The translations under genes were made by a program, and so were the position numbers. Shown here one piece after another: positions 1 through 45,069 of a stretch of 45,069 nt of DNA. The notes beneath the pieces are model-generated. The model saw nothing but the letters and a program-made list of their open reading frames with translations. It was not told the origin of the DNA and ran no database searches. The DNA is taken from the sequence record PZ334583.1; one strand, written 5' to 3'. Source of the DNA: a phage. Each line of letters begins with the position of its first letter. Positions within the stretch are counted from its first letter, which is position 1.

Positions 1-1899
1 ATGGCAAAGGCTAGAGAATCACAGGCAGAGGCATTAAAGCGGTGGGAAAACCTTAAAGAACTACAAGACACTTTTAAATATACAGCGGAAGGTTTGCTTC
101 TCTTTGCAGATACAGTTATCCATAACTTAATTGCAGGCAACCCTCATCTGATTCGTATGCAGGCTGATATCTTGAAGTTCCTATTTTACGGACACAAGTA
201 CCGCCTCATCGAAGCGCCTCGTGGTATCGCTAAGACAACACTATCAGCAATCTATACGGTATTCCGTATTATTCATGAACCGCATAAGCGTATTATGGTT
301 GTGTCCCAAAACGCCAAGCGAGCAGAGGAAATCGCAGGTTGGGTAGTTAAAATCTTCCGTGGCTTAGACTTTCTTGAGTTTATGCTGCCGGATATCTACG
401 CTGGGGACCGTGCATCCGTTAAGGCGTTTGAGATTCATTACACCCTACGTGGTAGTGATAAGTCTCCTTCTGTATCCTGTTACTCAATCGAAGCAGGTAT
501 GCAGGGTGCTCGTGCTGATATTATTCTAGCGGATGACGTAGAGTCGATGCAGAATGCTCGTACGGCAGCGGGCCGTGCCTTGCTTGAGGAGCTGACTAAG
601 GAGTTTGAATCTATCAACCAGTTTGGGGATATCATTTACCTTGGTACACCTCAGAACGTAAACTCTATCTACAACAACCTACCTGCTCGTGGTTACTCTG
701 TTCGTATCTGGACTGCGCGTTACCCTTCAGTAGAGCAAGAGCAATGTTATGGCGACTTCCTTGCACCTATGATTGTTCAAGATATGAAGGACAACCCAGC
801 ACTTCGCTCAGGGTACGGGTTGGATGGTAATAGTGGTGCACCTTGTGCCCCTGAAATGTATGATGATGAAGTCCTGATTGAGAAGGAAATCTCTCAGGGT
901 GCTGCTAAGTTCCAGCTTCAGTTCATGCTTAACACTCGCATGATGGATGCTGACAGATACCCATTACGCCTGAACAATCTAATCTTCACCTCGTTTGGTA
1001 CAGAGGAAGTCCCTGTGATGCCTACGTGGAGTAATGATTCCATAAACATCATTGGTGATGCACCTAAGTATGGTAACAAGCCTACGGATTTCATGTACAG
1101 ACCTGTAGCTCGCCCATATGAATGGGGTGCTGTCTCCCGCAAGATTATGTATATCGACCCTGCGGGTGGTGGTAAGAACGGAGATGAGACGGGTGTAGCC
1201 ATCGTATTCCTGCACGGCACATTCATTTATGTGTATCAGTGCTTTGGTGTACCTGGCGGATACCGAGAGTCGTCCCTGAATCGCATTGTGCAGGCCGCAA
1301 AGCAGGCGGGTGTTAAAGAGGTATTCATTGAGAAGAACTTTGGTCATGGCGCGTTTGAGGCGGTAATTAAGCCGTACTTTGAACGAGAGTGGCCTGTAAC
1401 TCTGGAAGAGGATTACGCCACCGGACAGAAAGAGTTGCGTATCATTGAGACGCTGGAGCCGCTCATGGCAGCACATAGGCTTATCTTCAATGCAGAGATG
1501 GTGAAGTCAGACTTTGAGTCGGTACAGCACTATCCGCTTGAACTACGCATGTCCTACAGTCTTTTCAATCAAATGTCGAACATAACGATTGAGAAGAACA
1601 GCCTCCGGCACGATGACCGCCTAGACGCCCTGTATGGCGCTATACGGCAATTAACTTCTCAGATAGACTATGACGAGGTTACACGGATTAATCGCCTCAG
1701 AGCGCAGGAGATGCGAGATTACATCCATGCTATGAACACACCTCATCTACGCAGGGCAATGCTATATGGGGATTACGGTACTGAGCGAAGAGTGACCAAC
1801 ACTTCCGTAGCGATGCAGCAGCGAGTTTACGGGCAGAACTACCGAAATAAATCGGCAAGCAGAAATACACTTTCTGCAAGGATTTCAAGGACTTATTAA
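1..1899 (+). CDS. terL: Terminase large subunit (T7 gp19-like); its ATG and first 14 nt are also present at 45056..45069
   Basis: 632-aa ORF; N-terminal sequence recognised as T7-group large terminase; position upstream of the tailspike genes as in SP6/K1-5-type genomes; RBS AAGGAG at 45042..45047. Confidence 0.93.
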   Translation: MAKARESQAEALKRWENLKELQDTFKYTAEGLLLFADTVIHNLIAGNPHLIRMQADILKFLFYGHKYRLIEAPRGIAKTTLSAIYTVFRIIHEPHKRIMVVSQNAKRAEEIAGWVVKIFRGLDFLEFMLPDIYAGDRASVKAFEIHYTLRGSDKSPSVSCYSIEAGMQGARADIILADDVESMQNARTAAGRALLEELTKEFESINQFGDIIYLGTPQNVNSIYNNLPARGYSVRIWTARYPSVEQEQCYGDFLAPMIVQDMKDNPALRSGYGLDGNSGAPCAPEMYDDEVLIEKEISQGAAKFQLQFMLNTRMMDADRYPLRLNNLIFTSFGTEEVPVMPTWSNDSINIIGDAPKYGNKPTDFMYRPVARPYEWGAVSRKIMYIDPAGGGKNGDETGVAIVFLHGTFIYVYQCFGVPGGYRESSLNRIVQAAKQAGVKEVFIEKNFGHGAFEAVIKPYFEREWPVTLEEDYATGQKELRIIETLEPLMAAHRLIFNAEMVKSDFESVQHYPLELRMSYSLFNQMSNITIEKNSLRHDDRLDALYGAIRQLTSQIDYDEVTRINRLRAQEMRDYIHAMNTPHLRRAMLYGDYGTERRVTNTSVAMQQRVYGQNYRNKSASRNTLSARISRTY

Positions 1900-1920
1900 T
1901 TACTGGACACTATAGAAGGA
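1898..1920 (+). promoter_or_regulatory. Phage RNAP promoter (SP6-like), putative +1 G at 1915
   Basis: aattactggacactatagaagga; matches the 13-copy consensus ATTTACYGGACACTATAGAAG; overlaps the terL stop. Confidence 0.8.
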
Positions 1921-2055
1921 AGGCCCAGATAATAAGATAAATAATAGGTAATATATAGGTTAACCTAGGTTATATAGGTATGCCTTAATATGGGTGTACT
2001 CCTGTACACCCTCTTCTTTACTACCTTACTATATTTACATAATAGGAGAGAGACA

Positions 2056-2337
2056 ATGGCTAATGATTATAGTAGTCAACCATTAACAGGTAAGTCTAAG
2101 AGAAAGCAGGTACAACCTGTAAGTGAAGAACTAATGCTTCCGGTAATCAAAAAAGAGGAAGCTAGTAAGAAAAGCAATGTCATTAATGATGCCACCAAAT
2201 CAGGTAAACAGAAAGGGGCCATGGTGTGCCTTGAAGTGGAAGGTGGTGTATTGGAGATTGCTATCGCGGTTGATGGCAAAGAAGATTCAGAGTGGAAGTT
2301 AGTAACAGTGGAACCAGCTGTTATTAAACCAGTTTAA
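2056..2337 (+). CDS. Hypothetical late protein, paralog A of a tandem pair
   Basis: ATG 2056 with RBS AGGAG 2044..2048; shares the motif SGKQKGAMVxLE...IAxA...W with the next ORF. Confidence 0.6.
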   Translation: MANDYSSQPLTGKSKRKQVQPVSEELMLPVIKKEEASKKSNVINDATKSGKQKGAMVCLEVEGGVLEIAIAVDGKEDSEWKLVTVEPAVIKPV

Positions 2338-2355
2338 GATAAGGAGGAAGATTAC

Positions 2356-2649
2356 ATGGCTAAATATGGTACTACAGGTTCTGTTACTGGTCAGGCTTTT
2401 CGAGTAAAAGCAGTACAAACTATTGCAACGGCAATTCCTATGCCTGTTGTTAAGGAAGTAGACCTTAAGAAGAAAGACCACCCTATCAACATCAAACACT
2501 TATCAGGTAAACAGAAAGGTGCAATGGTTGCTCTTGAGAAAACTGACACAACCATGCATATTGCTGTTGCACGTGGCAGTGAACCCACAGACCCATGGGA
2601 TGTAACTGGTATGGAAGGTGACGCTGTTACTCCGGCAGGTGGAGAATAA
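2356..2649 (+). CDS. Hypothetical late protein, paralog B of a tandem pair
   Basis: ATG 2356 preceded by AAGGAGGAAG; contains LSGKQKGAMVALE, paralogous to 2056..2337. Confidence 0.65.
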   Translation: MAKYGTTGSVTGQAFRVKAVQTIATAIPMPVVKEVDLKKKDHPINIKHLSGKQKGAMVALEKTDTTMHIAVARGSEPTDPWDVTGMEGDAVTPAGGE

Positions 2650-2993
2650 TGCTTAACAAATACTTCAAGCGTAAAGAGTTCGCTTGCCGTTGTGGGTGCG
2701 GTACATCCACTGTTGATGCTGAATTACTACAGGTAGTCACAGATGTGCGTGAGCACTTTGGTTCTCCTGTAGTTATCACTTCGGGGCACCGCTGTGCTAA
2801 GCACAATGCTAATGTAGGAGGAGCTAAGAACTCCATGCATCTTACTGGTAAGGCTGCTGACATTAAAGTTACTGGTATTGGGCCAATGGAGGTTCGTGCA
2901 TACCTGTGCAATAAATACCCCGATAAATATGGTATTGGTGCTTATCCTACTTTCACTCATATTGATGTGAGGGATAATAAAGCACGATGGTAA
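2649..2993 (+). CDS. Endolysin, peptidase M15 family (putative L-alanyl-D-glutamate or D-Ala-D-Ala peptidase)
   Basis: 114 aa; motifs FKRKEFACRCGCG, SGHRC..HN, MHLTGKAADI typical of zinc M15 cell-wall peptidases; TAATG overlap with the upstream gene. Confidence 0.8.
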   Translation: MLNKYFKRKEFACRCGCGTSTVDAELLQVVTDVREHFGSPVVITSGHRCAKHNANVGGAKNSMHLTGKAADIKVTGIGPMEVRAYLCNKYPDKYGIGAYPTFTHIDVRDNKARW

Positions 2994-3101
2994 GATGCAT
3001 TGAATGGTGTGAGCGCATGGTTGCTAAGGCTTCAGAGGAAGGTAATTATGAAGATTGGCAGAACTACTCAACTTTATTAGCACAATGGAAAGGGAGGTGC
3101 A

Positions 3102-3251
3102 ATGAAAAAGCTGTTCAAATCTAAGAAGGTTGTAGGTGCACTAGTTGCATTGGCAATTGCTCTTGTTTCTGTAGGTCTTGGTGTAGACCTTGGCTCTGGC
3201 ACGGAATCCTCTGTGACAGATGTGGTCTGCCAAGTGATCACCTGTGAATAA
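3102..3251 (+). CDS. Small membrane protein (49 aa) in the lysis cluster
   Basis: ATG 3102 with RBS GGGAGG; N-terminal KK followed by hydrophobic helix VVGALVALAIALVSVGLG; not in the ORF track (<60 aa). Confidence 0.4.
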   Translation: MKKLFKSKKVVGALVALAIALVSVGLGVDLGSGTESSVTDVVCQVITCE

Positions 3252-3465
3252 GTTTCTAGAAGTTCTGGCAGGTCTTATTGGCCTGCTTGTCTCTGCTAAG
3301 AAGAAACAAGAAGAGAAGGAGGCACAAAGTGAAGCGAATCATGTTAGTGACAACCCTTCTGATTGGTTCGCTGACCACTTCCGGGTGTCAGCAGGCGTTA
3401 CCAGAGAAAGCAATGGTGAAACCTCTGAGGCCGACGCTGACGGAAGTTTACGAGGTAGACGATAA
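3244..3465 (+). CDS. Putative i-spanin-like protein (N-terminal TM helix then charged region)
   Basis: GTG start; FLEVLAGLIGLLVSA then KKKQEEKEAQ; overlaps the lipoprotein ORF in another frame (Rz/Rz1-like arrangement); short for an Rz, weak RBS. Confidence 0.3.
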   Translation: MNKFLEVLAGLIGLLVSAKKKQEEKEAQSEANHVSDNPSDWFADHFRVSAGVTRESNGETSEADADGSLRGRR

Positions 3466-3538
3466 GGTCTGCTTTAGTAAGCCTGACGCTACAAAATTAG
3501 GTTTGTATATTCTTTCGCTGGAACGCGGATATAATTAA
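3329..3538 (+). CDS. Putative o-spanin (Rz1-like outer-membrane lipoprotein)
   Basis: RBS AAGGAGG 3314..3320 then GTG 3329 (or ATG 3341); lipobox LTTSGC; Pro-containing mature region with a second Cys; overlaps 3244..3465 in a different frame. Confidence 0.45.
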   Translation: MKRIMLVTTLLIGSLTTSGCQQALPEKAMVKPLRPTLTEVYEVDDKVCFSKPDATKLGLYILSLERGYN

Positions 3539-3567
3539 TACATAGCTTTATGTATCAGTGTCTTACG

Positions 3568-3590
3568 ATTTACTGGACACTATAGAAGAG
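3568..3590 (+). promoter_or_regulatory. Phage RNAP promoter, putative +1 G at 3585
   Basis: gatttactggacactatagaagag, perfect consensus, upstream of tailspike 1. Confidence 0.85.
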
Positions 3591-3669
3591 ATAAGATAGC
3601 GCCGTTCTTTTGAGCGGCCTATTACTAGCCAATCTTCATAGGGAGGGTTGGAAAGTAATAGGAGATAGT

Positions 3670-5568
3670 ATGGCTAAATTAACCAAACCTAATACTGAAG
3701 GAATCTTGCATAAAGGACAATCTTTGTATGAGTACCTTGATGCGAGAGTTTTAACATCAAAGCCGTTTGGTGCTGCAGGTGACGCCACTACTGATGATAC
3801 GGAGGTTATAGCTGCTTCATTAAACTCTCAGAAAGCTGTCACAGTCTCAGATGGTGTATTCTCTAGCTCTGGTATTAATAGTAATTACTGTAACTTAGAC
3901 GGTAGGGGTAGTGGCGTGCTAAGTCACCGTTCCAGTACAGGTAACTACTTAGTATTTAACAATCTACGTGCAGGTCGCTTAAGTAATATTACGGTAGAAA
4001 GTAATAAGGCGACTGATACAACTCAGGGACAGCAGGTATCTCTTGCTGGTGGAAGTGATGTTACTATAAGTGACGTTAACTTCTCAAACGTTAAAGGTAC
4101 TGGTTTCAGTTTAATAGCATGCCCTAATGGTGAGCAACCTAACGGGCTTATGATTAAAGGCATTCGAGGTAGCTACTCCGGCTATGCTACTAATAAGGCC
4201 GCTGGATGCGTACTTGCTGACTCCTCAGTTAACTCTCTCATAGATAACGTCATTGCTAAGAGCTATCCTCAGTTTGGAGCTGTAGAGCTGAAAGGTACAG
4301 CCAGTTATAACATAGTAAGTAATGTTATAGGGGCAGATTGCCAACATGTAACTTACAACGGCACTGAAGAGGTAATAGCTCCTTCTAATAACCTTATCAA
4401 GGGTGTGATGGCTAATAATCCTAAGTATGCAGCGGTTGTTGCAGGCAAAGGAAGTACGAACTTAATCTCAGACGTGCTCGTAGATTACTCAACTTCTGAT
4501 GCTAGGCAGGCTCATGGTGTTACCGTAGAAGGGTCTGATAACGTCATAAATAATGTTCTTATGTCAGGATGTGATGGTACTAACTCTTTAGGACAAAGGC
4601 AGACTGCTACAATTGCACGCTTTATAGGTACAGCTAATAACAACTATGCGTCTGTATTTCCTAGCTACAGTGCTACAGGTGTTATTACTTTCGAATCCGG
4701 CTCTACCCGTAACTTCGTAGAGGTAAAGCACCCTGGCAGGAGAAATGACCTTCTCAGTTCTGCTAGTACTATTGACGGTGAAGCTACTATTGACGGCACT
4801 AATAATAGTAACGTAGTGCACGCACCCGCCTTAGGGCAGTACATAGGTAGTATGTCAGGTAGGTTCGAATGGCGGATTAAGTCCATGTCACTACCTTCAG
4901 GCGTTCTTACTTCGGCTGATAAGTACAGAATGCTTGGGGATGGTGCTGTGTCATTCGCTGTAGGTGGGGGCACTTCTTCTCAAGTTCGCCTATTTACTTC
5001 TGATGGTACTTCTCGGACAGTGTCCCTCACCAACGGTAACGTGCGTCTTTCTACCAGTAGCACAGGATATTTGCAGTTAGGTTCTGATGCAATGACCCCA
5101 GATAGTACTGGTACATACGCATTAGGTTCCGCCAGTAGAGCATGGTCTGGCGGTTTTACTCAATCAGCATTCACTGTTGTCTCAGATGCTAGGGATAAAA
5201 CAGAGCCCCTTATTATCTCAGATGCTTTACTGGATGCTTGGTCTGAAGTTGACTTTGTGCAGTTTCAGTACTTGGACCGAATTGAGGAGAAGGGTGCAGA
5301 CTCAGCTAGATGGCACTTCGGTATCATCGCTCAGCGAGCTAAGGAGGCTTTCGAACGTCACGGTATAGATGCACACCGCTACGGCTTCTTGTGCTTCGAC
5401 AGTTGGGATGATGTATACGAGGAAGATGCCAATGGCTCTCGTAAACTGATTACACCAGCAGGTTCCCGCTACGGTATTCGTTACGAGGAAGTACTGATAT
5501 TAGAGGCTGCATTGATGCGACGGACTATTAAGCGTATGCAGGAAGCACTAGCTGCCATTCCTAAGTAA
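3670..5568 (+). CDS. Tailspike 1: beta-helix capsule depolymerase-like with C-terminal intramolecular chaperone (peptidase S74) domain
   Basis: ATG 3670 (MAKLTKPNTEG...) with RBS GGAG; Ser/Thr/Gly/Asn-rich repetitive body typical of a beta-helix; C-terminus VSDARDKTEP...WHFGIIAQ...GIRYEEV matches the auto-cleaving chaperone domain of endosialidase and K5-lyase tailspikes. Confidence 0.9.
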   Translation: MAKLTKPNTEGILHKGQSLYEYLDARVLTSKPFGAAGDATTDDTEVIAASLNSQKAVTVSDGVFSSSGINSNYCNLDGRGSGVLSHRSSTGNYLVFNNLRAGRLSNITVESNKATDTTQGQQVSLAGGSDVTISDVNFSNVKGTGFSLIACPNGEQPNGLMIKGIRGSYSGYATNKAAGCVLADSSVNSLIDNVIAKSYPQFGAVELKGTASYNIVSNVIGADCQHVTYNGTEEVIAPSNNLIKGVMANNPKYAAVVAGKGSTNLISDVLVDYSTSDARQAHGVTVEGSDNVINNVLMSGCDGTNSLGQRQTATIARFIGTANNNYASVFPSYSATGVITFESGSTRNFVEVKHPGRRNDLLSSASTIDGEATIDGTNNSNVVHAPALGQYIGSMSGRFEWRIKSMSLPSGVLTSADKYRMLGDGAVSFAVGGGTSSQVRLFTSDGTSRTVSLTNGNVRLSTSSTGYLQLGSDAMTPDSTGTYALGSASRAWSGGFTQSAFTVVSDARDKTEPLIISDALLDAWSEVDFVQFQYLDRIEEKGADSARWHFGIIAQRAKEAFERHGIDAHRYGFLCFDSWDDVYEEDANGSRKLITPAGSRYGIRYEEVLILEAALMRRTIKRMQEALAAIPK

Positions 5569-5575
5569 GCAACAG

Positions 5576-5597
5576 GCAGTGCGTAAGCACTGCTTTT
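5576..5597 (+). terminator. Intrinsic terminator-like hairpin between the two tailspike genes
   Basis: gcagtgc-gtaa-gcactgc perfect 7-bp stem followed by tttt. Confidence 0.6.
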
Positions 5598-5653
5598 CAC
5601 GCAACTTTTCTTAAAGGTTATCACGGTGGTAGCCTTTCAGAAAAGGAGGTTAC

Positions 5654-7837
5654 ATGCTACAAAGATTAGGGGCAATGTTTGTTCGGTATAAAAATAAAGT
5701 AGGTAATGCTATCGAGCGTACACTACAAAGTAAATTACAGGATGTAGTCAGTGTAAAGGACTATGGCGCCATTGGTGATGGGGTATATCGTTCACTTGGT
5801 GATAAATTTACCACGTTAAGTATCGCACAAGTAGTATACCCACATGCTGAAAGTTTAACTCAATCGCAAGATTGGGCGGCTATTCAGGCTGCACTTAATT
5901 CTCACTCAAAAGTGTACATTCCAGCAGGTAGATACATGCTATCTGATACCATTGAGATGAGCGGAGGTCAAACTCTGCAAGGTGACGGTATTGACTCTTG
6001 GGTTGCAGGTTATGCTGGGTTTGTACAAGATAGGCAAGGCACTCACCTTATAATGGTGGGAGATGGCAATAAGAAGTATACATTAGATCATGTATCTAAC
6101 TTCGATGTAGAAGGTGGTGTCATAGACAACCCAGCTAAGAGTGATTCTTATACTGCCACTGCACCTTCCCCTAATTACTCATTTACTAACTTCACTAATG
6201 CTAACGCCTCTGGTGCACAACGTGCTACATTGAAACCTTTCAGCGTAGCATTACGTTGCACAGGTCACGGTGGTGTTTACCTTCGTGACTTCCGTATTGT
6301 GCCTAATCACAGAGGGCAAGAAGGTTATAAGGATGAGTTGTCAACTGCATTAGGGGACGCATGGGATGTAGGTATTTGGCTGGAGAATACATCTGACTCA
6401 GTGTTATCTTCTGTGCAAGCAGTAGGTTACTGGCGCATTGCAGGTGTTATGAAGACTTGTATACCACAAGATGGTTCCTTTGTTGGTGGAGAGCGTGATA
6501 GGATATACAATTGCACATTACAAGGTTATCGTGGCTTCTTAGCACGTTCGCATGATACTTACCAAGTAGAAGAAGTATCAGGTAACACTGTATCGATTAA
6601 GTGGTCTGCATCTCACACTTTCGAACCTTCTGGTAAAGTTCGTATCCAAGGGAAAGACCGTAGTTATACTAGCCTGTCTGTATCTGGTGACAAATTAGTT
6701 TTCACTGGTATTGACGATGTATCAGATATTAATACCAAGAGCTATGTGAGAGTTTCAGGGTCTTCATTCGGAATGTCTGCTACTCAACTAAATAACACAT
6801 ACATCGCTGCATTAAACCATCATGCTCGCTTGCCAGCGACCTCTAATCTTTTAGATAATAGGTTTTCTACTTCGGCAGCTTGCTATGAAGTTGCAGGTGA
6901 ACCAATTCGTGCCATAAAATTATCTAACTGTACTGTCATTACTTGGGATGACATCTTAGGTATGACTGGTGGTATTAGGGACTTCCAGACGACAGATACT
7001 TACTTCGAGTCTCAGCCTTTCCGTACTTCTGTGCAAGGCTTGGCAAGCACCACACAACCTGCTGGTTCTCGCATGATTGCACTTCGTGGACGTCAAGGTT
7101 CTAAAACTACAGGCTATCAAGCTATCGGTTGTACTTATGGGCCGGGTGTAGACCTAAGCCCTCGTTATGAAAGCGATGTATCTCGTTACACAACTTCCGG
7201 TGGTATGTTCAATCCAAGAGAAGATTTGAACACAACTAAGCAGTTACCAATGAGGCAAGACGCTACTGAGCTATCTTCTACTTCTGGCTTATTCCTTACA
7301 CATGCTGTAGGTGGGAAGGCCTATGTTGGCGCTACCTCTGGTGATGCAACGCTTCAATCTAGAACTGGATCATTGAATATCCAATCAGGACTTCGTGTAC
7401 GCATTGGTGGCACTGATGGTAGTGGTTGGTATATTGCTGACAGTGCTAAGTTGACACCTACTGCTGACAATGCAAGGGCTTGTGGACAACCTAATGGACG
7501 ATGGACTGTTGTCTATGCTGTTAATGGTACAATCCAGACTTCTGATGGTAGATTCAAGGAAATCCTTGAGATTGAACAGGCAGAACTTGATGCTGGTCTT
7601 GAATTATCAGCAAACCTAATTAAGTATCGGTGGAATGGGGAAGATAAAATTCACTTTGGTTGCATAGCACAAGAAGTGATGTTAATCCTGGAGAAACATG
7701 GCCTAAACCCATTACAATATGATATGGTTCAGTATGATGAGGAGGCAGACATCTTTGGGGTAAACTATGCTGAACTCAACAGCTTCTGTATTGCAGCATT
7801 ATCGAGGAAGTTAAATGCCATTAATCAGATCAGTTAA
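5654..7837 (+). CDS. Tailspike 2: pectate-lyase-like beta-helix with C-terminal intramolecular chaperone (peptidase S74) domain
   Basis: 727 aa; RBS AAAGGAGG; VKDYGAIGDG motif (pectate_lyase_3-type beta-helix N-cap); C-terminus TSDGRFKE...IHFGCIAQ...GVNYAEL is the S74 chaperone. Confidence 0.9.
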   Translation: MLQRLGAMFVRYKNKVGNAIERTLQSKLQDVVSVKDYGAIGDGVYRSLGDKFTTLSIAQVVYPHAESLTQSQDWAAIQAALNSHSKVYIPAGRYMLSDTIEMSGGQTLQGDGIDSWVAGYAGFVQDRQGTHLIMVGDGNKKYTLDHVSNFDVEGGVIDNPAKSDSYTATAPSPNYSFTNFTNANASGAQRATLKPFSVALRCTGHGGVYLRDFRIVPNHRGQEGYKDELSTALGDAWDVGIWLENTSDSVLSSVQAVGYWRIAGVMKTCIPQDGSFVGGERDRIYNCTLQGYRGFLARSHDTYQVEEVSGNTVSIKWSASHTFEPSGKVRIQGKDRSYTSLSVSGDKLVFTGIDDVSDINTKSYVRVSGSSFGMSATQLNNTYIAALNHHARLPATSNLLDNRFSTSAACYEVAGEPIRAIKLSNCTVITWDDILGMTGGIRDFQTTDTYFESQPFRTSVQGLASTTQPAGSRMIALRGRQGSKTTGYQAIGCTYGPGVDLSPRYESDVSRYTTSGGMFNPREDLNTTKQLPMRQDATELSSTSGLFLTHAVGGKAYVGATSGDATLQSRTGSLNIQSGLRVRIGGTDGSGWYIADSAKLTPTADNARACGQPNGRWTVVYAVNGTIQTSDGRFKEILEIEQAELDAGLELSANLIKYRWNGEDKIHFGCIAQEVMLILEKHGLNPLQYDMVQYDEEADIFGVNYAELNSFCIAALSRKLNAINQIS

Positions 7838-7964
7838 GCAAAGTGCTGTACGCCAGAACACAGAAGAACCTATTCAATCAGGACGTAACCCTAAGCAGGC
7901 TTATGCCATTGCCAAGGATGTACAACGTCGTGCCATGAAGAAACCTTCTGCATCTTCTGCGTAA
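7815..7964 (+). CDS. Small basic ORF (49 aa) overlapping the tailspike 2 stop
   Basis: ATG 7815 with RBS GAGGAAG 7803..7809; MPLIRSVKQSAVRQNTEEPIQSGRNPKQAYAIAKDVQRRAMKKPSASSA; last ORF before the terminal non-coding region. Confidence 0.35.
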   Translation: MPLIRSVKQSAVRQNTEEPIQSGRNPKQAYAIAKDVQRRAMKKPSASSA

Positions 7965-7976
7965 GCAGGTTAATAT

Positions 7977-8020
7977 CTTAGTGTACACAAGGGCAGACCT
8001 AGGTTTGCTCTTAGTGTATT
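7977..8020. repeat. Right-flank array of CTTAGTG heptamer repeats (SRR-like)
   Basis: cttagtgtacacaagg...ctcttagtgtatttac; same heptamer family as the 8320..8920 array. Confidence 0.5.
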
Positions 8021-8034
8021 TACAATGGAGGTCT

Positions 8035-8050
8035 TATATATATATATATA
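8035..8050. repeat. (TA)8 dinucleotide repeat
   Basis: tatatatatatatata read directly. Confidence 0.9.
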
Positions 8051-8147
8051 CCTATGGAAGCAATAGTAAGTTGCCTATGCTTGTTGATAGGTTTCGTTAT
8101 AGGCTTAATAGTAAATCCTTAGTCCTGTACAAGGGTTAACCAAAGTC

Positions 8148-8162
8148 AAAAAAAAAAAAAAA
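8148..8162. repeat. A15 homopolymer
   Basis: 15 consecutive A read directly, followed by a GC-rich block ctcgccctcgccctcgcc. Confidence 0.9.
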
Positions 8163-8319
8163 TTTGATGTAGGCGTGTGTCAGCTCTCTCGCCCTCGCCC
8201 TCGCCGGGTTGCCCCCATAGGGTGGCCTGAGGGAATCCGTCTTCGACGGGCAGGGCTGATGTGCTCCTTGGATAGTACAAGGGAGGCGGAGGGAACGCCT
8301 AGGGAGGCCTAGGAATGGC

Positions 8320-8920
8320 TTAGTGGTGGACAAGGTGATTGCCTTAGTGAAGCCTCTTAGTGCATTCCTGAGGCCATTCAGGGCGTTTATGAGGTATTGA
8401 CAAGATGGAGGGGGGCGTGGGCTATCTGTTCGTTTCGTTCACTCCGCTTGCGCTACGTTCACTCGCTCACGTGTACCTTAGGCTATTCCTTTATGGATAG
8501 CTTAGGTTATAGCTTAGTGGCCTACCTTAGTTATAACCTTAGTGCATAGCTTAGTATCAGCTTAGTAGTGTACCTTAGTAAGTCTTAGTGTCTTCTCTTA
8601 GTGATTGCACATGCAAGCATGTAAGATGCCATTAGGTCGCGGTCGGTAGACCGCTAAAGAAGGAGAATAGTAATAAGATGCAGTAGGAGGAACACCAGAA
8701 GCCTAGCCAACCTAAGCTATCCTAGCTCTATATCTATTGCTTTTCCTTAGTCTAACACGTTAGACAACCTATCTTTTTCTTAGTGATGGTAACTTAGTGT
8801 TGACAAGATAATCTTAGTGTAATACTATGCATCACGTAGGCGGTGCTGAGGCACCTAGTAGCCAGCTAGTAAGGCATACGAAGAGACTAGCGCTTACATT
8901 GCTCTTTAACAATTTGCTTA
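8320..8920. repeat. Left-flank array of about 20 dispersed CTTAGTG / AGCTTAGT heptamer repeats (SRL-like), interspersed with host-type promoters
   Basis: ggcttagtgg, gccttagtga, cctcttagtg, tagcttaggttatagcttagtggcctaccttagttataaccttagtgcatagcttagtatcagcttagtagtgtaccttagtaagtcttagtgtcttctcttagtg, and further copies at 8780..8920. Confidence 0.7.
8800..8828 (+). promoter_or_regulatory. Candidate host sigma70 early promoter
   Basis: TTGACA (8800..8805), 17-nt spacer, TACTAT (8823..8828); sits in the early leader as the T7 A promoters do. Confidence 0.4.
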
Positions 8921-8971
8921 GTGTAACCTATGTATGCCGTGGTTAACTACTTATTGAATGAGGTATTAACT

Positions 8972-9151
8972 ATGACATTAAACAACCGTGAACTGTCCGT
9001 TATCTTCACTCTGTTGTGCTACATGATTCGTAACAACGAATTACTTACAGACGATGAGTTAGCCTTGTATCACCGCTTTCTTAACGAAGGTTGGACCGAT
9101 ACAGTTAATCAATACCGTAACATGATAGATGAGTTGAGGGAGGGTAAATAA
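8972..9151 (+). CDS. Early hypothetical protein (59 aa)
   Basis: ATG 8972 with GAGG 8 nt upstream; ORF-track frame 8930..9151. Confidence 0.5.
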   Translation: MTLNNRELSVIFTLLCYMIRNNELLTDDELALYHRFLNEGWTDTVNQYRNMIDELREGK

Positions 9152-9375
9152 TGTATCAACATGAGGTATTCTTTGAATCAGCTAGCGAAGCTATTCGCTT
9201 CCGTGATGATATGATGCAAGCTGGCGTAGGTGTTGATGTGTATCACTATTTGATAGATTACGACACTGAATATCACCGAGTTACCTTAGTGACTGAGTAT
9301 GATAACCAAGTCATCACTGAGTACTTAGGCAGTGAAGATTACGATTACGATGAAGTAATCACGACAAATCTCTAA
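9151..9375 (+). CDS. Early small highly acidic protein (74 aa), possible DNA-mimic-type anti-host factor
   Basis: RBS GGGAGGG; Asp/Glu/Tyr-rich (EYDNQVITEYLGSEDYDYDEV); TAATG overlap with the upstream gene. Confidence 0.6.
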   Translation: MYQHEVFFESASEAIRFRDDMMQAGVGVDVYHYLIDYDTEYHRVTLVTEYDNQVITEYLGSEDYDYDEVITTNL

Positions 9376-9383
9376 ATTAACTG

Positions 9384-9412
9384 TTGACAGCCACGGCATA
9401 CAAGGTTACATT
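9384..9412 (+). promoter_or_regulatory. Candidate host sigma70 early promoter
   Basis: TTGACA (9384..9389), 17-nt spacer, TACATT (9407..9412). Confidence 0.35.
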
Positions 9413-9504
9413 AAGCATCAAGACGGCGACGTCTTTAAACATCCCGCTCTTTAACAATATGGTTTGTGTCTTGATAGGCTAACTAACTAACTAAGGTAAT
9501 TATC

Positions 9505-9615
9505 ATGAAAGGTTTAATTTGTGTAGAACGTATGGTCAATGGTAAAATTGAAATATTACCACTGGAAAACCAATCTAGCTTCAAAGAGTGGTATGGCTGT
9601 TTCTCACTGATTTAA
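9505..9615 (+). CDS. Small early ORF (36 aa)
   Basis: ATG 9505 after a (CTAA)n three-frame stop element and AAGG; MKGLICVERMVNGKIEILPLENQSSFKEWYGCFSLI. Confidence 0.3.
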   Translation: MKGLICVERMVNGKIEILPLENQSSFKEWYGCFSLI

Positions 9616-9766
9616 GGCAAAGGCTGGCACTAGTCAGCCTATCAAGGCGCAAACCAAGCTCTTTAACAATTTGGATGGCAGCTTCTTAGTCTGGATAGGT
9701 TAAACCTAGGGGATTCTCTTGAGTCTCCTATAATGTAACCTAACTAACTAAATGAGGATTAATAAC

Positions 9767-10123
9767 ATGGCTATGTCTAATATGACTTACTCTCAGGTTT
9801 ACAACACCGCTCATGCTGCATTAGTTGAACGTATCTGGAATGATGCTATTGATTGTATTGATAACGCACATGATGCAATCCATGATGCGGCGGATAGTGC
9901 TGTACCAATCTATTATGCTGACATCTTCTCCGTGATGGCGAGTGAAGGAATTGATCATTTCTTCGAAGACTCCGACCTGATGCCAGACACTAAGGATGTA
10001 ACGGTAGTATTGCAAGCCCGTATCTATGAGCAACTCACAATTGATCTATGGGAACGTGTTCAGTATATGATTGTTGAATACATCAACTCCGCCGCATATT
10101 TAGAAGAAAAAGAGGAAGAATAA
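9767..10123 (+). CDS. ocr: Ocr-like DNA-mimic anti-restriction protein (T7 gene 0.3 homolog)
   Basis: MAMSNMTY...[29 protein letters not shown]...[13 protein letters not shown]...[15 protein letters not shown]...EEKEEE closely matches the T7 Ocr sequence as I recall it; acidic; early-region position. Confidence 0.85.
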
Positions 10124-10124
10124 G

Positions 10125-10238
10125 ATGGAAAAGTTATACAACTTTATCTTTTCAGACGGTGTAACCCTGAAGTGTTCCCTACGACTCGCACAAATTCGTG
10201 AGGAAGTACTAGGCACTACATACAAACTATTTAGCTGA
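10125..10238 (+). CDS. Small early ORF (37 aa)
   Basis: ATG 10125 directly after the ocr stop, RBS GAGGAAG; MEKLYNFIFSDGVTLKCSLRLAQIREEVLGTTYKLFS. Confidence 0.35.
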   Translation: MEKLYNFIFSDGVTLKCSLRLAQIREEVLGTTYKLFS

Positions 10239-10251
10239 CACTATAAGAGAA
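10229..10251 (+). promoter_or_regulatory. Variant phage promoter-like sequence (the +1 G is replaced by A)
   Basis: atttagctgacactataagagaa; the -17..-1 region is closer to the SP6 consensus than the main family, but the CTATAG initiation box reads CTATAA. Confidence 0.35.
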
Positions 10252-10314
10252 GGCTTAACAAGGCGTTGCTACGGTAGCGCCTGATTAAACTTTCACTTAC
10301 TAGGAGTTAAGACT

Positions 10315-10542
10315 ATGGATTTAGATAGCATCATTATGGCATTTGCTCTTATTGGCTTAAGCTGGTGCTCCTATCACCTTTACCGTGAGTTCTTATTTGA
10401 TAAAGCTAAACGCAAACTAAGAAAGGAAGGCGGTAATTACCTTTGTGTAAGAGGTGGGCTTGTAGAATACATTGCACCTAACGGCACGGAATGCGCCATT
10501 AGCAAAGATGCATTTATAGAAACGTGGCATTACATCAAGTAA
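10315..10542 (+). CDS. Early small membrane protein (75 aa)
   Basis: RBS AGGAG; N-terminal hydrophobic helix IIMAFALIGLSWCSYHLY. Confidence 0.55.
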   Translation: MDLDSIIMAFALIGLSWCSYHLYREFLFDKAKRKLRKEGGNYLCVRGGLVEYIAPNGTECAISKDAFIETWHYIK

Positions 10543-10605
10543 CTAGCCTATAGCCTACCTGAGTGGGCTATGTGATATTTACTTACACTATATAAGGTGA
10601 CTATT

Positions 10606-11490
10606 ATGACTACTGAAAACATCCTCCTGTCTGTCCGTGAAGCTGCAACCGCTGAGATTAAGCAGCATTTGGATAATATCGGCACTTCTTACATCAAAGT
10701 TGGCGCTTGTCTGAATGAATTACGCGGTGATTTCGAAGGTCAAAAAGACTTTTTAGCTTATGTAGAATCAGAGTTCGGCATCAAGAAAGCACAATGCTAC
10801 AAGCTGATGAGTGTAGCCCGTGTCTTTGAAGGAGACGAACGCTTTAAAGGTGTGGCTATGCGTGTAATGCTGGCGCTTGTTCCTTTCGCTGATGAAAATA
10901 TAATCATGGAGAAGGCAGCAGAACTCGCCGCAGATGGCAAGCTGGACACTAACGCCGTAAACGCCCTGATTGATCCTAAGAAAGAGACAAAGGCCGAGAT
11001 GGTACAATCTAAGGCTGAGGCGGTAAAACCGCAGGAGAACGCGACTGAGTCCGCAGAATTACAGGAAATGCAAGCGCCGCAGGTAGTGCCACCCGCGAGC
11101 GAGCAGGAGGCCGACGAATCAGCACCTTGGGAAGAGGAAAGCAAGCCGGAAGCGCCTAAGGCCGCGCCACTGGATAACACGGCTAACACCGAGAGTGCCG
11201 CTATTGCTGGCCTTCTGGCACAAATTAAAGCACTGACCGAGCAATTACAGGCAGCTAATGACCGCATTGCCTCCTTAAGCAGCGCACGCGAAAGCAAGAA
11301 AGCAGCCGCGCCTATGCTGCCGCAATTCAAATCTTCCTGCTTCTATGCTCGCTTAGGTTTAAGCGCTGAGGAGGCAACGAAGAAAACAGCAGTTAACAAG
11401 GCACGCCGCGAACTGGTTAAGCTAGGCTACGGCGAAGGCCATGAAGCATGGCCCTTAATCTCTGAGGCAGTAGAAGAATTAACTAAGTAA
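10606..11490 (+). CDS. Early protein (294 aa): N-terminal helical domain, acidic Ala/Pro/Glu-rich linker, basic C-terminal region
   Basis: ATG 10606 with AAGG RBS; low-complexity centre (PQVVPPASEQEADESAPWEEESKPEAPKAAP); immediately upstream of the RNAP gene. Confidence 0.7.
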   Translation: MTTENILLSVREAATAEIKQHLDNIGTSYIKVGACLNELRGDFEGQKDFLAYVESEFGIKKAQCYKLMSVARVFEGDERFKGVAMRVMLALVPFADENIIMEKAAELAADGKLDTNAVNALIDPKKETKAEMVQSKAEAVKPQENATESAELQEMQAPQVVPPASEQEADESAPWEEESKPEAPKAAPLDNTANTESAAIAGLLAQIKALTEQLQAANDRIASLSSARESKKAAAPMLPQFKSSCFYARLGLSAEEATKKTAVNKARRELVKLGYGEGHEAWPLISEAVEELTK

Positions 11491-11553
11491 CCTTATCGGT
11501 GGCATCTTCTTAGTTGTCACCTATTAAGGTTTCTTTCACTAGGAGTAAACAAG

Positions 11554-14181
11554 ATGCAAGACCTACACGCTATTCAACTTCAACTTGAAGAAGAAATGTT
11601 TAACGGCGGTATCCGTCGCTTTGAAGCGGACCAACAACGCCAGATTGCATCCGGTAATGAATCAGACACGGCATGGAATCGCCGCTTATTATCCGAGTTA
11701 ATCGCGCCAATGGCTGAAGGTATTCAGGCTTATAAGGAAGAGTACGAAGGCAAGCGCGGTCGTGCACCACGTGCATTGGCTTTCATTAACTGCGTAGAAA
11801 ATGAAGTGGCAGCGTATATCACGATGAAGATCGTAATGGATATGCTTAACACTGATGTAACCTTGCAAGCTATCGCTATGAATGTAGCTGACCGCATCGA
11901 AGACCAAGTGCGCTTCAGTAAACTAGAAGGCCATGCAGCTAAATATTTTGAGAAGGTCAAGAAGTCACTTAAGGCAAGTAAGACTAAATCATATCGCCAT
12001 GCGCACAACGTAGCGGTCGTGGCTGAGAAGTCAGTAGCTGACCGTGACGCTGATTTCTCTCGCTGGGAAGCGTGGCCTAAAGATACCTTGCTACAAATTG
12101 GTATGACCTTGCTAGAAATACTGGAAAATAGTGTATTCTTCAACAGGCAGCCTGTTTTCATCCGCACCTTGCGTACTAATGGCGGCAAACACGGTGTTTA
12201 CTACTTACAGACTAGTGAACACGTTGGCGAGTGGATAACCGCCTTCAAAGAGCACGTAGCGCAACTAAGCCCTGCATATGCACCTTGCGTTATTCCTCCG
12301 CGTCCGTGGGTTTCACCTTTCAACGGTGGGTTTCATACTGAGAAAGTAGCAAGTCGTATCCGCCTTGTTAAAGGCAACCGTGAGCACGTCCGTAAGTTAA
12401 CTAAAAAGCAAATGCCAGCGGTCTATAAGGCTGTTAACGCCTTACAAGCTACTAAGTGGCAGGTTAACAAGGAAGTATTGCAGGTAGTAGAAGATGTTAT
12501 TCGTCTAGACCTCGGTTATGGTGTACCTTCCTTTAAGCCGCTCATTGACCGCGAGAACAAACCAGCTAACCCTGTTCCTCTTGAGTTCCAACACCTGCGA
12601 GGCCGTGAACTGAAAGAAATGCTTACGCCGGAACAATGGCAAGCCTTTATCAACTGGAAAGGTGAATGTACTAAGCTGTACACCGCTGAAACTAAGCGCG
12701 GAAGCAAATCGGCGGCAACCGTTCGCATGGTTGGTCAGGCCCGTAAATATAGCCAGTTCGACGCAATCTACTTCGTGTATGCACTGGACAGCCGCAGCCG
12801 CGTCTACGCGCAATCTAGCACACTCTCACCGCAATCAAATGACTTGGGCAAGGCATTGCTCCGTTTTACCGAAGGGCAGCGTCTTGATAGCGCTGAGGCG
12901 CTTAAGTGGTTTTTGGTGAACGGGGCGAATAACTGGGGTTGGGATAAGAAAACTTTTGACGTGCGCACCGCTAACGTGCTGGATAGCGAATTTCAAGACA
13001 TGTGCCGCGACATTGCAGCCGATCCGCTGACCTTCACTCAATGGGTAAATGCTGATTCCCCTTACGGCTTCCTTGCATGGTGCTTTGAATATGCGCGTTA
13101 TCTGGATGCACTGGATGAAGGCACGCAAGACCAATTCATGACGCACCTACCCGTCCATCAAGACGGTAGTTGCTCTGGTATCCAGCACTATAGCGCGATG
13201 TTACGCGATGAAGTAGGTGCGAAAGCAGTAAACCTTAAGCCTTCTGACTCCCCTCAAGATATTTATGGCGCGGTTGCGCAGGTTGTTATCCAGAAGAATT
13301 ACGCCTACATGAATGCAGACGATGCAGAGACTTTCACATCTGGAAGCGTCACACTTACAGGTGCAGAACTGCGTAGCATGGCTAGTGCGTGGGATATGAT
13401 AGGAATCACTCGCGGCCTGACCAAAAAGCCCGTAATGACACTACCTTATGGCAGCACACGTCTAACCTGCCGTGAGTCAGTGATTGATTATATCGTTGAT
13501 TTAGAAGAAAAAGAGGCCCAACGGGCTATTGCGGAAGGGCGTACCGCCAATCCTGTACACCCTTTTGATAATGACCGTAAGGACAGCCTGACACCTAGCG
13601 CAGCTTATAACTATATGACAGCTTTAATCTGGCCTTCTATTTCGGAAGTGGTTAAAGCTCCTATAGTGGCAATGAAAATGATTCGTCAGCTTGCACGTTT
13701 CGCAGCTAAAAGGAATGAAGGCTTAGAGTACACCTTGCCTACTGGCTTCATCTTGCAACAAAAGATAATGGCGACAGATATGCTCCGCGTATCTACTTGC
13801 TTGATGGGCGAAATCAAGATGAGTCTACAGATTGAAACGGACGTAGTGGATGAAACGGCTATGATGGGCGCTGCTGCCCCTAACTTTGTGCACGGTCATG
13901 ATGCCAGTCACCTTATCTTAACGGTCTGCGACCTTGTTGATAAAGGGATTACATCTATCGCAGTAATTCATGATTCTTTTGGCACTCATGCAGGTCGTAC
14001 CGCAGACCTACGTGATAGTCTAAGGGCAGAAATGGTGAAGATGTATCAAGGCCATAACGCTCTGCAAAGCCTGTTAGATGAGCATGAAGAACGCTGGTTA
14101 GTAGACACCGGAATCCAAGTGCCAGAGCAAGGAGAGTTTGACCTTAACGAAATCTTAGTATCTGACTATTGCTTCGCATAA
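11554..14181 (+). CDS. Single-subunit DNA-dependent RNA polymerase (SP6/T7 family)
   Basis: 875 aa; [26 protein letters not shown]... and the catalytic C-terminus ...HDSFGTHA... recognised as SP6-type RNAP; RBS AGGAG. Confidence 0.97.
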
Positions 14182-14189
14182 TATTAATA

Positions 14190-14221
14190 GGCCATTCCTT
14201 CGGGAGTGGCCTTTTCTTTTT
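14190..14221 (+). terminator. Strong intrinsic terminator after the RNAP gene (early terminator analogue)
   Basis: ggccattcc-ttcg-ggagtggcc (UUCG tetraloop hairpin) followed by ttttcttttt. Confidence 0.8.
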
Positions 14222-14255
14222 ACCTACTACCGGTAACATTTCATTAACATAAAAT

Positions 14256-14271
14256 GTCTCACATGTGAGAC
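14256..14271. repeat. 16-bp perfect palindrome GTCTCACATGTGAGAC, copy 1, abutting promoter 14274
   Basis: exact sequence read; six copies in the genome. Confidence 0.9.
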
Positions 14272-14273
14272 TT

Positions 14274-14296
14274 ATTTACCGGACACTATAGGATAG
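14274..14296 (+). promoter_or_regulatory. Phage RNAP promoter (origin-associated; ATAGGATAG downstream variant)
   Basis: atttaccggacactataggatag. Confidence 0.7.
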
Positions 14297-14299
14297 CCG

Positions 14300-14430
14300 T
14301 CGGAGACGGGAAAGAAAGGGAAGATAAAGGATATAAAGGAAGTAATAGGTATTAAAGGTTATATAGGTTATCTAGGAATACCTATTACCTTCTTCCTTCC
14401 TCTTATTACTACTTAGAGGAAGGGCAGATC
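14300..14430. other. AT-rich, strand-asymmetric imperfect inverted repeat; candidate primary replication origin core
   Basis: purine-rich arm ggaaagaaagggaagataaaggatataaaggaagtaataggta..., pyrimidine-rich arm ...tacctattaccttcttccttcctcttatt; flanked by two palindrome-plus-promoter units; same position as the T7 primary origin. Confidence 0.4.
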
Positions 14431-14436
14431 TATGTT

Positions 14437-14452
14437 GTCTCACATGTGAGAC
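14437..14452. repeat. Palindrome GTCTCACATGTGAGAC, copy 2
   Basis: exact sequence read. Confidence 0.9.
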
Positions 14453-14457
14453 TTCGT

Positions 14458-14480
14458 ATTTACCGGACAGTATAGATAAG
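14458..14480 (+). promoter_or_regulatory. Degenerate phage promoter (ACAGTATAGATAAG)
   Basis: atttaccggacagtatagataag; C to G change in the core, may be weak or inactive. Confidence 0.4.
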
Positions 14481-14505
14481 ACTAATTTACTTTGGAGATT
14501 TAACC

Positions 14506-14634
14506 ATGCGTAACTTTGAGAAGATGACCCGTAAAGCTAACCGTTTTGACATGGAAGAAGGGCAGAAGAAAGGCAAGAAGCTGAATAAACCTGTCCGTGA
14601 CCGTGCATCTAAACGCGCTGCGTGGGAGTTCTAA
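14506..14634 (+). CDS. Small basic ORF (42 aa)
   Basis: ATG 14506 with GGAG 8 nt upstream; MRNFEKMTRKANRFDMEEGQKKGKKLNKPVRDRASKRAAWEF. Confidence 0.4.
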   Translation: MRNFEKMTRKANRFDMEEGQKKGKKLNKPVRDRASKRAAWEF

Positions 14635-14637
14635 GTT

Positions 14638-16626
14638 ATGGCTATTATTCAGAATGTACCGTGTCCTGCCTGTCAAAAGAATGGACATGATATTACTGGC
14701 AACCATCTTATGATATTTGAGGATGGCGCTGGTTACTGTAACCGTGGTCACTTCCATGATAACGGTAAACCTTATTACCACAAGCCGGAAGGTGGCATCG
14801 AGATAACCGAGTTACCTATTACTGGCAATATCAAATATACACCTTCTCAATTCAAAGAAATGGAGAAGGAAGGGAAGATAAGCGACCCTAAATTACGTGC
14901 CATCGCACTAGGTGGTATGCGTATGAAAGACCGTTGGGAGGTCATGAATGAGCAAGAAAGGGCAGACCAAGAAGCAGAGTGGAAGCTTGATGTTGAATGG
15001 TTCCTCACGCTTAAGCGTAAGAACCTTGTTTCCCGACACATTCGCGGCGACATTTGCGCATTGTATGATGTACGTGTCGGACACGATGAAGAGGGTAGAG
15101 TCTCGCGGCATTACTATCCACGCTTCGAGAAAGGTGAGCTAGTAGGAGCTAAGTGTCGCACATTACCTAAAGACTTTAAGTTTGGTCATTTAGGTAAACT
15201 CTTTGGTATGCAAGATCTTTTCGGGATGAATACTTTGTCTCACGTGTTAGACAAGGGAAGACGAAAGGATTGCTTGCTTATTGTGGGTGGGGAACTGGAT
15301 GCGCTAGCAGCGCAGCAGATGCTCCTTGATTCTGCCAAAGGTACTAAGTGGGAAGGACAACCATATCATGTGTGGTCTGTCAACAAGGGCGAGTCTTGCC
15401 TTGAAGAGATAGTGCAGAACCGTGAGCATATCGCCCAATTCAAGAAGATTATATGGGGTTTTGATGGAGATGAGGTAGGGCAGAAGCAGAATCAGCAAGC
15501 GGCTCGCCTGTTTCCTGGCAAATCCTATATCCTTGAATACCCCTCTGGTTGCAAAGATGCTAACAAGGCATTGATGGCTGGCAAGGCTAGAGAGTTTGTA
15601 GATGCATGGTTTAATGCCAAGTCATCTGATGAAGTCTTTGGTAGCCAGATTAAATCTATCGCATCTCAAAGGGATAAGCTCAAGGCTGCACGTCCAGAGC
15701 AAGGACTATCATGGCCTTGGCCTAAGCTGAACAAGGTAACGCTAGGTATTCGTAAGAACCAACTTATCATTGTAGGCGCAGGCTCTGGTGTAGGTAAGAC
15801 TGAGTTCCTTCGTGAAGTAGTTAAGCACCTCATTGAAGAACACGGTGAATCTGTAGGCATCATTTCTACAGAAGACCCGATGGTCAAGGTGTCCCGTGCT
15901 TTTATCGGCAAGTGGATTGATAAGCGTATTGAGTTACCGCCAACCAACGACCCGAAAGAAGATGGATACCGTGAGGTGTTCGACTACACCGAGGAAGAAG
16001 CTAACGCCGCCATTGATTATGTAGCCGATACAGGGAAGCTGTTTGTAGCTGACCTAGAAGGTGACTACTCGATGGAGAAGGTAGAGCAGACCTGCCTTGA
16101 GTTTGAGGCTATGGGTATTTCCAATATCATCATTGATAACTTAACGGGGATTAAATTAGATGAGCGTGCTTTTGGTGGGAAGGTTGGTGCACTTGATGAA
16201 TGCGTCAAGCGGATTGGTACTATCAAAGACCGACACCCGGTTACTATATTCCTTGTATCACACCTTACACGTCCTCCGGCAAACCGGACCCAACACGAAG
16301 AAGGTGGCGAAGTTATCCTTTCTGACTTCCGAGGCTCAGGCGCTATCGGATTCTGGGCATCTTACGCCTTGGGGATTGAGCGTAATACAAGAGCTGAAAC
16401 GCTTGACGAAAGGACTACCACGTACATCTCATGTGTCAAAGACCGCGACCAAGGAATATTTTCCGGTACTCGTATAATGCTTAAAGGTGATATTGCTACT
16501 GGTCGCTTACGTGAACCAGAGCAAAGATCTCGACCGTTTGATACTGGTGCTCCAAAAGAACAAACTGTACCAGAAGAAGTGATTGATAAAGGAGGTTTTA
16601 TTGCTGACGAAGTTGAAGAGTTTTGA
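14638..16626 (+). CDS. DNA primase/helicase (T7 gp4-like) with acidic C-terminal tail ending in Phe
   Basis: N-terminal Cys4 zinc ribbon (CPACQ...CNRGH), Walker A GAGSGVGKTEF, C-terminus ...FIADEVEEF; RBS GGGAG. Confidence 0.95.
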   Translation: MAIIQNVPCPACQKNGHDITGNHLMIFEDGAGYCNRGHFHDNGKPYYHKPEGGIEITELPITGNIKYTPSQFKEMEKEGKISDPKLRAIALGGMRMKDRWEVMNEQERADQEAEWKLDVEWFLTLKRKNLVSRHIRGDICALYDVRVGHDEEGRVSRHYYPRFEKGELVGAKCRTLPKDFKFGHLGKLFGMQDLFGMNTLSHVLDKGRRKDCLLIVGGELDALAAQQMLLDSAKGTKWEGQPYHVWSVNKGESCLEEIVQNREHIAQFKKIIWGFDGDEVGQKQNQQAARLFPGKSYILEYPSGCKDANKALMAGKAREFVDAWFNAKSSDEVFGSQIKSIASQRDKLKAARPEQGLSWPWPKLNKVTLGIRKNQLIIVGAGSGVGKTEFLREVVKHLIEEHGESVGIISTEDPMVKVSRAFIGKWIDKRIELPPTNDPKEDGYREVFDYTEEEANAAIDYVADTGKLFVADLEGDYSMEKVEQTCLEFEAMGISNIIIDNLTGIKLDERAFGGKVGALDECVKRIGTIKDRHPVTIFLVSHLTRPPANRTQHEEGGEVILSDFRGSGAIGFWASYALGIERNTRAETLDERTTTYISCVKDRDQGIFSGTRIMLKGDIATGRLREPEQRSRPFDTGAPKEQTVPEEVIDKGGFIADEVEEF

Positions 16627-17089
16627 GGCAGCAGGCTATACCATCAAGGAAGATGGTACTATCCTTAACCCTAAAGGTGTAATACGCAAGCCCACGCCTT
16701 TAGGAAAGAAAGTAAAGTATTTATATGTAACTTGGAGACATCAAGGTCGAACAGTGACAGAACTTGTACACCGACTGGTTGCTTGTAAGTACATACCCAA
16801 CCCACAGGGTTTACCAGAAGTTCATCATAAAGACTTTAATCCTCTTAATTGTCATAAGGATAATCTTGAATGGACAGATGGGAAAACCAATTGTGAGTAT
16901 AGCTATTCACGAGTAGAGACTGCACTTGCACGAAAGGCTACTTTGCTGTCACCTGATGGAATTAAACATGATGTGTTTAATGTTCGTAAGTTCTGCCGTA
17001 AACATAGCCTCAATCCACCTAGCATATTTGAAGTGCTCAGTGGTAAGCGTAAATCACACAAAGGTTGGGCTATTTACCGGACACTATAG
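16601..17089 (+). CDS. HNH homing-type endonuclease, paralog 1
   Basis: motifs VHHKDFNPLNCHKDNLEW (HNH), paralogous to 44626..45069; strong RBS AAGGAGG 16589..16595; start codon uncertain (TTG 16601 or 16613; ORF-track frame begins at 16583); 3' end contains promoter 17072. Confidence 0.75.
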   Translation: MLTKLKSFEAAGYTIKEDGTILNPKGVIRKPTPLGKKVKYLYVTWRHQGRTVTELVHRLVACKYIPNPQGLPEVHHKDFNPLNCHKDNLEWTDGKTNCEYSYSRVETALARKATLLSPDGIKHDVFNVRKFCRKHSLNPPSIFEVLSGKRKSHKGWAIYRTL

Positions 17090-17094
17090 AAGAG
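17072..17094 (+). promoter_or_regulatory. Phage RNAP promoter embedded in the 3' end of the HNH gene
   Basis: atttaccggacactatagaagag. Confidence 0.8.
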
Positions 17095-17145
17095 ACTAAC
17101 TTCGATGAAGAAAGTGAGTTCTGATTAGTGTATTTATCAGGGCTT

Positions 17146-17161
17146 GTCTCACATGTGAGAC
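17146..17161. repeat. Palindrome GTCTCACATGTGAGAC, copy 3 (extended stem cttgtctcacatgtgagacagg)
   Basis: exact sequence read; 30-bp context nearly identical to the copy at 39815. Confidence 0.9.
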
Positions 17162-17200
17162 AGGCTCTTATTAAGTACATTAAATAACTGGAGATTGATT

Positions 17201-17884
17201 ATGTATAAATTAGTATTGAATGTAGGTGATTATGTTCGTAACATCAATGAAGCCTCACGTCGTTATCGTTGCCGTGGTGTAGTGGATCGTGTAAGTGAGA
17301 ACATGTATCATGTAGAATATGAGGATGGTATTAAGGCTTCTTACCACAAGAAAACAGCACATAAATATCTTGAAAAGGTTGTAGAGATAAACAATCAATG
17401 TAAGTGCATACATGATGAGCTTTGCGATAAGTGTGCTCGCCAGATGCATAAGATGCTATTATACCCTTTTCGCTATTGTGCTGGCCCTCAAACACTAGCA
17501 GAGTACATGGCAGAAAAGAAAACCACACTCAAGAAAGAGCGTCGCAATGTAATCACTGGTAAGACTCAAAGTGAGATGATTAAGCAATGTGGCACTGCAC
17601 TAGGTGTTACGCAGTTTAACACTCGTGCTCTTGGTAAATCCACAGGACAAGCTATGGTAAAGATCGGCGAAGCCATGATGCATCCAAATGTACCTGTACG
17701 AATCAGGGATGTTGACCATGCAATCACAGAACACGGTACGCAACGACGTGTAATTAATAAGCATTTTGCCGACACTATAGAAGGTATTATTCGTAAGCAA
17801 GGGTTGAAAGGTCTTCATATCTTGAATGATGAAGAGTTACTGTACCTCCCTATTGTTACTGAAGAAACCTACGTGAATATCTAA
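17201..17884 (+). CDS. Hypothetical protein (227 aa), Cys-containing N-terminal region
   Basis: ATG 17201 with RBS GGAG; contains internal promoter-like sequence at 17762. Confidence 0.7.
   Translation: MYKLVLNVGDYVRNINEASRRYRCRGVVDRVSENMYHVEYEDGIKASYHKKTAHKYLEKVVEINNQCKCIHDELCDKCARQMHKMLLYPFRYCAGPQTLAEYMAEKKTTLKKERRNVITGKTQSEMIKQCGTALGVTQFNTRALGKSTGQAMVKIGEAMMHPNVPVRIRDVDHAITEHGTQRRVINKHFADTIEGIIRKQGLKGLHILNDEELLYLPIVTEETYVNI
17762..17784 (+). promoter_or_regulatory. Intragenic variant phage promoter-like sequence
   Basis: attttgccgacactatagaaggt; core GACACTATAGAAG intact, upstream specificity region diverged. Confidence 0.4.
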
Positions 17885-17894
17885 GGAGTTAATC

Positions 17895-18113
17895 ATGACT
17901 AAAGTATTAATTTATATGCGTGGACCTCATAAATGCTATGCAGTTGTAGCACCAAATGGTGTTAAGCCCTATAGTACTTCAAAAGGATTGGCATTAATAG
18001 GTGCTAGTAGTAGTGCAAGTTTCCAAATGGAACTTTTTGGTCATTGGAATGAAAGGCAATTCCGTGAGGATTTTAAAGTCATTGGCAGCTTCATGGTGAA
18101 ACATGCAGAATAA
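17895..18113 (+). CDS. Hypothetical protein (72 aa)
   Basis: RBS AAGGAG; ORF track. Confidence 0.55.
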   Translation: MTKVLIYMRGPHKCYAVVAPNGVKPYSTSKGLALIGASSSASFQMELFGHWNERQFREDFKVIGSFMVKHAE

Positions 18114-18126
18114 ACATAGTCTTAAA

Positions 18127-18279
18127 ATGTTCGATGGTCATGAAGACCTGCAAGCCAAGATTACTAACCAAGCCTTCCTGTTCGCACAGTTAACTATGGC
18201 TGAGGCCAAGAAGAATAGTCTCACTCGTGAACAGGTTATCAAGGAAAGTGAAGTGAAACGTAAGATTCGCAGTCGATAA
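18127..18279 (+). CDS. Small ORF (50 aa; or 58 aa from ATG 18103)
   Basis: MFDGHEDLQAKITNQAFLFAQLTMAEAKKNSLTREQVIKESEVKRKIRSR; followed by the terminator hairpin at 18286. Confidence 0.3.
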   Translation: MFDGHEDLQAKITNQAFLFAQLTMAEAKKNSLTREQVIKESEVKRKIRSR

Positions 18280-18285
18280 GTCAAG

Positions 18286-18314
18286 GGTTGTCTCACGTGT
18301 GAGACAGCCTTTTA
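18286..18314 (+). terminator. Terminator built on palindrome copy 4 (variant centre CACGTGTG)
   Basis: ggttgtctcacgtgtgagacagcc followed by ttttat; palindrome core 18290..18305. Confidence 0.6.
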
Positions 18315-18336
18315 TCATGTTGATTGGAGGTGCATT

Positions 18337-18444
18337 ATGCCACGTGATTATGATTCTGATTGGGACTACTATGACTCAATGAATCCAAAACCAGAACGTT
18401 CAGATGATTACTACGAAACAGAGGCAATGTATGAAAACTATTAA
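18337..18444 (+). CDS. Small acidic ORF (35 aa)
   Basis: ATG 18337 with RBS GGAGG; MPRDYDSDWDYYDSMNPKPERSDDYYETEAMYENY. Confidence 0.35.
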   Translation: MPRDYDSDWDYYDSMNPKPERSDDYYETEAMYENY

Positions 18445-18649
18445 AGTCAGTAAGGTTTGCTCTTGCGGTAAAGGTTATCGCAGTCGTATTGATGGTAAGT
18501 GTGGACATTGTAGGTCTAAGAAAGAGGCTGCTTTGTTTGACAAGTACCACAATGAATTAGCCTATAACTACCCACATCTAACACCTAATTCTTTATTAGG
18601 GCTTGGTTATAGGGCTAAATACTTTGGAGCAATCTATGAAATCAATTGA
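18431..18649 (+). CDS. Small Cys-rich (zinc-ribbon-like) protein (72 aa)
   Basis: ATG 18431; CSCGKGYRSRIDGKCGHC; overlaps the DNAP start by 14 nt. Confidence 0.45.
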   Translation: MKTIKVSKVCSCGKGYRSRIDGKCGHCRSKKEAALFDKYHNELAYNYPHLTPNSLLGLGYRAKYFGAIYEIN

Positions 18650-21182
18650 TTGGAAGAAGGAGGCAGAAGGTCGTATCCTCGTGATGGATGCGGAAGCTAA
18701 AGGACTCCTTGACGCTATCCGATATGGACACCGTGAAGATGTGCATATCATTTGCTGCATGGATTTGCTTACTACCGAGGAGTTTCTCTTCTTTGACCCG
18801 TATGAGATGCGTGACCCTGAAGCAAGAGAACGCCTGAAGGAATGGGAAGGTCATCAAGATGGAACCTTGGTTGACGGTGTTAACTTCCTGAAGCATTGTG
18901 AAGCTATTGTGTCACAGAACTTCCTAGGGTATGACGGACTTCTCTTTGAGAAAGCATTCCCTGATATTTGGAAAGGCTTTAACTATACCGAGAAGCGCGG
19001 TAAGGGCAGACTTCGTGCTGACCTGTGTCCGGTGCGAGTCATGGATACGCTGGTGATGAGTCGCCTGTTAAACCCCGATAGACGCCTTCCTCCGCAAGCA
19101 TATGCCAAAGGTATGGGTAACGTCGCCCCTCACTCAATTGAGGCGCACGGCATCCGTATAGGTCGCTATAAACCGGAGAACGAGGACTGGTCTAAACTAA
19201 CTGACCACATGGTTCACCGTGTACGTGAGGACGTGGCGATTGGTCGTGACCTATTCCTCTGGCTATTTAACGGAGAATGGACGGAGCACAAACGCCGTGG
19301 CGTGAATAAACGCACTGGCCTAGGTATTGAGACAGCCTTCCACATGGAGTCCATTGTGGCGCTGGAGATGAGCCGTCAGGCCGAGCGCGGGTTCCGTCTG
19401 GACATCGACAAGGCTTTGGCCCGATGCGAAGAATTGGACGCTAAGATTGATGAGACAGTCGCAGCGTTCCGCCCTCACATGCCTATGCGTATCAAGTCTA
19501 AACCTTTTAAACCGGAAGAAAAGAATGAAGTATGCCAACGCGCAAATGAGTATGGAGCTAGCAACAATATACCTACTGTCCTTGACCCCTCACACTTTCT
19601 TCATGCCGAGAGACGAGGAGATCGCAAGACAGTATGGAGTGTCACTACTAAGTCTGGTGATTGGTCGGCTAGTGTCAAGAAAGATTTTCCTCACCTTAGA
19701 GGAAACCGTAATGACACGCCAAGCATCAAGTGGATTGGCGCTTACTCGCCTGTTACTTTCGAAGAGATCCCCTTGGGTAACAGGGATACAGTTAAGCAAG
19801 TGCTCTATGAGTATGGATGGAAAGGTGTTGAATTTAACGATACCGAGCAAGCTCATCTCGATGAGCACGGAGTGTTACCAAAACCTTGGAGTGGTAAGAT
19901 AAATGAAAAGTCCCTCACTTTATGGCAAGAAAGAGCCGCACGTGAAGGTAAAACAGTCCCTGATTGGTGCTTGGGTATCGCTGCATGGTACATACTCGTA
20001 TCCCGTCGTGGTCAGATACTCAACCGTGGTGACGTTGAAGCCTTCAACGAGAAGGGAACGTGGCCCTCGCAGGCTGGTGTACGAAAGTGTCGCGGCCTTG
20101 TACCTGTAGCATTCAACAAGGAGCTAGGAATCAATGCGCAGCAATACTACGAGAGGTACGGATGTTGGCCTACGTCTGACAAAGATGACGGAGAGTGGCG
20201 TGTTCCAGCTGTTGCTATTAGCATTGGCACTTCTACGTTCCGTATGCGTCATCGTAACGTGGTTAATATTCCTGCCCGTGGCTTGTATCCTTTACGTGAT
20301 TTATTCATAGCAGGGAAAGGCAAGCTAATCCTTGGTTGTGACGGTGCAGGTCTTGAACTGCGTGTCCTGTCTCACTTCATGAATGACCCTGAGTACCAAG
20401 AGATTGTACTGCACGGTGATATTCATACGCATAACCAGATGAAGGCTGGTCTTCCTAAGCGTGATATGGCGAAGACGTTTATATACGCCTTCCTCTATGG
20501 CTCTGGTATAGCCAACCTTGCAGCAGTATGTGGTGTTACTGAGGAAGAAATGAAGGAAGTTGTGGCAAGATTCGAGATTGAACTGCCGTCTCTTGCACGT
20601 CTTCGTGAGAATGTTATCGCACAAGGTAACAAGTTTGGCTACCTGCAAGCACCTGATGGGCATTGGGGTCGCATCCGCATGTCTGGTGGTGAACTTAAAG
20701 AGCACACGATGCTTAACGTATTACTCCAGATGACTGGCTCTTTGTGTATGAAATATGCATTAGTCAAGGCATTTGCAGTAATGCGCAAGGAAGGTGTAGC
20801 CTTGGATGCTATGGGAAATCCTTGTGGTGTGGCTAACGTGCATGATGAAATCCAGATGGAAGTTCCTGAAGAGGAGGTCTTGTATCTTAACTACGACCTA
20901 CCTTTCACCTTAGATGGGTTCGAAACAGAGAAGGCTGCCGTGAAGGCAGTGTTCGATGCAGAGGAGAAACGTGTTCATGTGGATTCTGAAGGACGTATGT
21001 GGTCTGCTGCAAACCTCGTCAGTGTTGATGCTGATGCTGGTGTATTGCATTGCCAGCGCCGTTATCACCGTGCAGGTCATATCATTGCCGACGCCATGAC
21101 TTGGGCAGGGCAGTATCTGAAGATGCGTTGCCCGATGGCAGGCGAGTATAAGATTGGCGCAAGCTGGAAGGAAACACACTGA
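18636..21182 (+). CDS. DNA polymerase, family A (T7 gp5-like) with 3'-5' exonuclease domain
   Basis: 848 aa from ATG 18636 (RBS GGAG); exo motif ILVMDAEAKGL; polymerase motifs incl. RDMAKTFIYAFLYGSG and HDEIQ. Confidence 0.95.
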   Translation: MKSIDWKKEAEGRILVMDAEAKGLLDAIRYGHREDVHIICCMDLLTTEEFLFFDPYEMRDPEARERLKEWEGHQDGTLVDGVNFLKHCEAIVSQNFLGYDGLLFEKAFPDIWKGFNYTEKRGKGRLRADLCPVRVMDTLVMSRLLNPDRRLPPQAYAKGMGNVAPHSIEAHGIRIGRYKPENEDWSKLTDHMVHRVREDVAIGRDLFLWLFNGEWTEHKRRGVNKRTGLGIETAFHMESIVALEMSRQAERGFRLDIDKALARCEELDAKIDETVAAFRPHMPMRIKSKPFKPEEKNEVCQRANEYGASNNIPTVLDPSHFLHAERRGDRKTVWSVTTKSGDWSASVKKDFPHLRGNRNDTPSIKWIGAYSPVTFEEIPLGNRDTVKQVLYEYGWKGVEFNDTEQAHLDEHGVLPKPWSGKINEKSLTLWQERAAREGKTVPDWCLGIAAWYILVSRRGQILNRGDVEAFNEKGTWPSQAGVRKCRGLVPVAFNKELGINAQQYYERYGCWPTSDKDDGEWRVPAVAISIGTSTFRMRHRNVVNIPARGLYPLRDLFIAGKGKLILGCDGAGLELRVLSHFMNDPEYQEIVLHGDIHTHNQMKAGLPKRDMAKTFIYAFLYGSGIANLAAVCGVTEEEMKEVVARFEIELPSLARLRENVIAQGNKFGYLQAPDGHWGRIRMSGGELKEHTMLNVLLQMTGSLCMKYALVKAFAVMRKEGVALDAMGNPCGVANVHDEIQMEVPEEEVLYLNYDLPFTLDGFETEKAAVKAVFDAEEKRVHVDSEGRMWSAANLVSVDADAGVLHCQRRYHRAGHIIADAMTWAGQYLKMRCPMAGEYKIGASWKETH

Positions 21183-21298
21183 TGGATAGGCTTGACATTG
21201 TTTGCCTATTCTTCACTTTCTTTCTTACACTCCTTATGCTTGCTTGTTATGGGAGTATGAGACTAGATATACCTGATGAAGAAGAGGGTTACGACTAA
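21182..21298 (+). CDS. Tiny hydrophobic protein (38 aa)
   Basis: ATG overlapping the DNAP stop (ATGA); MDRLDIVCLFFTFFLTLLMLACYGSMRLDIPDEEEGYD. Confidence 0.35.
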   Translation: MDRLDIVCLFFTFFLTLLMLACYGSMRLDIPDEEEGYD

Positions 21299-21396
21299 TG
21301 CAAACTGCTTTTATTATTCTTGGTATCATATTATTTATGGTAGTACTCTGGGCCTTCTCTGGCATTGACCCGGATTGTGATGGTAACTACGACTGA
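21298..21396 (+). CDS. Tiny hydrophobic protein (32 aa)
   Basis: TAATG overlap; MQTAFIILGIILFMVVLWAFSGIDPDCDGNYD; similar architecture to the preceding ORF (TM helix then acidic ...YD end). Confidence 0.3.
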   Translation: MQTAFIILGIILFMVVLWAFSGIDPDCDGNYD

Positions 21397-21406
21397 GTTA
21401 TACTCA

Positions 21407-21430
21407 AGGTCACTTACGAGTGGCCTTTAT
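21407..21430 (+). terminator. Weak terminator-like hairpin
   Basis: aggtcac-ttacga-gtggcct then ttat. Confidence 0.35.
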
Positions 21431-21464
21431 GGATAACTTATCCCTACTTATTTTGTCTAACATG

Positions 21465-21487
21465 ATTTACTGGACACTATAGAAGGA
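21465..21487 (+). promoter_or_regulatory. Phage RNAP promoter followed by an AT-rich TAGGT-repeat leader
   Basis: atttactggacactatagaagga; downstream ctaggtttataaggtagtataggtaattaag. Confidence 0.85.
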
Positions 21488-21551
21488 AAGCCTAGACAAT
21501 CTAGGTTTATAAGGTAGTATAGGTAATTAAGTAAATATAGGAGATATAAAC

Positions 21552-21929
21552 ATGTCTATGGTAACTACTCTGGTATTTGTAGCTCAATACTTTCGTGGTC
21601 TGGCTAATAAGTTCAAGTCCAAGGCTATCAAAGCTATTGAGTCTCGCATCGAGGCAGTACAGGCAGAGCAGGTTAAAGTTGAAGAACATCGTAGTTCTAA
21701 AATGATTGACTGCCATAACCGCTACTATGCATCTCGTGATGACCTTAATGCACGCCAAGTCAAAGAGGTTGAAGAGATGCTGGCACGTCACCAGCAAGAG
21801 CGCGACAGTCTGAAAGCTGAATTTGAAGAGAACAAGGCATCCATCGCCCTTGTACATCAAGCCGCATCTGACAGCCTGAAGAAAGAGATTGTTATGCTGG
21901 AAATTGAGTTAGACAACCTGACCAAATAA
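21552..21929 (+). CDS. Hypothetical coiled-coil protein (125 aa)
   Basis: RBS AGGAG; heptad-like charged helical sequence. Confidence 0.65.
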   Translation: MSMVTTLVFVAQYFRGLANKFKSKAIKAIESRIEAVQAEQVKVEEHRSSKMIDCHNRYYASRDDLNARQVKEVEEMLARHQQERDSLKAEFEENKASIALVHQAASDSLKKEIVMLEIELDNLTK

Positions 21930-21950
21930 TTACTGGACACTATAGAACAA
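21928..21950 (+). promoter_or_regulatory. Phage RNAP promoter
   Basis: aattactggacactatagaacaa; overlaps the stop of the upstream gene. Confidence 0.8.
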
Positions 21951-22091
21951 TAGGTCGGCTTAGTTCGGCCTATGATTGTAAAGTGTTGAACCTTATTGTG
22001 CATCTTGCACAACCCGATGCTATATCGGGCTTTCTAGTGAGTACATGCTTGTGCTCAGTACAAAGCTAACTGACAATAGGAGACTAAATAA

Positions 22092-22898
22092 ATGGCACGT
22101 GGTGATTTTGATTTTGGTGCTCAGGTTACTAAGGCTGAAGGTAAAGTATTTAAGAACCCTGAAGTTGGTGATCATGAAGCAGTAATCTCTGGCATCATTC
22201 ATGTTGGTTCCTTCCAAGATATTTTTAAGAAAGGTAATACCACTGAGGTTAAGAAGCCAGCAAACTTTGTTCTTGTTAAGATTATCCTGATGGGTGACGA
22301 CGACAAGAATGAAGATGATTCTCGCATGGAACAGTGGATGGCTGTGCCTCTGAAGTCTGGTGACAAGGCAACCTTGACTAAGTTCCTGAATGCAGTTGAC
22401 CCTAAAGAGCTGCTTGGTGGTTTCGATGACTTCATCGGTGAATGCCTGACTGCAACTATGGTTGGCTCTGGCGACAAGAATGATGATGGTACTTTCAAGT
22501 ATGTTAACTGGAAAGGCTTTGGCGGTATGCCTGATAAGTTGAAGAAGCTTGTACTGGCTCAGGTAGAAGAGGAAGGTCTGTCTATGACAGGTCATATCAC
22601 CTTCGACAAGCTGACCAAAGAAATCCTTGATGACATCCCAGCTAACTTGGTGCGTCAATACTTCCTTAATGAAACACCTCGTGGTAAGAACCTGTCTGTT
22701 GCTGGTTCTCACGTAGAAGCAATCATTAAAGCTGCTCGTGAAGAAGACCCAGAGTGGAAGAAAGCCAAGAAGAAAGATGACGAGGATGCTACTCCAGCTA
22801 ATCGTAAATCTATGGATACTGGTGAGTCTGTTCCACAGGAAGTACCTGAAGCAGAAGATACTCCTGCACCGGAGATGGATGAGGACGCGGAATATTAA
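22092..22898 (+). CDS. Putative single-stranded DNA-binding protein (gp2.5-like) with acidic C-terminal tail
   Basis: 268 aa; Lys-rich body, acidic C-terminus PEMDEDAEY; codon usage of a highly expressed gene; function inferred from composition and position only. Confidence 0.4.
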   Translation: MARGDFDFGAQVTKAEGKVFKNPEVGDHEAVISGIIHVGSFQDIFKKGNTTEVKKPANFVLVKIILMGDDDKNEDDSRMEQWMAVPLKSGDKATLTKFLNAVDPKELLGGFDDFIGECLTATMVGSGDKNDDGTFKYVNWKGFGGMPDKLKKLVLAQVEEEGLSMTGHITFDKLTKEILDDIPANLVRQYFLNETPRGKNLSVAGSHVEAIIKAAREEDPEWKKAKKKDDEDATPANRKSMDTGESVPQEVPEAEDTPAPEMDEDAEY

Positions 22899-22907
22899 GG
22901 AGAAAGG

Positions 22908-23126
22908 ATGAAAGTACAAATCGTAACCCTGCACTGCAAGAAAGGTATCACAACGCTCGGAGGTAGCACTTTCCACTCTTTCTCCGAAGGGGAGATTTAT
23001 GCTGACCTGCACTACATCTGGCGCGACGGACAGCACGTGGTGAACTACAGCGACCCAGCTACGGGGAAACGCCACGGCGTATCGCTTCCTGCGCATGACA
23101 TTGCTCAGGTGAACACAGTTTTATAA
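22908..23126 (+). CDS. Hypothetical protein (72 aa)
   Basis: RBS AAGGAGAAAGG; ORF track. Confidence 0.6.
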   Translation: MKVQIVTLHCKKGITTLGGSTFHSFSEGEIYADLHYIWRDGQHVVNYSDPATGKRHGVSLPAHDIAQVNTVL

Positions 23127-23127
23127 A

Positions 23128-23143
23128 GTCTCACATGTGAGAC
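23128..23143. repeat. Palindrome GTCTCACATGTGAGAC, copy 5, 15 nt upstream of promoter 23159
   Basis: exact sequence read. Confidence 0.9.
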
Positions 23144-23158
23144 AAATCGGTGTCCGGT

Positions 23159-23181
23159 ATTTACTGGACACTATAGAAGAG
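23159..23181 (+). promoter_or_regulatory. Phage RNAP promoter
   Basis: atttactggacactatagaagag, perfect consensus. Confidence 0.85.
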
Positions 23182-23230
23182 AAGAATTTTAATCGGCGAT
23201 AATGCCACAACTAACAAAGGAGAATTTAAT

Positions 23231-23608
23231 ATGTTCAAGATTGAAACTATCGTAAACCGTGTTGTTAAAGGTGCTGCTCTGGTATCCGTTGAGTCTTTCA
23301 TTATCGTCGATGAAGCTGATCAACTGGTAGCTGGTACTAAGGCTTACGATACCCGTGAAGAAGCTCAGGCTAAGATTGACAGCATGGGTAACTTCGCTGC
23401 TGGTCTGGAGTTCGCTCGCGCTTGCTTCCCTGAGCAGGCTGACAAAGCTCAGATTGGTAAGGCCAATATCGTAGCTGAGTATCTGGATTGGATTGCTGCT
23501 GGTAAGCCGGTGAAAGAAGTTAAGGCTGCTGAAGAAGCTGAAGCTCCGGCAGTAGAAGAAGTAGCTGCACCGGTAGATGCTCCGGTAAGCGAAGAAGAAG
23601 AGTTTTAA
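23231..23608 (+). CDS. Highly expressed small protein (125 aa) with acidic C-terminal tail ending ...SEEEEF
   Basis: RBS AAGGAG; Ala-rich; the C-terminal acidic tail with terminal Phe mirrors that of the primase-helicase. Confidence 0.75.
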   Translation: MFKIETIVNRVVKGAALVSVESFIIVDEADQLVAGTKAYDTREEAQAKIDSMGNFAAGLEFARACFPEQADKAQIGKANIVAEYLDWIAAGKPVKEVKAAEEAEAPAVEEVAAPVDAPVSEEEEF

Positions 23609-23620
23609 TTGATGCCCTGT

Positions 23621-23646
23621 CTGCCTTAGTGTAGGCAGGGTCTTTT
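23621..23646 (+). terminator. Terminator-like hairpin
   Basis: ctgcct-tagtgt-aggcag followed by ggtctttt. Confidence 0.45.
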
Positions 23647-23672
23647 GCGTAATAGTTATTGGAGAATGAATT

Positions 23673-23969
23673 ATGCCGACTATTGAATCTCGTTTACGCG
23701 CTGACTATAATAGATACTTTAGCCGCTTACATAGGGATTATATGACACACGTTACAGTATGGTTAGATGATGGGATATTCTTAGTGTATGAGTATTTACA
23801 TGATACGGGTGACCGCTATGACCCTAGTTCCCTCCAAGTAGCAAAGTCTATTGTAGAGCGCATCTTGAAGGAGTGGCCTACATGCGACCAAACTTCGACT
23901 TCGGAGCTACAGTATCGGAAGACAATAATCTCATCCTGTGGCCAACTGAAGGTAATAGAATCGCTTTAA
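23673..23969 (+). CDS. Hypothetical protein (98 aa)
   Basis: RBS GGAG; 3' end overlaps the exonuclease gene by about 88 nt in another frame, so the true extent is uncertain. Confidence 0.5.
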   Translation: MPTIESRLRADYNRYFSRLHRDYMTHVTVWLDDGIFLVYEYLHDTGDRYDPSSLQVAKSIVERILKEWPTCDQTSTSELQYRKTIISSCGQLKVIESL

Positions 23970-24910
23970 TAGACGCTGACATGTTACCTTACATCGTCGG
24001 GTACACTATCAGTGACATGACTTATGTGCGAGCCACAACTCGTGTTAAGTCAGGGCAAGTCCCCTCAATTAAAGACACACCTGAGTGTAAGCAAGCGTGT
24101 GACCGTGTGAACTCCTTGCTTAACTCTTGGGTGTATGCAGCAGAGTGTGATGCAGCTAAGCTATTCATGACGAAATCAGAAGCTAACTTCCGTGTCCGCC
24201 TCGCATTCACAAAGCCTTATAAGGGTCAACGTAAGACCGAGAAGCCTCCGTTCTTCTATGAATTGCGAGAGCATCTCTTAGAGGTTCATGGTGCAATATT
24301 GGCAGATGGAGAAGAGGCTGATGACCTCATGAGCATTGCACAATGGGACAGCCACCGCCGCTTCCAGCAAGATACAGGTAACGAGTTCCCTATCGGTAGT
24401 CCAGAGCATAAAGCATTCTCTGATACTTGCATCGTTTCCTTAGATAAGGATTTGATGATTGTTCCCGGTTGGCATCTTCAGCCGGGTCAAGAGAAGAAAT
24501 GGGTAGAGCCTATGGGTTGGCTTGAGTTACGCCGTAAGGCTAATGGTCAGGTTAAAGACCTTAAAGGTGCTGGCCTCATGTTTCATTATGCACAGATGAT
24601 TATTGGTGATGATATTGATAACTATGCTGGCATACCTGGACGTGGTGCTAAATACGCCTATGATCTTCTCAAAGATTGTAAGACAGAGAAAGAGTTGTAC
24701 ATGGCAGTGCTTGGTGCTTACAAGGCTAAGTTCGGACATGGACAAGTTAAGATTAAGAATTACCGAGGTGGTTATCGTATCGGCAAGGCTTTTGACCTGA
24801 TGCTCGAATGTGGTCGCCTAGCTCACATGGCAAGATTCAAAGGTGATATATGGCGAGCCGATAAGAACCCAATCTTGTGGGGAGATGATGCGGAATGGTT
24901 AGCAAATTAA
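23882..24910 (+). CDS. 5'-3' exonuclease (T7 gp6-like)
   Basis: ATG 23882 with RBS AAGGAG; IALIDADML and SLDKDLMIVPGW correspond to the T7 gene 6 motifs ILVMDGDWL and SCDKDFKTIP. Confidence 0.88.
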   Translation: MRPNFDFGATVSEDNNLILWPTEGNRIALIDADMLPYIVGYTISDMTYVRATTRVKSGQVPSIKDTPECKQACDRVNSLLNSWVYAAECDAAKLFMTKSEANFRVRLAFTKPYKGQRKTEKPPFFYELREHLLEVHGAILADGEEADDLMSIAQWDSHRRFQQDTGNEFPIGSPEHKAFSDTCIVSLDKDLMIVPGWHLQPGQEKKWVEPMGWLELRRKANGQVKDLKGAGLMFHYAQMIIGDDIDNYAGIPGRGAKYAYDLLKDCKTEKELYMAVLGAYKAKFGHGQVKIKNYRGGYRIGKAFDLMLECGRLAHMARFKGDIWRADKNPILWGDDAEWLAN

Positions 24911-25305
24911 AATCATCGGAGGTAGCAGCTTATAAGAGGGAATTGCTAGAGAAGCAAGGATGGAAGTGCCCCCTATGTGGCGGCAGTCTCAAGGCTGTTA
25001 CTCCTATAAACCGTGTACTTGACCATGACCATGAGACAGGATTCTGCCGTGCTGTTGTATGCCGAGGTTGCAATGGTGCAGAAGGAAAGATTAAGGGTGT
25101 TATCTCTGGTTATGGTAAGGCTGGTAACAACCGTTACTTCCAGCTTCAATGGTTAGAGCGACTATATGAATACTGGAAGCTACATAGTACGCCTCAGACA
25201 GATAAGTTATATCACAAACATCAAACGGAGGCAGAGAAGCGCGAGGCTAAGAACCGTAAGGCACGCCTTGCTTATGCAAGAAAGAAGGAGGTTAAAGTTG
25301 GGTAA
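24895..25305 (+). CDS. Endonuclease VII-type Holliday junction resolvase
   Basis: CPLCGGSL...DHDHETGFCRAVVCRGCN zinc-binding signature of the T4 endo VII family. Confidence 0.8.
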   Translation: MVSKLKSSEVAAYKRELLEKQGWKCPLCGGSLKAVTPINRVLDHDHETGFCRAVVCRGCNGAEGKIKGVISGYGKAGNNRYFQLQWLERLYEYWKLHSTPQTDKLYHKHQTEAEKREAKNRKARLAYARKKEVKVG

Positions 25306-26305
25306 GCTTCGCAGCTTGTACAAAGACTCCGAGGTACTTGATGCAATCGAGCAAGCTACCGACGAGAAAGGTAATGTTAATTACAATGAGATGGCACGTG
25401 TATTATCGTGTCACCCTGTGGGTAAGAAGATTACCCGCCAGTTGGCTCGATACTGGCACGGTCAATTCAAGAAGACCAAGAAGAATGGTGATTATTACCA
25501 GACCCTTCTGCAAGAAGATAAGCGTATCAAAGAAGAGCGTAAGCTCAGGACTCCTGACCGCTACGAGGATTTGGCTATTGTACCATTGCCTGACTCGCCT
25601 CATCGAAGTGTACTGGTAATCCCTGATACTCATGCACCTTATGAGCATCCAGATACCTTAGAGTTCCTTGCAGCAGTCGCGGCACGTTACCGTCCAGATA
25701 CAGTGGTTCACTTAGGAGATGAGGCAGATAAACACGCCCTCTCCTTCCATGACTCTGACCCGAATCTGGATAGCGCTGGCATGGAGCTAGAGAAGGCTCG
25801 TGTCTTCATGCACAAGTTGCACAAGATGTTCCCTGTGATGCGCCTGTGTCATTCTAATCACGGCTCTATGCACTTCCGTAAGGCAAGCGCCAAGGGTATT
25901 CCAGTGCAATATCTTCGCACCTACCGTGAAGTTTTCTTCCCAAATGGAGGTGGCGACCAGTGGGATTGGCAGCATACACATGTTCTTGAGTTGCCGAATG
26001 GCGAACAAGTGGCATTCAAGCATCAACCTGCTGGCTCTGTCCTAGCAGATGCAGCGCATGAGCGTATGAACCTTGTGTGTGGTCACTTGCACGGTAAGAT
26101 GTCTGTGGAGTACGCACGTAATACACATGAACAGTATTGGGCTGTGCAAGGTGGCTGCTTAATTGATGAGTCATCCCGTGCATTTGCCTATGGGCGTGAG
26201 TCTAAATACAAGCCAGCATTAGGTTGTGTGGTTATTCTGGAGGGTGTACCTCATATTGTCCCGATGCAAACCAATAGCGACAACCGTTGGATTGGCAAGA
26301 TTTAG
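25298..26305 (+). CDS. Calcineurin-like metallophosphoesterase
   Basis: motifs VIPDTHAPY, HLGDEADKH, CHSNHG, GHLHG; start taken as TTG 25298 after RBS AAGGAGG (alternative ATG 25391). Confidence 0.75.
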   Translation: MGKLRSLYKDSEVLDAIEQATDEKGNVNYNEMARVLSCHPVGKKITRQLARYWHGQFKKTKKNGDYYQTLLQEDKRIKEERKLRTPDRYEDLAIVPLPDSPHRSVLVIPDTHAPYEHPDTLEFLAAVAARYRPDTVVHLGDEADKHALSFHDSDPNLDSAGMELEKARVFMHKLHKMFPVMRLCHSNHGSMHFRKASAKGIPVQYLRTYREVFFPNGGGDQWDWQHTHVLELPNGEQVAFKHQPAGSVLADAAHERMNLVCGHLHGKMSVEYARNTHEQYWAVQGGCLIDESSRAFAYGRESKYKPALGCVVILEGVPHIVPMQTNSDNRWIGKI

Positions 26306-26322
26306 TTGACACTATAGAACAA
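26300..26322 (+). promoter_or_regulatory. Phage RNAP promoter (AGTTG variant, closest to the SP6 consensus)
   Basis: atttagttgacactatagaacaa; overlaps the phosphoesterase stop. Confidence 0.75.
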
Positions 26323-26405
26323 AGGGCTAGGTAAGACTTTATCGGCTGGCGTATCCAAATGATATTGCACTAGCCCTTGATTGTATAGTGAATGGAGGAT
26401 TCAAT

Positions 26406-26909
26406 ATGTCACACTATGAATGTAAGAAGTGTCATAAGCGTTATGATTACTGTACTTGTGGTCAAGAGAAAACATCTTTTAAAGTTGGAGACAAGGTATT
26501 TCGTAATGAAAAAGATTCTATTCCTTGGAATCAATTCTGCAAAGAAGCTGGTATTGACCCTGATAGCCCTGTAACCATAGATGATATTGATGGCATTAAC
26601 TTGTGCTTTCGTGAGGTGAGGGGTACAGGTTGGGATTCCAAAAAATTCAAACTTGCATCTGATAAGTTAGACAACAATATGGTAACTCAGCCTAAGCACT
26701 ACGAGTTCTTTGATGGTGTAGAGGCAATCACTATCATTGCCCGCAGTATGACTGAAAAGCAATTCGCTGGGTACTGCATGGGTAATGCCCTTAAGTATCG
26801 CCTGCGTGCAGGTAAGAAGTTCAATACTGAAGAAGACTTGAAGAAGGCAGACTATTATAAAGAGTTATTCCAGAAGCATCGTCACGAATGTATTGATGAG
26901 GATATTTAA
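26406..26909 (+). CDS. Hypothetical protein with N-terminal Cys cluster and DUF3310-like C-terminal region
   Basis: ATG 26406 with RBS GGAGG; CKKCHKRYDYCTCG; PKHYEFFDGVEAITIIARSMTEKQFAGYCMGNALKYRLRAGKK. Confidence 0.7.
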   Translation: MSHYECKKCHKRYDYCTCGQEKTSFKVGDKVFRNEKDSIPWNQFCKEAGIDPDSPVTIDDIDGINLCFREVRGTGWDSKKFKLASDKLDNNMVTQPKHYEFFDGVEAITIIARSMTEKQFAGYCMGNALKYRLRAGKKFNTEEDLKKADYYKELFQKHRHECIDEDI

Positions 26910-26910
26910 T

Positions 26911-27084
26911 ATGGAAGGTAAACTGTATAGAGGGTACTTCGGTAACTTATATAAAGTAAGCTCTCGCGGTTTTGTATTGACCTCTGATGATGAAGGTGCA
27001 ATGTGGCACCTAAGTGCATATGGTTCTAACTTAGCACACTTTAAAGAGGCAATAGTCAAAGGTGTGATGAAGGAGGTGAAATGA
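26911..27084 (+). CDS. Small hypothetical protein (57 aa)
   Basis: ATG 26911 with GAGGA upstream; in-frame part of track ORF 26893..27084. Confidence 0.4.
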   Translation: MEGKLYRGYFGNLYKVSSRGFVLTSDDEGAMWHLSAYGSNLAHFKEAIVKGVMKEVK

Positions 27085-28028
27085 ACATCTTCCAATTCCT
27101 AGGTCTTCCAGAAGACCACCGCAATCATCCATTCATGCTGGTGAAGCATCGCGGTGAAGTTCCTGAGAAGAAACTTACTTTTCCATGTTATGCACAGGTG
27201 AAACGAGATGGAATATTCAGTGCTGTTGTGGTGCGCAAGGATGGTGCTGTTGCCATCTTTGGTCGTACTGGTAAGAAGCTCGCAAATGTTGAATCCTTGG
27301 AAAAGACATTTAGTGTATTTCCTGTCGGGTTGTATCTTGGTGAGTTGCAATCTATGGCTGTTGATGTTTATCTTGAAGCTCTGTCAGGAGTGGTAAACCC
27401 TAATCGTACAGAGCCACTTGACTTCATAGGCCAGCAGATTAAAGACAACCTGTATATCGACTTCTTCGATATGTTAACTATTAAGGCATTCCATGATGGA
27501 TTCACTGATGTTTCTTATCTCAAACGTTACGATGCTTTACATCGCCGCATCGGCGCTCATCTTAGCGGGTACAACGCTATCCTTCCTATTACTCCTTGCC
27601 ATAATGAGCGAGAAGTTGAAGCGTTTGCGCAAGAGCAGATAGACGCAGGCCGAGAAGGTGCGGTATTTAAACTTGACGTGGAGTACGAAAGTGGGCACAA
27701 GGGCTATCGTCAAACGAAGATCGTTCGTATGGTATCTTACGACCTAACCTGTATTGGGTGGGAGGAAGGAAAAGGTAAGTATAAAGGTAAAGTAGCTAAC
27801 CTCATTTTCAAATGGAAAGGAGGCAAGTCTGTTAAGGCTATGCTGGGTCGTGGCTGGTCACATGAGGATGCAGCCCAAATGTATCACGATATTAAGCACG
27901 GTGGCGAACTGAACGTCATTGGGAAGATCTTCGCTGTCAAGGCGTTGCAGGAATCTAGCAAGGGAGTCCTGAGACTTCCCAAGGTTTCTGAATTACGCCA
28001 CGATAAGGAGGTTCCTGATGTTTATTGA
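27081..28028 (+). CDS. ATP-dependent DNA ligase
   Basis: 315 aa; adenylation motif AQVKRDGIF (KxDG); RBS GGAGG. Confidence 0.85.
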   Translation: MNIFQFLGLPEDHRNHPFMLVKHRGEVPEKKLTFPCYAQVKRDGIFSAVVVRKDGAVAIFGRTGKKLANVESLEKTFSVFPVGLYLGELQSMAVDVYLEALSGVVNPNRTEPLDFIGQQIKDNLYIDFFDMLTIKAFHDGFTDVSYLKRYDALHRRIGAHLSGYNAILPITPCHNEREVEAFAQEQIDAGREGAVFKLDVEYESGHKGYRQTKIVRMVSYDLTCIGWEEGKGKYKGKVANLIFKWKGGKSVKAMLGRGWSHEDAAQMYHDIKHGGELNVIGKIFAVKALQESSKGVLRLPKVSELRHDKEVPDVY

Positions 28029-28143
28029 TTTGAACGAAAAACAGCTTGAATTGTTAATAGAAGCCATTGAGCAATACTATTACATGTGGGGCTATCAGTC
28101 AGAAGAATTAGACTCCTTATATTCACAACTAAAAGGAGGTTAA
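28018..28143 (+). CDS. Small ORF (41 aa)
   Basis: ATG 28018 with RBS AAGGAGG; MFIDLNEKQLELLIEAIEQYYYMWGYQSEELDSLYSQLKGG. Confidence 0.4.
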   Translation: MFIDLNEKQLELLIEAIEQYYYMWGYQSEELDSLYSQLKGG

Positions 28144-28145
28144 TT

Positions 28146-28343
28146 ATGTCTTTTGATTCTATGAAGGCAACTCGTGCAGTTGAGGTAGCAGAAGCTATCT
28201 TTGAAACTTTATCCTGTGGCATGGAAGTGCCATATACTTTACTTGCTGATGCAGAAGAACTTGGTCTTTCTGTAGAAGCTATCCAAGAGAAGGTTGACGA
28301 ATTATATGGTACAGACGAAGAAGAAACCGACGATTTCATTTGA
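28146..28343 (+). CDS. Small acidic protein (65 aa)
   Basis: ATG 28146 with RBS AAAGGAGG; ends ...EEETDDFI. Confidence 0.5.
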   Translation: MSFDSMKATRAVEVAEAIFETLSCGMEVPYTLLADAEELGLSVEAIQEKVDELYGTDEEETDDFI

Positions 28344-28347
28344 AGGA

Positions 28348-28476
28348 ATGGAGATGCTTGAGATGATTCTCAAGCCTTCTTCTCCGAAGGTGACTAAGAC
28401 TCATGAAGAGCTAGTCGTTGATGAAGTGAAGCGTTACATCATGGATTGTGTCAGAGCACAACTGGTGGTTCAATGA
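28348..28476 (+). CDS. Small ORF (42 aa), start uncertain
   Basis: MEMLEMILKPSSPKVTKTHEELVVDEVKRYIMDCVRAQLVVQ; weak RBS spacing. Confidence 0.25.
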   Translation: MEMLEMILKPSSPKVTKTHEELVVDEVKRYIMDCVRAQLVVQ

Positions 28477-28934
28477 TACGTCCAGCTTCCTTCCTAGATA
28501 TTCCTGAGATTATAAACCTTGGGAATAAATATGTGGAAGAGGAAGTCAAGGTTGTAGCCCACCACTCAGCCTCATGGAATGCAGAACAAAGTGCACATAA
28601 CCTTTGTGCATCTCTTAGTAGAGAAGATTTATTCCTATGGGTTGCTGTAGATGAAGGGCAGATTGTAGGGTTCCTGTGGGCTGGCTATCACGAGTTGGCC
28701 CCTTGGACACCTGTAAGAGTTGCCTCTGACATTCTCTTTTATATTATACCAGAGAAGCGAGGAACACTACTTGGTATGCGTCTCATCAAAGCCTTAAAGC
28801 AATGGGCTAGTGATAATGAATGCTCTGAGGTTCGCCTGTCTATCGCCTCTGGTATTAATGAAGAACGTGTCGGACGTATGTATAAGCGACTTGGCTTTGA
28901 ACCGTTTGGCACTGTGTACAACCTGAAGTTCTAA
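28473..28934 (+). CDS. GNAT-family N-acetyltransferase
   Basis: 153 aa from ATG 28473; acetyl-CoA binding signature QIVGFLWAGY...RGTLLGMRLIKALKQWA...RMYKRLGFEP. Confidence 0.8.
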   Translation: MIRPASFLDIPEIINLGNKYVEEEVKVVAHHSASWNAEQSAHNLCASLSREDLFLWVAVDEGQIVGFLWAGYHELAPWTPVRVASDILFYIIPEKRGTLLGMRLIKALKQWASDNECSEVRLSIASGINEERVGRMYKRLGFEPFGTVYNLKF

Positions 28935-28943
28935 GGAGATAAC

Positions 28944-29153
28944 ATGGGTGTTGTAAAGAAAGCATTTAAGGCTATCGGTCTTGCTCAAGATGCACCACGT
29001 ATTGAAGCCAAAGTACCAGCACAGCAGCTTGAGCGTAAGCCTGAGACTGAAGCTGAAGATATTCAAATTGGTGCAGATGGTGATGATGCGACTGCATCTG
29101 CAAAAGGTAAGCGCGGCCTTGTCCGTCCGGTAGCTTCTAGCTTGAAGGTGTGA
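28944..29153 (+). CDS. Small protein (69 aa) upstream of the portal gene
   Basis: RBS AAGGAG; ORF track. Confidence 0.55.
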   Translation: MGVVKKAFKAIGLAQDAPRIEAKVPAQQLERKPETEAEDIQIGADGDDATASAKGKRGLVRPVASSLKV

Positions 29154-29154
29154 T

Positions 29155-30705
29155 ATGAAACAGAGCACAGATTTGGAGTATGGAGGTAAGCGGTCTAAGA
29201 TACCTAAGCTATGGGAGAAATTCTCCACTAAACGTAGCTCTTTCCTTGATAGGGCGAAGCATTACTCCAAATTAACCTTGCCCTATCTGATGAATGACAA
29301 AGGTGATAACGAGACTTCGCAGAATGGATGGCAAGGTGTAGGTGCTCAGGCAACTAATCATCTAGCCAACAAGCTAGCGCAAGTACTATTCCCTGCACAG
29401 CGTTCCTTCTTCCGTGTAGACTTAACTGCACAAGGTGAGAAGGTTCTTAATCAGCGTGGCCTGAAGAAGACAGAGCTAGCTACCATCTTCGCTCAAGTGG
29501 AAACACGGGCAATGAAAGAGTTAGAGCAACGTCAATTCCGGCCTGCTGTAGTAGAAGCATTTAAGCATCTTATTGTTGCTGGCAGCTGTATGCTATACAA
29601 GCCGAGCAAAGGTGCAATCAGTGCTATCCCAATGCATCACTATGTAGTTAACCGTGATACCAATGGCGACCTGTTAGACATTATCTTACTGCAAGAGAAG
29701 GCCTTACGCACCTTTGACCCAGCTACACGTGCTGTAGTTGAGGTCGGCTTGAAAGGTAAGAAATGCAAGGAAGATGACAGCGTTAAGCTGTACACACATG
29801 CTAAGTATCTTGGTGATGGGTTTTGGGAACTCAAGCAATCTGCTGATGATATCCCTGTGGGTAAGGTGAGTAAAATCAAATCAGAAAAGCTACCTTTCAT
29901 CCCATTAACTTGGAAGCGAAGCTATGGTGAGGATTGGGGTCGCCCTCTTGCAGAGGATTACTCCGGTGATTTATTCGTTATCCAATTCTTATCTGAAGCG
30001 GTTGCCCGTGGTGCTGCGCTGATGGCAGATATCAAGTACCTGATTCGTCCTGGTGCTCAAACTGATGTTGACCACTTTGTTAACTCTGGCACTGGTGAGG
30101 TTGTCACTGGTGTAGAAGAAGACATCCATATTGTACAGTTAGGTAAGTACGCAGACCTCACACCTATTAGCGCGGTTCTAGAGGTATACACTCGCCGTAT
30201 CGGTGTTGTCTTCATGATGGAGACAATGACACGCCGTGACGCCGAACGTGTTACTGCTGTAGAAATCCAGCGAGATGCGTTAGAGATTGAGCAGAACATG
30301 GGTGGTGTATACTCCCTCTTTGCTACTACTATGCAATCGCCAGTAGCGATGTGGGGTCTGCTGGAGGCAGGGGAGTCCTTCACTAGTGACTTAGTGGACC
30401 CTGTGATTATCACAGGTATTGAAGCTTTAGGACGCATGGCTGAGTTGGATAAACTGGCTAACTTTGCTCAGTATATGTCACTGCCATTACAATGGCCTGA
30501 GCCTGTCCTAGCTGCTGTGAAATGGCCTGACTATATGGATTGGGTGCGTGGTCAAATCTCTGCTGAACTGCCGTTCCTTAAATCGGCTGAAGAGATGGCA
30601 CAAGAACAGGAAGCACAGATGCAAGCACAGCAAGCACAGATGCTTGAAGAAGGTGTGGCTAAGGCCGTGCCGGGTGTAATTCAACAAGAACTTAAGGAGG
30701 CGTAA
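29155..30705 (+). CDS. Portal (head-to-tail connector) protein, T7 gp8-like
   Basis: 516 aa; first gene of the canonical portal-scaffold-capsid order. Confidence 0.93.
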   Translation: MKQSTDLEYGGKRSKIPKLWEKFSTKRSSFLDRAKHYSKLTLPYLMNDKGDNETSQNGWQGVGAQATNHLANKLAQVLFPAQRSFFRVDLTAQGEKVLNQRGLKKTELATIFAQVETRAMKELEQRQFRPAVVEAFKHLIVAGSCMLYKPSKGAISAIPMHHYVVNRDTNGDLLDIILLQEKALRTFDPATRAVVEVGLKGKKCKEDDSVKLYTHAKYLGDGFWELKQSADDIPVGKVSKIKSEKLPFIPLTWKRSYGEDWGRPLAEDYSGDLFVIQFLSEAVARGAALMADIKYLIRPGAQTDVDHFVNSGTGEVVTGVEEDIHIVQLGKYADLTPISAVLEVYTRRIGVVFMMETMTRRDAERVTAVEIQRDALEIEQNMGGVYSLFATTMQSPVAMWGLLEAGESFTSDLVDPVIITGIEALGRMAELDKLANFAQYMSLPLQWPEPVLAAVKWPDYMDWVRGQISAELPFLKSAEEMAQEQEAQMQAQQAQMLEEGVAKAVPGVIQQELKEA

Positions 30706-31625
30706 TGTCTTTCTCATTTACTGAACCGTCAACCACTTACCCTACTGCTGAAGAGGGTCCGGTAGAAACCAAGGAGGTAACAACTGATGCTGCTACTACT
30801 GATGCTCCTGCTGACGCTGGCACTGCTGTACAAGATGACAATGCTGGTGCACAACCTACTGAAGACACCGGAGGAGAAGCTTCTGGACAGCCTTCAGAAA
30901 AAGGAGACAATGGCGGAGAGAATGGTGAACCTAAGCCAGATGATACCGCGACCGACACTGAGGAAGTGCAATACTTCTTCGGAGAACATGAAGTAACAGT
31001 AGACATCCCACAGGATGTAACTGACAGCCTTAAAGAGAAAGGCATTGATGCCAAGCAGGTTGCCAAGGAACTCTATTCCAAAGGTGGCAAGTTTGAACTG
31101 TCAGATGCAACCAAGCAGAAATTGTATGACGCTTTTGGCAAGTTTGCGGTAGATGCTTACCTGTCAGGTCTTAAGGCTCAAAATGAAGCCTTCTTCCTGA
31201 AAGAAGCCAACGCAGCTAAAGAGCTGGAAGCAGCTAACACCCAACGCTTCTCTGATGTTTCTAAGGAAATTGGTGGCGAAGAAGGTTGGTCCCGTCTTGA
31301 GGAGTGGGCGCTTGAAACGCTATCCGATGACGAACTAATGGCATTCAATGCGGTGATGGAATCTGGCAACCAGTACCTCCAGCAGTACGCTGTGCGTGAA
31401 CTGGAGAGCCGCCGTAAGGCTGCACAGGGTGATGATAAGCCATCCCTGATTGAGCCATCAGCACCTGCTAAGGCTAATGAAGAGAATGGCCCACTGACGC
31501 GAGATCAGTACGTTCAAGCAATCGCAACTCTTAGCCAGAAGTACGGCAATGACCGTAAAGCTATGGCAGAAGCTCAGGCTAAACTGGACGCCCGTCGCCG
31601 TGCTGGCATGGCTCGCGGTATCTAA
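30705..31625 (+). CDS. Scaffolding protein (gp9-like)
   Basis: 306 aa, very acidic, Ala/Glu/Asp-rich; RBS AAGGAGG; sits between portal and capsid. Confidence 0.85.
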   Translation: MSFSFTEPSTTYPTAEEGPVETKEVTTDAATTDAPADAGTAVQDDNAGAQPTEDTGGEASGQPSEKGDNGGENGEPKPDDTATDTEEVQYFFGEHEVTVDIPQDVTDSLKEKGIDAKQVAKELYSKGGKFELSDATKQKLYDAFGKFAVDAYLSGLKAQNEAFFLKEANAAKELEAANTQRFSDVSKEIGGEEGWSRLEEWALETLSDDELMAFNAVMESGNQYLQQYAVRELESRRKAAQGDDKPSLIEPSAPAKANEENGPLTRDQYVQAIATLSQKYGNDRKAMAEAQAKLDARRRAGMARGI

Positions 31626-31631
31626 TTCAGT

Positions 31632-31654
31632 ATTTACTGGACACTATAGAAGGG
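31632..31654 (+). promoter_or_regulatory. Phage RNAP promoter for the capsid gene, with 5' leader hairpin
   Basis: atttactggacactatagaaggg followed by gggagaa-aag-ttctccc. Confidence 0.88.
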
Positions 31655-31704
31655 AGAAAAGTTCTCCCTAGTTATCAATTTGATTTATAAGGAGATTATA
31701 ATAC

Positions 31705-32913
31705 ATGTCTACACCGAATACTCTGACTAACGTTGCTGTATCTGCATCCGGTGAGGTTGACAGCCTTCTCATTGAGAAGTTTAATGGTAAGGTCAATGAG
31801 CAGTACCTGAAAGGTGAGAACATTCTGTCCTACTTTGATGTACAGACTGTTACTGGCACTAACACAGTGAGCAACAAATATTTGGGCGAAACTGAGTTGC
31901 AGGTGCTAGCACCGGGTCAGTCTCCTAATGCCACCCCTACTCAGGCGGATAAAAACCAGTTGGTAATTGATACCACTGTCATTGCTCGTAACACTGTGGC
32001 TCACATCCACGATGTACAAGGTGACATCGATAGCCTGAAACCAAAACTGGCTATGAACCAAGCCAAGCAACTGAAACGTCTGGAAGACCAGATGGCAATT
32101 CAGCAGATGCTGTTAGGCGGTATTGCTAACACCAAGGCCAAACGTAACAAGCCGCGTGTTAAAGGGCATGGCTTCTCTATCAACGTTAACGTAACTGAGA
32201 GTGAAGCACTGGCTAACCCTCAGTATGTTATGGCTGCGGTAGAGTATGCTCTGGAGCAACAGCTTGAGCAGGAAGTGGACATCTCTGATGTAGCTATCAT
32301 GATGCCGTGGAAGTTCTTCAATGCTCTGCGTGATGCAGACCGAATTGTAGATAAGACTTACACTATCAGCCAGTCTGGTGCAACCATTAATGGCTTCGTT
32401 CTCTCTTCTTATAACTGCCCTGTGATCCCGTCTAACCGATTCCCTACCTTCGCTCAGACTCAGGCTCACCACCTGTTGTCTAATGAAGATAACGGCTATC
32501 GTTATGACCCTATCGCAGAGATGAATGGTGCAGTTGCTGTTCTGTTCACTGCCGACGCACTGCTGGTGGGTCGTACCATTGAAGTGACTGGTGACATCTT
32601 CTATGAGAAGAAAGAGAAGACTTATTACATTGACACCTTCATGGCTGAGGGTGCAATCCCTGACCGTTGGGAGGCAGTGTCTGTAGTTACCACTAAACGT
32701 AATGCATCTACTGGTGCTGCTGAAGGTTCTGGTGATGATCACGCAACCGTACTGGCTCGTGCACAGCGTAAGGCTGTATATGTCAAAACCGAAGGTGCTG
32801 CGGCTGCATTCTCTGCTGCCCCAGCAGGTATCCAAGCGGAAGACCTTGTAGCGGCGGTACGTGCTGTAATGGCAAATGACATCAAGCCGACTGCAATGAA
32901 ACCTGCTGAGTAA
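31705..32913 (+). CDS. Major capsid protein (gp10-like)
   Basis: 402 aa; RBS AAGGAG; strong codon bias; own promoter upstream and terminator downstream. Confidence 0.95.
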   Translation: MSTPNTLTNVAVSASGEVDSLLIEKFNGKVNEQYLKGENILSYFDVQTVTGTNTVSNKYLGETELQVLAPGQSPNATPTQADKNQLVIDTTVIARNTVAHIHDVQGDIDSLKPKLAMNQAKQLKRLEDQMAIQQMLLGGIANTKAKRNKPRVKGHGFSINVNVTESEALANPQYVMAAVEYALEQQLEQEVDISDVAIMMPWKFFNALRDADRIVDKTYTISQSGATINGFVLSSYNCPVIPSNRFPTFAQTQAHHLLSNEDNGYRYDPIAEMNGAVAVLFTADALLVGRTIEVTGDIFYEKKEKTYYIDTFMAEGAIPDRWEAVSVVTTKRNASTGAAEGSGDDHATVLARAQRKAVYVKTEGAAAAFSAAPAGIQAEDLVAAVRAVMANDIKPTAMKPAE

Positions 32914-32920
32914 TACCTAT

Positions 32921-32957
32921 GCCCTATCTACCTTGCGTAGGTAGGGTTATTTTTTGT
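32921..32957 (+). terminator. Terminator after the capsid gene (T-phi analogue)
   Basis: gccctatctacc-ttgcg-taggtagggtt imperfect hairpin followed by attttttg. Confidence 0.65.
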
Positions 32958-32968
32958 TAGGAGGATTC

Positions 32969-33706
32969 ATGCCTGTAATTAGACAAACCAGTAAAGTAGG
33001 ACACATGATGGAAGATGTGGCCTTCCAGATTATTGATAGTAAACTTGAAGCGGTCAACCTGTGTATGCGAGCTATTGGTCGTGAGGGTGTGGATTCTCTC
33101 GACTCAGGGGACTTGGACGCAGAAGATGCAAGCAAGATGATCGACATCGTATCCCAGCGGTTCCAGTACAACAAAGGAGGTGGCTGGTGGTTCAATCGTG
33201 AACCAAACTGGCAGATTGCACCTGATACCAATGGTGAAGTCAATCTGCCTAACAACTGCCTAGCAGTATTGCAGTGTTATGCTTTGGGTGAGAAGAAAGT
33301 ACCCATGACTATGCGTGCAGGTAAGCTTTACTCCACATGGAGTCACACCTTTGATATGCGCAAGCATGTTAATGCTAATGGCATGATTCGTCTTACCTTA
33401 CTCACCTTACTACCTTACGAGCATCTACCTACAAGTGTAATGCAGGCTATTGCCTATCAAGCTGCTGTAGAGTTTATTGTGTCTAAGGATGCAGATCAGA
33501 CTAAGCTAGCCACTGCGCAGCAGATAGCCACTCAGCTTCTTATGGATGTACAATCTGAGCAAATGTCACAGAAGCGATTAAACATGCTGGTACATAACCC
33601 CACTCAGCGTCAGTTTGGTATCATGGCTGGTGGCTCTCAGAATGTACCTGCTTACTCTCATTCACCTTATGAAAGTTGGGCGCTCCGTCCGTGGGAGGAT
33701 CGTTAA
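32969..33706 (+). CDS. Tail tubular protein A (gp11-like)
   Basis: ATG 32969 with RBS AGGAGG; position and size. Confidence 0.85.
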   Translation: MPVIRQTSKVGHMMEDVAFQIIDSKLEAVNLCMRAIGREGVDSLDSGDLDAEDASKMIDIVSQRFQYNKGGGWWFNREPNWQIAPDTNGEVNLPNNCLAVLQCYALGEKKVPMTMRAGKLYSTWSHTFDMRKHVNANGMIRLTLLTLLPYEHLPTSVMQAIAYQAAVEFIVSKDADQTKLATAQQIATQLLMDVQSEQMSQKRLNMLVHNPTQRQFGIMAGGSQNVPAYSHSPYESWALRPWEDR

Positions 33707-36108
33707 TGGAAGTACAAGGTTCATTAGGTAGACAAATCCAAGGGATTAGCCAGCAGCCGCCAGCGGTACGCTTGGATGGTCAGTGCACAGCTATGGTTAA
33801 TATGATACCTGATGTAGTGAATGGTACCCAATCACGCATGGGTACAACTCATATTGCGAAGATACTTGATGCGGGGACTGATGACATGGCTACTCATCAT
33901 TATCGCAGAGGTGATGGTGATGAAGAGTATTTCTTCACGTTGAAGAAAGGACAAGTTCCTGAGATATTTGATAAGTATGGGCGCAAATGTAATGTGACTT
34001 CACAAGATGCACCTATGACCTACCTCTCTGAGGTTGTTAATCCAAGGGAAGATGTGCAATTCATGACGATAGCTGATGTTACTTTCATGCTTAATCGTAG
34101 GAAAGTAGTTAAAGCTAGTAGCAGGAAGTCACCTAAAGTTGGAAACAAAGCCATTGTGTTTTGTGCGTATGGTCAATATGGTACATCTTATTCCATTGTA
34201 ATTAATGGGGTCAACGCTGCTAGTTTTAAAACACCGGATGGTGGAAGTGCAGACCATGTTGAACAAATTCGAACTGAACGTATCACTTCTGAATTGTACT
34301 CTAAGTTGCAGCAATGGAGCGGTGTGAGTGACTATGAAATACAAAGAGACGGTACTAGTATATTTATCGAGAGACGGGATGGTGCTAGCTTTACAATAAC
34401 AACCACCGATGGTGCAAAAGGTAAGGACTTAGTGGCTATCAAGAATAAAGTTAGCTCTACTGACCTACTCCCTTCTCGTGCACCTGCTGGTTATAAAGTA
34501 CAAGTGTGGCCTACTGGCAGCAAACCTGAGTCTCGTTACTGGCTGCAAGCTGAGCCTAAAGAGGGAAACCTTGTGTCTTGGAAAGAAACAATAGCTGCTG
34601 ATGTATTACTTGGGTTTGATAAAGGCACAATGCCTTACATTATTGAACGTACAGATATCATCAACGGCATAGCTCAATTCAAGATAAGACAAGGTGATTG
34701 GGAAGATCGTAAAGTAGGGGATGACTTGACTAACCCTATGCCCTCTTTTATTGATGAGGAAGTACCCCAGACAATAGGTGGAATGTTCATGGTGCAGAAC
34801 CGCCTATGTTTTACAGCAGGTGAAGCGGTTATTGCTTCTCGTACATCATACTTCTTCGATTTCTTTCGTTATACGGTTATCTCTGCATTGGCAACTGACC
34901 CATTTGATATTTTCTCAGATGCTAGTGAAGTCTACCAGCTAAAACATGCAGTGACCTTAGATGGCGCTACCGTGTTGTTCTCTGATAAGTCACAATTCAT
35001 ACTGCCAGGAGATAAGCCTTTAGAGAAGTCAAATGCATTGCTTAAGCCTGTTACAACATTTGAAGTGAACAATAAAGTGAAGCCAGTAGTAACTGGTGAA
35101 TCGGTAATGTTTGCCACTAATGATGGTTCTTACTCTGGTGTACGAGAGTTCTATACAGACTCTTATAGTGACACTAAGAAGGCACAAGCAATCACAAGTC
35201 ATGTGAATAAACTCATCGAAGGTAACATTACCAACATGGCAGCAAGCACCAATGTCAACAGGTTACTTGTCACTACCGATAAGTATCGTAACATAATCTA
35301 CTGCTACGATTGGTTATGGCAAGGAACAGACCGTGTACAATCAGCATGGCATGTATGGAAGTGGCCTATAGGTACAAAGGTGCGAGGTATGTTTTATTCT
35401 GGTGAATTACTTTACCTGCTCCTTGAGCGAGGGGATGGCGTATATCTGGAGAGGATGGACATGGGTGATGCACTAACCTACGGTTTGAATGACCGCATCA
35501 GAATGGATAGGCAAGCAGAGTTAGTCTTCAAGTATTTTAAAGCAGAAGATGAATGGGCGTCTGAACCTCTTCCTTGGACTCCTACTAACCCAGAACTTTT
35601 AGATTGCATCTTAATCGAGGGTTGGGATTCATATATTGGTGGCTCTTTCTTATTCAAGTACAACCCTAGTGACAATACTTTGTCTACAACCTTTGATATG
35701 TATGATGACAGTCATGTAAAAGCGAAGGTTATTGTTGGTCAGATTTACCCTCAAGAGTTTGAACCTACACCTGTGGTTATCAGAGACAATCAAGACCGTG
35801 TATCCTATATTGATGTACCAGTTGTAGGATTGGTTCACCTTAATCTTGACATGTACCCCGATTTCTCCGTAGAAGTTAAGAATGTGAAGAGTGGTAAAGT
35901 ACGTAGAGTATTAGCGTCAAACCGTATAGGTGGTGCTCTCAATAATACAGTAGGCTATGTTGAACCGAGAGAAGGTGTCTTCAGATTTCCACTGAGAGCT
36001 AAGAGCACGGATGTTGTTTATCGTATTATTGTAGAGTCACCCCACACATTCCAGCTTCGTGATATTGAGTGGGAAGGGAGCTACAATCCAACCAAAAGGA
36101 GGGTCTAA
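33706..36108 (+). CDS. Tail tubular protein B (gp12-like)
   Basis: 800 aa from ATG 33706 (TAATG overlap, RBS GGGAGGA); N-terminus ...IQGISQQPPAVRLDGQ matches the conserved gp12 GISQQP motif. Confidence 0.9.
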   Translation: MEVQGSLGRQIQGISQQPPAVRLDGQCTAMVNMIPDVVNGTQSRMGTTHIAKILDAGTDDMATHHYRRGDGDEEYFFTLKKGQVPEIFDKYGRKCNVTSQDAPMTYLSEVVNPREDVQFMTIADVTFMLNRRKVVKASSRKSPKVGNKAIVFCAYGQYGTSYSIVINGVNAASFKTPDGGSADHVEQIRTERITSELYSKLQQWSGVSDYEIQRDGTSIFIERRDGASFTITTTDGAKGKDLVAIKNKVSSTDLLPSRAPAGYKVQVWPTGSKPESRYWLQAEPKEGNLVSWKETIAADVLLGFDKGTMPYIIERTDIINGIAQFKIRQGDWEDRKVGDDLTNPMPSFIDEEVPQTIGGMFMVQNRLCFTAGEAVIASRTSYFFDFFRYTVISALATDPFDIFSDASEVYQLKHAVTLDGATVLFSDKSQFILPGDKPLEKSNALLKPVTTFEVNNKVKPVVTGESVMFATNDGSYSGVREFYTDSYSDTKKAQAITSHVNKLIEGNITNMAASTNVNRLLVTTDKYRNIIYCYDWLWQGTDRVQSAWHVWKWPIGTKVRGMFYSGELLYLLLERGDGVYLERMDMGDALTYGLNDRIRMDRQAELVFKYFKAEDEWASEPLPWTPTNPELLDCILIEGWDSYIGGSFLFKYNPSDNTLSTTFDMYDDSHVKAKVIVGQIYPQEFEPTPVVIRDNQDRVSYIDVPVVGLVHLNLDMYPDFSVEVKNVKSGKVRRVLASNRIGGALNNTVGYVEPREGVFRFPLRAKSTDVVYRIIVESPHTFQLRDIEWEGSYNPTKRRV

Positions 36109-36854
36109 TGGCTATAGGTTCAGCCGTTATGGCTGGTATGTCTTCTATTGGTAGTATGTTTGCAGGTAGCGGTGCAGCAGCCGCTGCTGGTGGTACTGCC
36201 GCAGCAGCAGGAGGGACAGCCGCCGCAGGTGGCGGAGGTTTGCTTGGCTCCCTTGGTAGTTTCTTAGGAGGTTCTTCTGCTGGCTTCTCTAATGCAGGAC
36301 TGCTTAGTGCAGGTATGCAAGGTCTTGGTCTTCTAGGCAATCTTTTTGGTGGAAGCGATGAAGCCAAAGCTATGAAGAAAGCTCAGGAGGAGCAATGGCG
36401 GCAGCAGTTAATTGCTACACAAGAAGCATATAAGACAGTGGCAGATGCAGAACGCTCTGCTGCTAAACAGTATCATGCGGATGCAATAAGCAATCAGGCT
36501 TCACTACTGCAGCAGAGAGCACAGGTTGCATTGCTTGCTGGTGCTACTGGTACTGGTGGTAACTCTGTGTCTTCTATGCTGAATGACTTAGCAGCAGAAG
36601 GCGGAAGGAACCAGAGTACAATTATCGATAACTATGAGAATCAGAAGATTAACTTCACCAACCAGCTTAAGTCCATCCAACGTGGTGGTCAGATGCAGAT
36701 GCGTGAGTTTAAGAAACCTTCTGCCGTGAGCACCTTGGTGCAAGGTATACCGAGTCTGGCATCTGCCTATGTAACAGGTAGTAAGTCCGGCATGGCTTTA
36801 GGTAAAGCTTTAACTGATTCTCGTACATATTCATCTGGAACAAGAGGTATTTAA
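36108..36854 (+). CDS. Internal virion protein A (gp14-like), Gly/Ala-rich N-terminus
   Basis: ATG 36108 (TAATG overlap, RBS AAAGGAGGG). Confidence 0.75.
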   Translation: MAIGSAVMAGMSSIGSMFAGSGAAAAAGGTAAAAGGTAAAGGGGLLGSLGSFLGGSSAGFSNAGLLSAGMQGLGLLGNLFGGSDEAKAMKKAQEEQWRQQLIATQEAYKTVADAERSAAKQYHADAISNQASLLQQRAQVALLAGATGTGGNSVSSMLNDLAAEGGRNQSTIIDNYENQKINFTNQLKSIQRGGQMQMREFKKPSAVSTLVQGIPSLASAYVTGSKSGMALGKALTDSRTYSSGTRGI

Positions 36855-39802
36855 TGGCAATTGAGCGACAAGCAGTACAAGGTCTGCCACAAGTGCAGGC
36901 CACTTCTCCTAATGTCATGACCTTTGCACCTCAGCGAGTTGGAGGTGTGGAGGCTGGCGTAGCTTCTACCTCCGGTAGTCGATTTATCGAAGACCTTATT
37001 CGAGCAGCCAGTAGTGTAGCTGATGTAACCACTGGTATCCTTAATCAAAAGATTGAGGAAGATAAGGTTGTTCAAATGGAACGGGCATATAACGGATTAA
37101 TGCCTTCTGAGGATGCAACTCGTGGTGGCGCTCGTGCTAACATGCTTGTCAAAGCTCAACTGCTAGCTAATGATGAAGCAGCACGAATGAAAGACATGGC
37201 TACTCGTTTCCAAGGAACGGATGACGAGTGGACACAACTTATGGTTGACTCTCGTAATGAGATGCAGAATAAGCTGTTCCAGCAATACCCTGAGTTGCAA
37301 GGTGACAAAGATACTATGCGTATGGTCACTAATGTCTTCCAAGAACAGCAGCCTCAGATTTGGGCGACACGAACCCAGCATAAACTTGACCGTGAACAAG
37401 CAGACCGTGAGGATACCTTTGACGGGCGAGTGGCTTCTACTTGGGATTCTAATATTGACCCTGAAGCATCTGGCTATGCTTTACAGGAACGAATCCGCGA
37501 AGGTCTTACTCAAGGATTACTACCTGAACAGATGCACAAGAAGTTAGTCCAGCGAGCAATTTCACTTGCACAAGGCGGTGATGTTAGCATGGCTGAAGCC
37601 CTGAAGTATGTGAAGGACGATAAGGGTGTTTCTGTTTATGCTAAGAATCCACAGCTTATCACAGCCATCACTAGTGGTAATGCAGTTTGGGCTAGGAATA
37701 ATGTAGCTGATGTAACTCGTATGTCTTTCGAAGTTAAAGAATCCTACCTTGCAGGTGATTTAACTGATGAAGAATTGTTGGAACGAGCACAGCACATTAA
37801 TAATCTGACAGGTAACTCTGTCTTCTCTAATCCAGAGCTAGAGGCACTGATGCGCCAACGGGCTAAGCAGAATGCAGAGCTAGGTGCAATGCAGGATATG
37901 CGACGTGAGCTTTACTCCGACCGCCTGACTGGCTTCCAAGGTAAGACTGATAAAGAGAAGAAGGCTTACATTGATGTTATCAAACAGGATAGCCAACTTT
38001 ATGCAGACCAGCAAATCAAACAACGTGGCTTGGACCCTTACAGTCAAGAGGCTGAAGCTATTCGTGGTGCAGTGGAAGTGCAGCGCCTGCAATTCATGAA
38101 CTCCAAAGGCTTAGTGGATGATACCTTTGAGTCTCGTATCAAAGCCATGGAATCTATGCTATCGCCTGAGCACTTTGCCAAGGGCGAACCACAGGAGTTG
38201 ATGACTATTCGCCAGTTGTGGGAACAGTTGCCAGAAGAGAGCCGAGGTGTCTTTGGTGACACGGTGAATGGCTACATGGATAACTACAACACTGCACTAC
38301 AAATGGGAGAGACACCTTTGCAGGCTGCAAGGTTTGCGCGTGAAGCACAGCAGAAATTCTCTCGTACTGAGAAGGAAACCAAGAAGTTCAACTCAGCTAT
38401 TGGAGATGCACTGGATGAGGTATCTGGTGCTGGCTGGTTTGATGGTAAAACCGAAGTGTCAGACTTAGGTAAAGCTATTGCGGAAGAAGAGTTACGAGCT
38501 AAGGCCAATATGTTGTGGTCTAGTGGTATGCGTAACATGGATTCTATCAAGAAGGCTTTAATTACTTGGGGCAATAAACGCTACACTCAAACAGAGGATG
38601 CAAAGACTTCCGGTGGCTATTTCATTAAAGGTGATTACACTTCTGCATCTGATATGCTTATGTCAGTTGGGAAAGGCGTAAACCCTACCGATGTACCTCT
38701 GGCGCTTGGTAGGTATGTAGAAACACAGATGCCAGAATTGAAGAAGGAGCTTCAAGAGTGGGAAACTAAAGATGATATATACATTGATTACAATGAACAG
38801 AAAGGTACTTTCGTGATTCGTGCTGGTGCAGCAGGTCGCCCTCTTTCTGGAGTAATCCCTGTAACCTCTTTAGATACCACTTCACTACTAGATTCTGCCT
38901 ATCAGAAGAAAGTAGAGGAACGAGATAAAGGCGAGTATGTTCACCCTTATCGTACAGATATTGGTGCACAAGAGCCTATGCCAGCTAAACCCACTGCCAA
39001 AGATATTGGTAAATTTGGACTAGCTAACTTCCTCATGTCTTCTGCTTTTGCTTCTGGTGAGAATCTGCCTTCTAACTTCGAGATTAACTATCGAGGTAAT
39101 ATGCAACAATTCTATGACAAGCTAGCTATGGATGAGAATAAAGATAAAGTTGGCTTTAATAAGGCAACTGGAACCTTTACTCCATATAAAGATGCTCACG
39201 GTGAGTCTATCGGTTACGGTCATTTCTTAACGGAAGAAGAGAAGAGAAACGGGTATATTAAGATTGGTGATGAACTAGTTCCCTATCGAGGGTCTATGTC
39301 TCAGCTTACAGAGAGCAAGGCTCGCGCTCTTATGGAGCAAGATGCCAAGAAGCATGTGCCTCCTACTCGTGACTGGAAGATTCCGTTTGACCAGATGCAT
39401 CCTGCACAGCAACGTGGTTTGATGGATTTAACCTACAATTTAGGTAAAGGTGGAATCCAGAACTCACCGCGTGCTCTTGCTGCATTCAAAGCTGGTAAGC
39501 TTACGGAAGGCTTTATCGAAATGCTGGGCACTGCATCAAGTGAAGGTAAACGTATTCCGGGCCTACTGAAGCGACGCGCTGAGGCATACAATATGGCAGC
39601 TGCTGGTGGTGTACCTAAGATCACAGAAGTGGAGACGAGGGAAGATGGCTCTATGTGGGTTAAGTTTGGTGGACCTATGCCAGCAGGCTCTGTTTCTGCG
39701 TGGACGCATAAACGTATTGGAGCCGATGGCTGGTATCAGGTTTATGAGGCTGCACCTACCAAGTTAGCTAAAGACTCTAAGGTAGGTAAAGTTAAATTGT
39801 AG
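36854..39802 (+). CDS. Internal virion protein B (gp15-like) with C-terminal lysozyme-like peptidoglycan hydrolase domain
   Basis: 982 aa; C-terminal region ...GESIGYGHFLTEEE...QQRGLMDLTYNLGKGG...GKRIPGLLKRRAEAYNMA resembles phage lysozyme-type muramidases. Confidence 0.8.
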   Translation: MAIERQAVQGLPQVQATSPNVMTFAPQRVGGVEAGVASTSGSRFIEDLIRAASSVADVTTGILNQKIEEDKVVQMERAYNGLMPSEDATRGGARANMLVKAQLLANDEAARMKDMATRFQGTDDEWTQLMVDSRNEMQNKLFQQYPELQGDKDTMRMVTNVFQEQQPQIWATRTQHKLDREQADREDTFDGRVASTWDSNIDPEASGYALQERIREGLTQGLLPEQMHKKLVQRAISLAQGGDVSMAEALKYVKDDKGVSVYAKNPQLITAITSGNAVWARNNVADVTRMSFEVKESYLAGDLTDEELLERAQHINNLTGNSVFSNPELEALMRQRAKQNAELGAMQDMRRELYSDRLTGFQGKTDKEKKAYIDVIKQDSQLYADQQIKQRGLDPYSQEAEAIRGAVEVQRLQFMNSKGLVDDTFESRIKAMESMLSPEHFAKGEPQELMTIRQLWEQLPEESRGVFGDTVNGYMDNYNTALQMGETPLQAARFAREAQQKFSRTEKETKKFNSAIGDALDEVSGAGWFDGKTEVSDLGKAIAEEELRAKANMLWSSGMRNMDSIKKALITWGNKRYTQTEDAKTSGGYFIKGDYTSASDMLMSVGKGVNPTDVPLALGRYVETQMPELKKELQEWETKDDIYIDYNEQKGTFVIRAGAAGRPLSGVIPVTSLDTTSLLDSAYQKKVEERDKGEYVHPYRTDIGAQEPMPAKPTAKDIGKFGLANFLMSSAFASGENLPSNFEINYRGNMQQFYDKLAMDENKDKVGFNKATGTFTPYKDAHGESIGYGHFLTEEEKRNGYIKIGDELVPYRGSMSQLTESKARALMEQDAKKHVPPTRDWKIPFDQMHPAQQRGLMDLTYNLGKGGIQNSPRALAAFKAGKLTEGFIEMLGTASSEGKRIPGLLKRRAEAYNMAAAGGVPKITEVETREDGSMWVKFGGPMPAGSVSAWTHKRIGADGWYQVYEAAPTKLAKDSKVGKVKL

Positions 39803-39819
39803 TACCTAACTCAAGGCTT

Positions 39820-39835
39820 GTCTCACATGTGAGAC
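39820..39835. repeat. Palindrome GTCTCACATGTGAGAC, copy 6, between internal virion protein genes
   Basis: exact sequence read; extended context ggcttgtctcacatgtgagacaggtctttat. Confidence 0.9.
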
Positions 39836-39866
39836 AGGTCTTTATGATAGGCACTATGGAGGAACT

Positions 39867-42800
39867 ATGGAACAAGATATTAAGACTAATTGGGCTGGAT
39901 ATGTCCAGTCTACTCCTGAGCCGTTTTCTATTGAGGCGGCTCCGGTATCGGCTCCTACGATACGCCAGCGTAATGAGTTACAAGAGCAAGTTCTTGAAGC
40001 TAAAGCTGGTGCTGATATCTTAGGTGCTGTAGGTGCTGCCTTCCAGAATGAGTGGTTGGCATTCGGAGGCAAGCGGTGGTATGACCGTGCCACTGCTGAT
40101 TTCACACCTCAACCAGACTTCGAGATACAACCTGAGCAACGTGAAGCACTACGTTTCAAATATGGTACAGATATGATGCAGACAATCACTGAGGGTGTTC
40201 GTTCTGAGGATGAATTGAACTTCCGTATTCAGAATGCTGATGAAGACCTTGAGCGCAATAAGCGCATTGCTCAGGCTGGCTGGGTTGGCTCTGTGGCGAC
40301 GATTGGCGCTGCTGTGCTTGACCCTGTGGGATGGGTTGCCTCTATTCCAACCGGTGGTGCCGCTAAAGTTGGACTCGTAGGCCGTGCTGTGCGTGGCGCT
40401 ATCGCCGCTGGCGTAAGTAATGCCGCTATTGAATCCGTATTGGTCCAAGGTGACATGACTCGTGATTTAGATGACATTATGGTAGCACTAGGTTCCGGTA
40501 TGGCTATGGGTGGCGTTATTGGAGCTGTAGCGCGTGGTAGGGCCACTAAGCTCAGTGAGCAAGGAGATGACAGGGCTGCGAGCATTGTGCGCAGTGCAGA
40601 CGCAGGGGACCGCTATGTGCGTGCTGTTGCTGATGATAGTATCGGTGCGATGCGTGTTAAGGGTGAAGAGGTACTCACTGAGGGTGCATTTGATATCTCT
40701 AGCAAAGGTGAAGATTTGCTGAAAACCCTACAGCGGGAAGGTAATGCAATTGATATGACCCCTCGCCGCTGGGCCGGAACTCTGTCTGCCCTTGGTACTG
40801 TCGTACATTCCTCTCAGGATGCAAGTGTACGCGGCCTTGGTGCTCGCCTGTTTGAGTCCCCCCAAGGCTTAGGTATGCAGAAGGCATCTGCTAGTCTCAT
40901 GCAGAATACTAACTTGAACCGTCTGAAATCTGCTGATATGAATCGTTTCAACGATGGGTTCGATTTATGGCTCAAAGAGAATAATATCAATCCGGTTGCA
41001 GGTCATACTAACTCTCACTATGTGCAGCAATATAATGAGAAGGTATGGGAAGCTGTACGCATCGGTATGGATGAGTCTACGCCTAAGTCTATCCGTATGG
41101 CAGCAGAGGGGCAGCAAGCTATGTATCGTGAAGCATTAGCATTACGTCAACGCTCTGGTGAATCTGGGTTTGAAAAGGTTAAAGCAGATGATAAGTACAT
41201 GCCTGATATTTTTGACAGTATGAAGGCTCGTCGTCAATTCAGTATGCACGATAAAGAGGACATCATTGAGTTATTCTCTCGTGCATACCAGAATGGTTCT
41301 CGTAAGGTTCCAAAGGAAGTGGCTGATGATATTGCACGAGCACAAGTAAACCGCGTTGCTGATGCCACCTTGACCGGACAGCTTAGCTTTGAAAAGGCTA
41401 TGTCTGGTCAAACCAAAGCAGAATATGAAGCACTAATGCGCAAAGCAGGCTTTAGTGATGAAGAGATTGAAAAGATGGTAGAAGCTCTGGATAATAAAGA
41501 AACCAGAGATAATATCTCTAACCGAGCTAAGATGAGTTTAGGCTTAGATGTTACTCAAGAGTACAATGGCATTCGTATGCGTGACTTTATGAACACTAAC
41601 GTGGAAGAGTTAACAGATAACTATATGAAGGAAGCGGCAGGTGGTGCTGCCTTGGCTCGTCAAGGTTTCTCTACCTATCAGGCTGCACTTAATGCAATTG
41701 ATCTTGTAGAGCGAAATGCACGAAATGCAGCTAAAGATACAAAAGCACACGCACAATTTGAAGCGGAGTCGGCTAAGATCCGTCAATCAGAGCCTGATTA
41801 CAAGAAGGCACAAGAGAAGATTGAAGAGTTAAAGAAGCGACTTAAATTGAAAGAGAAAGATGAAGCAGCTGGTCTGGCTATTGATGAAGAAATCCGTCAG
41901 ATGCGAGAAGGGCTTCGCTTGATTATGGGTAAATCTATCGATTCAAACCCACAAGATTTGTCTACTAAAATGCTGCGTCGTGGGCGTGACATTACAGGTG
42001 TACTTCGCTTAGGTCAGATGGGCTTCGCACAGCTAGGTGAACTTGCTAACTTCATGGGTGAGTTTGGTATTGCTGCCACCACTATGGCTTTAGGTAAGCA
42101 ATTCCGCTTCACCTCTAAGGCGTTGCGTAATGGCGATGGCTTCTTCCGAGATAAGAACCTTGCCGAAGTCGAGCGTATGGTTGGTTATATTGGGGAAGAT
42201 AACTGGCTAACAACCAAGGGTGCACGTCCAGATGAGTTCGGAGATGTAACCACAGTAAGAGGGATGATGGCTCACTTTGACCAATCCATGAACTCAATAC
42301 GTCGTGCTCAAACCAACCTATCACTCTTCCGCATGGCACAGGGTTCTCTGGAGCGAATGACCAATAGGCAAATAGCTTTGTCTTTCATTGACCACCTTGA
42401 AGGCAAGAAGATTATTCCTCAGAAGAAACTGGAGGAACTTGGTCTTACTCAGGAGTTCATGACTAACCTACAGAAGCACTATGATGCTAACTCTAAAGGT
42501 TCTGGCTTGCTTGGCTTTGATACAATGCCTTATGCCATGGGTGAAACTTTAGCTAATGCTATTCGTCGTAAGTCAGGTCTAATTATCCAACGTAACTTCA
42601 TTGGTGATGAAGGTATCTGGATGAACAAAGCACTAGGTAAGACATTTGCACAGCTTAAGTCATTCTCTCTTGTATCTGGTGAGAAGCAATTTGGTCGAGG
42701 GATTCGCCACGATAAAATTGGTCTTGCTAAGAAGACAGCTTATGGTTTTGCTTTGGGTTCAATAGTGTATGCGGCAAAAGCCTATGTGAACTCTATTGGT

Positions 42801-43175
42801 CGAGAAGACCAAGATGAATATTTGGAAGAGAAGTTATCGCCTAAAGGGTTGGCCTTTGGTGCAATGGGTATGATGAGTACAACTGCTGTATTTAGTCTAG
42901 GTGGAGATTTCTTAGGTGGCCTAGGTGTTCTACCTTCTGAGTTAGTACAATCCCGTTATGAGGCTGGCTTTCAGACTAAGGGTTTGATAGACCAAATACC
43001 ACTAGTAGGTGTTGGTCAAGATGCATATCGTTTAGCAGATTCTATAACTAAATACGCAGAGGGTGATACAGAAGGTGTAGATGTGGCACGTAGGGCTTTA
43101 CGCTTAGTGCCTCTAGCTAATGTAATAGGAATCCAGAACGCATTGCGTTATGGCTTAGATGAACTGGAGGATTAA
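39867..43175 (+). CDS. Internal core / ejection protein C (gp16-like)
   Basis: 1102 aa; largest virion protein; position after gp15-like. Confidence 0.85.
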   Translation: MEQDIKTNWAGYVQSTPEPFSIEAAPVSAPTIRQRNELQEQVLEAKAGADILGAVGAAFQNEWLAFGGKRWYDRATADFTPQPDFEIQPEQREALRFKYGTDMMQTITEGVRSEDELNFRIQNADEDLERNKRIAQAGWVGSVATIGAAVLDPVGWVASIPTGGAAKVGLVGRAVRGAIAAGVSNAAIESVLVQGDMTRDLDDIMVALGSGMAMGGVIGAVARGRATKLSEQGDDRAASIVRSADAGDRYVRAVADDSIGAMRVKGEEVLTEGAFDISSKGEDLLKTLQREGNAIDMTPRRWAGTLSALGTVVHSSQDASVRGLGARLFESPQGLGMQKASASLMQNTNLNRLKSADMNRFNDGFDLWLKENNINPVAGHTNSHYVQQYNEKVWEAVRIGMDESTPKSIRMAAEGQQAMYREALALRQRSGESGFEKVKADDKYMPDIFDSMKARRQFSMHDKEDIIELFSRAYQNGSRKVPKEVADDIARAQVNRVADATLTGQLSFEKAMSGQTKAEYEALMRKAGFSDEEIEKMVEALDNKETRDNISNRAKMSLGLDVTQEYNGIRMRDFMNTNVEELTDNYMKEAAGGAALARQGFSTYQAALNAIDLVERNARNAAKDTKAHAQFEAESAKIRQSEPDYKKAQEKIEELKKRLKLKEKDEAAGLAIDEEIRQMREGLRLIMGKSIDSNPQDLSTKMLRRGRDITGVLRLGQMGFAQLGELANFMGEFGIAATTMALGKQFRFTSKALRNGDGFFRDKNLAEVERMVGYIGEDNWLTTKGARPDEFGDVTTVRGMMAHFDQSMNSIRRAQTNLSLFRMAQGSLERMTNRQIALSFIDHLEGKKIIPQKKLEELGLTQEFMTNLQKHYDANSKGSGLLGFDTMPYAMGETLANAIRRKSGLIIQRNFIGDEGIWMNKALGKTFAQLKSFSLVSGEKQFGRGIRHDKIGLAKKTAYGFALGSIVYAAKAYVNSIGREDQDEYLEEKLSPKGLAFGAMGMMSTTAVFSLGGDFLGGLGVLPSELVQSRYEAGFQTKGLIDQIPLVGVGQDAYRLADSITKYAEGDTEGVDVARRALRLVPLANVIGIQNALRYGLDELED

Positions 43176-44137
43176 TGAGTTATACTTTCACAGAACATAT
43201 AGCCAACGGCACGCAAGTAACCTATCCCTTTAGCTTTGCTGGTAGGGATAAAGGTTATCTTCGTGCCTCAGATGTGATAGTGGAGTCTCTTCAAGGTAAC
43301 ACTTGGATTGAGGTTACATCTGGCTGGCAACTAACTGGCACGCACCAGATTACTTTTGATGTAGCACCAGTTGCAGGTTTGAAGTTCCGTATTAGAAGGG
43401 AAGTACAAAAGGAGTATCCATACGCTGAGTTTGACCGTGGTGTTACCTTGGATATGAAGTCTTTAAATGGTTCTTTCATTCATATACTGGAGATTACACA
43501 GGAGTTACTTGACGGGTTTTATCCAGAAGGATACTTCATTAAACAGGATGTAAGCTGGGGCGGCAATAAGATTACTGATTTGGCTGATGGCACAAATCCG
43601 GGAGATGCAGTAAATAAAGGGCAGCTTGATGCCATCGACAAGAAGCATACAGATTGGAACGCCAAACAGGACATTGAGATTGCTGGCCTTAAGGCTGGTA
43701 TGACTTCTGGTATTGCGCACAGAACTGTTCCTTGGTACACGATAGCCCAAGGTGGTGAGATTTCCGTAAAACCACCTTATGAATTTCAAGATGCACTAGT
43801 TTTCCTTAATGGGGTGTTGCAGCACCAAATTGTAGGCGCATACTCTATAAGCAACAACACTATCACTTTCGCAGAGCCGCTTGTGGCGGGTACAGAGGTG
43901 TATGTGCTGATTGGTAGTCGTGTGGCTACATCTGAACCTAATATTCAGTTAGAGTTGAACTTTGACTTAGTAGAAGGCCAACAAGTAGTACAGATTGGCT
44001 CTGCATTTAAGTACATTGAGGTCTACCTTGATGGATTATTACAACCTAAACTTGCTTATCAGGTAGACGGTGACATTGTTACTTTCTCAGAGGGAGTGCC
44101 AGAATGCCGGATGACTGCTAAGATTATCACAGCATAA
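43175..44137 (+). CDS. Tail-fibre N-terminal-domain adaptor protein (gp17 N-domain-like) that docks the tailspikes
   Basis: 320 aa; N-terminal region resembles the T7 gp17 N-terminal domain (GDAVNKGQLD motif); no receptor-binding domain of its own. Confidence 0.8.
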   Translation: MSYTFTEHIANGTQVTYPFSFAGRDKGYLRASDVIVESLQGNTWIEVTSGWQLTGTHQITFDVAPVAGLKFRIRREVQKEYPYAEFDRGVTLDMKSLNGSFIHILEITQELLDGFYPEGYFIKQDVSWGGNKITDLADGTNPGDAVNKGQLDAIDKKHTDWNAKQDIEIAGLKAGMTSGIAHRTVPWYTIAQGGEISVKPPYEFQDALVFLNGVLQHQIVGAYSISNNTITFAEPLVAGTEVYVLIGSRVATSEPNIQLELNFDLVEGQQVVQIGSAFKYIEVYLDGLLQPKLAYQVDGDIVTFSEGVPECRMTAKIITA

Positions 44138-44146
44138 GGAGGTAGG

Positions 44147-44341
44147 ATGATTAACTCCGAACTGGTAGATAGTGGTGTGAAGCTTGCGCCACCTGCACTC
44201 GTATCAGGTGGGTACTTCCTCGGTATCAGTTGGGATAATTGGGTGTTAATAGCAACATTCATTTATACCGTGTTGCAAATTGGGGACTGGTTTTATAATA
44301 AGTTCAAGATTTGGAGGGAGAAGCGTGAGCGTACACAATAA
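44147..44341 (+). CDS. Holin, class II (T7 gp17.5-like)
   Basis: 64 aa; RBS AAGGAGG; FIYTVLQIGDWFYNKF corresponds to IAYTVVQIGAKVVDKM of T7 gp17.5; basic C-terminus. Confidence 0.8.
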   Translation: MINSELVDSGVKLAPPALVSGGYFLGISWDNWVLIATFIYTVLQIGDWFYNKFKIWREKRERTQ

Positions 44342-44624
44342 ACATGCAGCTACAGAGGATGAGGTTGGCATTCTGCATGGTGCTATTACCAAAATCTTCA
44401 ATAAGAAAGCACAGGCAATACTGGACACTATAGAAGAAGACCCTGATGCAGCATTACATTTAGTGCCTGGTAAGGACATTGGTGCAATGTGTAAGTGGGT
44501 TCTTGATAACGGCATTACCGCCACACCTGCTGCACAGCAGGAAGAGTCCAAGTTATCTAAGCGCCTCAAGGCTATCCGAGAGGCATCCAGTGGCAAGATT
44601 ATTCAGTTTACAAAAGAGGAGTGA
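44325..44624 (+). CDS. Putative terminase small subunit (gp18-like)
   Basis: about 99 aa from GTG 44325 (RBS GGAGGG 44313..44318); immediately upstream of terL as in T7; contains a promoter-like sequence. Confidence 0.5.
   Translation: MSVHNKHAATEDEVGILHGAITKIFNKKAQAILDTIEEDPDAALHLVPGKDIGAMCKWVLDNGITATPAAQQEESKLSKRLKAIREASSGKIIQFTKEE
44416..44438 (+). promoter_or_regulatory. Near-consensus phage promoter embedded in the small-terminase coding sequence
   Basis: caatactggacactatagaagaa; would drive the HNH gene and terL. Confidence 0.6.
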
Positions 44625-44625
44625 T

Positions 44626-45069
44626 ATGCATAGATGGTGTGAATCTCAAGGTTATACCATCTTACCTTCTGGTGTCATCCTTTCAAAGGGTGGCACCCCT
44701 CTCAAACCATTCAAGGCGGGTAGGGGTTATTTAGCAGTTAAAATTAAAAATAAAGAAGGTAAATGGCGTAATGTCTATGTTCATCAATTAGTGGCTTATA
44801 AGTATTTACCTAAAACTAATAATGAAGTAAACCACAAAGACGGCGATAAGCACAACAATGATGTTAGCAACTTGGAGTGGGTAACAAGAAGCGAGAATAA
44901 CTATTTAAAATGCAATGGAAATGATAGGAGTGCCTTAAATAGCTATTTAGCAAGATTAAAAGATTGCTTCTTGCAAGGTAAGGGTGTAGCAGAAACCGCT
45001 AGACTTACTGGTAAAAGTGAACCAAGAGTTTCTTCTCTCTTTAAGGAGTGGCGAAATGGCAAAGGCTAG
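44626..45069 (+). CDS. HNH homing-type endonuclease, paralog 2, inserted between the terminase subunit genes
   Basis: 147 aa from ATG 44626 (RBS AGAGGAG); HNH motif EVNHKDGDKHNNDVSNLEW; paralogous to 16601..17089; stop TAG at 45067..45069 overlaps the terL start. Confidence 0.8.
   Translation: MHRWCESQGYTILPSGVILSKGGTPLKPFKAGRGYLAVKIKNKEGKWRNVYVHQLVAYKYLPKTNNEVNHKDGDKHNNDVSNLEWVTRSENNYLKCNGNDRSALNSYLARLKDCFLQGKGVAETARLTGKSEPRVSSLFKEWRNGKG

Follow-up and report, generated by a model that had tools for sequence, protein, structure and literature searches.

In the polymerases of the T7/T3 pair a single change, N748D, switches the preference for promoter positions -10 and -11. No solved structure of an SP6-type RNA polymerase (RNAP) was found, and the structures of T7 RNAP are the only close solved relatives. 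Among the SP6-related podophages, K1-5 (AY370674) and K1E (AM084415) were sequenced in 2004 and 2006, and their polymerases and promoters already serve cytoplasmic expression systems and synthetic-biology libraries. Expression from the K1E promoter, that of the capsid gene, has been obtained with K1E RNAP (PMC6412113); in E. coli the response of the K1-5 promoter is specific to K1-5 RNAP (PMC12231593), and both RNAP/promoter pairs have been used as expression tools (PMC6412113, PMC12231593, PMC12400119). An existing catalogue sets a 'K1E cluster' apart from an 'SP6 cluster', and both K1E and SP6 depart from the T7-type rules of recognition (PMC11880802).

The window analysed here, a stretch of 45,069 nucleotides (PZ334583.1), is a circularly permuted Vectrevirus genome (K1-5/K1E group). 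A 25-kb query from it aligned over about 88% of its length with the closest genomes in the databases, at about 96% nucleotide identity; identity to Vectrevirus records is 90-96%, and the K1-5 genes gp1 to gp47 all map onto it in order. By these matches the phage is a K1-5/K1E-like, SP6-related podophage of E. coli. Its single-subunit RNA polymerase, gp7 (11554..14181, plus strand, 875 aa), is the predicted reader of the promoters described below and is 99% identical to those of K1E and K1-5, 86% to that of SP6 and 35% to that of T7.

An earlier sequence-only reading of this DNA had listed thirteen phage promoters, all of which were recovered: the window holds 13 plus-strand copies of ATTTAC(T/C)GGACACTATAGAAG, with 0 expected by chance. 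Twelve of them (1898, 3568, 14274, 14458, 17072, 17763, 21465, 21928, 23159, 26300, 31632 and 44416) match the consensus given in that reading with at most three mismatches, a threshold at which the minus strand of the whole window gave no match. The same consensus search gave no match in 100 dinucleotide-preserving shuffles of the window. The site at 10229 was added by searching the window with the SP6 consensus, and the core GACACTATAG, allowing one mismatch, finds 13/13 sites. Instead of the ten strong copies counted earlier there are eight, five of them exact, one with one mismatch and two with two; the remainder carry three. Information content is about 33 bits across -17..+7 (13 sites). 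Within the core (-9..+1) eight of the ten positions are invariant over the 13 sites, with single deviations at -5 and +1, while ATTTA at -17..-13 is present in nine and differs by one base in three more. A start codon lies 31-215 nt downstream of every site, and five sites (1898, 10229, 17072, 21928 and 26300) overlap the last codons of the upstream ORF. All 13 lie on the plus strand upstream of genes, in a genome that also carries the cognate single-subunit RNAP gene, as expected of SP6-group (Molineuxvirinae) promoters. The shared core, the synteny with K1-5, K1E and SP6 and the presence of gp7 thus bear out the earlier assignment of these copies to a phage-encoded polymerase, and we conclude from the sequence that the 13 repeats are ordinary promoters for the phage's own RNAP, of the SP6-group (Molineuxvirinae) type.

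By analogy with T7 and SP6, the host RNAP would transcribe the early region, including gp7, up to an intrinsic terminator (14189..14222, plus strand) directly 3' of the RNAP gene, where a 10-bp stem with six GC pairs is followed by a T-run; this predicted terminator is likely the end of the host-RNAP early unit. The gp7 polymerase would then initiate at the G that comes after TATA in each promoter, and its transcripts would extend rightward across the DNA-metabolism, structural, packaging and tailspike genes. Among the 13 sites, only the degenerate copy at 10229 lies upstream of the RNAP gene, and the others come after it in expression order.

The predicted promoter at 1898..1920 (AATTACTGGACACTATAGAAGGA, -17..+6) overlaps the terL stop codon upstream of gp41-gp45, which it is predicted to drive, and has syntenic counterparts at K1-5 37593, K1E 40033 and SP6 37773. 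An exact consensus copy at 3568..3590 lies 85 nt upstream of the tailspike gene gp46 (K5 lyase; counterparts K1-5 39265, K1E 41717 and SP6 39910). Another, at 17072..17094 before gp10, sits in a non-coding remnant of a former helicase C-terminal tail and contains the stop codon of an HNH-like ORF; its counterparts (K1-5 8320, K1E 9342) are inside the helicase gene. The copy at 17763..17785 (ATTTTGCCGACACTATAGAAGG), whose start had been placed one base too early at 17762, is within gp10, 115 nt before gp10.5, and is conserved in the same reading frame within SP6 gp10 (9112). Before gp15 and gp16 stand an exact copy at 21465..21487 (counterparts K1-5 12580, K1E 13925 and SP6 12542) and a copy over the gp15 stop codon at 21928..21950, which equals SP6 13005 except at -12..-10. 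The exact copy before gp18 (23159..23181) differs from SP6 14286 only at -12 and -11. The same two positions alone separate SP6 17428 from the variant at 26300..26322, which has GTT at -12..-10 and overlaps the end of gp22 before gp23. The last exact copy (31632..31654), 56 nt before the major capsid gene, differs from SP6 22413 only at -12..-10 and gives a leader that begins with a hairpin. A terminator-like hairpin with a T-run follows the major capsid gene (32921..32957, plus strand), analogous in position to T-phi of T7.

The remaining copies are less regular. The degenerate copy at 10229..10251 (ATTTAGCTGACACTATAAGAG), of putative function, overlaps the end of gp4 in the early region, upstream of gp5, gp6 and the RNAP gene, and is kept in K1-5 (2014), K1E (2779) and SP6 (2104), with A at +1 in every genome. 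A decayed fourteenth promoter-like copy (TATTTACTTACACTATATAAGG, 10576..10599, plus strand, T at +1) stands before gp6, has a hairpin (10549-10572) ahead of it and is one base shorter than its full-length counterpart at K1-5 2323 (ATTTACTTAACACTATATAAGG). Directly after the RNAP gene comes a twin pair, the first at 14274..14296 (ATTTACCGGACACTATAGGATAG; counterparts K1-5 6020, K1E 6824 and SP6 6118) and the second, with G at -5 and a GATAAG start, at 14458..14480, 31 nt before gp8 (counterparts K1-5 6204, K1E 7008 and SP6 6287). The same 16-bp palindrome precedes each, and a 146-nt purine-rich spacer lies between them. Finally, the copy at 44416..44438 (CAATACTGGACACTATAGAAGAA), with a weak -17..-13 part, is within terS gp39, so that both copies named earlier as intragenic are indeed inside genes; it is found in Vectrevirus genomes and is absent in SP6, where the codons read A-A-V vs D-T-I. 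Judged by their sequences, three sites may have little or no activity: 10229, with A at +1, 14458, with G at -5, and 44416, whose -17..-13 part is poor. Several copies might not be mainly promoters, the twin pair serving as an origin, 10229 and 10576 being relics and the terS copy acting in packaging. The twin pair with its palindromes and purine-/AT-rich stretch can be likened to phi1.1A/1.1B, the primary replication origin of T7, and the terS copy to phiOR, with its packaging role; the constant A at +1 and the lost base fit relics, and literature searches turned up no data on the use of these copies. Such roles are nevertheless drawn from the T7 analogy, and the T7 origin promoters are also real promoters; we therefore regard this reading, which is possible although we would wager against it, as an addition to the main explanation and not a replacement for it.

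SP6 (genus Zindervirus) has promoters at 12 of the window's 13 junctions, including the one inside gp10, and lacks the one inside terS. It shares the -9..+1 core and the ATTTA upstream part with the window, and its consensus had been given correctly as ATTTAGGTGACACTATAGAAG, which occurs, for example, at SP6 22413. Across the 12 syntenic pairs the two phages differ at -12 in 11, at -11 in all 12 and at -10 in seven, with only two differences in all of -9..-1 and with site-specific flanks kept. The -12..-10 triplets are CTG, CCG, GCT, GCC and GTT in the window and GGT, GGG, AGG, CGT and AGT in SP6. The earlier placement of the differences at -12 to -10 was therefore confirmed, but only -11 discriminates cleanly (G in SP6-type phages; T at eight and C at five of the 13 window sites), since -12 and -10 overlap between the groups. 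None of the 13 window sites has the G at -11 that marks strict SP6 specificity.

The specificity-loop comparison with SP6 and K1-5 proposed in the sequence-only reading revealed a matching change in the polymerase. Residues 734-771 (codons 13753..13866, plus strand) differ from SP6 by six conservative changes and a single non-conservative one, Ser747 (13792-13794) in the window, K1E and K1-5 vs Arg in SP6, at the position of T7 Asn748 as assigned by alignment to T7 RNAP at 35% identity. The loop is identical in 8/8 genomes with Ser at this position (Ser-type). Among IMG/VR loci, -11 is C or T at 60/62 Ser-type sites and G at 33/33 sites of phages with Arg (Arg-type). Complete genomes show the same split, with a pyrimidine at -11 in none of the real sites of four Arg-type genomes. 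From these sequences, -11 and Ser747/Arg are a probable specificity pair in SP6-type polymerases.

If the T7 structures are a guide, the AT-rich recognition loop would read -17..-13 (ATTTA) and the specificity loop -12..-5, with TATA as the melting region. At every syntenic promoter -11 is T or C in place of the G of SP6, mostly together with changes at -12 and -10. The accompanying change of residue 747 from Arg to Ser, at the position that reads -10/-11 in T7, would then point to concerted co-evolution of promoter and polymerase. It could instead be argued that both enzymes read -12..-10 weakly and that the triplets are inherited lineage markers unlinked to residue 747, given that -12 and -10 vary within each genome and that neither K1E nor SP6 keeps to T7-type recognition rules (PMC11880802). 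Such a neutral history is highly improbable in our estimate: -11 has changed at 12/12 independent syntenic sites with -9..-1 nearly invariant, which requires concerted selection, and pyrimidines at -11 appear at 0/33 Arg-type sites although modules have been exchanged between the Arg-type and Ser-type groups.

SP6-type promoters are tolerated in the genomes of Ser747-type phages. G at -11 is found beside the identical Ser747 loop, as GGT sites in NTNC80A (three), NIC06P3 (one) and L179 (one). The flanks of these sites are closest to Arg-type phages in three of four examined, with NTNC80A 14869 ambiguous, and the GGT promoters could be recent, poorly used imports. A pair orthogonal to SP6, and with it a new expression tool, is what the sequence-only reading had predicted. 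The complete split at -11 between Arg-type and Ser-type phages at syntenic sites, the location of S747 vs R at the T7 N748 position and the T7/T3 precedent, in which N748D alone suffices, all argue in its favor. We consider it improbable all the same, given the GGT promoters in Ser-type genomes and the behavior of purified RNAP 'No. 2049', whose source contig is 91.8% identical to Vectrevirus NTNC80A and whose native promoter is TATTTACTGGACACTATAG. This Vectrevirus-type enzyme gave in vitro a 3.5% signal on the SP6 promoter vs about 2% on its own consensus, although signals were low and the initially transcribed sequences differed (PMC13029058). The enzyme thus used the SP6 promoter no less well than its own; equal transcription of both kinds of promoter was the outcome that reading had named as counting against it, and this has been reached in one direction. 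For the opposite direction, SP6 RNAP on CTG or CCG promoters, no reported test was found in the literature; an SP6 saturation-mutagenesis study lay outside this search. Orthogonality to SP6 is therefore doubtful, and Vectrevirus-type specificity looks shifted or relaxed, with exclusion that is perhaps one-way. Most likely a pyrimidine at -11 suits the Ser enzyme best, with the SP6-type G still accepted, and SP6-type Arg enzymes would probably reject window-type promoters. Since G at -11 would be accepted, the specificity would be shifted or relaxed and not orthogonal, and we hold it very probable that the 13 sites are Vectrevirus middle and late promoters that have co-evolved with their RNAP in this manner.

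A new tool is not gained either, as the K1E and K1-5 pairs, with polymerases 99% identical to gp7, are already in use; because promoters and polymerase are already known and employed in this way, the finding is real but not new. As originally stated, it matters little, since it arrives once more at the promoters of phages whose group was sequenced in 2004-2006. What the comparison does isolate is one base (-11) and one residue (Ser747 vs Arg) in SP6-type polymerases, which lack structures, together with a predicted asymmetry between a permissive Ser enzyme and a strict Arg enzyme.

The same promoter also occurs in a widespread but unannotated cassette of HK97-type lambdoid prophages. Of 5,426 complete E. 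coli genomes at least 601 have this cassette, as does Shigella phage SfIV. The cassette comprises a T7-group promoter, a hairpin, an SP6-group promoter, a leader hairpin, a strong ribosome-binding site and a 40-codon ORF, and is oriented toward iss/bor and antisense to the late genes of the prophage. T7-group and SP6-group promoters in tandem are found in prophages of both E. coli and Shigella. Its SP6-group promoter equals the window consensus over 23 nt, and copies vary essentially only at -12..-10 (CTG, CTT, GGT, GGG), the very choices by which Vectrevirus and SP6-type phages differ. Chen & Schneider 2006 (Nucleic Acids Res 34:1133), to judge by its title, reportedly concerns tandem T7-like promoter regions in enterobacterial genomes, probably such regions; no link was found between the cassette and the sit island, for which that work is cited. 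The triplet and residue 747 might represent one side of an arms race in which the prophage senses the invader's RNAP and the phage escapes. The infecting polymerase would act as sensor, leading to abortive infection, exclusion or iss/bor induction, and the Arg-to-Ser change with G to pyrimidine at -11 would be the escape, later followed by the cassettes. We think this unlikely, but if infecting phage polymerases do transcribe the cassette, it would be a natural infection sensor.

The change between SP6 and the window affects the same loop position and the same promoter positions as the T7/T3 Asn748 switch. It differs in being Arg/Ser, known here from sequences, where the T7/T3 switch is Asn/Asp, and in that the Ser enzyme is apparently tolerant, not exclusive. 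K1-5 and K1E are much closer, with 13/13 sites at the same gene junctions, identical or nearly so, the same gene order and a specificity loop identical to the window's; the same 13 sites stand at the same junctions in five other Vectrevirus genomes. The window departs from K1-5 and K1E in an HNH cassette by which the promoter of the helicase tail came to lie outside coding sequence, an HNH gene between terS and terL and a different second tailspike, and these differences leave the promoters unaffected.

The repeats that a sequence-only reading had assigned to the phage-encoded RNA polymerase are phage promoters, and they lie where that reading had placed them. A search of the window with its consensus, allowing up to 3 mismatches, returned 12 matches, all on the plus strand, and none in shuffled sequence. 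The site at 10229 was added by a search with the SP6 consensus, and the core GACACTATAG finds all 13 sites, which start at 1898, 3568, 10229, 14274, 14458, 17072, 17763, 21465, 21928, 23159, 26300, 31632 and 44416. Five of these match the consensus exactly, another three depart from it at one or two positions, and the remaining five are more degenerate; the ten strong copies reported earlier are thus eight, which is the sole correction to the list. Over positions -17 to +7 relative to the predicted transcription start, the set contains about 33 bits of information. Promoters are not annotated as features in the GenBank records of K1-5, K1E or SP6. A decayed 14th copy is present at 10576, where a hairpin followed by the copy precedes gp6 (10549-10599); it has T at +1 and is one base shorter than in K1-5. 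Together with 10229, this makes two promoter-like sites 5' of the polymerase gene.

The genomic setting of the promoters is that of the K1-5 group. The first 25 kb of the window shows up to 96% identity to Vectrevirus genomes over 88% of the query, and when K1E and K1-5 proteins were mapped onto the window every gene was found in K1-5 order. The window is circularly permuted and begins at the start codon of terL (large terminase). Each site is followed, 31-215 nt downstream on the transcribed strand, by a start codon. A strong terminator (14189-14212) lies directly 3' of the RNA polymerase gene (11554-14181), with the first two phage promoters immediately after it, and a second terminator-like hairpin lies 3' of the capsid gene. 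Only individual strong sites are cited for the sigma-70-like and terminator-like signals of the early region, because their counts there were not above chance. Rfam returned no family in the window.

Two copies had been described as intragenic, and both are: 17763 lies within gp10 and 44416 within terS. All intragenic promoters (17763-17785, 44416-44438 and K1-5 8320-8342) are read in a single frame, with GAC-ACT-ATA-GAA encoding Asp-Thr-Ile-Glu. The gp10 promoter is common to the window and SP6; the terS promoter is missing from SP6, and its presence required a change from Ala-Ala-Val to Asp-Thr-Ile. The K1-5 and K1E counterpart of promoter 17072 is inside the helicase gene, in the acidic C-terminal tail. 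An HNH-like ORF (16583-17089) inserted 3' of the window's helicase gene supplies the helicase with a new acidic C-terminal tail, and the former tail sequence, with promoter 17072 embedded, persists as non-coding DNA (17050-17130). Unlike K1-5, which has no HNH ORF between terS and terL, the window carries an HNH endonuclease ORF there (44479-45069; Pfam HNH_3, E = 4e-11). The two tailspike genes (3670-5568 and 5654-7837) encode, in that order, a K5 lyase that shares 96% identity with K1-5 gp46 and a protein of 727 aa that combines a pectate-lyase-like domain with an S74 chaperone domain at its C-terminus. The latter replaces the K1 endosialidase, and the host range of this phage therefore probably differs from that of K1-5.

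Several local structures accompany the promoters. A perfect 16-bp palindrome, GTCTCACATGTGAGAC, occurs in five exact copies (14256-14271, 14437-14452, 17146-17161, 23128-23143 and 39820-39835) and two near copies (15237 and 18290), with 0.01 expected. The copies are intergenic, at places conserved in other Vectrevirus genomes. The palindrome ends 2, 5 and 15 nt 5' of promoters 14274, 14458 and 23159, respectively, and at 17146 and 39820 it forms the tip of long hairpins (z-score -7.3 for the 17146 hairpin). As a candidate function, the palindrome may form hairpins that process or stabilise RNA, or it may bind a protein. Between the twin promoters that follow the polymerase gene lies a purine- and AT-rich 146-nt stretch (window 14291-14457), a layout resembling the T7 primary replication origin with its phi1.1A and phi1.1B promoters. 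Additionally, an inverted partial copy of positions -12 to -4 adjoins promoter 23159 upstream (23146-23172; GTGTCCGGT versus ACTGGACAC), and a 10-bp hairpin is predicted for the pair as RNA or single-stranded DNA.

All 13 sites recur in K1-5 and K1E, in unchanged order and with nearly identical sequences, and SP6 has promoters at 12 of the 13 junctions. When the window and SP6 sites were paired by position, the site-specific flanks were found to be kept. The pairs bear out the earlier placing of the SP6 differences at -12 to -10: the two phages differ at -12 in 11 of 12 pairs, at -11 in all 12 and at -10 in 7; across -9 to -1 as a whole, just two differences were counted. The groups overlap at -12 and -10, where the bases from -12 to -10 include CGT, GGG and AGG in SP6 and GTT, GCT and GCC in the window. 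At position -11 they do not overlap: SP6-type phages have G there, and the window has T or C.

A comparison of the specificity loop with those of SP6 and K1-5, which the sequence-only reading had proposed, revealed a matching change in the polymerase. The window enzyme is 99% identical to those of K1E and K1-5, 86% to that of SP6 and 35% to that of T7. Within its loop (residues 734-771) the sole non-conservative difference from SP6 is Ser747, which is Arg in SP6; the equivalents of the neighbouring Arg746, Lys756 and Ser758 are shared. Ser747 aligns with T7 Asn748, a residue that reads -10 and -11 and whose N748D substitution shifts T7 towards T3 preference. Because the PDB holds no SP6-type RNA polymerase structure, the contact made by residue 747 is one that we infer. 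In the AT-rich loop region Arg68Lys is the only difference, which fits the unchanged ATTTA.

Residue 747 and position -11 also covary across genomes. Specificity loops are identical in all eight genomes whose polymerase, like those of the window, K1-5 and K1E, has Ser at 747 (Ser-type). Every credible site in four genomes with Arg (Arg-type: SP6, Kenya-K11, PST_H2 and Koku) has G at -11. In a sample of 17 polymerase loci from IMG/VR, C or T was found at -11 in 60 of 62 sites of Ser-type loci and G in 33 of 33 sites of Arg-type loci. Proteus phage PM93 has Arg at the 747 position together with other loop changes, A at -11 and ACC at -9 to -7; the subfamily as a whole therefore does not follow a simple one-residue code.

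The exceptions all run in one direction, consisting of SP6-type GGT promoters (named for their -12 to -10 bases) in Ser747 genomes: three in NTNC80A (14869, 20145 and 32196), one in NIC06P3 (4575) and one in L179. The NIC06P3 copy is an exact SP6 consensus and stands before the tailspike gene. Flanks were closest to Arg-type phages for three of the four GGT promoters examined (NTNC80A 14869 was ambiguous), and these three were therefore acquired by recombination. Thus promoters travel with exchanged modules, the tailspike cassette included. For the Ser enzyme, G at -11 is probably acceptable; for the Arg enzyme, the strict G of Arg-type genomes suggests that pyrimidines at that position may be rejected.

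A scan of IMG/VR with the window promoter returned Vectrevirus contigs and, in addition, about 65 single exact matches in prophage-like contigs of bacterial genomes, all with the same flanks. These flanks define a cassette in an HK97-type lambdoid prophage. It is bordered by lysis genes and iss/bor at one end and by HNH, terS and terL at the opposite end, and is oriented toward iss/bor. Examples are L018:3905-4160 (an IMG/VR prophage contig), L123:7001-7386 (the E. coli M217 chromosome) and a diverged copy in Shigella phage SfIV (39006-39260, minus strand). At least 601 of 5,426 complete E. coli genomes contain the cassette, matching at least 80% of a 386-nt query, and it is without annotation there; it was not found in a scan of GTDB species representatives. 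It comprises, in order, a T7-group promoter, CAATAC(A/G)ACTCACT(A/G)ATGG(G)AGA, of the "TAAT" type native to Kvp1, Yep-phi and Berlin-like phages; a hairpin of 13 bp that shows compensatory variants, one having the same arms as the Vectrevirus palindrome; an SP6-group promoter whose sequence equals the window consensus; a short hairpin in the leader; TAAGGAGGT with a strong ribosome-binding site; and an ORF of 40 codons. Rfam returned no family in the cassette, and no link to sitABCD was established.

The SP6-group promoter of the cassette occurs in IMG/VR as CTG (65 copies), CTT (7) and GGT (6), and elsewhere as GGG, mirroring the flavours of the lytic phages. Among 29 haplotypes, all three positions from -12 to -10 vary, compared with 1 of 13 at -9 to +4 and 0 of 5 at -17 to -13; some copies beyond this set have changes at -8, -3 or -2. 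We considered whether the cassette is a relic of a larger recombination with an SP6-like phage, and rejected this since the match to SP6-like genomes spans only about 25 nt and a T7-type promoter stands alongside. The ORF is open in 79 of 79 copies and rarely called as a gene. Its conserved C-terminal half was discounted as evidence for a gene, as it overlaps the antisense C-terminus of an SfIV-type Rz1 spanin. Pfam, PHROGs, NCBIfam and PADLOC gave no match for the 40-aa product, and SP6-like genomes yielded no homologue. We regard as unlikely a scenario in which the promoter triplet and residue 747 evolved under conflict with prophage cassettes borrowing an invader's polymerase. Literature searches for the cassette strings and for prophage genes triggered by a phage polymerase returned nothing relevant. 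Tandem T7-like promoter regions in enterobacterial genomes were reportedly described by Chen and Schneider in 2006, work that very likely covers such elements; the cassette is therefore a lead for checking against prior work and not a discovery.

The altered bases had also been taken to predict an enzyme of altered promoter specificity that might serve as an orthogonal expression tool; its orthogonality to SP6 appears doubtful. A literature search for the promoter string matched only a study of a purified metagenomic polymerase, No. 2049, with TATTTACTGGACACTATAGGAGGA as a working promoter derivative (PMC13029058). The contig from which it came shows 91.8% identity to NTNC80A (PMC13029058), and the NTNC80A polymerase has the same loop as the window enzyme and is 97.9% identical to it. 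With the T7 signal as reference, No. 2049 reached 3.5% from the SP6 promoter and about 2% from its own consensus (PMC13029058). Activity on the SP6 promoter and the GGT promoters of Ser-type genomes argue against orthogonality and point to a preference that is shifted or relaxed instead.

The 13-promoter finding is real and correctly located, but it is already known, as are the enzyme and its use as a tool. The C3P3 expression system was built on the K1E polymerase and the K1E capsid-gene promoter, and the K1E, K1-5 and SP6 enzymes were compared in that work (PMC6412113). The K1-5 polymerase and promoter have been used in E. coli as well as CHO cells, with promoter libraries comprising tens of thousands of variants (PMC12231593), and a vaccine platform likewise compared the K1E, K1-5 and SP6 polymerases (PMC12400119). 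Finally, genome mining placed K1E and SP6 in separate residue/base clusters, both of which deviate from T7-type rules (PMC11880802).

Follow-up and report, generated by a model that had tools for sequence, protein, structure and literature searches.

INTRODUCTION

Phage K1-5 (Autographiviridae, Molineuxvirinae, Vectrevirus) carries two long-known, uncharacterised small genes, 41 and 42, and phage SP6 carries three genes of the same family (42, 43 and 44 in the numbering of NC_004831). These K1-5 and SP6 genes have been annotated solely as hypothetical proteins or as "acetyl-CoA acetyltransferase". Virion association has been reported for the homologs of Klebsiella phage Kp7 only. In a 2024 preprint, bands from silver-stained SDS-PAGE of purified Kp7 virions were identified by mass spectrometry, and gp32, gp45, gp46 and gp47 were listed as minor capsid proteins (bioRxiv 10.1101/2024.05.19.594906). 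The GenBank record ON148527 names gp45 "minor capsid protein" and gp47 "minor capsid protein with Ig-domain", a label that may rest only on mass spectrometry and BLAST. When the literature was searched for proteomic or cryo-EM studies of K1-5, K1E or SP6 virions that mention these genes, only the Kp7 preprint proved relevant.

Lambda gpD, T4 Soc, phage L Dec and phi29 gp8.5 are small trimeric accessory proteins of the capsid surface, some of them with outward domains. They resemble the genes described here by functional analogy only. T5 pb10 and T4 Hoc have a capsid-binding plus Ig-like layout that is echoed by Kp7 gp47 and by another homolog, P0280; the anchor domain of the present family is nevertheless unrelated to the pb10 and Hoc anchors. 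Within Autographiviridae, the phiKMV-like phage Ar-KM has a capsid decoration protein, gp55, and a spike, gp54 (bioRxiv 10.64898/2026.05.18.726046). By their gene numbers, both can be placed near the right genome end, beyond the packaging genes. Ar-KM gp55 forms four-helix-bundle dimers at capsomer interfaces and differs from the present family in fold, symmetry and family.

Here we analysed a phage DNA of 45,069 nucleotides (record PZ334583.1; the whole stretch is called the window), in which two adjacent small ORFs lie at positions 2056-2649. Over region 1850-3300, the DNA of the window shows 96% identity to Escherichia phage 6948 and 91.8% to phage K1-5. The window belongs to a Vectrevirus, a K1-5-like coliphage. 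The two ORFs are direct orthologs of K1-5 genes 41 and 42, and their products are termed gp41 and gp42. The annotators of phage LL11 had flagged both genes earlier as "most likely a duplication region". New in this work are the triple-repeat fusions of the domain, a compact structural model, the surface-domain fusions, the variable post-terminase gene array and the rejection of the enzyme name.

RESULTS

Organization of the locus

The pair and its surroundings comprise the following features of the window (strand given where assigned):

1-1899, large terminase (TerL), upstream neighbour of the ORF pair
1898-1918, plus strand, SP6/K1-5-type phage RNA polymerase promoter directly after the TerL stop, driving the gp41 and gp42 genes
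1992-2011, plus strand, stem-loop (8-bp stem, 4-nt loop) followed by a U-rich run in the gene 41 5' leader, from a terminator-like scan
2044-2048, plus strand, Shine-Dalgarno AGGAG of the gene 41 homolog, 7 nt upstream of the ATG at 2056, read from the sequence
2056-2337, plus strand, gp41 (93 aa), the K1-5 gene 41 homolog and first of the two paralogs from the phrog_2725 domain family
2341-2347, plus strand, Shine-Dalgarno AAGGAGG of the gene 42 homolog, 8 nt upstream of the ATG at 2356, read from the sequence
2356-2649, plus strand, gp42 (97 aa), the K1-5 gene 42 homolog and second of the two paralogs from the phrog_2725 domain family
2649-2993, plus strand, Peptidase_M15_3 endolysin (Pfam PF08291, E = 4.2e-33; phrog_894 "endolysin")
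3102-3251, holin
3244-3465, phrog_9219 ORF, overlapping the Rz-like spanin ORF
3278-3538, Rz-like spanin ORF, overlapping the phrog_9219 ORF

An earlier sequence-only reading had described the pair as the first genes after a late promoter at 1898 and as immediately preceding the endolysin, and both statements are borne out. The promoter core GACACTATAGAAG matches exactly at 1906-1918, 14 core sites with at most two mismatches were observed in the window against 1.4 expected, and the element is conserved in K1-5, VEc3, G9, LL11, UKE1, SP6, Kp7 and PP1. The endolysin gene starts at 2649, overlapping the stop codon of gp42, and forms the downstream edge of a variable slot. Beyond it follow a 45-aa ORF, the holin and Rz-like spanin genes, and two large tailspike-like ORFs.

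The leader hairpin of the window, GGGTGTAC-TCCT-GTACACCC, sits downstream, not upstream, of the promoter at 1898-1918. Kp7 (GGGTACTC-TACA-GAGTACCC) and Pectobacterium phage PP1 (GGGAC-TACA-GTCCC) carry hairpins in the same place with different stem sequences, and by sequence comparison the stem differences are read as compensatory changes. The hairpin may be a terminator of read-through terminase transcripts or a stabilising 5' structure.

Other features of this end of the window were also observed. The lysis cassette (2987-3538) shows dense overlaps, and its 45-aa ORF (phrog_1312, function not known) overlaps both the 3' end of the endolysin gene and the 5' start of the holin gene. The two tailspike-like ORFs (3610-5568 and 5654-7837) are preceded by a second exact promoter core at 3576-3588, and their translations share a C-terminal HFG-IAQ motif reminiscent of endosialidase-type self-cleaving chaperone domains.

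Gp41 and gp42 are full-length paralogs

The two ORFs of 93 and 97 aa, which had been proposed to be paralogous, each have a Shine-Dalgarno site and proved to be real paralogs over their full length at the positions first given for them. In a BLASTP alignment of gp41 residues 1-92 with gp42 residues 1-93, 34% of positions were identical and 55% positive, and there was a single gap (E = 3e-15). The local alignment score of 131 compares with 26.9 +/- 5.0 (maximum 55) for 5000 shuffles (z = 20.8). After removal of the 9-mer SGKQKGAMV, the N-terminal flanks still outscored 5000/5000 shuffles and the C-terminal flanks all but 46 of 5000, so the similarity is not confined to the motif. A chance resemblance limited to this motif, named at the outset as one finding that would refute the observation, is ruled out by these flank tests.

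Both proteins matched phrog_2725 over their full length (gp41, E = 2.6e-37; gp42, E = 1.6e-44) and have its core residues: the TG and basic residues of the N-terminal arm, P30, N45, S-G-K, A72 and W81. An alignment of 31 sequences from the two ortholog groups has 13 invariant columns (M1, T11, G12, R16, P30, N45, S50, G51, K52, Q53, A56, A72 and W81) spread over the whole protein, and N45, K52 and W81 are invariant across 86 diverse single-domain family members. A six-frame HMM scan of the window found no family copy besides gp41 and gp42, which excludes a hidden third copy there.

Searches yielded 100 homolog clusters for gp41, with identity down to 48%, and 106 for gp42. We computed dN/dS among six Vectrevirus genomes, also as a test of coding, and obtained 0.69 for gene 41, 0.36 for gene 42 and 0.16 for the endolysin gene. 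The corresponding synonymous divergences were only 0.06 for gene 41, 0.18 for gene 42 and 0.46 for the endolysin gene, and the gene 41 ratio is noisy because so little synonymous divergence underlies it. The ratio for gene 42 clearly points to coding; for gene 41, coding status is supported by conservation down to the identity given above with core residues kept. The low synonymous divergence of gene 41 may reflect nucleotide-level constraint, or a recent sweep or recombination over the terminase end and gene 41.

The duplication predates the divergence of Molineuxvirinae genera

Gp41 is 44% identical to Kp7 gp45, 40% to PP1_43 and 34% to SP6 gp42, against 34% to its neighbour in the window. 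Window gp42 is 47% identical to Kp7 gp46, 49% to SP6 gp43 and 46% to PP1_45. Judged by these sequence identities, either window copy resembles the gene in the corresponding position of other genera more than the one beside it. Separate orthologs of both lineages are already present in SP6, Kp7 and PP1, which have three copies each. By this comparison, the split predates the divergence of the Molineuxvirinae genera. The sequence-only reading had taken the pair for a recent tandem duplication, and the cross-genus identity matrix overturns this, the two copies being just 34% identical. It had also called such a duplication unusual in a compact T7-like genome; across T7-like phages, the TerL-endolysin slot carries 1-7 copies of the domain. 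The gp41/gp42 pair is real, conserved and ancient, and ordinary for its phage group.

A T7-like phage domain family with variable architectures

An exhaustive search of 1.84 billion representative proteins, with a profile built from gp41 and gp42, recovered 234 relatives at E <= 1e-3. Domains were delimited in 152 representative homologs, made up of the new proteins among the 150 best matches and some members of their clusters. The family domain of about 85 aa was seen alone, as three repeats in a chain of about 270 aa, or fused ahead of other domains. One domain was delimited in 114 proteins, three tandem domains in 35 (chains of about 260-300 aa) and two detectable domains in 11, mostly of about 270 aa too. 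Triple repeats predominate among the fused forms; copy numbers of 1, 2 and 7 also occur.

Several members carry a further domain at the C-terminus. The Sf6 tail-needle knob (PF16532) is fused in this way in P0273 (E = 1.7e-30) and in P0338 of Ralstonia phage Reminis (E = 5e-43), and an Ig/I-set domain in P0280. Other C-terminal extensions on single-domain members are unassigned beta-rich domains, and some triple-repeat proteins have one additional C-terminal domain. Scans of IMG/VR viral contigs with P0208, P0279 and a broad alignment yielded either no confirmed loci or no conserved stretch that could be used, and a word-indexed protein search with a broad profile gave no new names.

All genomic contexts recovered were T7-like (Autographiviridae) genomes, and the family lay directly after the large terminase in 8 of 9. 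In the exception, contig L005, the gene with the knob fusion comes after two tailspike-like genes close to the start of the contig, and the retrieved stretch holds no terminase. A post-terminase location was found in the window, K1-5, SP6, Kp7, PP99, PP1, JSF38, Reminis and contigs L004, L015, L016 and L017. SP6 differs from the window in having three copies and an unrelated small gene ahead of the endolysin. The remaining arrangements after the large terminase were:

Contig L004, two triple-repeat genes of 279 and 389 aa, the longer one with an extra domain
Contig L015 (metagenomic), family genes of 93, 94 and 236 aa
Contig L016, six family genes with seven domains and an embedded fibre-like gene
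Contig L017, a 376-aa multi-repeat gene
PP99 and Vibrio phage JSF38, a knob protein, then a single-domain gene
Ralstonia phage Reminis, a bare copy after the terminase, with a domain-knob fusion after the tailspike gene

The knob and the family domain are encoded by adjacent genes in PP99 and JSF38 and as a single chain in Reminis and contig L005; this split versus fused state suggests that the knob protein and the domain protein interact physically.

Two of the metagenomic loci showed further peculiarities. In the T7-like contig L004 (10001-12416), two small ORFs with lipoprotein-like signals lie between the two triple-repeat genes. In the SP6-like contig L016 (5346-8565), the terminase-endolysin slot has grown to seven genes; its family genes include one two-domain chain and one 233-aa extended copy, and the C-terminus of its 251-aa fibre-like gene product resembles, by eye, an S74-type intramolecular chaperone domain.

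Predicted fold and candidate assembly

The gp42 monomer model reached a pLDDT of 69, with the conserved N-terminal 17 residues disordered. For the triple-repeat homolog P0208, an AlphaFold2 model built with 34 aligned sequences reached a pLDDT of 89.3 and a pTM of 0.85, and each of its repeats was modelled as short helices plus four to five strands. The family domain is accordingly predicted in these models to be a small beta-barrel in which a conserved N-terminal arm is combined with two short helices and four to five strands. P0208 is modelled as a single fixed compact body, because a three-domain chain reaches a pTM of 0.85 only with one fixed arrangement. From the pTM alone, this body may be pictured as a compact pseudo-trimer whose conserved arms touch neighbouring domains.

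One-to-one orthology of fused repeats 1, 2 and 3 with three paralog types was considered and dropped, the HMM scores being too close. With one copy in PP99, two in the window and seven domains in contig L016, a strict three-paralog heterotrimer cannot be the rule throughout the family.

Foldseek comparison of the gp42 monomer model with the PDB gave no informative match. Against BFVD, it returned family members and weak matches only, to pectate-lyase and SGNH-esterase proteins. A PDB sequence search with the family profile and Kp7 gp47 left the anchor domain without a match. Likeness to the folds of solved decoration proteins (lambda gpD, T4 Soc, the OB-fold of phage L Dec, the T5 pb10 N-domain and the beta-tulip) was not found.

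The "acetyl-CoA acetyltransferase" name

RefSeq names K1-5 genes 41 and 42 "acetyl-CoA acetyltransferase", phrog_2725 bears the same name, and the name is attached to homologs of about 95 aa in many records, such as those of K1-5 (1712-2299 of the retrieved locus) and SP6 (1922-2535). The name itself, in phrog_2725 and in the RefSeq products of K1-5, SP6 and many other phages, is the whole case for regarding gp41 and gp42 as thiolases, a reading that is almost certainly wrong. Thiolases are about 390 aa long, whereas these proteins have only 93 and 97 aa and a predicted small beta-barrel fold. No thiolase or acetyltransferase model of Pfam or NCBIfam matched gp41 or gp42 even at E <= 1, and the PDB returned no sequence match. 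The enzyme annotation is ruled out by the length of the proteins and by the absent Pfam and NCBIfam matches. The earliest use of the name that we found is a BLAST-based table for phage UAB_Phi78 from 2016 (PMC4837284). In phage VEc3, the gene 41 homolog is called a "Sema domain-containing protein", a name without support.

Kp7 homologs point to a virion role

Kp7 gp45-47 match the family HMM at 72-93 bits. Like the window pair, they occupy a slot between TerL and an M15 endolysin and share a similar promoter and hairpin leader; the Kp7 counterpart of gene 41 is gp45, and that of gene 42 is gp46. Unlike the window, with its two bare copies and no Ig domain, Kp7 has a third paralog, gp47, that carries a C-terminal Ig-like domain. 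This domain matches the PDB "Decoration protein" chains 8zvi and 5lxk, which we take to be T5 pb10, at E of about 1e-16. Virion presence is shown for the Kp7 proteins, not for the window phage. The other small Kp7 protein listed as a virion "minor capsid protein", gp32 (bioRxiv 10.1101/2024.05.19.594906), also has a homolog in the window, at 28944-29150, just upstream of the portal gene and with 61% identity.

The function first proposed for the pair was either lysis regulation or a virion or late accessory role. The latter fits the evidence, because the Kp7 homologs, at 44-47% identity, were found in purified virions; the former is unsupported, as no lysis family was matched and the fusion partners known elsewhere are virion-surface domains. 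Neither gp41 nor gp42 matched a lysis family in PHROGs or Pfam, while neighbouring ORFs matched holin and Rz-like spanin families, and by inspection both proteins are hydrophilic with no long hydrophobic stretch seen in either.

The broader view that gp41 and gp42 are non-structural late proteins, acting as a lysis-timing regulator, an assembly chaperone or an anti-defence factor, with Kp7 virion detection due to carry-over, appears improbable. It draws on the position of the genes directly upstream of the endolysin-holin-spanin cassette, on the high dN/dS of gene 41 within Vectrevirus (about 0.7), on contig L017, where anti-defence-like genes lie nearby, and on the fact that no structure localises the family on the virion. 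Against it, gp41 and gp42 gave no lysis, defence or anti-defence match in PHROGs, Pfam or NCBIfam, and the lack of a long hydrophobic stretch counts in the same direction. Across relatives, moreover, the locus keeps to the large terminase rather than to the lysis genes: Reminis has a copy after its tailspike gene, and the family genes of L004 are split by the two lipoprotein-like genes. Ig and knob fusions would make little sense on a cytoplasmic regulator, and all three Kp7 paralogs were present in virion bands.

Capsid or tail location

The reading we favour, with modest confidence, is that gp41 and gp42 are late, abundant outer-virion accessory proteins with a trimer-forming anchor domain, most likely on the capsid. 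The late promoter and the strong ribosome-binding sites would suit late virion accessory proteins. The fusion partners of the family, the Sf6 knob and Ig/I-set domains, are typically virion-surface domains and argue for a virion role. Compared with Kp7, the capsid, portal and terminase proteins of the window are 73-77% identical (major capsid protein 75%) and gp41 and gp42 44-47%; such faster divergence than that of core structural proteins would fit exposed accessory proteins. Units of three recur, as triple-repeat chains (35 of the 152 homologs) and as three genes in SP6, Kp7, PP1 and contig L015, and this counts for a trimer. The weak monomer model of gp42 and its disordered N-terminal arm would be expected of a subunit that needs partners. 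By analogy, Ar-KM gp54 and gp55 may serve as a precedent for capsid accessory genes past the packaging genes.

The choice of the capsid is less secure. PDB entry 7y3t (Kp7 capsid) includes the Kp7 major capsid protein as an identical chain, but gp45-47 have no matching chain there or elsewhere in the PDB; the capsid location is therefore asserted rather than documented. A decoration that is ordered and stoichiometric would normally be expected in the 7y3t capsid model, and this counts against the capsid. Repeat position in the fused proteins also lacks a clean mapping to paralog type.

A tail or neck location, in which the proteins would form a trimeric socket on the adaptor, nozzle or collar for accessory fibres and the bare copies would be spacers, is the main rival but rather unlikely. 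The knob and Ig domains and the weak tailspike-like matches in BFVD (pectate-lyase and SGNH-esterase proteins) are equally typical of tail proteins and fit such a socket just as well. However, all structural matches to tail proteins were below significance, no PDB tail complex holds a family member, and the Kp7 authors, from whose laboratory we take the Kp7 capsid and fibre structures to have come, annotate capsid, not tail. The Kp7 proteins also gave visible gel bands, and hundreds of copies would account for these more readily than 6-18.

DISCUSSION

Our analysis establishes the paralogy of gp41 and gp42, their family membership, the domain architectures and synteny of the family, and the age of the duplication. 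For their function, the favoured outer-virion reading would work as follows. Homologs of genes 41 and 42 would be expressed late, and the domain family appears specific to T7-like (Autographiviridae) phages. The domain would form trimers on the virion exterior, with the capsid shell as the most likely site; these would be homotrimers, heterotrimers of paralogs or, where one chain holds three repeats, pseudo-trimers. In many relatives, it would act as an anchor bearing a display domain (Ig-like, Sf6-type needle knob or another beta-rich domain). Both window copies are bare anchors and would therefore be decoration or cement subunits rather than adhesins. We infer trimer formation, a capsid rather than tail location, and any stabilising role.

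A more specific proposal, which is possible and which we put forward only tentatively, is that the family is a previously undescribed capsid-anchoring module of T7-like phages. Its conserved N-terminal arm would lock a trimer at three-fold or quasi-three-fold sites, and gp41 and gp42 would form a mixed bare trimer. Whether built from separate paralogs or from fused repeats, this trimer would provide a universal socket by which the phage head could present Ig domains, knobs or enzymes. The mixed trimer of K1-5-like phages would contain gp41 and gp42 at 2:1 or 1:2. If this is true, the fold would be new among decoration proteins, and therapeutic K1/K5 capsule phages would come with a display platform ready for use.

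The findings leave current understanding of phage biology unchanged, and the family fold has no solved relative. They bear directly on annotation: through RefSeq and PHROGs, the unfounded acetyltransferase name now stands in the genomes of dozens of therapeutic phages of the SP6 and K1-5 type, and in the safety screening of candidate phages it can be mistaken for that of a metabolic gene. Lambda gpD and T4 Soc and Hoc have been used for display and tagging. If gp41 and gp42 are non-essential outer virion subunits, they would lend themselves naturally to display or tagging on phages of the K1-5 and SP6 type. The terminase-endolysin slot is a hot spot in which an anchor domain has been duplicated, triple-fused or joined to varied surface domains, and it offers a compact system for studying the evolution of accessory virion proteins.

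What the first reader, a model, noticed from the sequence alone, without database searches (positions are those of the whole stretch)
2649..3538. Lysis functions split: endolysin plus putative overlapping spanins at the right end, holin 41 kb away upstream of terS
Seen in sequence: an M15 peptidase endolysin (2649..2993), then a small TM protein, then a TM protein whose gene overlaps a lipoprotein gene (lipobox LTTSGC) in another frame, as in Rz/Rz1 spanin pairs. The gp17.5-like holin sits at 44147..44341. T7 uses an amidase endolysin in the class II region and places Rz/Rz1 between the terminase genes, so this is a different wiring of the same functions. The i-spanin call is weak: the product is only about 73 aa.
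Basis: partly seen in the sequence, partly recalled or inferred. Interest (0 to 1): 0.4.

Follow-up and report, generated by a model that had tools for sequence, protein, structure and literature searches.

The report
Standard K1-5-type phage lysis genes
This is the ordinary lysis gene set of a K1-5/SP6-like coliphage, and the "41 kb split" arises only because the genome was written starting at the terminase gene; the one point worth noting is that a small, mostly unannotated gene overlapping the outer-membrane lipoprotein gene is real and is probably that lipoprotein's true partner.

Summary
The window is a Vectrevirus (K1-5-like) genome, 93-97% identical to known phages, written so that it starts at the terL ATG.

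The "41 kb" gap comes from the rotation. On the real linear genome the holin lies about 3.4 kb upstream of the endolysin, directly before terS, exactly as in T7. This layout is the documented one for SP6-like phages, and the spanins are already listed in Kongari et al. 2018.

The added value concerns the 73-aa ORF. It is unannotated in K1-5 and labelled inconsistently elsewhere, but it is a conserved gene under purifying selection and is translationally coupled to the gene before it. In 28 of 28 loci examined, including 10 unrelated metagenomic lysis cassettes, it is overlapped in the +1 frame by the same lipoprotein family, while the gene upstream of it changes type. Its membrane anchor is marginal and its topology is untested.

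The parts
1900..1920 (+). Phage-RNAP (SP6/K1-5-type) promoter directly after terL. It heads the transcription unit gp41-gp42-endolysin-orf45-gp44-ORF73-lipoprotein.
   Evidence: TTACTGGACACTATAGAAGGA, 2 mismatches to the window consensus. There are 9 sites in the window against 0.02 expected by chance.
2649..2993 (+). Endolysin: a cytoplasmic Zn peptidase of family M15_3 (K1-5 gp43 homologue) with no signal or SAR (signal-arrest-release) sequence.
   Evidence: PF08291, 4.2e-33. (phrog_894 endolysin, 1e-45). (weak match to 1LBU across the SxHxxGxAAD zinc motif). (KD19 maximum 0.71, 101/115 positions identical to K1-5 gp43).
2987..3124 (+). Conserved 45-aa soluble ORF of unknown function. Its start overlaps the endolysin stop (ATGGTAA).
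   Evidence: phrog_1312, 4.3e-18. (present in all SP6-like and Gajwadongvirus loci).
3102..3251 (+). gp44-like 49-aa membrane protein. The basic N-terminus predicts an N-in orientation. It has one firm transmembrane domain (TMD) and a roughly 21-aa tail ending in a conserved C-x4-C. It is variously annotated 'holin' or 'i-spanin'; I read it as a holin-family relative of unknown role.
   Evidence: phrog_4712, 3e-27. (19-residue uncharged TMD in all 16 homologues). (C43 and C48 invariant). (hhalign probability 77%, E 2e-5, to the N-terminal half of 2-TMD holin-like proteins)..
3244..3465 (+). 73-aa ORF ('ORF73', phrog_9219), the candidate i-spanin equivalent. Its GTG start lies inside the gp44 stop (TGTGAATAA). 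It has an N-terminal hydrophobic/amphipathic helix, then K-x-EQ-x2-AQ-x-EA, then NP-x2-WF-x2-HF, then a disordered acidic tail.
   Evidence: 18/18 phage loci. (dN/dS 0.23-0.25, the only open frame). (family of 44 representatives, almost all 49-95 aa; the two longer ones look chimeric). (AlphaFold2 helices 3-29 and 38-45). (100% identical to an unannotated K1-5 ORF).
3329..3538 (+). o-spanin-type outer-membrane lipoprotein (K1-5 gp45 homologue). It has a 19-aa signal, lipobox TTSG|C, and a 50-aa mature part with a Pro-rich N-half and a conserved C-terminal motif, KP-x-LT..V.EVD..VCF..PDA..LGLYIL.LERGY.
   Evidence: phrog_8971 'Rz-like spanin', 2.3e-38. (the only credible lipoprotein signal in the window). 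(identical UniRef entry 'O-spanin'). (K1-5 entry in Kongari's table). (AlphaFold2 secondary structure).
3570..3590 (+). Next phage promoter, for the tailspike gene. It marks the 3' boundary of the lysis block.
   Evidence: perfect match to the consensus.
44147..44341 (+). T7 gp17.5-type holin (K1-5 gp38 homologue). It sits immediately upstream of terS and overlaps it.
   Evidence: PF10746, 1.5e-27. (phmmer against T7 gp17.5, E 3.8e-7). (same position in LL11 and K1-5). (same position in T7).
44325..44624 (+). terS (context). Together with terL at 1..1899 it shows that the window end joins the window start.
   Evidence: PF11123. (collinear with K1-5).
44626..45069 (+). HNH homing-endonuclease gene inserted between terS and terL (context). 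It accounts for 444 of the 3376 nt between holin and endolysin.
   Evidence: PF13392, 2.6e-11. (absent from K1-5). (present in 18 of 67 related records).

Best explanation
The region is the normal late lysis module of a K1-5/SP6-like (Molineuxvirinae) phage.

**Layout (shown).** On the real linear genome the order is tail adaptor, T7-type holin, terS, an HNH insertion, terL, then a phage promoter, gp41, gp42, M15 endolysin, orf45, gp44, ORF73 overlapping the lipoprotein gene, then the tailspike promoter. The five genes from 2649 to 3538 overlap each other by 7, 23, 8 and 137 nt.

**Mechanism (inferred).**
1. The gp17.5-type holin permeabilises the inner membrane.
2. This releases the signal-less cytoplasmic M15 Zn-peptidase, which cleaves peptidoglycan cross-links.
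3. The outer membrane is then breached by a small two-component spanin. Its outer-membrane half is the 50-aa lipoprotein. Its inner half is most likely the 73-aa product of the overlapping gene, not the 49-aa gp44.

ORF73 is made by termination-reinitiation at the gp44 stop codon. gp44 itself looks like a single-TMD relative of small holins; it may regulate holin timing or help anchor ORF73.

**Status of each step.** Gene content, order, rotation, conservation and dual coding are shown. The ORF73-lipoprotein partnership, its topology and the role of gp44 are inferred.
For: **Identity and layout**
- DNA identity to K1-5, LL11, VEc3 and KMB14 is 92-97%. Annotated gene order is the same in LL11, K1-5, SP6 and K1E.
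- Rotation is shown.
- There is no T7 or lambda-type spanin elsewhere in the window.
- Phage promoters at 1900 and 3570 bracket the block.

**ORF73 is a real gene**
- It is present, with a start codon overlapping the upstream stop, in 18/18 phage loci spanning Vectrevirus, Zindervirus, Acadevirus and Gajwadongvirus, plus Klebsiella, Aeromonas, Erwinia and Edwardsiella phages.
- By tblastn it is found in 156 phage records, against 157 for the lipoprotein.
- In the part that does not overlap the lipoprotein gene, dN/dS is 0.23-0.25. Synonymous change is depressed in both frames across the overlap. Only this frame is open.

**Partnership with the lipoprotein**
- In 10/10 distant metagenomic cassettes (L020-L033) an ORF73-like gene is overlapped in the +1 frame by a phrog_8971-type lipoprotein. 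This holds whether the endolysin is M15, lysozyme, Amidase_3 or DUF5675, and in a myovirus-like and an integrase-bearing context.
- The upstream gene changes type across these loci: a 2-TMD holin-like protein (phrog_34682/297) or other small membrane proteins. The gp44 type with its Cys tail does not travel with the lipoprotein.
- In L024 a firm TMD is fused to an ORF73-like domain directly after the endolysin, giving a conventional i-spanin layout.
- Kongari et al. chose the ORF73 homologue as the overlapped i-spanin in UAB_Phi78. For K1-5 they flagged gp44 as 'Too small?'.
- None of the 25 distinct lipoproteins read has Asp at +2, as expected for outer-membrane sorting.
Against: - ORF73's N-terminal hydrophobic stretch is marginal for a TMD in this phage. 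It has 12 uncharged residues, KD19 1.25 and Wimley-White octanol energy +3.2 kcal/mol. T7 gp18.5 has a 19-residue run and -8.6 kcal/mol. Across the family the helix often carries E/D and R/K.
- Three lysines follow the helix, which by the positive-inside rule would put the C-terminal part in the cytoplasm.
- ORF73 has no coiled coil and only about 50 residues beyond the helix. With the 50-aa lipoprotein this is short for spanning the periplasm.
- gp44 has the firmer TMD and a conserved C-x4-C tail predicted to lie in the periplasm, features expected of spanin components. Expert annotators of LL11 and SP6 call it the i-spanin.
- Part of ORF73's conserved K-E-(A/Q) stretch coincides with the lipoprotein's Shine-Dalgarno AAGGAG, and the WF-x2-HF motif with its lipobox codons. 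Some conservation could therefore be imposed by the other frame.
- There are no expression or genetic data for any of the three small genes.
Confidence: 0.6

Rival explanations
1. The curated 'separated' model is right. gp44 (49 aa) is the i-spanin and gp45 is the o-spanin. ORF73 is an accessory protein of unrelated or unknown function that happens to overlap the lipoprotein gene.
For: - gp44 has a firm TMD, predicted N-in/C-out from its basic N-terminus, and an invariant C-x4-C tail predicted to be periplasmic.
- The lipoprotein also has a conserved extra Cys, so intermolecular disulfides as in other spanins are possible.
- Kongari's table, the LL11 announcement and the updated SP6 record all use this assignment.
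Against: - Only about 21 periplasmic residues. [quoted passage not shown]
- In 10/10 distant cassettes carrying the same lipoprotein family, no gp44-type protein with a Cys tail is present. ORF73-like genes always are.
- gp44 resembles the N-terminal half of 2-TMD holin-like proteins.
- L025 and L028 lipoproteins lack the conserved Cys.
Confidence: 0.13
2. A three-part spanin. gp44 supplies the stable inner-membrane anchor, ORF73 is a bridging subunit with only a weak membrane helix of its own, and gp45 is the outer-membrane half. gp44 and ORF73 together equal one conventional i-spanin.
For: - gp44 and ORF73 are translationally coupled in all 18 phage loci.
- The natural fusion P0080 joins a gp44-like TMD plus 'DLGD' loop to an ORF73-like domain and replaces both genes in L024.
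- ORF73's own helix is too weakly hydrophobic for a firm anchor.
Against: - In most distant cassettes the upstream protein is a 2-TMD holin-like protein or another type with no exposed tail, so a specific gp44-ORF73 contact cannot be general.
- There is one fusion example only, from a short 1.8-kb metagenomic contig.
- It is unclear how a stand-alone ORF73 would reach the periplasm.
Confidence: 0.17
3. ORF73 faces the cytoplasm (N-out/C-in, or peripheral through an amphipathic helix) and acts on holin timing like an antiholin or holin cofactor. The lipoprotein then acts without an inner-membrane partner.
For: - Basic residues (KKK, RRR or KKRK) directly follow the short helix throughout the family.
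- The helix often contains charged residues. ORF73 has no Cys and carries an acidic disordered tail like holin C-termini.
- It always sits next to a holin-like gene.
Against: - In known phage biology, a gene overlapping an o-spanin gene in the +1 frame is an i-spanin gene.
- In P0080 the domain follows a TMD predicted to be N-in/C-out, and its next helix (11 residues, with E and Q) is too short to re-cross the membrane. This places the domain in the periplasm.
- Lambda Rz also has more basic residues after its TMD than before it, so the charge rule is weak here.
Confidence: 0.07
4. The lipoprotein is not a lysis protein at all. It could be, for example, a superinfection-exclusion or receptor-masking lipoprotein like T5 Llp or Cor, and these phages lack spanins.
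For: No experimental evidence exists for any member. The mature protein is very small, and the curators doubted the call.
Against: It is always the last gene of a holin/endolysin cassette in unrelated phage backgrounds with four or five different endolysin types. It lies in a late transcription unit. Exclusion genes are typically expressed early and are not linked to endolysins.
Confidence: 0.03

Closest known systems
Lysis genes of coliphage K1-5 (gp38 holin; gp43 endolysin; gp44; gp45) and of SP6, K1E and LL11
   Same: Same genes in the same order at 85-100% protein identity. ORF73 is 74/74 identical, gp45 69/70, gp44 49/50 and holin 64/65 (counts include the stop position). The holin-terS and endolysin-small-genes-tailspike positions are the same.
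   Different: Only an HNH gene inserted between terS and terL, 14 substitutions in the endolysin, and the arbitrary start point of the record.
Kongari et al. 2018 spanin catalogue entries: K1-5/K1E/SP6 'separated' pair (gp44 + gp45) and UAB_Phi78 'overlapped' pair
   Same: The window's lipoprotein belongs to their o-spanin family (K1-5, K1E, SP6, UAB_phi78). Their UAB_Phi78 i-spanin (69 aa, overlapping the o-spanin by 110 nt in frame +1) has the length, position and frame of the window's ORF73.
   Different: For K1-5, K1E and SP6 they picked gp44 instead, so one homologous locus is curated in two incompatible ways. My comparative data favour the UAB_Phi78-style reading for all of them.
T7 gp18.5/gp18.7 and lambda Rz/Rz1 (two-component spanins)
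   Same: A lipoprotein gene in the +1 frame of a gene for a small protein with an N-terminal hydrophobic helix, expressed late, in phages of the same family (T7).
   Different: - No sequence similarity (phmmer E > 0.2).
- Overlapped rather than embedded.
- Located after the endolysin instead of between terS and terL.
- The candidate i-spanin is 73 aa against 143-153 aa, has no coiled coil, and has a marginal TMD.
T7 gp17.5 holin and gp3.5 amidase
   Same: The holin is a homologue (PF10746; E 3.8e-7 against T7 gp17.5) and sits in the same place, directly before terS.
   Different: The endolysin is an M15 Zn-peptidase in the late region, not the early-region amidase that doubles as an RNAP inhibitor in T7 (the T7 part is from general knowledge).
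Unimolecular spanin T1 gp11 and the phiKT gp28 'disruptin' (alternative outer-membrane disruptors)
   Same: Small lysis-cassette proteins that deal with the outer membrane.
   Different: The lipoprotein has no C-terminal TMD, so it is not a u-spanin. ORF73 (net -3) and orf45 (net -1) are not cationic peptides, so they are not disruptin-like.

Membership tests
i-spanin (applied to ORF73, 3244..3465) | N-terminal transmembrane domain with N-in/C-out topology | tested here: inconclusive
   The window copy has 12 uncharged residues, KD19 1.25 (usual threshold about 1.6) and Wimley-White octanol energy +3.2 kcal/mol. The control T7 gp18.5 has a 19-residue run and -8.6 kcal/mol. The family ranges from clearly insufficient (ECBP5, P0068) to adequate (VL73, P0076). 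Topology cannot be determined from sequence.
i-spanin (applied to ORF73) | Gene adjacent to, overlapping or embedding the o-spanin gene within the lysis cassette | tested here: met
   137-nt overlap with the lipoprotein in the +1 frame. The same arrangement is seen in 18/18 phage loci and 10/10 distant cassettes.
i-spanin (applied to ORF73) | Mostly alpha-helical, coiled-coil periplasmic domain long enough to reach the o-spanin | tested here: not met
   AlphaFold2 gives helix 3-29 (which includes the anchor), a short helix 38-45, and low confidence for the rest. About 50 residues lie beyond the anchor. All family members are 49-95 aa and none is a long relative.
i-spanin (applied to ORF73) | Physical interaction with the o-spanin; loss gives Mg2+-stabilised spherical cells | not testable with these tools
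   Needs genetics or biochemistry.
i-spanin (applied to gp44, 3102..3251, as curated for K1-5, LL11 and SP6) | TMD with N-in/C-out topology plus a periplasmic domain that can reach the o-spanin, co-inherited with the o-spanin family | tested here: not met
   The TMD is firm but only about 21 residues follow it. A gp44-type protein is absent from 10/10 distant cassettes that carry the same o-spanin family. gp44 shows profile similarity to the N-terminal half of holin-like proteins.
o-spanin (lipoprotein 3329..3538) | Signal peptidase II signal with lipobox Cys, and no Asp at +2 (outer-membrane sorting) | tested here: met
   MKRIMLVTTLLIGSLTTSG|CQQ fits the PROSITE PS51257-type rule and is the only credible case in the window. 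The +2 residue is Q, G, A, V, L or S in all 25 distinct homologues read, never D.
o-spanin (lipoprotein 3329..3538) | Short, Pro-rich, largely unstructured mature domain without a TMD; membership of a catalogued o-spanin family | tested here: met
   The mature part is 50 aa. AlphaFold2 shows residues 21-39 disordered, a hairpin at 40-49 and a helix at 52-66. It matches phrog_8971 at 2.3e-38, the K1-5 family in Kongari's tables and a UniRef 'O-spanin' entry.
T7 / lambda Rz-Rz1 sequence families | Detectable homology to T7 gp18.5/18.7 or lambda Rz | tested here: not met
   phmmer --max against all 376 window ORFs gave a best E of 0.25-1.8. Pfam finds no match for any of the small proteins at E <= 1.
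T7-type holin (Pfam PF10746) | Profile match above the curated cut-off; position directly upstream of terS | tested here: met
   95.5 bits against a cut-off of 25.4. The gene overlaps the terS start, as in K1-5 and T7.
Peptidase M15_3 endolysin | Profile match above the cut-off; zinc-binding H-x6-D and distal H; no export signal | tested here: met
   114.2 bits against 23.2. The motifs SMHLTGKAAD and THID can be read in the sequence and align to the 1LBU zinc motif. KD19 maximum is 0.71. Cleavage specificity was not tested.

The most novel reading that the evidence does not exclude
The ORF73-like / phrog_8971 lipoprotein pair is a distinct, mobile 'mini-spanin' class found in podo-, myo- and temperate-phage lysis cassettes. 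Its inner component has neither a canonical transmembrane anchor nor a coiled coil, with about 100 periplasmic residues in total. It would therefore have to work differently from Rz/Rz1-type membrane fusion. One possibility is that it borrows the neighbouring holin-like protein as its anchor, making a three-part system. Another is that ORF73 is released to activate a membrane-active lipoprotein helix (LGLYILxLERGY).
Probability: 0.25. Interest if true: 0.55.

Novelty: already known. Interest (0 to 1): 0.25.

Why it matters
As a genome feature it does not matter much. It is the textbook lysis layout of SP6/K1-5-like phages in a genome that was simply rotated.

The practical value is for annotation. 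One conserved gene (phrog_9219) is missing or mislabelled in most of about 150 published genomes of therapeutic-type coliphages and Klebsiella, Salmonella and Proteus phages, and the same locus is curated in two contradictory ways in the reference spanin catalogue.

If the overlapped pair is the real spanin, it is among the smallest known. It would be a compact test case for how much protein is needed to breach the outer membrane. This is easily testable in the existing lambda Rz/Rz1 complementation system.

Tried and rejected
- **Wider DNA recruitment.** The search for related loci with the broad ORF73 alignment failed because no stretch was conserved enough. tblastn of two distant family members (P0061, P0085) against cultured phages found nothing. 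Distant contexts therefore had to come from metagenomic contigs.
- **Kongari supplement.** A search for the WF-x2-HF motif found nothing because the stored table is cut before UAB_Phi78. The equivalence of their UAB_Phi78 i-spanin with ORF73 rests on matching length (69 aa), overlap and frame, not on a sequence read from the paper.
- **Literature.** A search for spanins in Vectrevirus, Zindervirus or Molineuxvirinae returned no papers.
- **Small proteins.** Pfam gave nothing for the four small proteins.
- **Endolysin structure.** The sequence search of solved structures gave only a weak 1LBU match, so no fold search was attempted. The two AlphaFold2 models were too low in confidence (pLDDT 62 and 54) to justify one.
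- **Lipobox scan.** My first regular expression required L/V/I at -3 and missed even gp45, which has T at -3. I replaced it with the PROSITE-style rule.
- **Readings considered and rejected.** u-spanin: there is no C-terminal TMD. Disruptin-like cationic peptide: net charges are -3 and -1. SAR endolysin: there is no N-terminal hydrophobic segment. Programmed frameshift fusing gp44 to ORF73: no conserved slippery sequence at the junction, which varies between TGTGAATAA, TAATG and ATGA.
- **Charge rule.** The positive-inside rule was considered as a topology test and set aside, because lambda Rz itself violates a simple charge count.
Full report
**What the window is**

The 1.8 kb around the finding matches 122 phage records. 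The best are Escherichia phages KMB14 (96.8%), 6948, VEc3, K1-5 (92.9%) and LL11, all Vectrevirus (Autographiviridae, Molineuxvirinae). The annotated K1-5 and LL11 records give this gene order: tail-fibre adaptor, holin, terS, terL, gp41, gp42, endolysin (gp43), gp44, gp45, tailspikes, right end.

The window begins at the terL ATG. A local blastn of K1-5 32095-44385 against the doubled window gives three anchors:
- K1-5 terS ends at window 44625.
- K1-5 terL corresponds to window 1..1899.
- The K1-5 right genome end falls at window 8424.

Linear GenBank records (VEc3, EC120) carry terS | HNH | terL contiguously across what is the window's end-to-start junction. The window is therefore a rotated copy of a linear genome whose physical ends lie near 8424.

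**Checking the observation**

| Feature | Coordinates | Key evidence |
|---|---|---|
| Endolysin | 2649..2993 | Peptidase_M15_3 (4.2e-33) and phrog_894 endolysin (1e-45). Carries SMHLTGKAAD and THID zinc motifs, which align weakly to the 1LBU carboxypeptidase. No hydrophobic N-terminus (KD19 maximum 0.71). |
| gp44-like membrane protein | 3102..3251, 49 aa | Five basic residues in its first nine, a 19-residue uncharged segment, and a tail ending C-x4-C. |
| ORF73 | 3244..3465, 73 aa | Starts at a GTG that lies inside the gp44 stop (TGTGAATAA). |
| Lipoprotein | 3329..3538 | Starts at GTG 6 nt after AAGGAGG. Has the signal MKRIMLVTTLLIGSLTTSG\|C. Lies in the +1 frame of ORF73 with a 137-nt overlap. 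|
| Holin | 44147..44341 | Pfam T7-family holin (1.5e-27). Matches T7 gp17.5 directly (E 3.8e-7). |

The physical claim in the title does not hold. The holin stop and endolysin start are 3376 nt apart on the real genome. Of that, 444 nt is an HNH homing-endonuclease gene inserted between terS and terL.

**Comparison with T7**

I read the T7 record for this. Its order is gene 17, 17.5 (holin), 18 (terS), 18.5/18.7 (spanins), 19 (terL). The holin-before-terS position is therefore shared with T7 and is not rewired. Two things differ. The spanin pair is not between the terminase genes, and the endolysin is a late-region M15 peptidase rather than T7's early amidase (the latter from general knowledge).

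This arrangement is the recognised one for SP6-like phages:
- PMC4640515 states that holin, endolysin, Rz and Rz1 occupy conserved, separated positions in the group.
- The LL11 announcement lists a class-II holin, an endolysin and a separated spanin pair.
- Kongari et al. 2018 list K1-5, K1E and SP6 in their i- and o-spanin families.

No T7- or lambda-type spanin homologue occurs in any of the 376 window ORFs, and no other credible lipoprotein signal exists.

**The 73-aa ORF is a real gene**

It is unannotated in K1-5, K1E and LL11. In the SP6 RefSeq record it is annotated as gp48. In the updated SP6 GenBank record it is labelled 'o-spanin' although it has no lipobox.

I extracted the region from 18 phage loci: Vectrevirus; Zindervirus (SP6, UAB_Phi78, PST_H2); Klebsiella Molineuxvirinae; Proteus Acadevirus; Gajwadongvirus (ECBP5, PP99, MR4, which have a different, transglycosylase endolysin); and Edwardsiella, Aeromonas and Erwinia phages. 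All 18 have the trio of a gp44-like gene, an ORF73-like gene and the lipoprotein gene. In all 18 the ORF73-like start (GTG or ATG) overlaps or abuts the upstream stop (TGTGAATAA, TAATG, ATGA).

Further evidence:
- tblastn finds ORF73 in 156 phage records and the lipoprotein in 157.
- The 25 ORF73 codons that lie between gp44 and the lipoprotein start have dN/dS 0.23-0.25, similar to gp44 (0.12-0.22).
- In the overlap, synonymous divergence drops in both frames (pS about 0.3 against 0.46-0.66), as expected for dual coding.
- Read in the other two frames, the same DNA has 6-24 stop codons and pN/pS 0.86-3.1.
- The window's copy is identical to the unannotated K1-5 ORF.

**What family ORF73 belongs to**

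Pfam has nothing. PHROGs places it in phrog_9219, unknown function. A profile search of 1.84 billion representative proteins found only 44 relatives. Almost all are 49-95 aa; the two longer ones look chimeric. There is no long, canonical i-spanin behind this family.

The shared architecture has four parts:
- an N-terminal helix of 12-19 hydrophobic residues, frequently interrupted by E/D and R/K;
- K-x-EQ-x2-AQ-x-EA-D;
- (D/N)P-x2-WF-x2-HF;
- a polar, acidic tail with no cysteines.

AlphaFold2 on the close-homologue alignment gives helix 3-29, helix 38-45 and low confidence elsewhere (mean pLDDT 61.7).

**Partnership with the lipoprotein**

I recovered genomic context for ten distant family members (loci L020-L033). 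In every one the ORF73-like gene is overlapped in the +1 frame by a lipoprotein gene. Lipoboxes include LTGC, IQAC, VMAC, MVGC, LTAC, ISGC and MAGC, and the C-terminal motif KP-x-L...GG-x-C...DA..LG-x-YI..LE is conserved. The two lipoproteins I scanned match phrog_8971 at 2e-18 and 9e-15.

The surrounding cassettes are otherwise unrelated. Endolysins are M15-like, Phage_lysozyme, Amidase_3 or DUF5675. Backgrounds include a baseplate-wedge (myovirus-type) contig and an integrase-bearing contig.

The gene immediately upstream is always a small membrane protein, but of changing type. In three loci it is a 2-TMD protein matching 'holin' PHROGs (phrog_34682, phrog_297) and, weakly, the gp44 family phrog_4712 (E 5e-4 to 2e-3). 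A profile-profile comparison aligns gp44 with the N-terminal half of these proteins (probability 77%, E 2e-5; transmembrane-segment composition inflates such scores). No distant locus has a gp44-type protein with the C-x4-C tail.

In L024 a firm TMD (19 uncharged residues) followed by a 'DLGD' loop is fused to an ORF73-like domain and sits directly between an M15 endolysin and the overlapped lipoprotein. That is the conventional i-spanin/o-spanin picture.

**Interpretation**

The unit that travels together is ORF73-like plus lipoprotein. The upstream holin-like gene is exchangeable.

The curators themselves annotated the K1-5 entry 'Too small?' and 'Too short'. For the close relative UAB_Phi78 they chose a 69-aa i-spanin overlapping the o-spanin in frame +1, which has the length, position and frame of ORF73. 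The same locus is therefore curated in two ways.

I put about 0.6 on ORF73 being the lipoprotein's functional partner. This is an inference from conserved architecture, not a demonstration.

**Evidence against, and what remains open**

- In this phage the ORF73 helix is poor transmembrane material. It has 12 uncharged residues, KD19 1.25 and Wimley-White octanol energy +3.2 kcal/mol. T7 gp18.5 has 19 residues and -8.6 kcal/mol, and gp44 has KD19 2.64.
- Basic residues follow the helix, there is no coiled coil, and ORF73 plus the mature lipoprotein give only about 100 periplasmic residues.
- gp44 keeps an invariant Cys pair in a tail predicted to be periplasmic, which is hard to explain if it is only a holin remnant.
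- Part of ORF73's conservation coincides with the lipoprotein's Shine-Dalgarno and lipobox codons.

Three rivals therefore stay alive: gp44 is the i-spanin (0.13); a three-part complex in which gp44 anchors ORF73 (0.17); or a cytoplasm-facing ORF73 that acts on holin timing (0.07). The AlphaFold2 model of the lipoprotein is low-confidence. It shows a disordered Pro-rich N-half, a hairpin at 40-49 and a helix at 52-66. That is compatible with an o-spanin but not diagnostic.

**Transcription context**

Nine SP6/K1-5-type promoter sites occur in the window, against 0.02 expected by chance. One lies at 1900, directly after terL, and one at 3570, directly after the lipoprotein gene. The segment from gp41 to the lipoprotein therefore looks like one late transcription unit, and the holin belongs to the preceding one.

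**Verdict**

The feature is real but ordinary: the known lysis complement of a K1-5-like phage. The striking 'split' is produced by the record's start point. Novelty is 'already known'.

The useful residue is an annotation correction and a cheap experiment. phrog_9219 is a genuine, widely missed gene that is co-inherited with the phrog_8971 o-spanin family and is probably its partner. Interest is 0.25.

Noticed in passing
window 44626..45069: An HNH (PF13392) homing-endonuclease gene is inserted exactly between the terS stop and the terL start. It is absent from K1-5 and LL11 and present in 18 of 67 related records. A phage-promoter-like site (44418..44438, 2 mismatches) lies inside terS just upstream of it.
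   Followed up: partly
window 2987..3124: A conserved 45-aa soluble ORF (phrog_1312, unknown function) whose ATG overlaps the endolysin stop (ATGGTAA). It has a C-x2-W-C...W motif, is present in all SP6-like and Gajwadongvirus loci examined, and is unannotated in K1-5.
   Followed up: partly
window 2056..2337 and 2356..2649: A tandem paralogous pair of about 93-97-aa proteins (K1-5 gp41/gp42). They carry the PHROG/RefSeq label 'acetyl-CoA acetyltransferase' (phrog_2725). For proteins this small with no Pfam support, the label looks like a propagated misnomer.
   Followed up: no
L019 (SP6 AY288927.2) 4423..4620; L005 (SP6 NC_004831) 1253..1471; L002 (K1-5) 6705..6854: Public annotation of this locus is contradictory. 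The ORF73-frame gene of SP6 is labelled 'o-spanin' although it has no lipobox, while the true lipoprotein frame is unannotated. gp44 is 'holin' in RefSeq K1-5/K1E and 'i-spanin' in LL11 and SP6.
   Followed up: yes
L024 329..616 (P0080, TARA metagenome contig): A natural fusion of a gp44-like TMD plus 'DLGD' loop with an ORF73-like domain. It replaces both genes between an M15 endolysin and the overlapped lipoprotein. It could be a Rosetta-stone link or an assembly or frameshift artefact.
   Followed up: partly
window 1992..2011: A strong 8-bp GC-rich stem-loop followed by a T-rich tract lies about 70 nt after the phage promoter at 1900 and overlaps the start of the longest gp41 ORF. It may be a terL-unit terminator or an RNA-processing site.
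   Followed up: no
window 8424/8425: The K1-5 right genome end maps here, so the physical ends (and the collapsed terminal repeat) of this genome should lie at about this position. The window is a rotated assembly.
   Followed up: partly
P0049, P0050 (representative library): Two proteins of 132 and 103 aa carry the exact SP6 ORF73 C-terminus behind unrelated N-terminal sequence. They are probably chimeric or misassembled contigs rather than longer family members.
   Followed up: no
window 3610..5568: The tailspike ORF listed from TTG 3610 most likely starts at ATG 3671 (GGAGATAGT ATG). The region is about 96% identical to the K1-5 gp46 (K5 lyase) region.
   Followed up: no

Follow-up and report, generated by a model that had tools for sequence, protein, structure and literature searches.

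What can a phage recognize with two tandem tailspike genes, and how are two different spikes made from one locus and fitted to one tail? The genes lie at 3670..7837 of the window, by which we mean the whole 45,069-nt stretch analysed (PZ334583.1), a complete Vectrevirus (K1-5-like) genome; all features below are on its plus strand. The locus is a K1-5-type two-spike receptor-recognition module, consisting of a K5 lyase and a second, swappable spike. Its two genes are adjacent, lie downstream of the lysis genes under one promoter, and flank a conserved intergenic element, i.e. the K1-5/SP6-type arrangement. We consider it very likely that the full module operates as proposed here, with a message from one promoter, self-cleaving S74 spikes, docking onto an adaptor and a swappable spike-2 cassette. 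The homologies, motifs, promoter distribution, fold, and conservation of junctions and RNA pairing were observed directly. They support the architecture proposed in an earlier sequence-only reading of this DNA, namely two S74 spikes of the depolymerase type that are transcribed together and carried by a separate adaptor, in a K1-5-like logic.

Spike 1 (3670..5568; 632 aa, 67.0 kDa) is the K5 lyase KflA. Its residues 1-505 match PDB 2x3h, KflA of coliphage K5A, with E=0; the crystal chain stops at the residue aligned to S505, and spike 1 differs from it by few substitutions. The protein is identical to K1-5 gp46 at 609 of 632 residues (96%), the gene shares 96% nucleotide identity with that of phage K5 (Y10025), and phrog_14895 covers it over its full length. 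While the listed open reading frame begins at an upstream TTG (3610), we took the ATG at 3670 as the start because AGGAGA lies 5 nt upstream and the K1-5 annotation agrees. These matches verify a likeness to K5 lyases that the sequence-only reading had suggested. That reading had left the substrates of both spikes open, which no longer holds for spike 1: from its 96% identity to the characterized enzyme, we infer that it breaks down K5 capsular heparosan through beta-elimination.

Both spikes end in an S74-type intramolecular chaperone, as had been read from the letters. Pfam Peptidase_S74 (PF13884; gathering cutoff 22 bits) matches residues 505-565 of spike 1 (50.4 bits, E 2.8e-13) and residues 630-684 of spike 2 (32.5 bits, E 1e-7). 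The domains run from the catalytic S505 to the end of spike 1 (5182..5565) and from S630 to the end of spike 2 (7541..7834), each opening with a Ser-x4-Lys dyad (S505/K510 and S630/K635). The SDxRxK and IAQ blocks noted before are found in both proteins (SDARDK at 505 and HFGIIAQ at 549; SDGRFK at 630 and HFGCIAQ at 667), but the YEE block reported alongside them is present only in spike 1 (GIRYEE at 602), spike 2 reading YAE (GVNYAE at 702). In both spikes, the dyad, the stalk segment in front of it and the HFGxIAQ block align with the endoNF chaperone (3gw6) and T5 pb1 (4uw8); S630 falls on the catalytic position mutated to Ala in these two structures, and K635 on their Lys. The corresponding dyad of endoNF we take to be Ser911/Lys916. 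The spike 1 C-terminus also aligns with the GA-1 neck appendage chaperone 3gud, from residue 1 of the latter, and with 3gw6.

Work on K1-5, endoNF and KflA is the basis on which we predict cleavage, docking, stoichiometry and enzymatic action. By this analogy, each spike would trimerize with the help of its own chaperone, which would then cut itself off at the Ser-Lys dyad, after S505 or S630; autoproteolytic release following trimer folding is thus predicted for both spikes. The mature forms would comprise residues 1-505 and 1-630, ∼52 and ∼68 kDa (computed products 52.4 + 14.7 kDa for spike 1 and 68.0 + 11.1 kDa for spike 2), and the released domain would be short in spike 2 (97 aa), compared with 127 aa in spike 1. 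The computed masses of spike 1 agree with the published sizes of K1-5 ORF46, listed as 67/52 kDa in a review table.

How would two such spikes share a tail? Pfam searches found Phage_T7_tail (PF03906) in neither spike, but in residues 3-153 of the adaptor (29.7 bits, cutoff 25.2), in line with the earlier claim that the spikes lack a T7 gp17-type N-domain and that a separate protein supplies it. This adaptor (43175..44137; 320 aa), a homologue of K1-5 gp37 with 317 of 320 residues identical (99%), combines the N-terminal tail-binding domain with two spike-docking sites. Spike 1 begins with the heptapeptide MAKLTKP (3670..3690), which would dock at the first of these sites and exactly matches that of K1-5 as quoted in PMC6872550 from Leiman 2007. 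Spike 2 begins with the undecapeptide MLQRLGAMFVR (5654..5686), assigned to the second site; it is identical to K1-5 MIQRLGSSLVK at 6 of 11 positions, retaining QRL, V and the conservative pairs L/I, F/L and R/K, and an M-x-QRL...V pattern is kept in four different second spikes. The mature trimers would dock via these peptides onto the two separate sites, with the adaptor seated on the tail by its T7 gp17-like N-domain. Given a two-site adaptor on the tail, each of the six tail positions would carry one spike of each kind, and so by analogy both spikes are probably on the virion in six copies each.

Both genes are preceded by an SP6/K1-5-type phage RNA polymerase promoter (ATTTACTGGACACTATAGAAGAG; 3568..3590), a perfect match to a 23-nt consensus that was derived from the window itself and occurs there eight times, versus zero expected. 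The site is identical in K1-5, KMB14 and KMB47. A consensus scan revealed no phage promoter from 3590 to 10237 and therefore none before spike 2, as had been noted earlier, and this late promoter would place both spike genes on one message. Folding predicts a structured spike 1 leader (3601..3661), with two neighbouring hairpins that extend as far as the Shine-Dalgarno sequence (MFE -34 kcal/mol, z -5.05, reached in 0 of 200 shuffles); since the leader is invariant in the four phages compared, covariation has no bearing on it.

Between the spike genes lies an 85-nt element (5569..5653; MFE -35.1 kcal/mol, z -6.46) that folds into two hairpins, H1 and H2. H1 (5574..5595) is a 9-bp stem with a conserved core (5577-5582/5587-5592) and a GUAA loop, followed by UUUU; its letters are GCAGTGC-GTAA-GCACTGC at 5576..5593, then TTTT to 5597. 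H2 (5605..5645) has 16 bp with an internal loop, formed by an outer stem (5605-5609/5641-5645) and an inner stem (5613-5623/5627-5637), and its 3′ foot abuts the GGAGG Shine-Dalgarno sequence of spike 2 (5645..5649). Thus, the single hairpin originally placed at 5576..5597 is real, but is only half of a two-hairpin element whose larger part had been missed. The element is nearly invariant among Vectreviruses that carry unrelated second spikes, and is kept with compensatory changes across five Molineuxvirinae genera. In a wider RNA comparison that took in SP6, PM93, CrRp3, phD2B, PP1 and alia, 98.8% of cells were paired and five pairs showed double changes (0 of 500 shuffles; slid controls were 44-58% paired). 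A copy of the element also stands directly after a tailspike gene in alia, an unrelated phi92-like myovirus.

Whether this RNA acts in transcription or afterwards can be argued either way. H1 had been described as a rho-independent-type terminator, and it does consist of a stem followed by U4; it is nevertheless sub-canonical, and a simple scan misses it on the plus strand because it has four U only. That H1 causes partial termination by the phage RNA polymerase, lowering spike-2 transcript levels, appears to us a plausible minority view: the GC-rich stem of 7-9 bp with a GNRA-type loop and U4, its preservation by compensatory changes in five genera, and the label 'terminator' on the same 22 nt in the LL11 record all speak for it, whereas the tail reads UUUC, UUCU or UACU in relatives. 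Moreover, because spike 2 lacks a promoter of its own, much of the transcription must read through H1, the adaptor model calls for equal spike numbers, and a stable 3′ or 5′ hairpin could equally act in mRNA stability or processing. T7-group phages use RNase III sites between genes. A slightly less probable reading is that the element mainly serves RNA processing or stability and translation, with H2 as an RNase III-type site or 5′ stabilizer. H2 is maintained (98.9% paired) through compensatory changes on one or both sides, it reaches the spike 2 Shine-Dalgarno sequence with its 3′ foot, and the spike 1 leader is built alike, its stable hairpins also running up to the ribosome binding signal; on the other hand, no Rfam family matches the intergenic element, which could be conserved as a site of recombination and not for a function as RNA. 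The compensatory changes argue for RNA pairing over mere conservation of a junction.

Spike 2 (5654..7837; 727 aa, 79.0 kDa) is a right-handed beta-helix protein of the depolymerase type. Its cap matches the O-antigen lyases LKA1 gp49 and phi297 gp61 (PDB 4ru4 and 4ru5; E 2e-18 and 2.4e-19), which are also the top Foldseek matches of the spike 2 model; no sequence similarity to them was detectable across the catalytic groove, nor was any solved homologue of the catalytic body (residues ∼130-590) detectable by sequence. The structural neighbours include lyases and hydrolases alike, and the stalk (540-640) is of low confidence in the monomer model. The helix is interrupted by a predicted insertion domain (6560..6706; residues ∼303-351) with six confidently modelled beta-strands (303-309, 312-316, 327-331, 334-338, 340-344 and 347-351). 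As LKA1 gp49 carries a six-stranded insertion barrel and residues 271-318 of spike 2 show a weak local match to its chain residues 137-186, the modelled domain probably resembles that of LKA1 gp49. The active site of LKA1 gp49 consists of Asp497/His494/His499 with Arg329 and Arg459; the spike-2 family conserves D238, H389, E412, R419, E452 and R298. The two lyases start with a particle-binding domain, in contrast to the docking peptide of spike 2. We also considered an LKA1-type C-terminal discoidin-like carbohydrate-binding domain for spike 2, but its C-terminus is the S74 chaperone. Motif and Pfam searches for Asp-boxes and a sialidase domain came back empty for both spikes, as the sequence-only reading had anticipated for the Asp-box. 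An endosialidase was rejected for spike 2, which lacks End_beta_propel, End_tail_spike and Asp-boxes, yet these were present in the K1-5 gp47 control.

The body of spike 2 recurs on other anchors. The Kayfunavirus YZ1 RBP and E. coli prophage tailspikes (991 aa and 901 aa) share the catalytic body and chaperone at 41-43% identity over > 90% of spike 2, but differ in their N-terminal anchors (T7-type, P22 head-binding PF09008, PF18668). Spike 2 belongs to a sizeable beta-helix family of ∼320 clusters. At its 3′ end, a gp48-like open reading frame (7815..7964; 49 aa; phrog_2423, E 1.2e-20), annotated as gp48 in K1-5, begins within the last 23 nt of the spike gene, and among phages with unrelated spike-2 bodies conservation resumes exactly at ATGCCATTAATCA. 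The spike-2 body would form a cassette, bounded 5′ by the 85-nt element together with the docking peptide and 3′ by the gp48-start overlap, and recombination at both junctions would swap specificities between phages. Phage LF31_P3 has the same spike 2 but a different first spike, and the module is one more case in which the two spike slots recombine independently of each other, at fixed junctions.

By analogy, spike 2 is most likely an enzyme that depolymerizes a second E. coli surface polysaccharide and thereby widens the host range. This target need not be a capsule. The dual capsule specificity proposed earlier, in which spike 2 would depolymerize the K-antigen of a group 2/3 capsule distinct from K1 and K5, strikes us as somewhat short of an even chance. 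Spike 2 fills the slot that the K1 endosialidase holds in K1-5, and vKMB14, which has almost the same spike, forms haloed plaques on mainly B2 ExPEC hosts, which commonly carry group 2 capsules; but beyond the generic fold there is no homology to a capsule depolymerase of known specificity, and strain LF31, on which LF31_P3 was isolated, is listed with no ABC capsule type in its source table. The same strain is O6:H1 with no ABC-capsule serotype assigned, which would suit an O-antigen target such as O6, i.e. one capsule-specific and one LPS-specific spike. We hold this to be the less probable of the two, although the nearest solved relatives by sequence (LKA1 gp49, an O5-antigen lyase, and phi297 gp61; cap only) and by Foldseek are O-antigen lyases, the insertion domain is predicted to be like that of LKA1 gp49, and among the 43% homologues are tailspikes from E. 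coli prophages bearing the P22 head-binding domain PF09008. The different first spike of LF31_P3 could equally explain growth on LF31, and CFT073 (O6:K2) is not lysed by vKMB14, though K2 might mask O6. Furthermore, the YZ1-type relative (43%) is reported at ≥ 95% identity in prophages of O102, O6, O1 and O153 strains, read by the YZ1 authors as not O-antigen specific; that such relatives are not tied to a single O-serogroup favours a capsule, but at 43% identity their substrate may differ from that of spike 2. A joint reading, which we put forward with little confidence, is that the intergenic element is both a partial terminator and a processing or 5′-stabilizing RNA that sets spike-2 expression, serving also as a portable junction for cassette exchange, and that spike 2, with a target neither K1 nor K5, is a first handle on its depolymerase family.

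The value of these results lies mainly in annotation: the window is the genome of a Vectrevirus predicted to attack E. coli that bear a K5 capsule, and probably one further surface type, which is of practical relevance when phages or depolymerases are chosen for therapy against ExPEC, for instance the lineages ST131 and ST73. Two small points go beyond the literature we found, namely the covariation support for the two-hairpin RNA together with its presence in a myovirus, and the sizeable beta-helix family of spike 2, which is without a solved or characterized member.

The layout and gene pair are already known. Phage vB-Eco-KMB14 (OR424384) has the same two spike genes, at 97.3% nucleotide identity across the whole 4.3-kb module and 98.1% amino acid identity in spike 2; its host is ST131, and its published description (Arch Virol 2024, PMC11162368) already names a K5 lyase and, as the other spike, a pectate-lyase-like second one with < 43% identity to others. 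Outside the spike module, however, the window is nearer to other Vectreviruses than to vKMB14 (EC120, 97.8% over 25 kb), and hence represents a different mosaic isolate. With K1-5 (AY370674; gp37 adaptor, gp46 K5 lyase, gp47 K1 endosialidase), it shares the gene order, promoter, 5′ leader, 85-nt intergenic element, gp48 overlap, S74 ends on both spikes and corresponding docking peptides; the second slot, in contrast, holds an 811-aa beta-propeller endosialidase in K1-5 and a 727-aa beta-helix spike here.

With 45,069 bp, the window covers the whole genome, circularly permuted, of a K1-5-like podovirus (Autographiviridae, Molineuxvirinae, Vectrevirus); its positions 20000..44900 are 96-98% identical to EC120, VEc3 and EEc2. 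Escherichia phage vB-Eco-KMB14 (hereafter KMB14) matches the entire 4.3-kb spike region at 97.3% identity, and approximately 100 further phage records align with roughly the first half of this region. As the sequence-only reading had proposed, two tandem spike ORFs lie here, spike 1 at 3670..5568 (632 aa) and spike 2 at 5654..7837 (727 aa). Pfam places a Peptidase_S74 chaperone domain (S74) at both C-termini, each above the gathering score (residues 505-565 of spike 1, 50.4 bits; residues 630-684 of spike 2, 32.5 bits; cutoff 22), and the chaperone motifs that had been quoted were found in both proteins: spike 1 has SDARDK, HFGIIAQ and GIRYEE at 505, 549 and 602, and spike 2 has SDGRFK, HFGCIAQ and GVNYAE at 630, 667 and 702, respectively. 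In spike 2, S630 aligns with the catalytic position at which endoNF 3gw6 and T5 pb1 4uw8 carry an Ala mutation, and K635 with the lysine of these two structures; the Ser and Lys of spike 1 align to solved chaperone domains in the same way. Also borne out were the absence from both spikes of a T7 gp17-type N-domain (Pfam) and of a sialidase domain or Asp-box (Pfam, motif check). NCBIfam offered no name for either protein. The phage promoter consensus occurs in eight copies in the window (none expected), including a perfect copy at 3568..3590; no match was found between 3590 and 10237, in agreement with the claim that spike 2 lacks a promoter of its own.

By homology, spike 1 is identified as the K5 lyase KflA. 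The resemblance to K5 lyases suggested by the sequence-only reading proved well founded: the K5 lyase structure PDB 2x3h matches residues 1-505 with E=0, K1-5 gp46 is identical at 609 of 632 positions, and the phage K5 kflA record shows 96% DNA identity to the gene. The crystal chain of 2x3h stops at the residue aligned to S505. Cleavage at this serine would reduce the predicted mass from 67.0 to 52.4 kDa, the same sizes (67/52 kDa) that a review tabulates for K1-5 ORF46. Such close homology makes K5 heparosan the predicted substrate of this spike.

The nearest relatives of spike 2, the KMB14 protein (98% identity) and that of Vectrevirus LF31_P3 (97%), are followed at only 43% by proteins of Kayfunavirus YZ1 and of a prophage. 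In a large protein collection, many tailspikes of E. coli prophages contain the spike 2 body and chaperone (41-43% identical) behind varied N-terminal anchors, PF09008 (P22 head-binding) and PF18668 among them, and the catalytic body (residues 110-590) matched 321 clusters at 50% identity among 1.84 billion representatives (E<=1e-3). The N-terminal ∼100 helix residues match LKA1 gp49 (4ru4, E 2e-18) and phi297 gp61 (4ru5, E 2.4e-19), and the stalk plus S74 is the other part with solved sequence relatives; searches of the PDB, family profiles included, found only this cap and the S74 region, and gave no match for the catalytic body. AF2 modelling from a 17-sequence alignment yielded a pLDDT of 43 and was discarded, while a 90-sequence alignment raised the pLDDT to 88.

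Several host observations bear on the target of spike 2. KMB14 was propagated on an ST131 strain, forms haloed plaques and did not lyse CFT073 (O6:K2) (PMC11162368). The strain used to isolate LF31_P3, LF31, is a B2/ST73 strain of serotype O6:H1 to which the source table assigns no ABC-capsule serotype, and it is from this O6:H1 strain with no typed capsule that the idea of O6 as the target derives. LF31_P3 (OZ035776; locus L013, 361..2253) shares the second spike (97% aa) and has a different first spike, a 630-aa protein that starts MARLTRP, has a weak Beta_helix match and no S74 match. The LF31 host can therefore not be credited to spike 2. The O6 idea is weakened by this different first spike and also by the spread of YZ1-type proteins over several O-serogroups: at ≥ 95% identity these are reported from prophages of O102, O6, O1 and O153 strains, a distribution that the authors of the E. 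coli tailspike study took as not O-antigen specific. On balance, we regard a capsule as a possible target of spike 2 and an O-antigen as a rather unlikely one; the remaining probability falls to other glycans or to binding only.

Both spikes start with putative docking peptides. The K5 lyase docks via the heptapeptide MAKLTKP and the endosialidase via the undecapeptide MIQRLGSSLVK (PMC6872550, citing Leiman et al., 2007). Spike 1 begins with exactly MAKLTKP and spike 2 with MLQRLGAMFVR, and an M-x-QRL...V pattern is common to four second spikes that differ elsewhere. The ORF that had been taken for a separate adaptor (43175..44137) does carry a Phage_T7_tail domain (Pfam), and is identical to K1-5 gp37 at 317 of 320 residues.

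The borders of the spike genes are sharply defined. Upstream of spike 1, K1-5, KMB14 and vB-Eco-KMB47 (KMB47) have practically the same promoter and leader. The intergenic region, 85 nt here (5569..5653) and of equal length in K1-5, is almost invariant among phages with unrelated second spikes, and similarity between such phages fades directly past the docking peptide. On the 3′ side it returns exactly at ATGCCATTAATCA, the start of a conserved 49-aa ORF (7815..7964; phrog_2423) whose counterpart in K1-5 is gp48. The first bases of this ORF are also the final 23 nt of the spike 2 gene, so every second spike shares the same last residues whatever its body (...A-I/T/N-N-Q/K-I-S in the four compared). 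LF31_P3 demonstrates that the first position is exchangeable as well, and that a self-cleaving chaperone is not present in every first spike. The two slots thus act as cassettes independent of each other, set between fixed junctions. In KMB47 (OR424385; locus L004, 2545..4312) the second spike is divided between two ORFs in different frames, one of 57 aa with the docking peptide and one of 556 aa; the record contains a frameshift here or else was sequenced incorrectly.

The intergenic region is itself a structured element, folding into two hairpins (5574..5595 and 5605..5645) with an MFE of -35.1 kcal/mol and a z of -6.46. Of the single terminator-like hairpin described by the sequence-only reading, the stem-loop stands (GCAGTGC-GTAA-GCACTGC-TTTT, 5576..5597); a simple terminator scan made no call on the + strand because the U-tract has four residues only, and the larger hairpin at 5605..5645, whose 3′ foot adjoins the GGAGG of spike 2, had been overlooked. 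A distant search retrieved the element from 112 phage records, including SP6 (Zindervirus), PM93 (Acadevirus), phD2B (Tuodvirus), PP1 (Axomammavirus) and CrRp3. RNAalifold recovered both hairpins from an 8-sequence alignment, with two-sided changes at 5 of 22 pairs and pairing in 98.8% of cells; none of 500 shuffles reached the observed values, and slid controls were 44-58% paired. The two-hairpin RNA is maintained through compensatory base changes in five Molineuxvirinae genera. Rfam returned nothing for 3400..8700 of the window, leaving the element without an Rfam family. Scholl et al. (2001) are reported to have pointed out two stretches of symmetry, and the lack of a promoter, in an intergenic region of 85 bases. 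In the GenBank record of LL11, the equivalent of the first hairpin is annotated as a terminator. The element could serve in partial termination, in processing or stability, and/or as a recombination junction.

The 5′ leader of spike 1 (3601..3661) resembles this layout, with two neighbouring stable hairpins extending up to the Shine-Dalgarno sequence (-34 kcal/mol, z -5.05); it shows no variation, and hence no covariation, among the four phages compared. A copy of the intergenic element was also seen in alia, a 147-kb phi92-like myovirus (NC_052655, 22710..22786; locus L006, 4001..4077), directly 3′ of the tail-protein (tailspike-like) gene gp023; it is 85.7% identical and keeps both hairpins, the apex of the second being altered yet still pairing. 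No Vectrevirus counterpart or donor of the gp023 body was found in the phage collection, and an exact-word scan of IMG/VR for a donor of the copy returned 12 loci, nine on ∼44 kb contigs and three on shorter ones.

Beyond the spike module, the non-coding stretch beside (TA)8 near 8036 and an A14 run (8148..8163) holds a cluster of CTTAGTR heptamers. Seventeen of the 37 copies in the window (against 16 expected for the window as a whole) fall within 7977..9291, all on the + strand, and probably form a genome-end or early-region repeat array.

K1-5 likewise has two tandem S74-chaperone spikes (S74 at 706-763 of gp47), with the same adaptor, docking peptides and intergenic element as the window, and KMB14 carries the exact same spike pair in GenBank. 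Its authors likened the first spike to the K5 lyase of K1-5 and gave < 43% similarity to other spikes for the second, which has a pectate-lyase-like domain (PMC11162368); LL11 was likewise described as having a K5 lyase and a different second spike. The tandem spike arrangement is therefore already known, and it is real and was correctly read in outline.

Follow-up and report, generated by a model that had tools for sequence, protein, structure and literature searches.

The window, 45,069 nucleotides in length, is the whole genome of a Vectrevirus (K1-5/K1E-like; Molineuxvirinae), circularised in assembly and rotated so that the large terminase gene comes first. The large terminase has a T7-type domain (PF22530, E = 1.5e-35), the small terminase (encoded at 44280–44624) matches phrog_891, and the single-subunit RNA polymerase is a protein of 875 aa with PF00940 and PF14700. 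With terminase and single-subunit RNA polymerase both present, the gene content is that of phages with an SP6-like direct terminal repeat. Ten K1-5-type phage promoters are found in the genome. The region between the last late genes and the first early gene (Table 1) is 92–94% identical in nucleotide sequence to Vectrevirus records.

A homologue of gp48 and a remnant of gene 49 occupy the left portion of this region, and for this reason the truly intergenic part is only about 8123–8971; the first-pass annotation, which took about 1.1 kb from 7838 onwards to be non-coding, had overlooked both. The remnant covers positions 5–23 of the 25 in the phrog_37692 profile. An Rfam scan of 7700–9900 (E ≤ 1) gives nothing meaningful; one snoRNA match, of 17 bits, is due to chance.

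Table 1. Features of the region, in order of position in the window. Heptamer entries give the starts of CTTAG cores; TR, direct terminal repeat.
Feature	Position	Strand	Remarks
gp48 homologue (K1-5/SP6), small late gene, 49 aa	7815–7964	+	near-identical to K1-5 gp48; phrog_2423, E = 1e-20
Left heptamer trio, starts 7977, 8010, 8118	7977–8124	+	CTTAGTG at 7977 and 8010, CTTAGTC at 8118; counterpart of T7 left-hand repeats
Terminator-like hairpin just past gp48	7989–8012	+	10-pair stem, then T-rich tail; conserved in relatives
(TA)8	8035–8050	+	Tandem Repeats Finder; genome-specific expansion of TATGTATATA; ATG of tiny gene 49 removed
Gene 49 remnant, hydrophobic peptide of 22 aa, MEAIVSCLCLLIGFVIGLIVNP	8054–8122	+	homologous to SP6 gp49 from residue 5
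Conserved unique right-end block ACCAAAGTC-AAAATTTT-GATRTAGGCGTGTGTCAGC	8138–8186	+	abuts TR
A15	8148–8162		Tandem Repeats Finder; splits palindrome TCAAAATTTTGA, net gain 10 bp
Predicted TR, single collapsed copy, about 238 bp	8187–8424	+	left end 8185–8189 by reference; right end 8424
Palindrome CCCCCATAGGG	8212–8222	+	TR position 26–28; same element at T7 TR position 26 and in T3; similar in SP6 and K1E
Internal TR heptamer trio, starts 8319, 8343, 8356	8319–8362	+	CTTAGTG x3; same TR offsets in K1-5, EEc4, AAPEc6
TTGACA hexamer	8397–8402	+	invariant in 13/13 genomes; about 20 nt before TR right boundary; possible -35 box or recognition element
TATCTGTT	8423–8430	+	matches class II pause/termination consensus HATCTGTT of T7-type RNA polymerases; exactly at TR right boundary; T-rich sequence after
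Main heptamer array right of TR, starts 8477, 8501, 8513, 8526, 8538, 8550, 8561, 8574, 8584, 8597	8477–8603	+	10 CTTAG(T/G)N copies; counterpart of T7 right-hand repeats
Very conserved non-coding block	8605–8765	+	83–99% identity per 20-nt window, 97–99% at core, even against SP6, K1E, CrRp3
Palindrome between TTGCAC and TAAGAT	8605–8627		replaced by a different palindrome in SP6/K1E group
Hairpin GCGGTC-ggta-GACCGC	8639–8654		within conserved block 8605–8765
Heptamers further right, starts 8746, 8779, 8793, 8813, 8917		+
Early promoter zone	8746–8828	+	strong sigma-70 promoter: TTGACA 8800–8805, 17-nt spacer, TACTAT 8823–8828
Palindrome GTCTAAC-ac-GTTAGAC	8750–8765		within conserved block 8605–8765
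Motif GCTCTTTAACAAT, then last heptamer (8917)	8901–8942	+	GCTCTTTAACAAT also in T7/T3 just upstream of R0.3 site
First early gene, K1-5 gene 1 homologue	8972–9151	+	phrog_9275, E = 3e-40; right limit of terminal region

The region is rich in one heptamer. The window has 24 exact copies of CTTAGTG, as against 7.58 ± 2.85 in shuffled sequences, none of 100 shuffles reaching 24. Thirteen of the exact copies lie within 7977–8923, every one on the + strand, where 0.18 would be expected from the density outside the region (Poisson P = 3e-20). CTTAG-core copies in the same interval number 21, all on the + strand: three left of the TR, three inside it and 10 + 5 to its right, a co-oriented short-repeat arrangement of the T7/T3 junction type. 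Successive starts in the main array are 24, 12, 13, 12, 12, 11, 13, 10 and 13 bp apart, giving a phasing of about 12 bp, and Tandem Repeats Finder reports a 12/24/48-bp periodic array at 8471–8579. Inside and to the right of the TR the heptamers keep their positions copy for copy in K1-5, EEc4 and AAPEc6, and similarly in SP6. The left positions are kept in AAPEc6; K1-5, EEc4 and SP6 have three or four left copies at other offsets. In the alignment of relatives the heptamer cores are 98.5% identical and the spacers 77.7%. The word itself differs by lineage, C(C/T)TAAAG in T7/T3 and CTTAGTG in SP6, Klebsiella K1-ULIP33 and this genome; the T7/T3 word is not the repeat word here, so that the design is shared and the sequence family is another. 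Conservation of cores over spacers, together with the lineage-specific word, argues that the repeats are functional. Even in T7, these heptamers are not known to be bound by any protein. Judged by sequence, a primase site of the SP6 type (GCA) or of the T7 type appears not to explain the heptamer. A literature search on SRL/SRR, CCTAAAG or CTTAGTG in phage terminal repeats gave nothing usable, the original SP6 and K1-5 genome papers being outside its reach.

The placement of the TR rests on homology to deposited records. A direct repeat of at least 100 bp is absent from the window, and the TR is therefore taken to be collapsed to one copy; collapse of the terminal repeat is routine when T7-like phages are assembled from short reads (PMC10438801). 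The TR boundaries are taken from the exact TR of K1-5 and from the ends of about ten other records. The 234-bp K1-5 TR aligns over its full length at 8189–8424 with few indels, about 90% identical, which makes the TR here a homologue of the SP6-like kind. Records of SP6, K1E, R4596, EEc2/4, VEc3 and ACG-C91 begin at the equivalents of 8185–8189; those of AAPEc6, P3a and Sem2 end at the equivalents of 8423/8424. The TRs of K1-5 and SP6 terminate in GGGCTA. The boundaries in this genome are the conserved ones, GGGCTA/TCTGTTCG on the right and GTGTCAGC/TCTC(TC)GCC on the left (slash, boundary), and both boundary blocks, with an identity of 0.91–0.94 across relatives, are among the best conserved non-coding sequence. 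Deposited left ends vary by up to 4 nt within TCTCTC. Homology thus predicts the genome ends with a margin of about 4 nt and a virion genome of about 45,307 bp. GC content is 59% in the TR and 65% in 8185–8320, as against 45% in the genome; CTCGCC is repeated three times at 8188–8205 (Tandem Repeats Finder).

The right boundary coincides with the HATCTGTT match, placed identically in T7 and T3, and by sequence has the pause signal of a T7/T3-type junction. Published work describes the consensus and reports it from the concatemer junction of T7 (PMC11347151; bioRxiv 10.1101/2021.01.11.426313; bioRxiv 10.64898/2026.02.12.705533). ATCTGTT occurs once on the + strand of the genome, where about 3.8 occurrences are expected, and is not significant by itself. 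By analogy with these phages the element is a predicted polymerase pause signal. Two candidate host promoters at the junction were rejected: TTGACA at 8397–8402 has no convincing -10 partner at 15–20 nt, and the T7-type extended -10 motif TGnTA (bioRxiv 10.64898/2026.02.12.705533) is absent, the sequence being TGTTC.

Left of the TR, the right-end block is a candidate terminase recognition site or left-end cleavage context. Its 12-bp palindrome TCAAAATTTTGA is invariant in 12/12 relatives. The A15 run splits this otherwise invariant palindrome beside the cut site, which would be odd if the palindrome were essential. Folded as DNA, the left-boundary block 8130–8215 gives z = 0.01, and the remnant of the palindrome has only 5 bp. 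Neither (TA)8 nor A15 is in the TR, and both are missing from 12/12 relatives. They do not belong to the terminal architecture and are strain-specific simple-sequence expansions or assembly errors. That both are sequencing or assembly artefacts is a real possibility, if a somewhat doubtful one. They are the sole homopolymer of at least 7 and the sole dinucleotide run of at least 5 units in 45 kb, 100 bp apart. No IMG/VR contig has six or more A at the site of the palindrome; the runs are missing there as from the relatives. Odd homopolymers occur in the terminal region of other records, C21 in 101101UKE1 and C10 in ACG-C91. Against an artefact, long ORFs are intact genome-wide, and a general homopolymer error problem is thereby excluded; a gain of 11 bases is atypical of common platform errors; and the palindrome is longer by a net 10 bp exactly, one helical turn, as might be seen in a real variant that is tolerated.

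Right of the TR, the conserved block 8605–8765 is a candidate early leader, promoter or origin-like element. Heptamers 8746, 8779, 8793 and 8813 stand around the sigma-70 promoter, one abutting the -35 box and one within the spacer. A sigma-70 scan of the region gives 3 sites, as against 3.1 in shuffles, the single strong one being 8800–8828; since the count equals the shuffle expectation, the heptamers are not simply promoters. The last heptamer (8917) belongs to the 5' arm of a long-range inverted repeat with its partner arm at 9403–9417. A local RNase III-like hairpin upstream of gene 1 was rejected: the MFE fold of 8826–8925 is no better than shuffles (z = +0.89), and the long-range arms are preferred. 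K1-5-type phage promoters (at most 3 mismatches in 20) are not found between 3588 and 14275, nor is a core match in 7000–9700. The nearest ones to the junction are at 3569 upstream and 14275 downstream; flanking promoters of the phiOR/phiOL kind are absent, a departure from T7/T3.

Taken together, the region is very probably a K1-5/SP6-like concatemer junction with one TR copy at about 8187–8424 and T7-type maturation. The virion DNA would carry the TR of about 238 bp at both ends, with TCTC(TC)GCCC... at the left end and ...GGGCTA at the right. To the left of the TR stand the last late genes (gp48 and the damaged gp49), three heptamers and the invariant block with its palindrome; to the right come ten phased CTTAGTG-type repeats and then, ahead of the first early gene, the very conserved leader block and the major early sigma-70 promoter. 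On the T7 model, replication would give concatemers in which one TR joins each genome to the next. The phage RNA polymerase, moving rightwards through the late genes, would pause at HATCTGTT on the right boundary of the TR; a T7-type terminase would be recruited and would cut at both TR boundaries; repair synthesis would duplicate the TR and so give two copies per packaged genome. With less certainty, the heptamer arrays may be cis-acting protein-binding repeats of the maturation and packaging machinery, the most plausible protein being the small terminase ring.

A wider proposal is tentative and, as a whole, rather doubtful. The CTTAGTG repeats, especially the ten copies phased at 12 bp, would be docking sites for the small terminase ring or another phage protein, and with the polymerase paused at HATCTGTT would form a two-part packaging signal for short exact TRs. 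The word would co-evolve with that protein between T7-like and SP6-like lineages, and A15 would be a natural one-helical-turn spacing mutant of the left-end site.

The heptamers might have their role not in packaging but in early transcription or genome entry, as binding sites or modulators around the host-polymerase promoters, on the DNA that enters the cell first, or as sites for an early phage regulator. The major sigma-70 promoter has five copies around it, both promoter variants of the family have a CTTAGTG immediately next to the -35 TTGACA, CTTAAAG in the T7 sequence overlaps the A1 -35 region, and all copies are co-oriented with transcription. However, copies are also present left of and inside the TR, at a genome right end without an early transcription start; the dense array 8477–8603 has no sigma-70 promoter match; and promoter-like sites are no commoner than in shuffles (3 against 3.1). 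A role of this kind is unlikely.

The layout of the first-pass annotation, in which the arrays bracket a TR lying with both ends in 8020–8330 and made up of (TA)8, A15 and the GC-rich segment, is highly improbable. The left end (8185–8189) does fall within that interval, the TR has the GC-rich segment as its left part, and most T7 heptamers sit outside the T7 TR. The right end does not: the K1-5 TR and several record ends place it at 8424, about 95 bp beyond. Heptamers 8319, 8343 and 8356 are inside the TR and do not bracket it, and the main array is to its right; 8030–8184 is unique right-end sequence including the gene 49 remnant, and its two runs are missing from the 12 relatives. The same annotation located (TA)8, A15 and the GC-rich segment correctly, and its heptamer enrichment is borne out, the figure of about 25 CTTAGTG-type copies giving way to 21 CTTAG-core copies. 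It was right in identifying the concatemer junction of a T7-supergroup phage, for which homology to K1-5 and SP6 and the record ends of relatives speak, in assuming a collapsed terminal repeat and in drawing the analogy with the repeat-flanked TR of T7. Its caution that exact ends are not readable from a circularised assembly alone was sound; homology is needed. That the phage has no fixed ends, with headful packaging of circularly permuted DNA and the region merely a regulatory intergenic spacer, fits a circular assembly with no second repeat copy but is barely conceivable given the T7-type terminase domain, the position-for-position homology to phages deposited with exact terminal repeats, the conserved boundary motifs common to T7/T3 and the routine collapse of repeats in short-read assemblies of T7-like phages (PMC10438801).

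Correct genome ends are of practical value. The virion DNA would be about 45.3 kb, running from near 8187 to 8424, unlike the rotated circle. The difference is important to anyone who deposits the genome in a database, reboots or engineers the phage from synthetic DNA, or annotates the genes at its right and left ends. In kind the region offers nothing new. It restates an old question, the role of heptamer arrays in T7-supergroup phages and the cutting of terminally redundant genomes; the mechanism of T3/T7-type terminal repeats is described as poorly understood in a 2026 review (PMC13595956).

In comparison with T7 and T3, whose concatemer junction has the class II 'CJ' pause/termination site, repeats lie on both sides of and within the TR here too: the T7 record has CCTAAAG twice to the left of, three times inside and eight times to the right of its 160-bp TR. 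Dunn and Studier (1983) reportedly named the short-repeat arrays flanking the T7 TR SRL and SRR, and polymerase pausing is said to have a role in T7 DNA maturation (Lyakhov et al. 1997; Zhang and Studier 2004). Common to T7/T3 and this genome are a left end starting with TCTC, a C-run-ATAGGG palindrome some 26 nt from that end, an ATCTGTT placed exactly on the right boundary of the TR, and host promoters and the GCTCTTTAACAAT motif ahead of the first gene. Differences are the heptamer (CCTAAAG/CTTAAAG there, CTTAGTG here), phiOL/phiOR near the junction there and no equivalent phage promoters here, internal heptamers in the left half of the TR there and in the right half here, and no overall nucleotide homology with this region.

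In comparison with K1-5 (TR of 234 bp, AY370674) and SP6 (TR of 174 bp, AY370673), the TR of about 238 bp is homologous. Its length differs through small indels, with a 2-nt G-run insertion at 8410–8415 in this genome. Gene 49 is of the SP6 type and has lost its start to (TA)8, while gp49 of K1-5 is unrelated and has 42 aa; the palindrome split here by A15 is not split in K1-5 and SP6. Left-end context, right boundary, heptamer offsets inside and to the right of the TR, and flanking genes (gp48/gp49 on the left, gene 1 on the right) are the same in all three. The terminal architecture is of an already known kind, as in close relatives and T7.

The direct terminal repeat (TR) is best estimated at 8187–8424, a length of 238 bp, because of the K1-5 and SP6 repeats and the ends of other deposited records. 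The K1-5 record has an exact 234-bp repeat, one copy per end; its junction, built with a single copy and aligned to the window, gives 8189–8424. The exact SP6 repeat is 174 bp, begins TCTCTCGG after ...GTGTCAGC and ends ...GGGCTA before TCTGTTCG. Records of AAPEc6, Raoultella phage P3a and Sem2 have their last base at the equivalent of 8424/8423, and the first bases of the AAPEc6 record are TCTGTTCG. These alignments fix the right boundary firmly and leave the left end, within TCTCTC, open to a shift of about 2 nt in each direction. The first-pass annotation, which put the genome ends and a collapsed repeat within about 8020–8330, was right in kind, as was its T7-like repeat-flanked junction, and imprecise in coordinates: the left end lies inside that interval, the right end about 95 bp beyond it.

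Both boundary blocks show 0.91–0.94 identity and are among the best-conserved non-coding sequence of the region. The middle of the TR (8223–8310) is rich in indels; repeat lengths in the group therefore range from 174 to about 304 bp. CTCGCC is repeated three times at 8188–8205 (Tandem Repeats Finder). The GC-rich segment described earlier is confirmed (65% in 8185–8320 vs 45% overall). A G-run at 8410–8415 (GGGGGG), between an invariant TTGACA and the right boundary, has a 2-nt insertion relative to 12/12 relatives.

The window as a whole (45,069 bases) is a complete phage genome, with ten copies of the K1-5-type phage promoter TTTACTGGACACTATAGAAG. The region under study shares 92–94% identity with many Vectrevirus (K1-5/K1E-like, Molineuxvirinae) records; the architecture is already known, and the phage is a new member of a genus that has been well sampled. 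The first base is that of the large terminase ATG and the last bases are a stop codon; the assembly was therefore rotated to the large terminase gene. Direct repeats longer than 39 nt are absent from the window, so any TR is present once, collapsed. Between the small and large terminase genes, immediately before the latter, an HNH endonuclease ORF (44479–45069; PF13392, phrog_59) is probably a homing-type insertion; it overlaps the small terminase gene at that gene's end.

Features of the genome and of its terminal region (positions in the window; record ends as window equivalents)
Feature	Position	Description
Large terminase	1–1899	PF22530; T7-type RNase H-like nuclease domain
Conserved 49-aa gene	7815–7964	K1-5 gp48 homologue
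(TA)8	8035–8050	
Gene 49 remnant	8054–8122	SP6-type gene
A15	8148–8162	
SP6 left end	8185	starts TCTCTCGG
K1E (NC_007637), R4596, EEc2/EEc4, ACG-C91 left ends	8187	start TCTCGCCC
VEc3 left end	8188	starts CTCGCCC
K1-5 left end	8189	starts TCGCCC
GC hairpin	8639–8654	inside block 8605–8765
Perfect palindrome	8750–8765	inside block 8605–8765
Long-range inverted-repeat arms	8915–8929/9403–9417 and 9460–9485/9631–9656	
RNA polymerase	11554–14181	single-subunit; PF00940 + PF14700
Small terminase	44280–44624	phrog_891

Left of the TR, two consecutive tailspike-like genes (3610–5568 and 5654–7837), each with a Peptidase_S74 (endosialidase chaperone) domain at its end, form the dual receptor-binding protein arrangement typical of K1-5-like phages. 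The stretch 7838–8930, annotated as non-coding, is so only in part: with the gp48 homologue and the gene 49 remnant removed, the intergenic part is about 8123–8971. (TA)8 and A15 are confirmed by Tandem Repeats Finder; the block that holds them, which falls in the interval proposed earlier for the ends and the TR, is unique right-end DNA. Compared with the relatives, neither run is a family feature. Where the window has TCA(15)TTTGA, 12/12 relatives examined, SP6 among them, have TCAAAATTTTGA, and in these 12 no TA run is longer than 3. (TA)8 is an expanded form of TATGTATATA, the sequence that holds the ATG of the tiny gene 49 (MYIPMEA...) in AAPEc6, KMB47, T147P9 and SP6. That start codon is lost in the window, replaced by (TA)8; the remaining ORF is 22 aa, hydrophobic, and starts at the sole ATG left, an internal one far from the ribosome-binding site. 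A15 interrupts the 12-bp palindrome TCAAAATTTTGA, invariant in 12/12 relatives and some 23 nt to the left of the TR, with a net gain of exactly 10 bp. Apart from A15 the genome has no homopolymer of 7 or more, and apart from (TA)8 no dinucleotide run of at least 5 units; an expanded A-run at the palindrome site is absent from the IMG/VR contigs. The C-run of the TR element CCCCCATAGGG is lengthened in two other deposited genomes, to about C21 in 101101UKE1 (MZ234012, record L020) and to C10 in ACG-C91 (NC_019403, record L030). The terminal region is thus prone to simple-sequence instability or to repeated sequencing problems. A15 and (TA)8 may each be genuine or artefactual.

The CTTAGTG heptamers reported in the first-pass annotation exceed chance by far: 24 copies in the window vs 7.6 ± 2.9 in shuffles. 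Thirteen of these, every one on the + strand, lie within 7977–8923 (0.18 expected from the density elsewhere; P = 3e-20). CTTAG cores total 21: three in 7977–8118, three in 8319–8356, ten in 8477–8597 and five in 8746–8917. The arrays do not simply bracket the TR; three copies sit inside it. The ten-copy array is periodic (confirmed by Tandem Repeats Finder), with spacings that average 12.0 nt after the first gap (12, 13, 12, 12, 11, 13, 10 and 13 nt). Across 13 aligned junctions, identity to the window is 98.5% for its CTTAGT cores and 77.7% for its spacers. Heptamer offsets inside and right of the TR are the same in K1-5, EEc4 and AAPEc6 and similar in SP6. This pattern of core and spacer conservation, with the kept offsets, indicates selection on the repeats themselves.

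The heptamers, which even in T7 are not known to have an established function, are taken with moderate confidence as protein-binding repeats of the concatemer processing machinery; the small terminase ring is the most plausible protein. The chief alternative is that they act in early transcription or in genome entry, since heptamers adjoin the -35 box of the major early promoter (8800–8828) and occupy its spacer. Only two points are unusual here: the two simple-sequence runs specific to this genome, and the question of what the heptamers do.

The non-coding block 8605–8765 is 83–99% conserved per 20-nt window (core 97–99%), even vs SP6, K1E and CrRp3. Between TTGCAC and TAAGAT it has a palindrome, and the SP6/K1E group has another one there (CATGCaaGCATG against ATAGCT..AGCTAT). 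The motif GCTCTTTAACAAT occurs at 8901–8913, 9446–9458 and 9658–9670, each copy preceded and followed by long-range inverted-repeat arms bracketing small early genes. The last 'heptamer' (8917) is part of one such arm. The second stem measures 21 nt in the window against 20 nt in K1-5 and 18 nt in SP6, and shows one compensatory change; in SP6 the modules stand in a different order. T7 and T3 carry the motif too, ahead of the R0.3 RNase III site. Motif and stems look like processing stems around exchangeable gene cassettes. A separate 35-nt element with the perfect hairpin GTCTCACATGTGAGAC (17137–17171, 18281–18315, 39811–39845) is possibly a phage-polymerase terminator or processing site.

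HATCTGTT followed by a T-rich stretch is the class II signal at which T7-type RNA polymerases pause or terminate, and its sole natural instance in T7 is at the concatemer junction (PMC11347151; bioRxiv 10.1101/2021.01.11.426313; bioRxiv 10.64898/2026.02.12.705533; PMC11617373). ATCTGTT occurs once on the + strand of the window, at 8424–8430. The junction holds one TR copy and conserved cut-site contexts; a pause signal marks the right boundary of the TR, and the heptamers are conserved, phased and all in one orientation. Following the T7 model, late transcription would pause at HATCTGTT and lead to processing of concatemers joined via the single repeat; terminase would cut at the TR boundaries, and the TR would be duplicated by synthesis. 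Chung and Hinkle 1990 is cited for the T7 model of concatemer processing; Lyakhov et al. 1997 and Zhang and Studier 2004 are said to link polymerase pausing to DNA maturation.

The T7 record has an exact 160-bp TR, with CCTAAAG twice to its left, three times inside and eight times to its right; the annotated T3 TR is 231 bp, with C(C/T)TAAAG copies. Unlike T7 and T3, the window has no phage promoter near the junction. The heptamer word is lineage-specific: CTTAGTG is used in SP6, Klebsiella phage K1-ULIP33 and the window, and phiKMV uses neither word. Common across lineages are a TR left end starting TCTC and a C-run-ATAGGG palindrome about 26 nt from it (T7 26; K1E/R4596/EEc4 27; window 26–28). 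ATCTGTT stands exactly at the right boundary in T7 (CCCT/ATCTGTTACAG, the slash marking the boundary), T3 (CCCT/ATCTGTTAGCC), and SP6 and the window (GGGCTA/TCTGTTCG).

Follow-up and report, generated by a model that had tools for sequence, protein, structure and literature searches.

The window analysed here is a 45,069-nucleotide stretch of phage DNA (sequence record PZ334583.1), and its early region carries a series of small genes. Gene 1 (8972-9151) and gene 2 (9151-9375), matching phrog_9275 and phrog_6403, are followed by a 36-aa ORF (9505-9615) and by ocr (9767-10123), which codes for the anti-restriction DNA mimic (PF08684, E = 1.9e-40). The other six of the seven early proteins have no Pfam match. 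The 13-nt motif GCTCTTTAACAAT occurs exactly at 8901-8913, 9446-9458 and 9658-9670, here called boxA1, boxA2 and boxA3. All three copies are on the + strand, as are all features described below unless stated otherwise, and all are intergenic. A first-pass annotation had already reported them upstream of early genes, and we confirmed this, with 0.00 exact matches expected from 100 dinucleotide-preserving shuffles. Each copy precedes an early gene and none lies outside the early region; allowing two mismatches revealed no extra copy in the 45 kb. From the end of the motif to the start of the next gene there are 58 nt for boxA1 (gene 1 ATG, 8972), 46 nt for boxA2 (start of the ORF at 9505) and 96 nt for boxA3 (ocr ATG, 9767). 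ORFs that overlap the copies are mechanical, lack a ribosome-binding site or begin 5' of where the transcript is predicted to start. The phage, described as K1-5-like, appears to have its first genes packaged in modules imitating a ribosomal RNA operon.

By its sequence, the 13-mer is a host-type (rrn-type) boxA, the element on which NusB/NusE load to build the antitermination complex of rRNA operons. It equals the E. coli rrnB leader boxA without mismatch (L001, 317-329) and differs from the rrnB spacer boxA at one position. All three copies perfectly match the γ-proteobacterial boxA consensus, GYTCTTTAANA (PMC5725501), and the rrn sequence UGCUCUUUAACAA. The context downstream of boxA3, AATTTGGAT, resembles that of the rrnB spacer boxA, AATCTGGAT. 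NusB binds an rrn-type boxA far more tightly than the lambda nut boxA (130 nM versus 2200 nM; PMC2800207). In predicted folds the phage copies are essentially unpaired and lie outside the helices.

The main new result, missed in the first-pass annotation, is a pair of long-range helices, a and b. The 5' arm of helix a (8915-8944) starts 2 nt after boxA1, and its 3' arm (9389-9417) ends 28 nt upstream of boxA2. The helix has 29 bp and one bulge (15 bp, a 1-nt bulge at A8930, 14 bp), spans 503 nt and encloses genes 1 and 2 (8972-9375), the cargo of module a, whose composition differs among relatives. Across 15 distinct sequences 95.4% of the cells are paired, and 16 of 30 pairs have changed on both sides. 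None of 500 shuffles was as good, and slid arms were 25-37% paired. These figures come from anchored, trimmed arms, as whole-arm MAFFT alignments shifted some rows. The 3' arm coincides with the spacer, the -10 element and the first bases of a predicted promoter, P2, and the TTGAC just 5' of it is invariant in 19 sequences. Part of the conservation of this arm could be due to the promoter function.

Helix b is shorter, with 21-26 bp and a span of 197 nt, and is the longest inverted repeat within 1.5 kb separation in the whole window. Its 5' arm (9460-9485, made up of a core at 9460-9480 and an extension into CTAACTA) begins 2 nt past boxA2, and its 3' arm (9636-9656) ends 1 nt before boxA3. 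In 17 sequences 97.7% of the cells are paired, compared with 24-45% in slid controls, and 7 of 21 pairs have changed on both sides. Klebsiella phages have matching 2-nt deletions in the two arms. The RNAduplex energy of helix b is unexceptional (z = -2.35, 6th of 292 background arms); because this background is high (mean -31 kcal/mol), energy alone is a weak criterion and we relied on covariation instead. A small hairpin, GGCTG...CAGCC (9622-9639), lies just 5' of the 3' arm and overlaps it, and its stem is flipped in some relatives (GCTGGC-ACTA-GCCAGC versus GCCAGC-ATAA-GCTGGC). The cargo of module b, the 36-aa ORF, is unrelated to the ORFs in the same slot of other phages. Across phages the module holds at least 12 unrelated ORF families while the arms and boxA are kept, and the ATG always lies +55 to +60 from the boxA start. 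A second small hairpin, AAGACG-GCGA-CGTCTT (9420-9435), was read from the sequence 10 nt before boxA2, at the position of boxB in rrn. Found only in close relatives (Vectrevirus rows), it is a weak candidate for a boxB counterpart.

The changes in the arms of both helices carry the mark of RNA. G-U cells outnumber A-C cells by 55 to 16; this bias, together with the compensatory changes, points to + strand RNA rather than DNA sites. As + strand RNA the duplexes gain 4-5 kcal/mol in stability over their - strand versions. The script used here also finds the real 16S leader-trailer helix beside the rrnB boxA. In length (at least about 17-20 bp), covariation and location at the boxC position, helices a and b are like rrn leader-trailer helices, but unlike those rRNA-enclosing stems they surround protein-coding ORFs. 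An Rfam scan of 8300-11700 in E-value mode assigned no RNA family and returned chance-level matches only.

The third copy is arranged differently. No long-range partner was found for the sequence 3' of boxA3, which folds locally into hairpin c (9682-9757), a stem of some 29 bp broken by internal loops (MFE -33.1, z = -3.0). Together, boxA3 and hairpin c serve ocr. The ocr Shine-Dalgarno sequence GAGG (9754-9757) is paired at the base of the hairpin in the predicted fold. Covariation is seen in the apical helix (4 of 6 pairs) but not in the lower stem, which is conserved and whose structure is taken from energy prediction. RNAalifold on the ocr leaders recovered the apical helix only, with Salmonella and Klebsiella subtypes misaligned by MAFFT. 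Hairpin c is the one element of the type of the T7 local intergenic hairpins (about 20-30 bp with an internal loop) and, by analogy with R0.3 in T7, would be cut by RNase III. Folding of the RNA around each copy had been proposed as a check on the motif; two long-range helices and one local hairpin are predicted to adjoin it, while the motif itself is essentially unpaired in the folds.

Copies 2 and 3 are each followed by GATAGG and then CTAACTAACTAA, as noted earlier, and the idea of a duplicated 5' leader cassette is borne out. CTAACTAACTAA was found only at 9479-9494 and 9740-9751 (0.31 expected). The first occurrence is part of (CTAA)4, which is variable among relatives; its first part completes the 5' arm of helix b and the rest is a spacer before the Shine-Dalgarno AAGG (9492). 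The second is the 3' strand of hairpin c. These repeats had been taken for three-frame stops. That holds for the ocr leader, where such stops occur in 8 of 9 distinct lineages compared with 11% for a random 32-mer, but in the module b leader they occur in only 8 of 21, and we rejected them as a general feature. A role as one strand of the stems accounts for (CTAA)n better than a stop device does.

Two σ70 promoters are predicted in the early region. P1 (8800-8828; TTGACA-17-TACTAT, 10 of 12 consensus matches) lies 73 nt upstream of boxA1, with a predicted transcript start at about 8835, some 65 nt upstream of that boxA. P2 (9384-9412; TTGACA-17-TACATT) lies 34 nt upstream of boxA2, and its predicted start at about 9419 is directly past the helix a 3' arm. 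Scanning by consensus gave 7 sites, no excess over the 6.8 in shuffled sequence, and predicted no σ70 promoter ahead of boxA3. The annotations of Proteus phage Pm5460 and of K30 list a host promoter at the site equivalent to P1, and that of Pm5460 also lists one at the P2 homologue (1522-1551, with the arm at 1527-1557). Since P2 has its core in the helix a 3' arm, transcripts started at P2 could not form this helix. The leader between P1 and boxA1 has no significant structure; with a fold no better than shuffles (z = +0.29), an rrn-like boxB before boxA1 is unsupported. An antisense phage-promoter look-alike at 9729-9745 on the - strand was treated as chance, since it has two mismatches, a level at which 0.6 matches are expected by chance, and is not conserved in the Salmonella relatives.

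We also surveyed other phages for the motif, conservation in relatives having been named earlier as a check. It is kept in all relatives examined, invariably on the + strand and in the early region. K1-5 and K1E have three copies each, and SP6 has two plus one degenerate copy. The motif is also present in Proteus, Klebsiella, Pectobacterium, Cronobacter and Edwardsiella phages, in K30 and in T7. Module order varies: in SP6 module b comes before a, K1E has two b modules, and CrRp3 and L010 are without b. Helix b of Pectobacterium CB5 and Cronobacter Peggy is preceded by a boxA but not followed by one. Module b is present in three Autographiviridae subfamilies, and with distant genera the leader alone is conserved and nothing else.

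The T7 analogy drawn in the first-pass annotation was apt. An identical 13-mer stands in T7 at 813, with promoter A3 (750) on one side and gene 0.3 (925) on the other, directly upstream of the gene 0.3 leader hairpin R0.3. The order of boxA, local hairpin and ocr is the same in both phages, with hairpin c at the position of R0.3. According to Dunn and Studier, RNase III processing at R0.3 reportedly aids gene 0.3 translation. In T7 the motif is single and the hairpins are all local, whereas in the present phage gene-enclosing long-range helices adjoin two of the three copies and the module is reiterated with variable cargo.

Like the E. coli rrn operons (boxB-boxA-boxC), whose 16S and 23S leader-trailer helices are RNase III substrates, the phage has the identical boxA 13-mer and, within a few nucleotides of it, the beginning of the 5' arm of a product-enclosing long-range helix. 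The arm begins directly after boxA in rrnB and 2 nt after boxA1 and boxA2 in the phage. As in the rrn spacer, another boxA comes after the 3' arm. The phage 5' arm is GU-rich (UGUGU) like boxC, and the phage helices are longer than the 17 bp required in rrn (PMC10250234). The systems differ in that the phage helices surround 0.15-0.5 kb of translated mRNA rather than structural rRNA, that three modules fit within about 0.9 kb, that a boxB-like hairpin is absent or weak and that one 3' arm doubles as a promoter. As with lambda nut, a phage would be using boxA and host Nus factors for processive antitermination. The lambda boxA, however, is off consensus and binds NusB weakly (PMC2800207), whereas the phage copies are perfect rrn-type boxA sequences. 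Lambda also depends on the N protein and on a boxB hairpin to the 3' side of its boxA. In this phage a helix arm, and no hairpin of boxB form, lies 3' of each boxA. Pfam identified no analogue of N among the seven early proteins, ocr being the only match, and an unrecognised analogue is possible.

We consider it probable that the boxA-led modules, which are built like an rRNA gene, work by Nus-dependent antitermination, looping and RNase III cutting. At the sequence level, the layout of boxA, 5' arm, cargo, 3' arm and next boxA matches the rrn leader-trailer design; from it we infer the loading of Nus factors and SuhB, antitermination, looping and RNase III cleavage. In rrn operons boxA-tethered looping aids leader-trailer folding and RNase III processing (PMC4807359; PMC10250234; bioRxiv 2026.03.17.712431). 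In the phage, E. coli RNA polymerase starting from P1 or P2 would transcribe the early region, and NusB/NusE (S10) would bind the boxA RNA. NusA, NusG and SuhB would then join, making the polymerase fast, pause-resistant and Rho-resistant as on rRNA operons. With the boxA-bound complex remaining on the polymerase, the 5' arm would wait at the RNA exit for the 3' arm to emerge, and the two arms would close a helix of 21-30 bp round the cargo. RNase III would cut helices a and b and the local hairpin upstream of ocr, yielding separate mRNAs with paired and so stabilised ends. Cleavage would also free the ocr ribosome-binding site and sever the boxA tether; the loss of the tether may be why a fresh boxA follows each 3' arm. 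The enclosed phage RNA is translated, unlike rRNA, and ribosomes could disturb looping.

One alternative, which we regard as unlikely, is that the boxA copies are repressors or attenuators like the one in the suhB 5' UTR, where the Nus complex blocks translation and provokes Rho termination, and that they throttle or time the early genes. In suhB-type mRNAs a boxA near the start codon represses expression (PMC5725501). The phage copies are likewise consensus boxA sequences in mRNA leaders, tens of nucleotides from a start codon; boxA1 and boxA2 end 58 and 46 nt before theirs, close to the 50-nt limit used in finding such sites (PMC5725501). The predicted sequestration of the ocr Shine-Dalgarno sequence would also fit repression. 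Early genes of the T7 group need quick expression, however, and all three copies precede the RNA polymerase gene (11554). The suhB boxA is single, repressive and without an adjoining long-range helix, whereas the phage has reiterated boxA directly ahead of long-range helices, mirroring the rrn operons, where the effect is positive. That the module is kept while its cargo differs also speaks more for a general expression device than for gene-specific repression.

It is very unlikely that boxA and the arms are mainly DNA homology blocks for cassette swapping with no RNA function of their own. Unrelated cargo does lie between identical flanks in different phages, module order does differ among SP6, K1E, CrRp3 and L010, and only the leader is shared with distant genera. 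Homology blocks, however, have no need for complementarity, compensatory change, an excess of G-U over A-C or an exact match to a host boxA. As a secondary effect, recombination may well exploit the flanks.

The first-pass annotation had suggested, by analogy with T7 early mRNA processing, that the motif marks RNase III sites or is a control element. RNase III acts on double-stranded RNA. The motif does adjoin every predicted double-stranded element, and in T7 it is just upstream of the first RNase III site region. That the 13-mer is itself a recognition or cleavage mark is nevertheless extremely unlikely: the enzyme needs double-stranded RNA and boxA is single-stranded, with the double-stranded RNA next to it; the motif is identical to a sequence of different known function, the NusB/NusE site; and helix b of CB5 and Peggy has it on one side only. 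The other suggestion, that of a transcriptional control element, is very probably right. Equally improbable is a role of the inverted repeats as DNA sites, that is operators for a phage or host protein or convergent or divergent promoters, with helix a being promoter-like sequence in both orientations, for while its 3' arm is the P2 core, the 5' arm read as its reverse complement lacks an acceptable -35 and the scan called no - strand promoter at this site, helix b has no promoter, and the compensatory changes and G-U bias indicate + strand RNA.

Beyond modules built like an rRNA gene, we tentatively propose, as a possibility with somewhat less than an even chance of being right as a whole, that these are portable rRNA-operon mimics in SP6/K1-5-like phages and, via module b, in several other Autographiviridae genera. 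The perfect rrn boxA would recruit the complete host rrnTAC, with the Nus factors and SuhB, to mRNA transcription; this complex would chaperone helix closure round single small early genes, and RNase III would excise them as end-paired mRNAs. The conserved flanks would be handles for swapping cargo, which would probably be host-takeover or anti-defence genes. In the literature searched we found no paper linking boxA to SP6, K1-5, T7 or the Autographiviridae; an earlier mention of the boxA match, for instance in the SP6 genome paper or the SP6/K1-5 comparison paper, is possible.

RNA polymerase modified at boxA and RNase III leader-trailer helices are regarded as specialities of rRNA operons, and a use of boxA-tethered RNA looping elsewhere has been described as an open question (bioRxiv 2026.03.17.712431). 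Being natural, translated and of small size (module b measures about 200 nt), the phage modules offer a handy test of such looping. If the rRNA-operon mimicry is real, it would be the first example in nature of rrnTAC-driven RNA looping being put to use for protein-coding genes. The proposed mechanism, if true, would explain how the long untranslated early leaders are protected from Rho. It would also explain faster transcription and possibly, judging from T7 biology, transcription-driven genome entry. At least 12 unrelated small ORFs occupy the hypervariable early slot that the conserved flanks delimit, and the flanks thereby offer a route to new host-takeover or anti-defence genes.

Exact copies of the 13-mer GCTCTTTAACAAT stand at 8901, 9446 and 9658 (boxA1, boxA2 and boxA3), the intergenic positions given by the first-pass annotation, and all three are on the + strand. 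Exact matches in shuffled sequence came to 0.00, and a two-mismatch search of the window revealed no copy beyond the three. They precede the early start codons at 8972, 9505 and 9767 with gaps of 58, 46 and 96 nt from the motif end, and CTAACTAACTAA follows only the second and third copies (0.31 expected). Over all 13 nt it is identical to the boxA found in the rrnB leader of E. coli (L001, 317-329), and the boxA of the rrnB spacer has a single mismatch to it. It also satisfies GYTCTTTAANA, the boxA consensus worked out for gamma-proteobacteria (PMC5725501), which across the whole window is matched only at 8901, 9446 and 9658. BoxA is the RNA site for NusB/NusE and nucleates the rRNA antitermination complex (PMC10250234); the affinity of NusB for rrn boxA is far above that for lambda nut boxA (PMC2800207).

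The window is a permuted genome, and over the 2 kb around the boxA copies it shares 92-98% identity with the left ends of K1-5, K1E and further Vectrevirus genomes, members of the SP6 supergroup within the T7-like phages. From about 8400 the early region extends to the right, with small genes, ocr (9767-10123, + strand, Pfam PF08684) and then the phage RNA polymerase gene (11554-14181). Conservation in related phages had been suggested as a check, and every relative examined encodes one to three boxA copies, always on the + strand and in the early region. Three copies are present in each of K1-5 and K1E; SP6 has two, with a third that is degenerate. Two copies each were seen in Zindervirus BP12B, in the Klebsiella and Proteus phages and in K30. 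Pectobacterium CB5, Cronobacter Peggy and T7 have a single copy each, which in T7 sits at 813, with promoter A3 on one side and gene 0.3 on the other. None of the GenBank records examined annotates a boxA. Degenerate copies stand before SP6 ocr (GATCTTTAACAAT; L003, 1535-1547) and after the second K1E b module (GCTCTTTTAACAAT; L016, about 2238), where relatives have a perfect copy.

A repeat search found the sequence after boxA1 (8915-8942) complementary to that just before boxA2 (9391-9417), and the sequence right after boxA2 (9460-9485) complementary to that right before boxA3 (9631-9656). These helices, a and b, were confirmed by an RNAduplex scan (-49 and -42 kcal/mol, respectively), and, as a positive control, the script also picked up the genuine 16S leader-trailer helix that adjoins the boxA of rrnB. 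Among inverted repeats within 1.5 kb, helix b is the longest that the window contains, and RNA folding at boxA2, another proposed check, gave a minimum-energy fold of 9440-9675 closed by helix b. Since pairing energy alone was only moderately unusual (z = -3.8 for helix a and -2.35 for helix b; 292 background arms), we tested covariation using the arms of 26 helix a modules and 21 helix b modules of GenBank and IMG/VR phages, anchored and trimmed into alignments A3 (a) and A4 (b). Vectrevirus, Zindervirus, Acadevirus, Tuodvirus and Gansuvirus-like phages contributed the helix a arms; among those contributing helix b arms were phages of Pectobacterium, Cronobacter, Edwardsiella and Enterobacter, as well as K30 of the Studiervirinae. 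Among 15 distinct sequences for helix a and 17 for helix b, 95.4% and 97.7% of cells hold a standard pair, with 16 of 30 and 7 of 21 pairs changed on both sides. No shuffle scored as high (0 of 500 for each helix), and with the partner slid 1-3 columns only 25-37% (a) and 24-45% (b) were paired. The one-base bulge of helix a is conserved, and in Klebsiella phages helix b has matching two-base deletions in both arms. The helix alignments hold 55 G-U cells versus 16 A-C cells, and duplexes of the + strand exceed those of the - strand in stability, which argues that the pairing is selected in + strand RNA and not in DNA.

For the sequence after boxA3, the RNAduplex scan found no distant pairing partner. 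Folding there gave a local hairpin, hairpin c (9682-9757; -33 kcal/mol, z = -3.0), with CTAACTAACTAA contributing to its 3' strand and the Shine-Dalgarno of ocr, GAGG, paired at its base in the predicted fold. In the apical helix 4 of 6 pairs covary; the lower stem shows conservation without covariation. T7 shares the order boxA, hairpin, ocr, and its hairpin is the RNase III site R0.3. In the ocr leader AACCTAACTAACTAA is nearly invariant. Three-frame stops, which the first-pass annotation attributed to (CTAA)n, hold up in the ocr leader (8 of 9 lineages versus 11% of random 32-mers) but not in module b, the boxA2 and helix b unit (8 of 21), where the (CTAA)n segment is variable among phages. 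A structural role, as hairpin c 3' strand and where the 5' arm of helix b ends, is better supported, with insulation of ocr translation from upstream ribosomes possible in module c (boxA3, hairpin c and ocr). Read on the - strand, the 3' strand of hairpin c (9729-9745) resembles a phage promoter with two mismatches; Salmonella relatives do not conserve this likeness, which is probably due to chance.

Module b (9446-9657) consists of boxA, an arm, one small ORF, a hairpin and the other arm. In 21 of 21 phages its ATG lies 55-60 nt from the boxA start, and the single ORF, of 36-95 aa, falls into at least 12 unrelated families; the loci compared include L003, L012, L013, L015, L016, L041, L095, L123, L142, L144 and L145. 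The 36-aa ORF of the window (9505-9615) is unrelated to K1E gp2.8, which is held between the same flanks. Module a (boxA1 and helix a) usually encloses gene 1 and 2 homologues plus variable extras. Modules vary in number and order among phages, and in distant genera the module b leader is the only part of the stretch still detected by BLAST. With its fixed flanks, module b resembles an early gene slot of hypervariable content.

Could the flanks be purely recombinational junctions? Cassette exchange through them is probably real, as a secondary effect. We also considered the 13-mer itself as an RNase III mark, as the first-pass annotation had suggested, and the boxA copies as suhB-like repressors. 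None of these three readings, nor that of the repeats as DNA-level operators, the last opposed by selection in RNA, explains both the exact host boxA match and the covariation in the + strand.

Already known are boxA, Nus-dependent phage antitermination (lambda) and the cutting of early T7 transcripts by RNase III, and the T7 boxA match is presumably familiar to specialists. Reiterated boxA with covarying long-range helices around swappable protein-coding cargo was not found in the searchable literature or annotations. Temperate SfIV-like phages have the same rrn-type boxA just downstream of a CI-like repressor gene (L026, 1352-2100; L150, Shigella phage SfIV, about 3600-4350; and many IMG/VR loci, including L032, L036, L049 and L063). 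There, boxA is followed by an arm, ATCTGGTCCCC.../ATCTGGATATCC..., pairing with TTGTTGGGG...CCAG 450-740 nt downstream, and arm variants have changes on both arms. Loci L052 and L038 are more cases, and boxA with a long-range helix may be more general in phages.

Sigma-70 promoters are predicted by consensus match at 8800-8828 (P1) and 9384-9412 (P2), in a scan that overall was no richer than shuffled sequence. The P2 -35 is invariant in 19 sequences, and the site homologous to P2 in Proteus phage Pm5460 is an annotated host promoter. Because the helix a 3' arm forms the P2 spacer, -10 and start region, only P1 transcripts could form helix a; P2 transcripts are predicted to start just after that arm. 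SP6/K1-5-type phage RNA polymerase promoters, ATTTAC[T/C]GGACACTATA, lie at 10229-10245 and 12 more + strand sites, further sites including 3568, 14274, 17072, 21465, 26300 and 31632. The first is just after gene 4, so host-polymerase-only transcription would span 8835 to about 10230. Palindrome GTCTCACATGTGAGAC lies beside phage promoters (14249-14271, 14437-14459, 17133-17174). Directly after the first promoter, a very stable hairpin at 10236-10310 (-31 kcal/mol, z = -5.8) overlaps part of the gene 5 RBS and is a candidate processing or stabilising element. CTTAGTR has 37 copies in the window versus 16 expected; the stretch 7977-8923 holds 15 + strand copies in non-coding left-end DNA and a 16th (8917) with which the helix a 5' arm opens. 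Two sequences, AATTAACTAAGTAA and GGCATCTTCTTAGT (repeat families D3 and D12), are found both in the ocr leader and in that of the RNA polymerase gene (11477-11514); the latter contains no boxA.

In rrn operons the boxA-bound Nus/SuhB complex stays on the polymerase, with faster elongation and Rho resistance. The phage layout reproduces their cis elements three times in 0.9 kb, a fresh boxA following each 3' arm, and on this likeness we propose that, in transcribing the phage early region, host polymerase would be converted to an rrn-type complex. By analogy, from Nus loading onward, this complex would help helices a and b to close around their cargo, and RNase III would cut helix a, helix b and hairpin c. 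A terminator-like hairpin with a T-run lies at 10549-10572, between genes 5 and 6 and upstream of the RNA polymerase gene; getting past it might take an antitermination-modified host polymerase.
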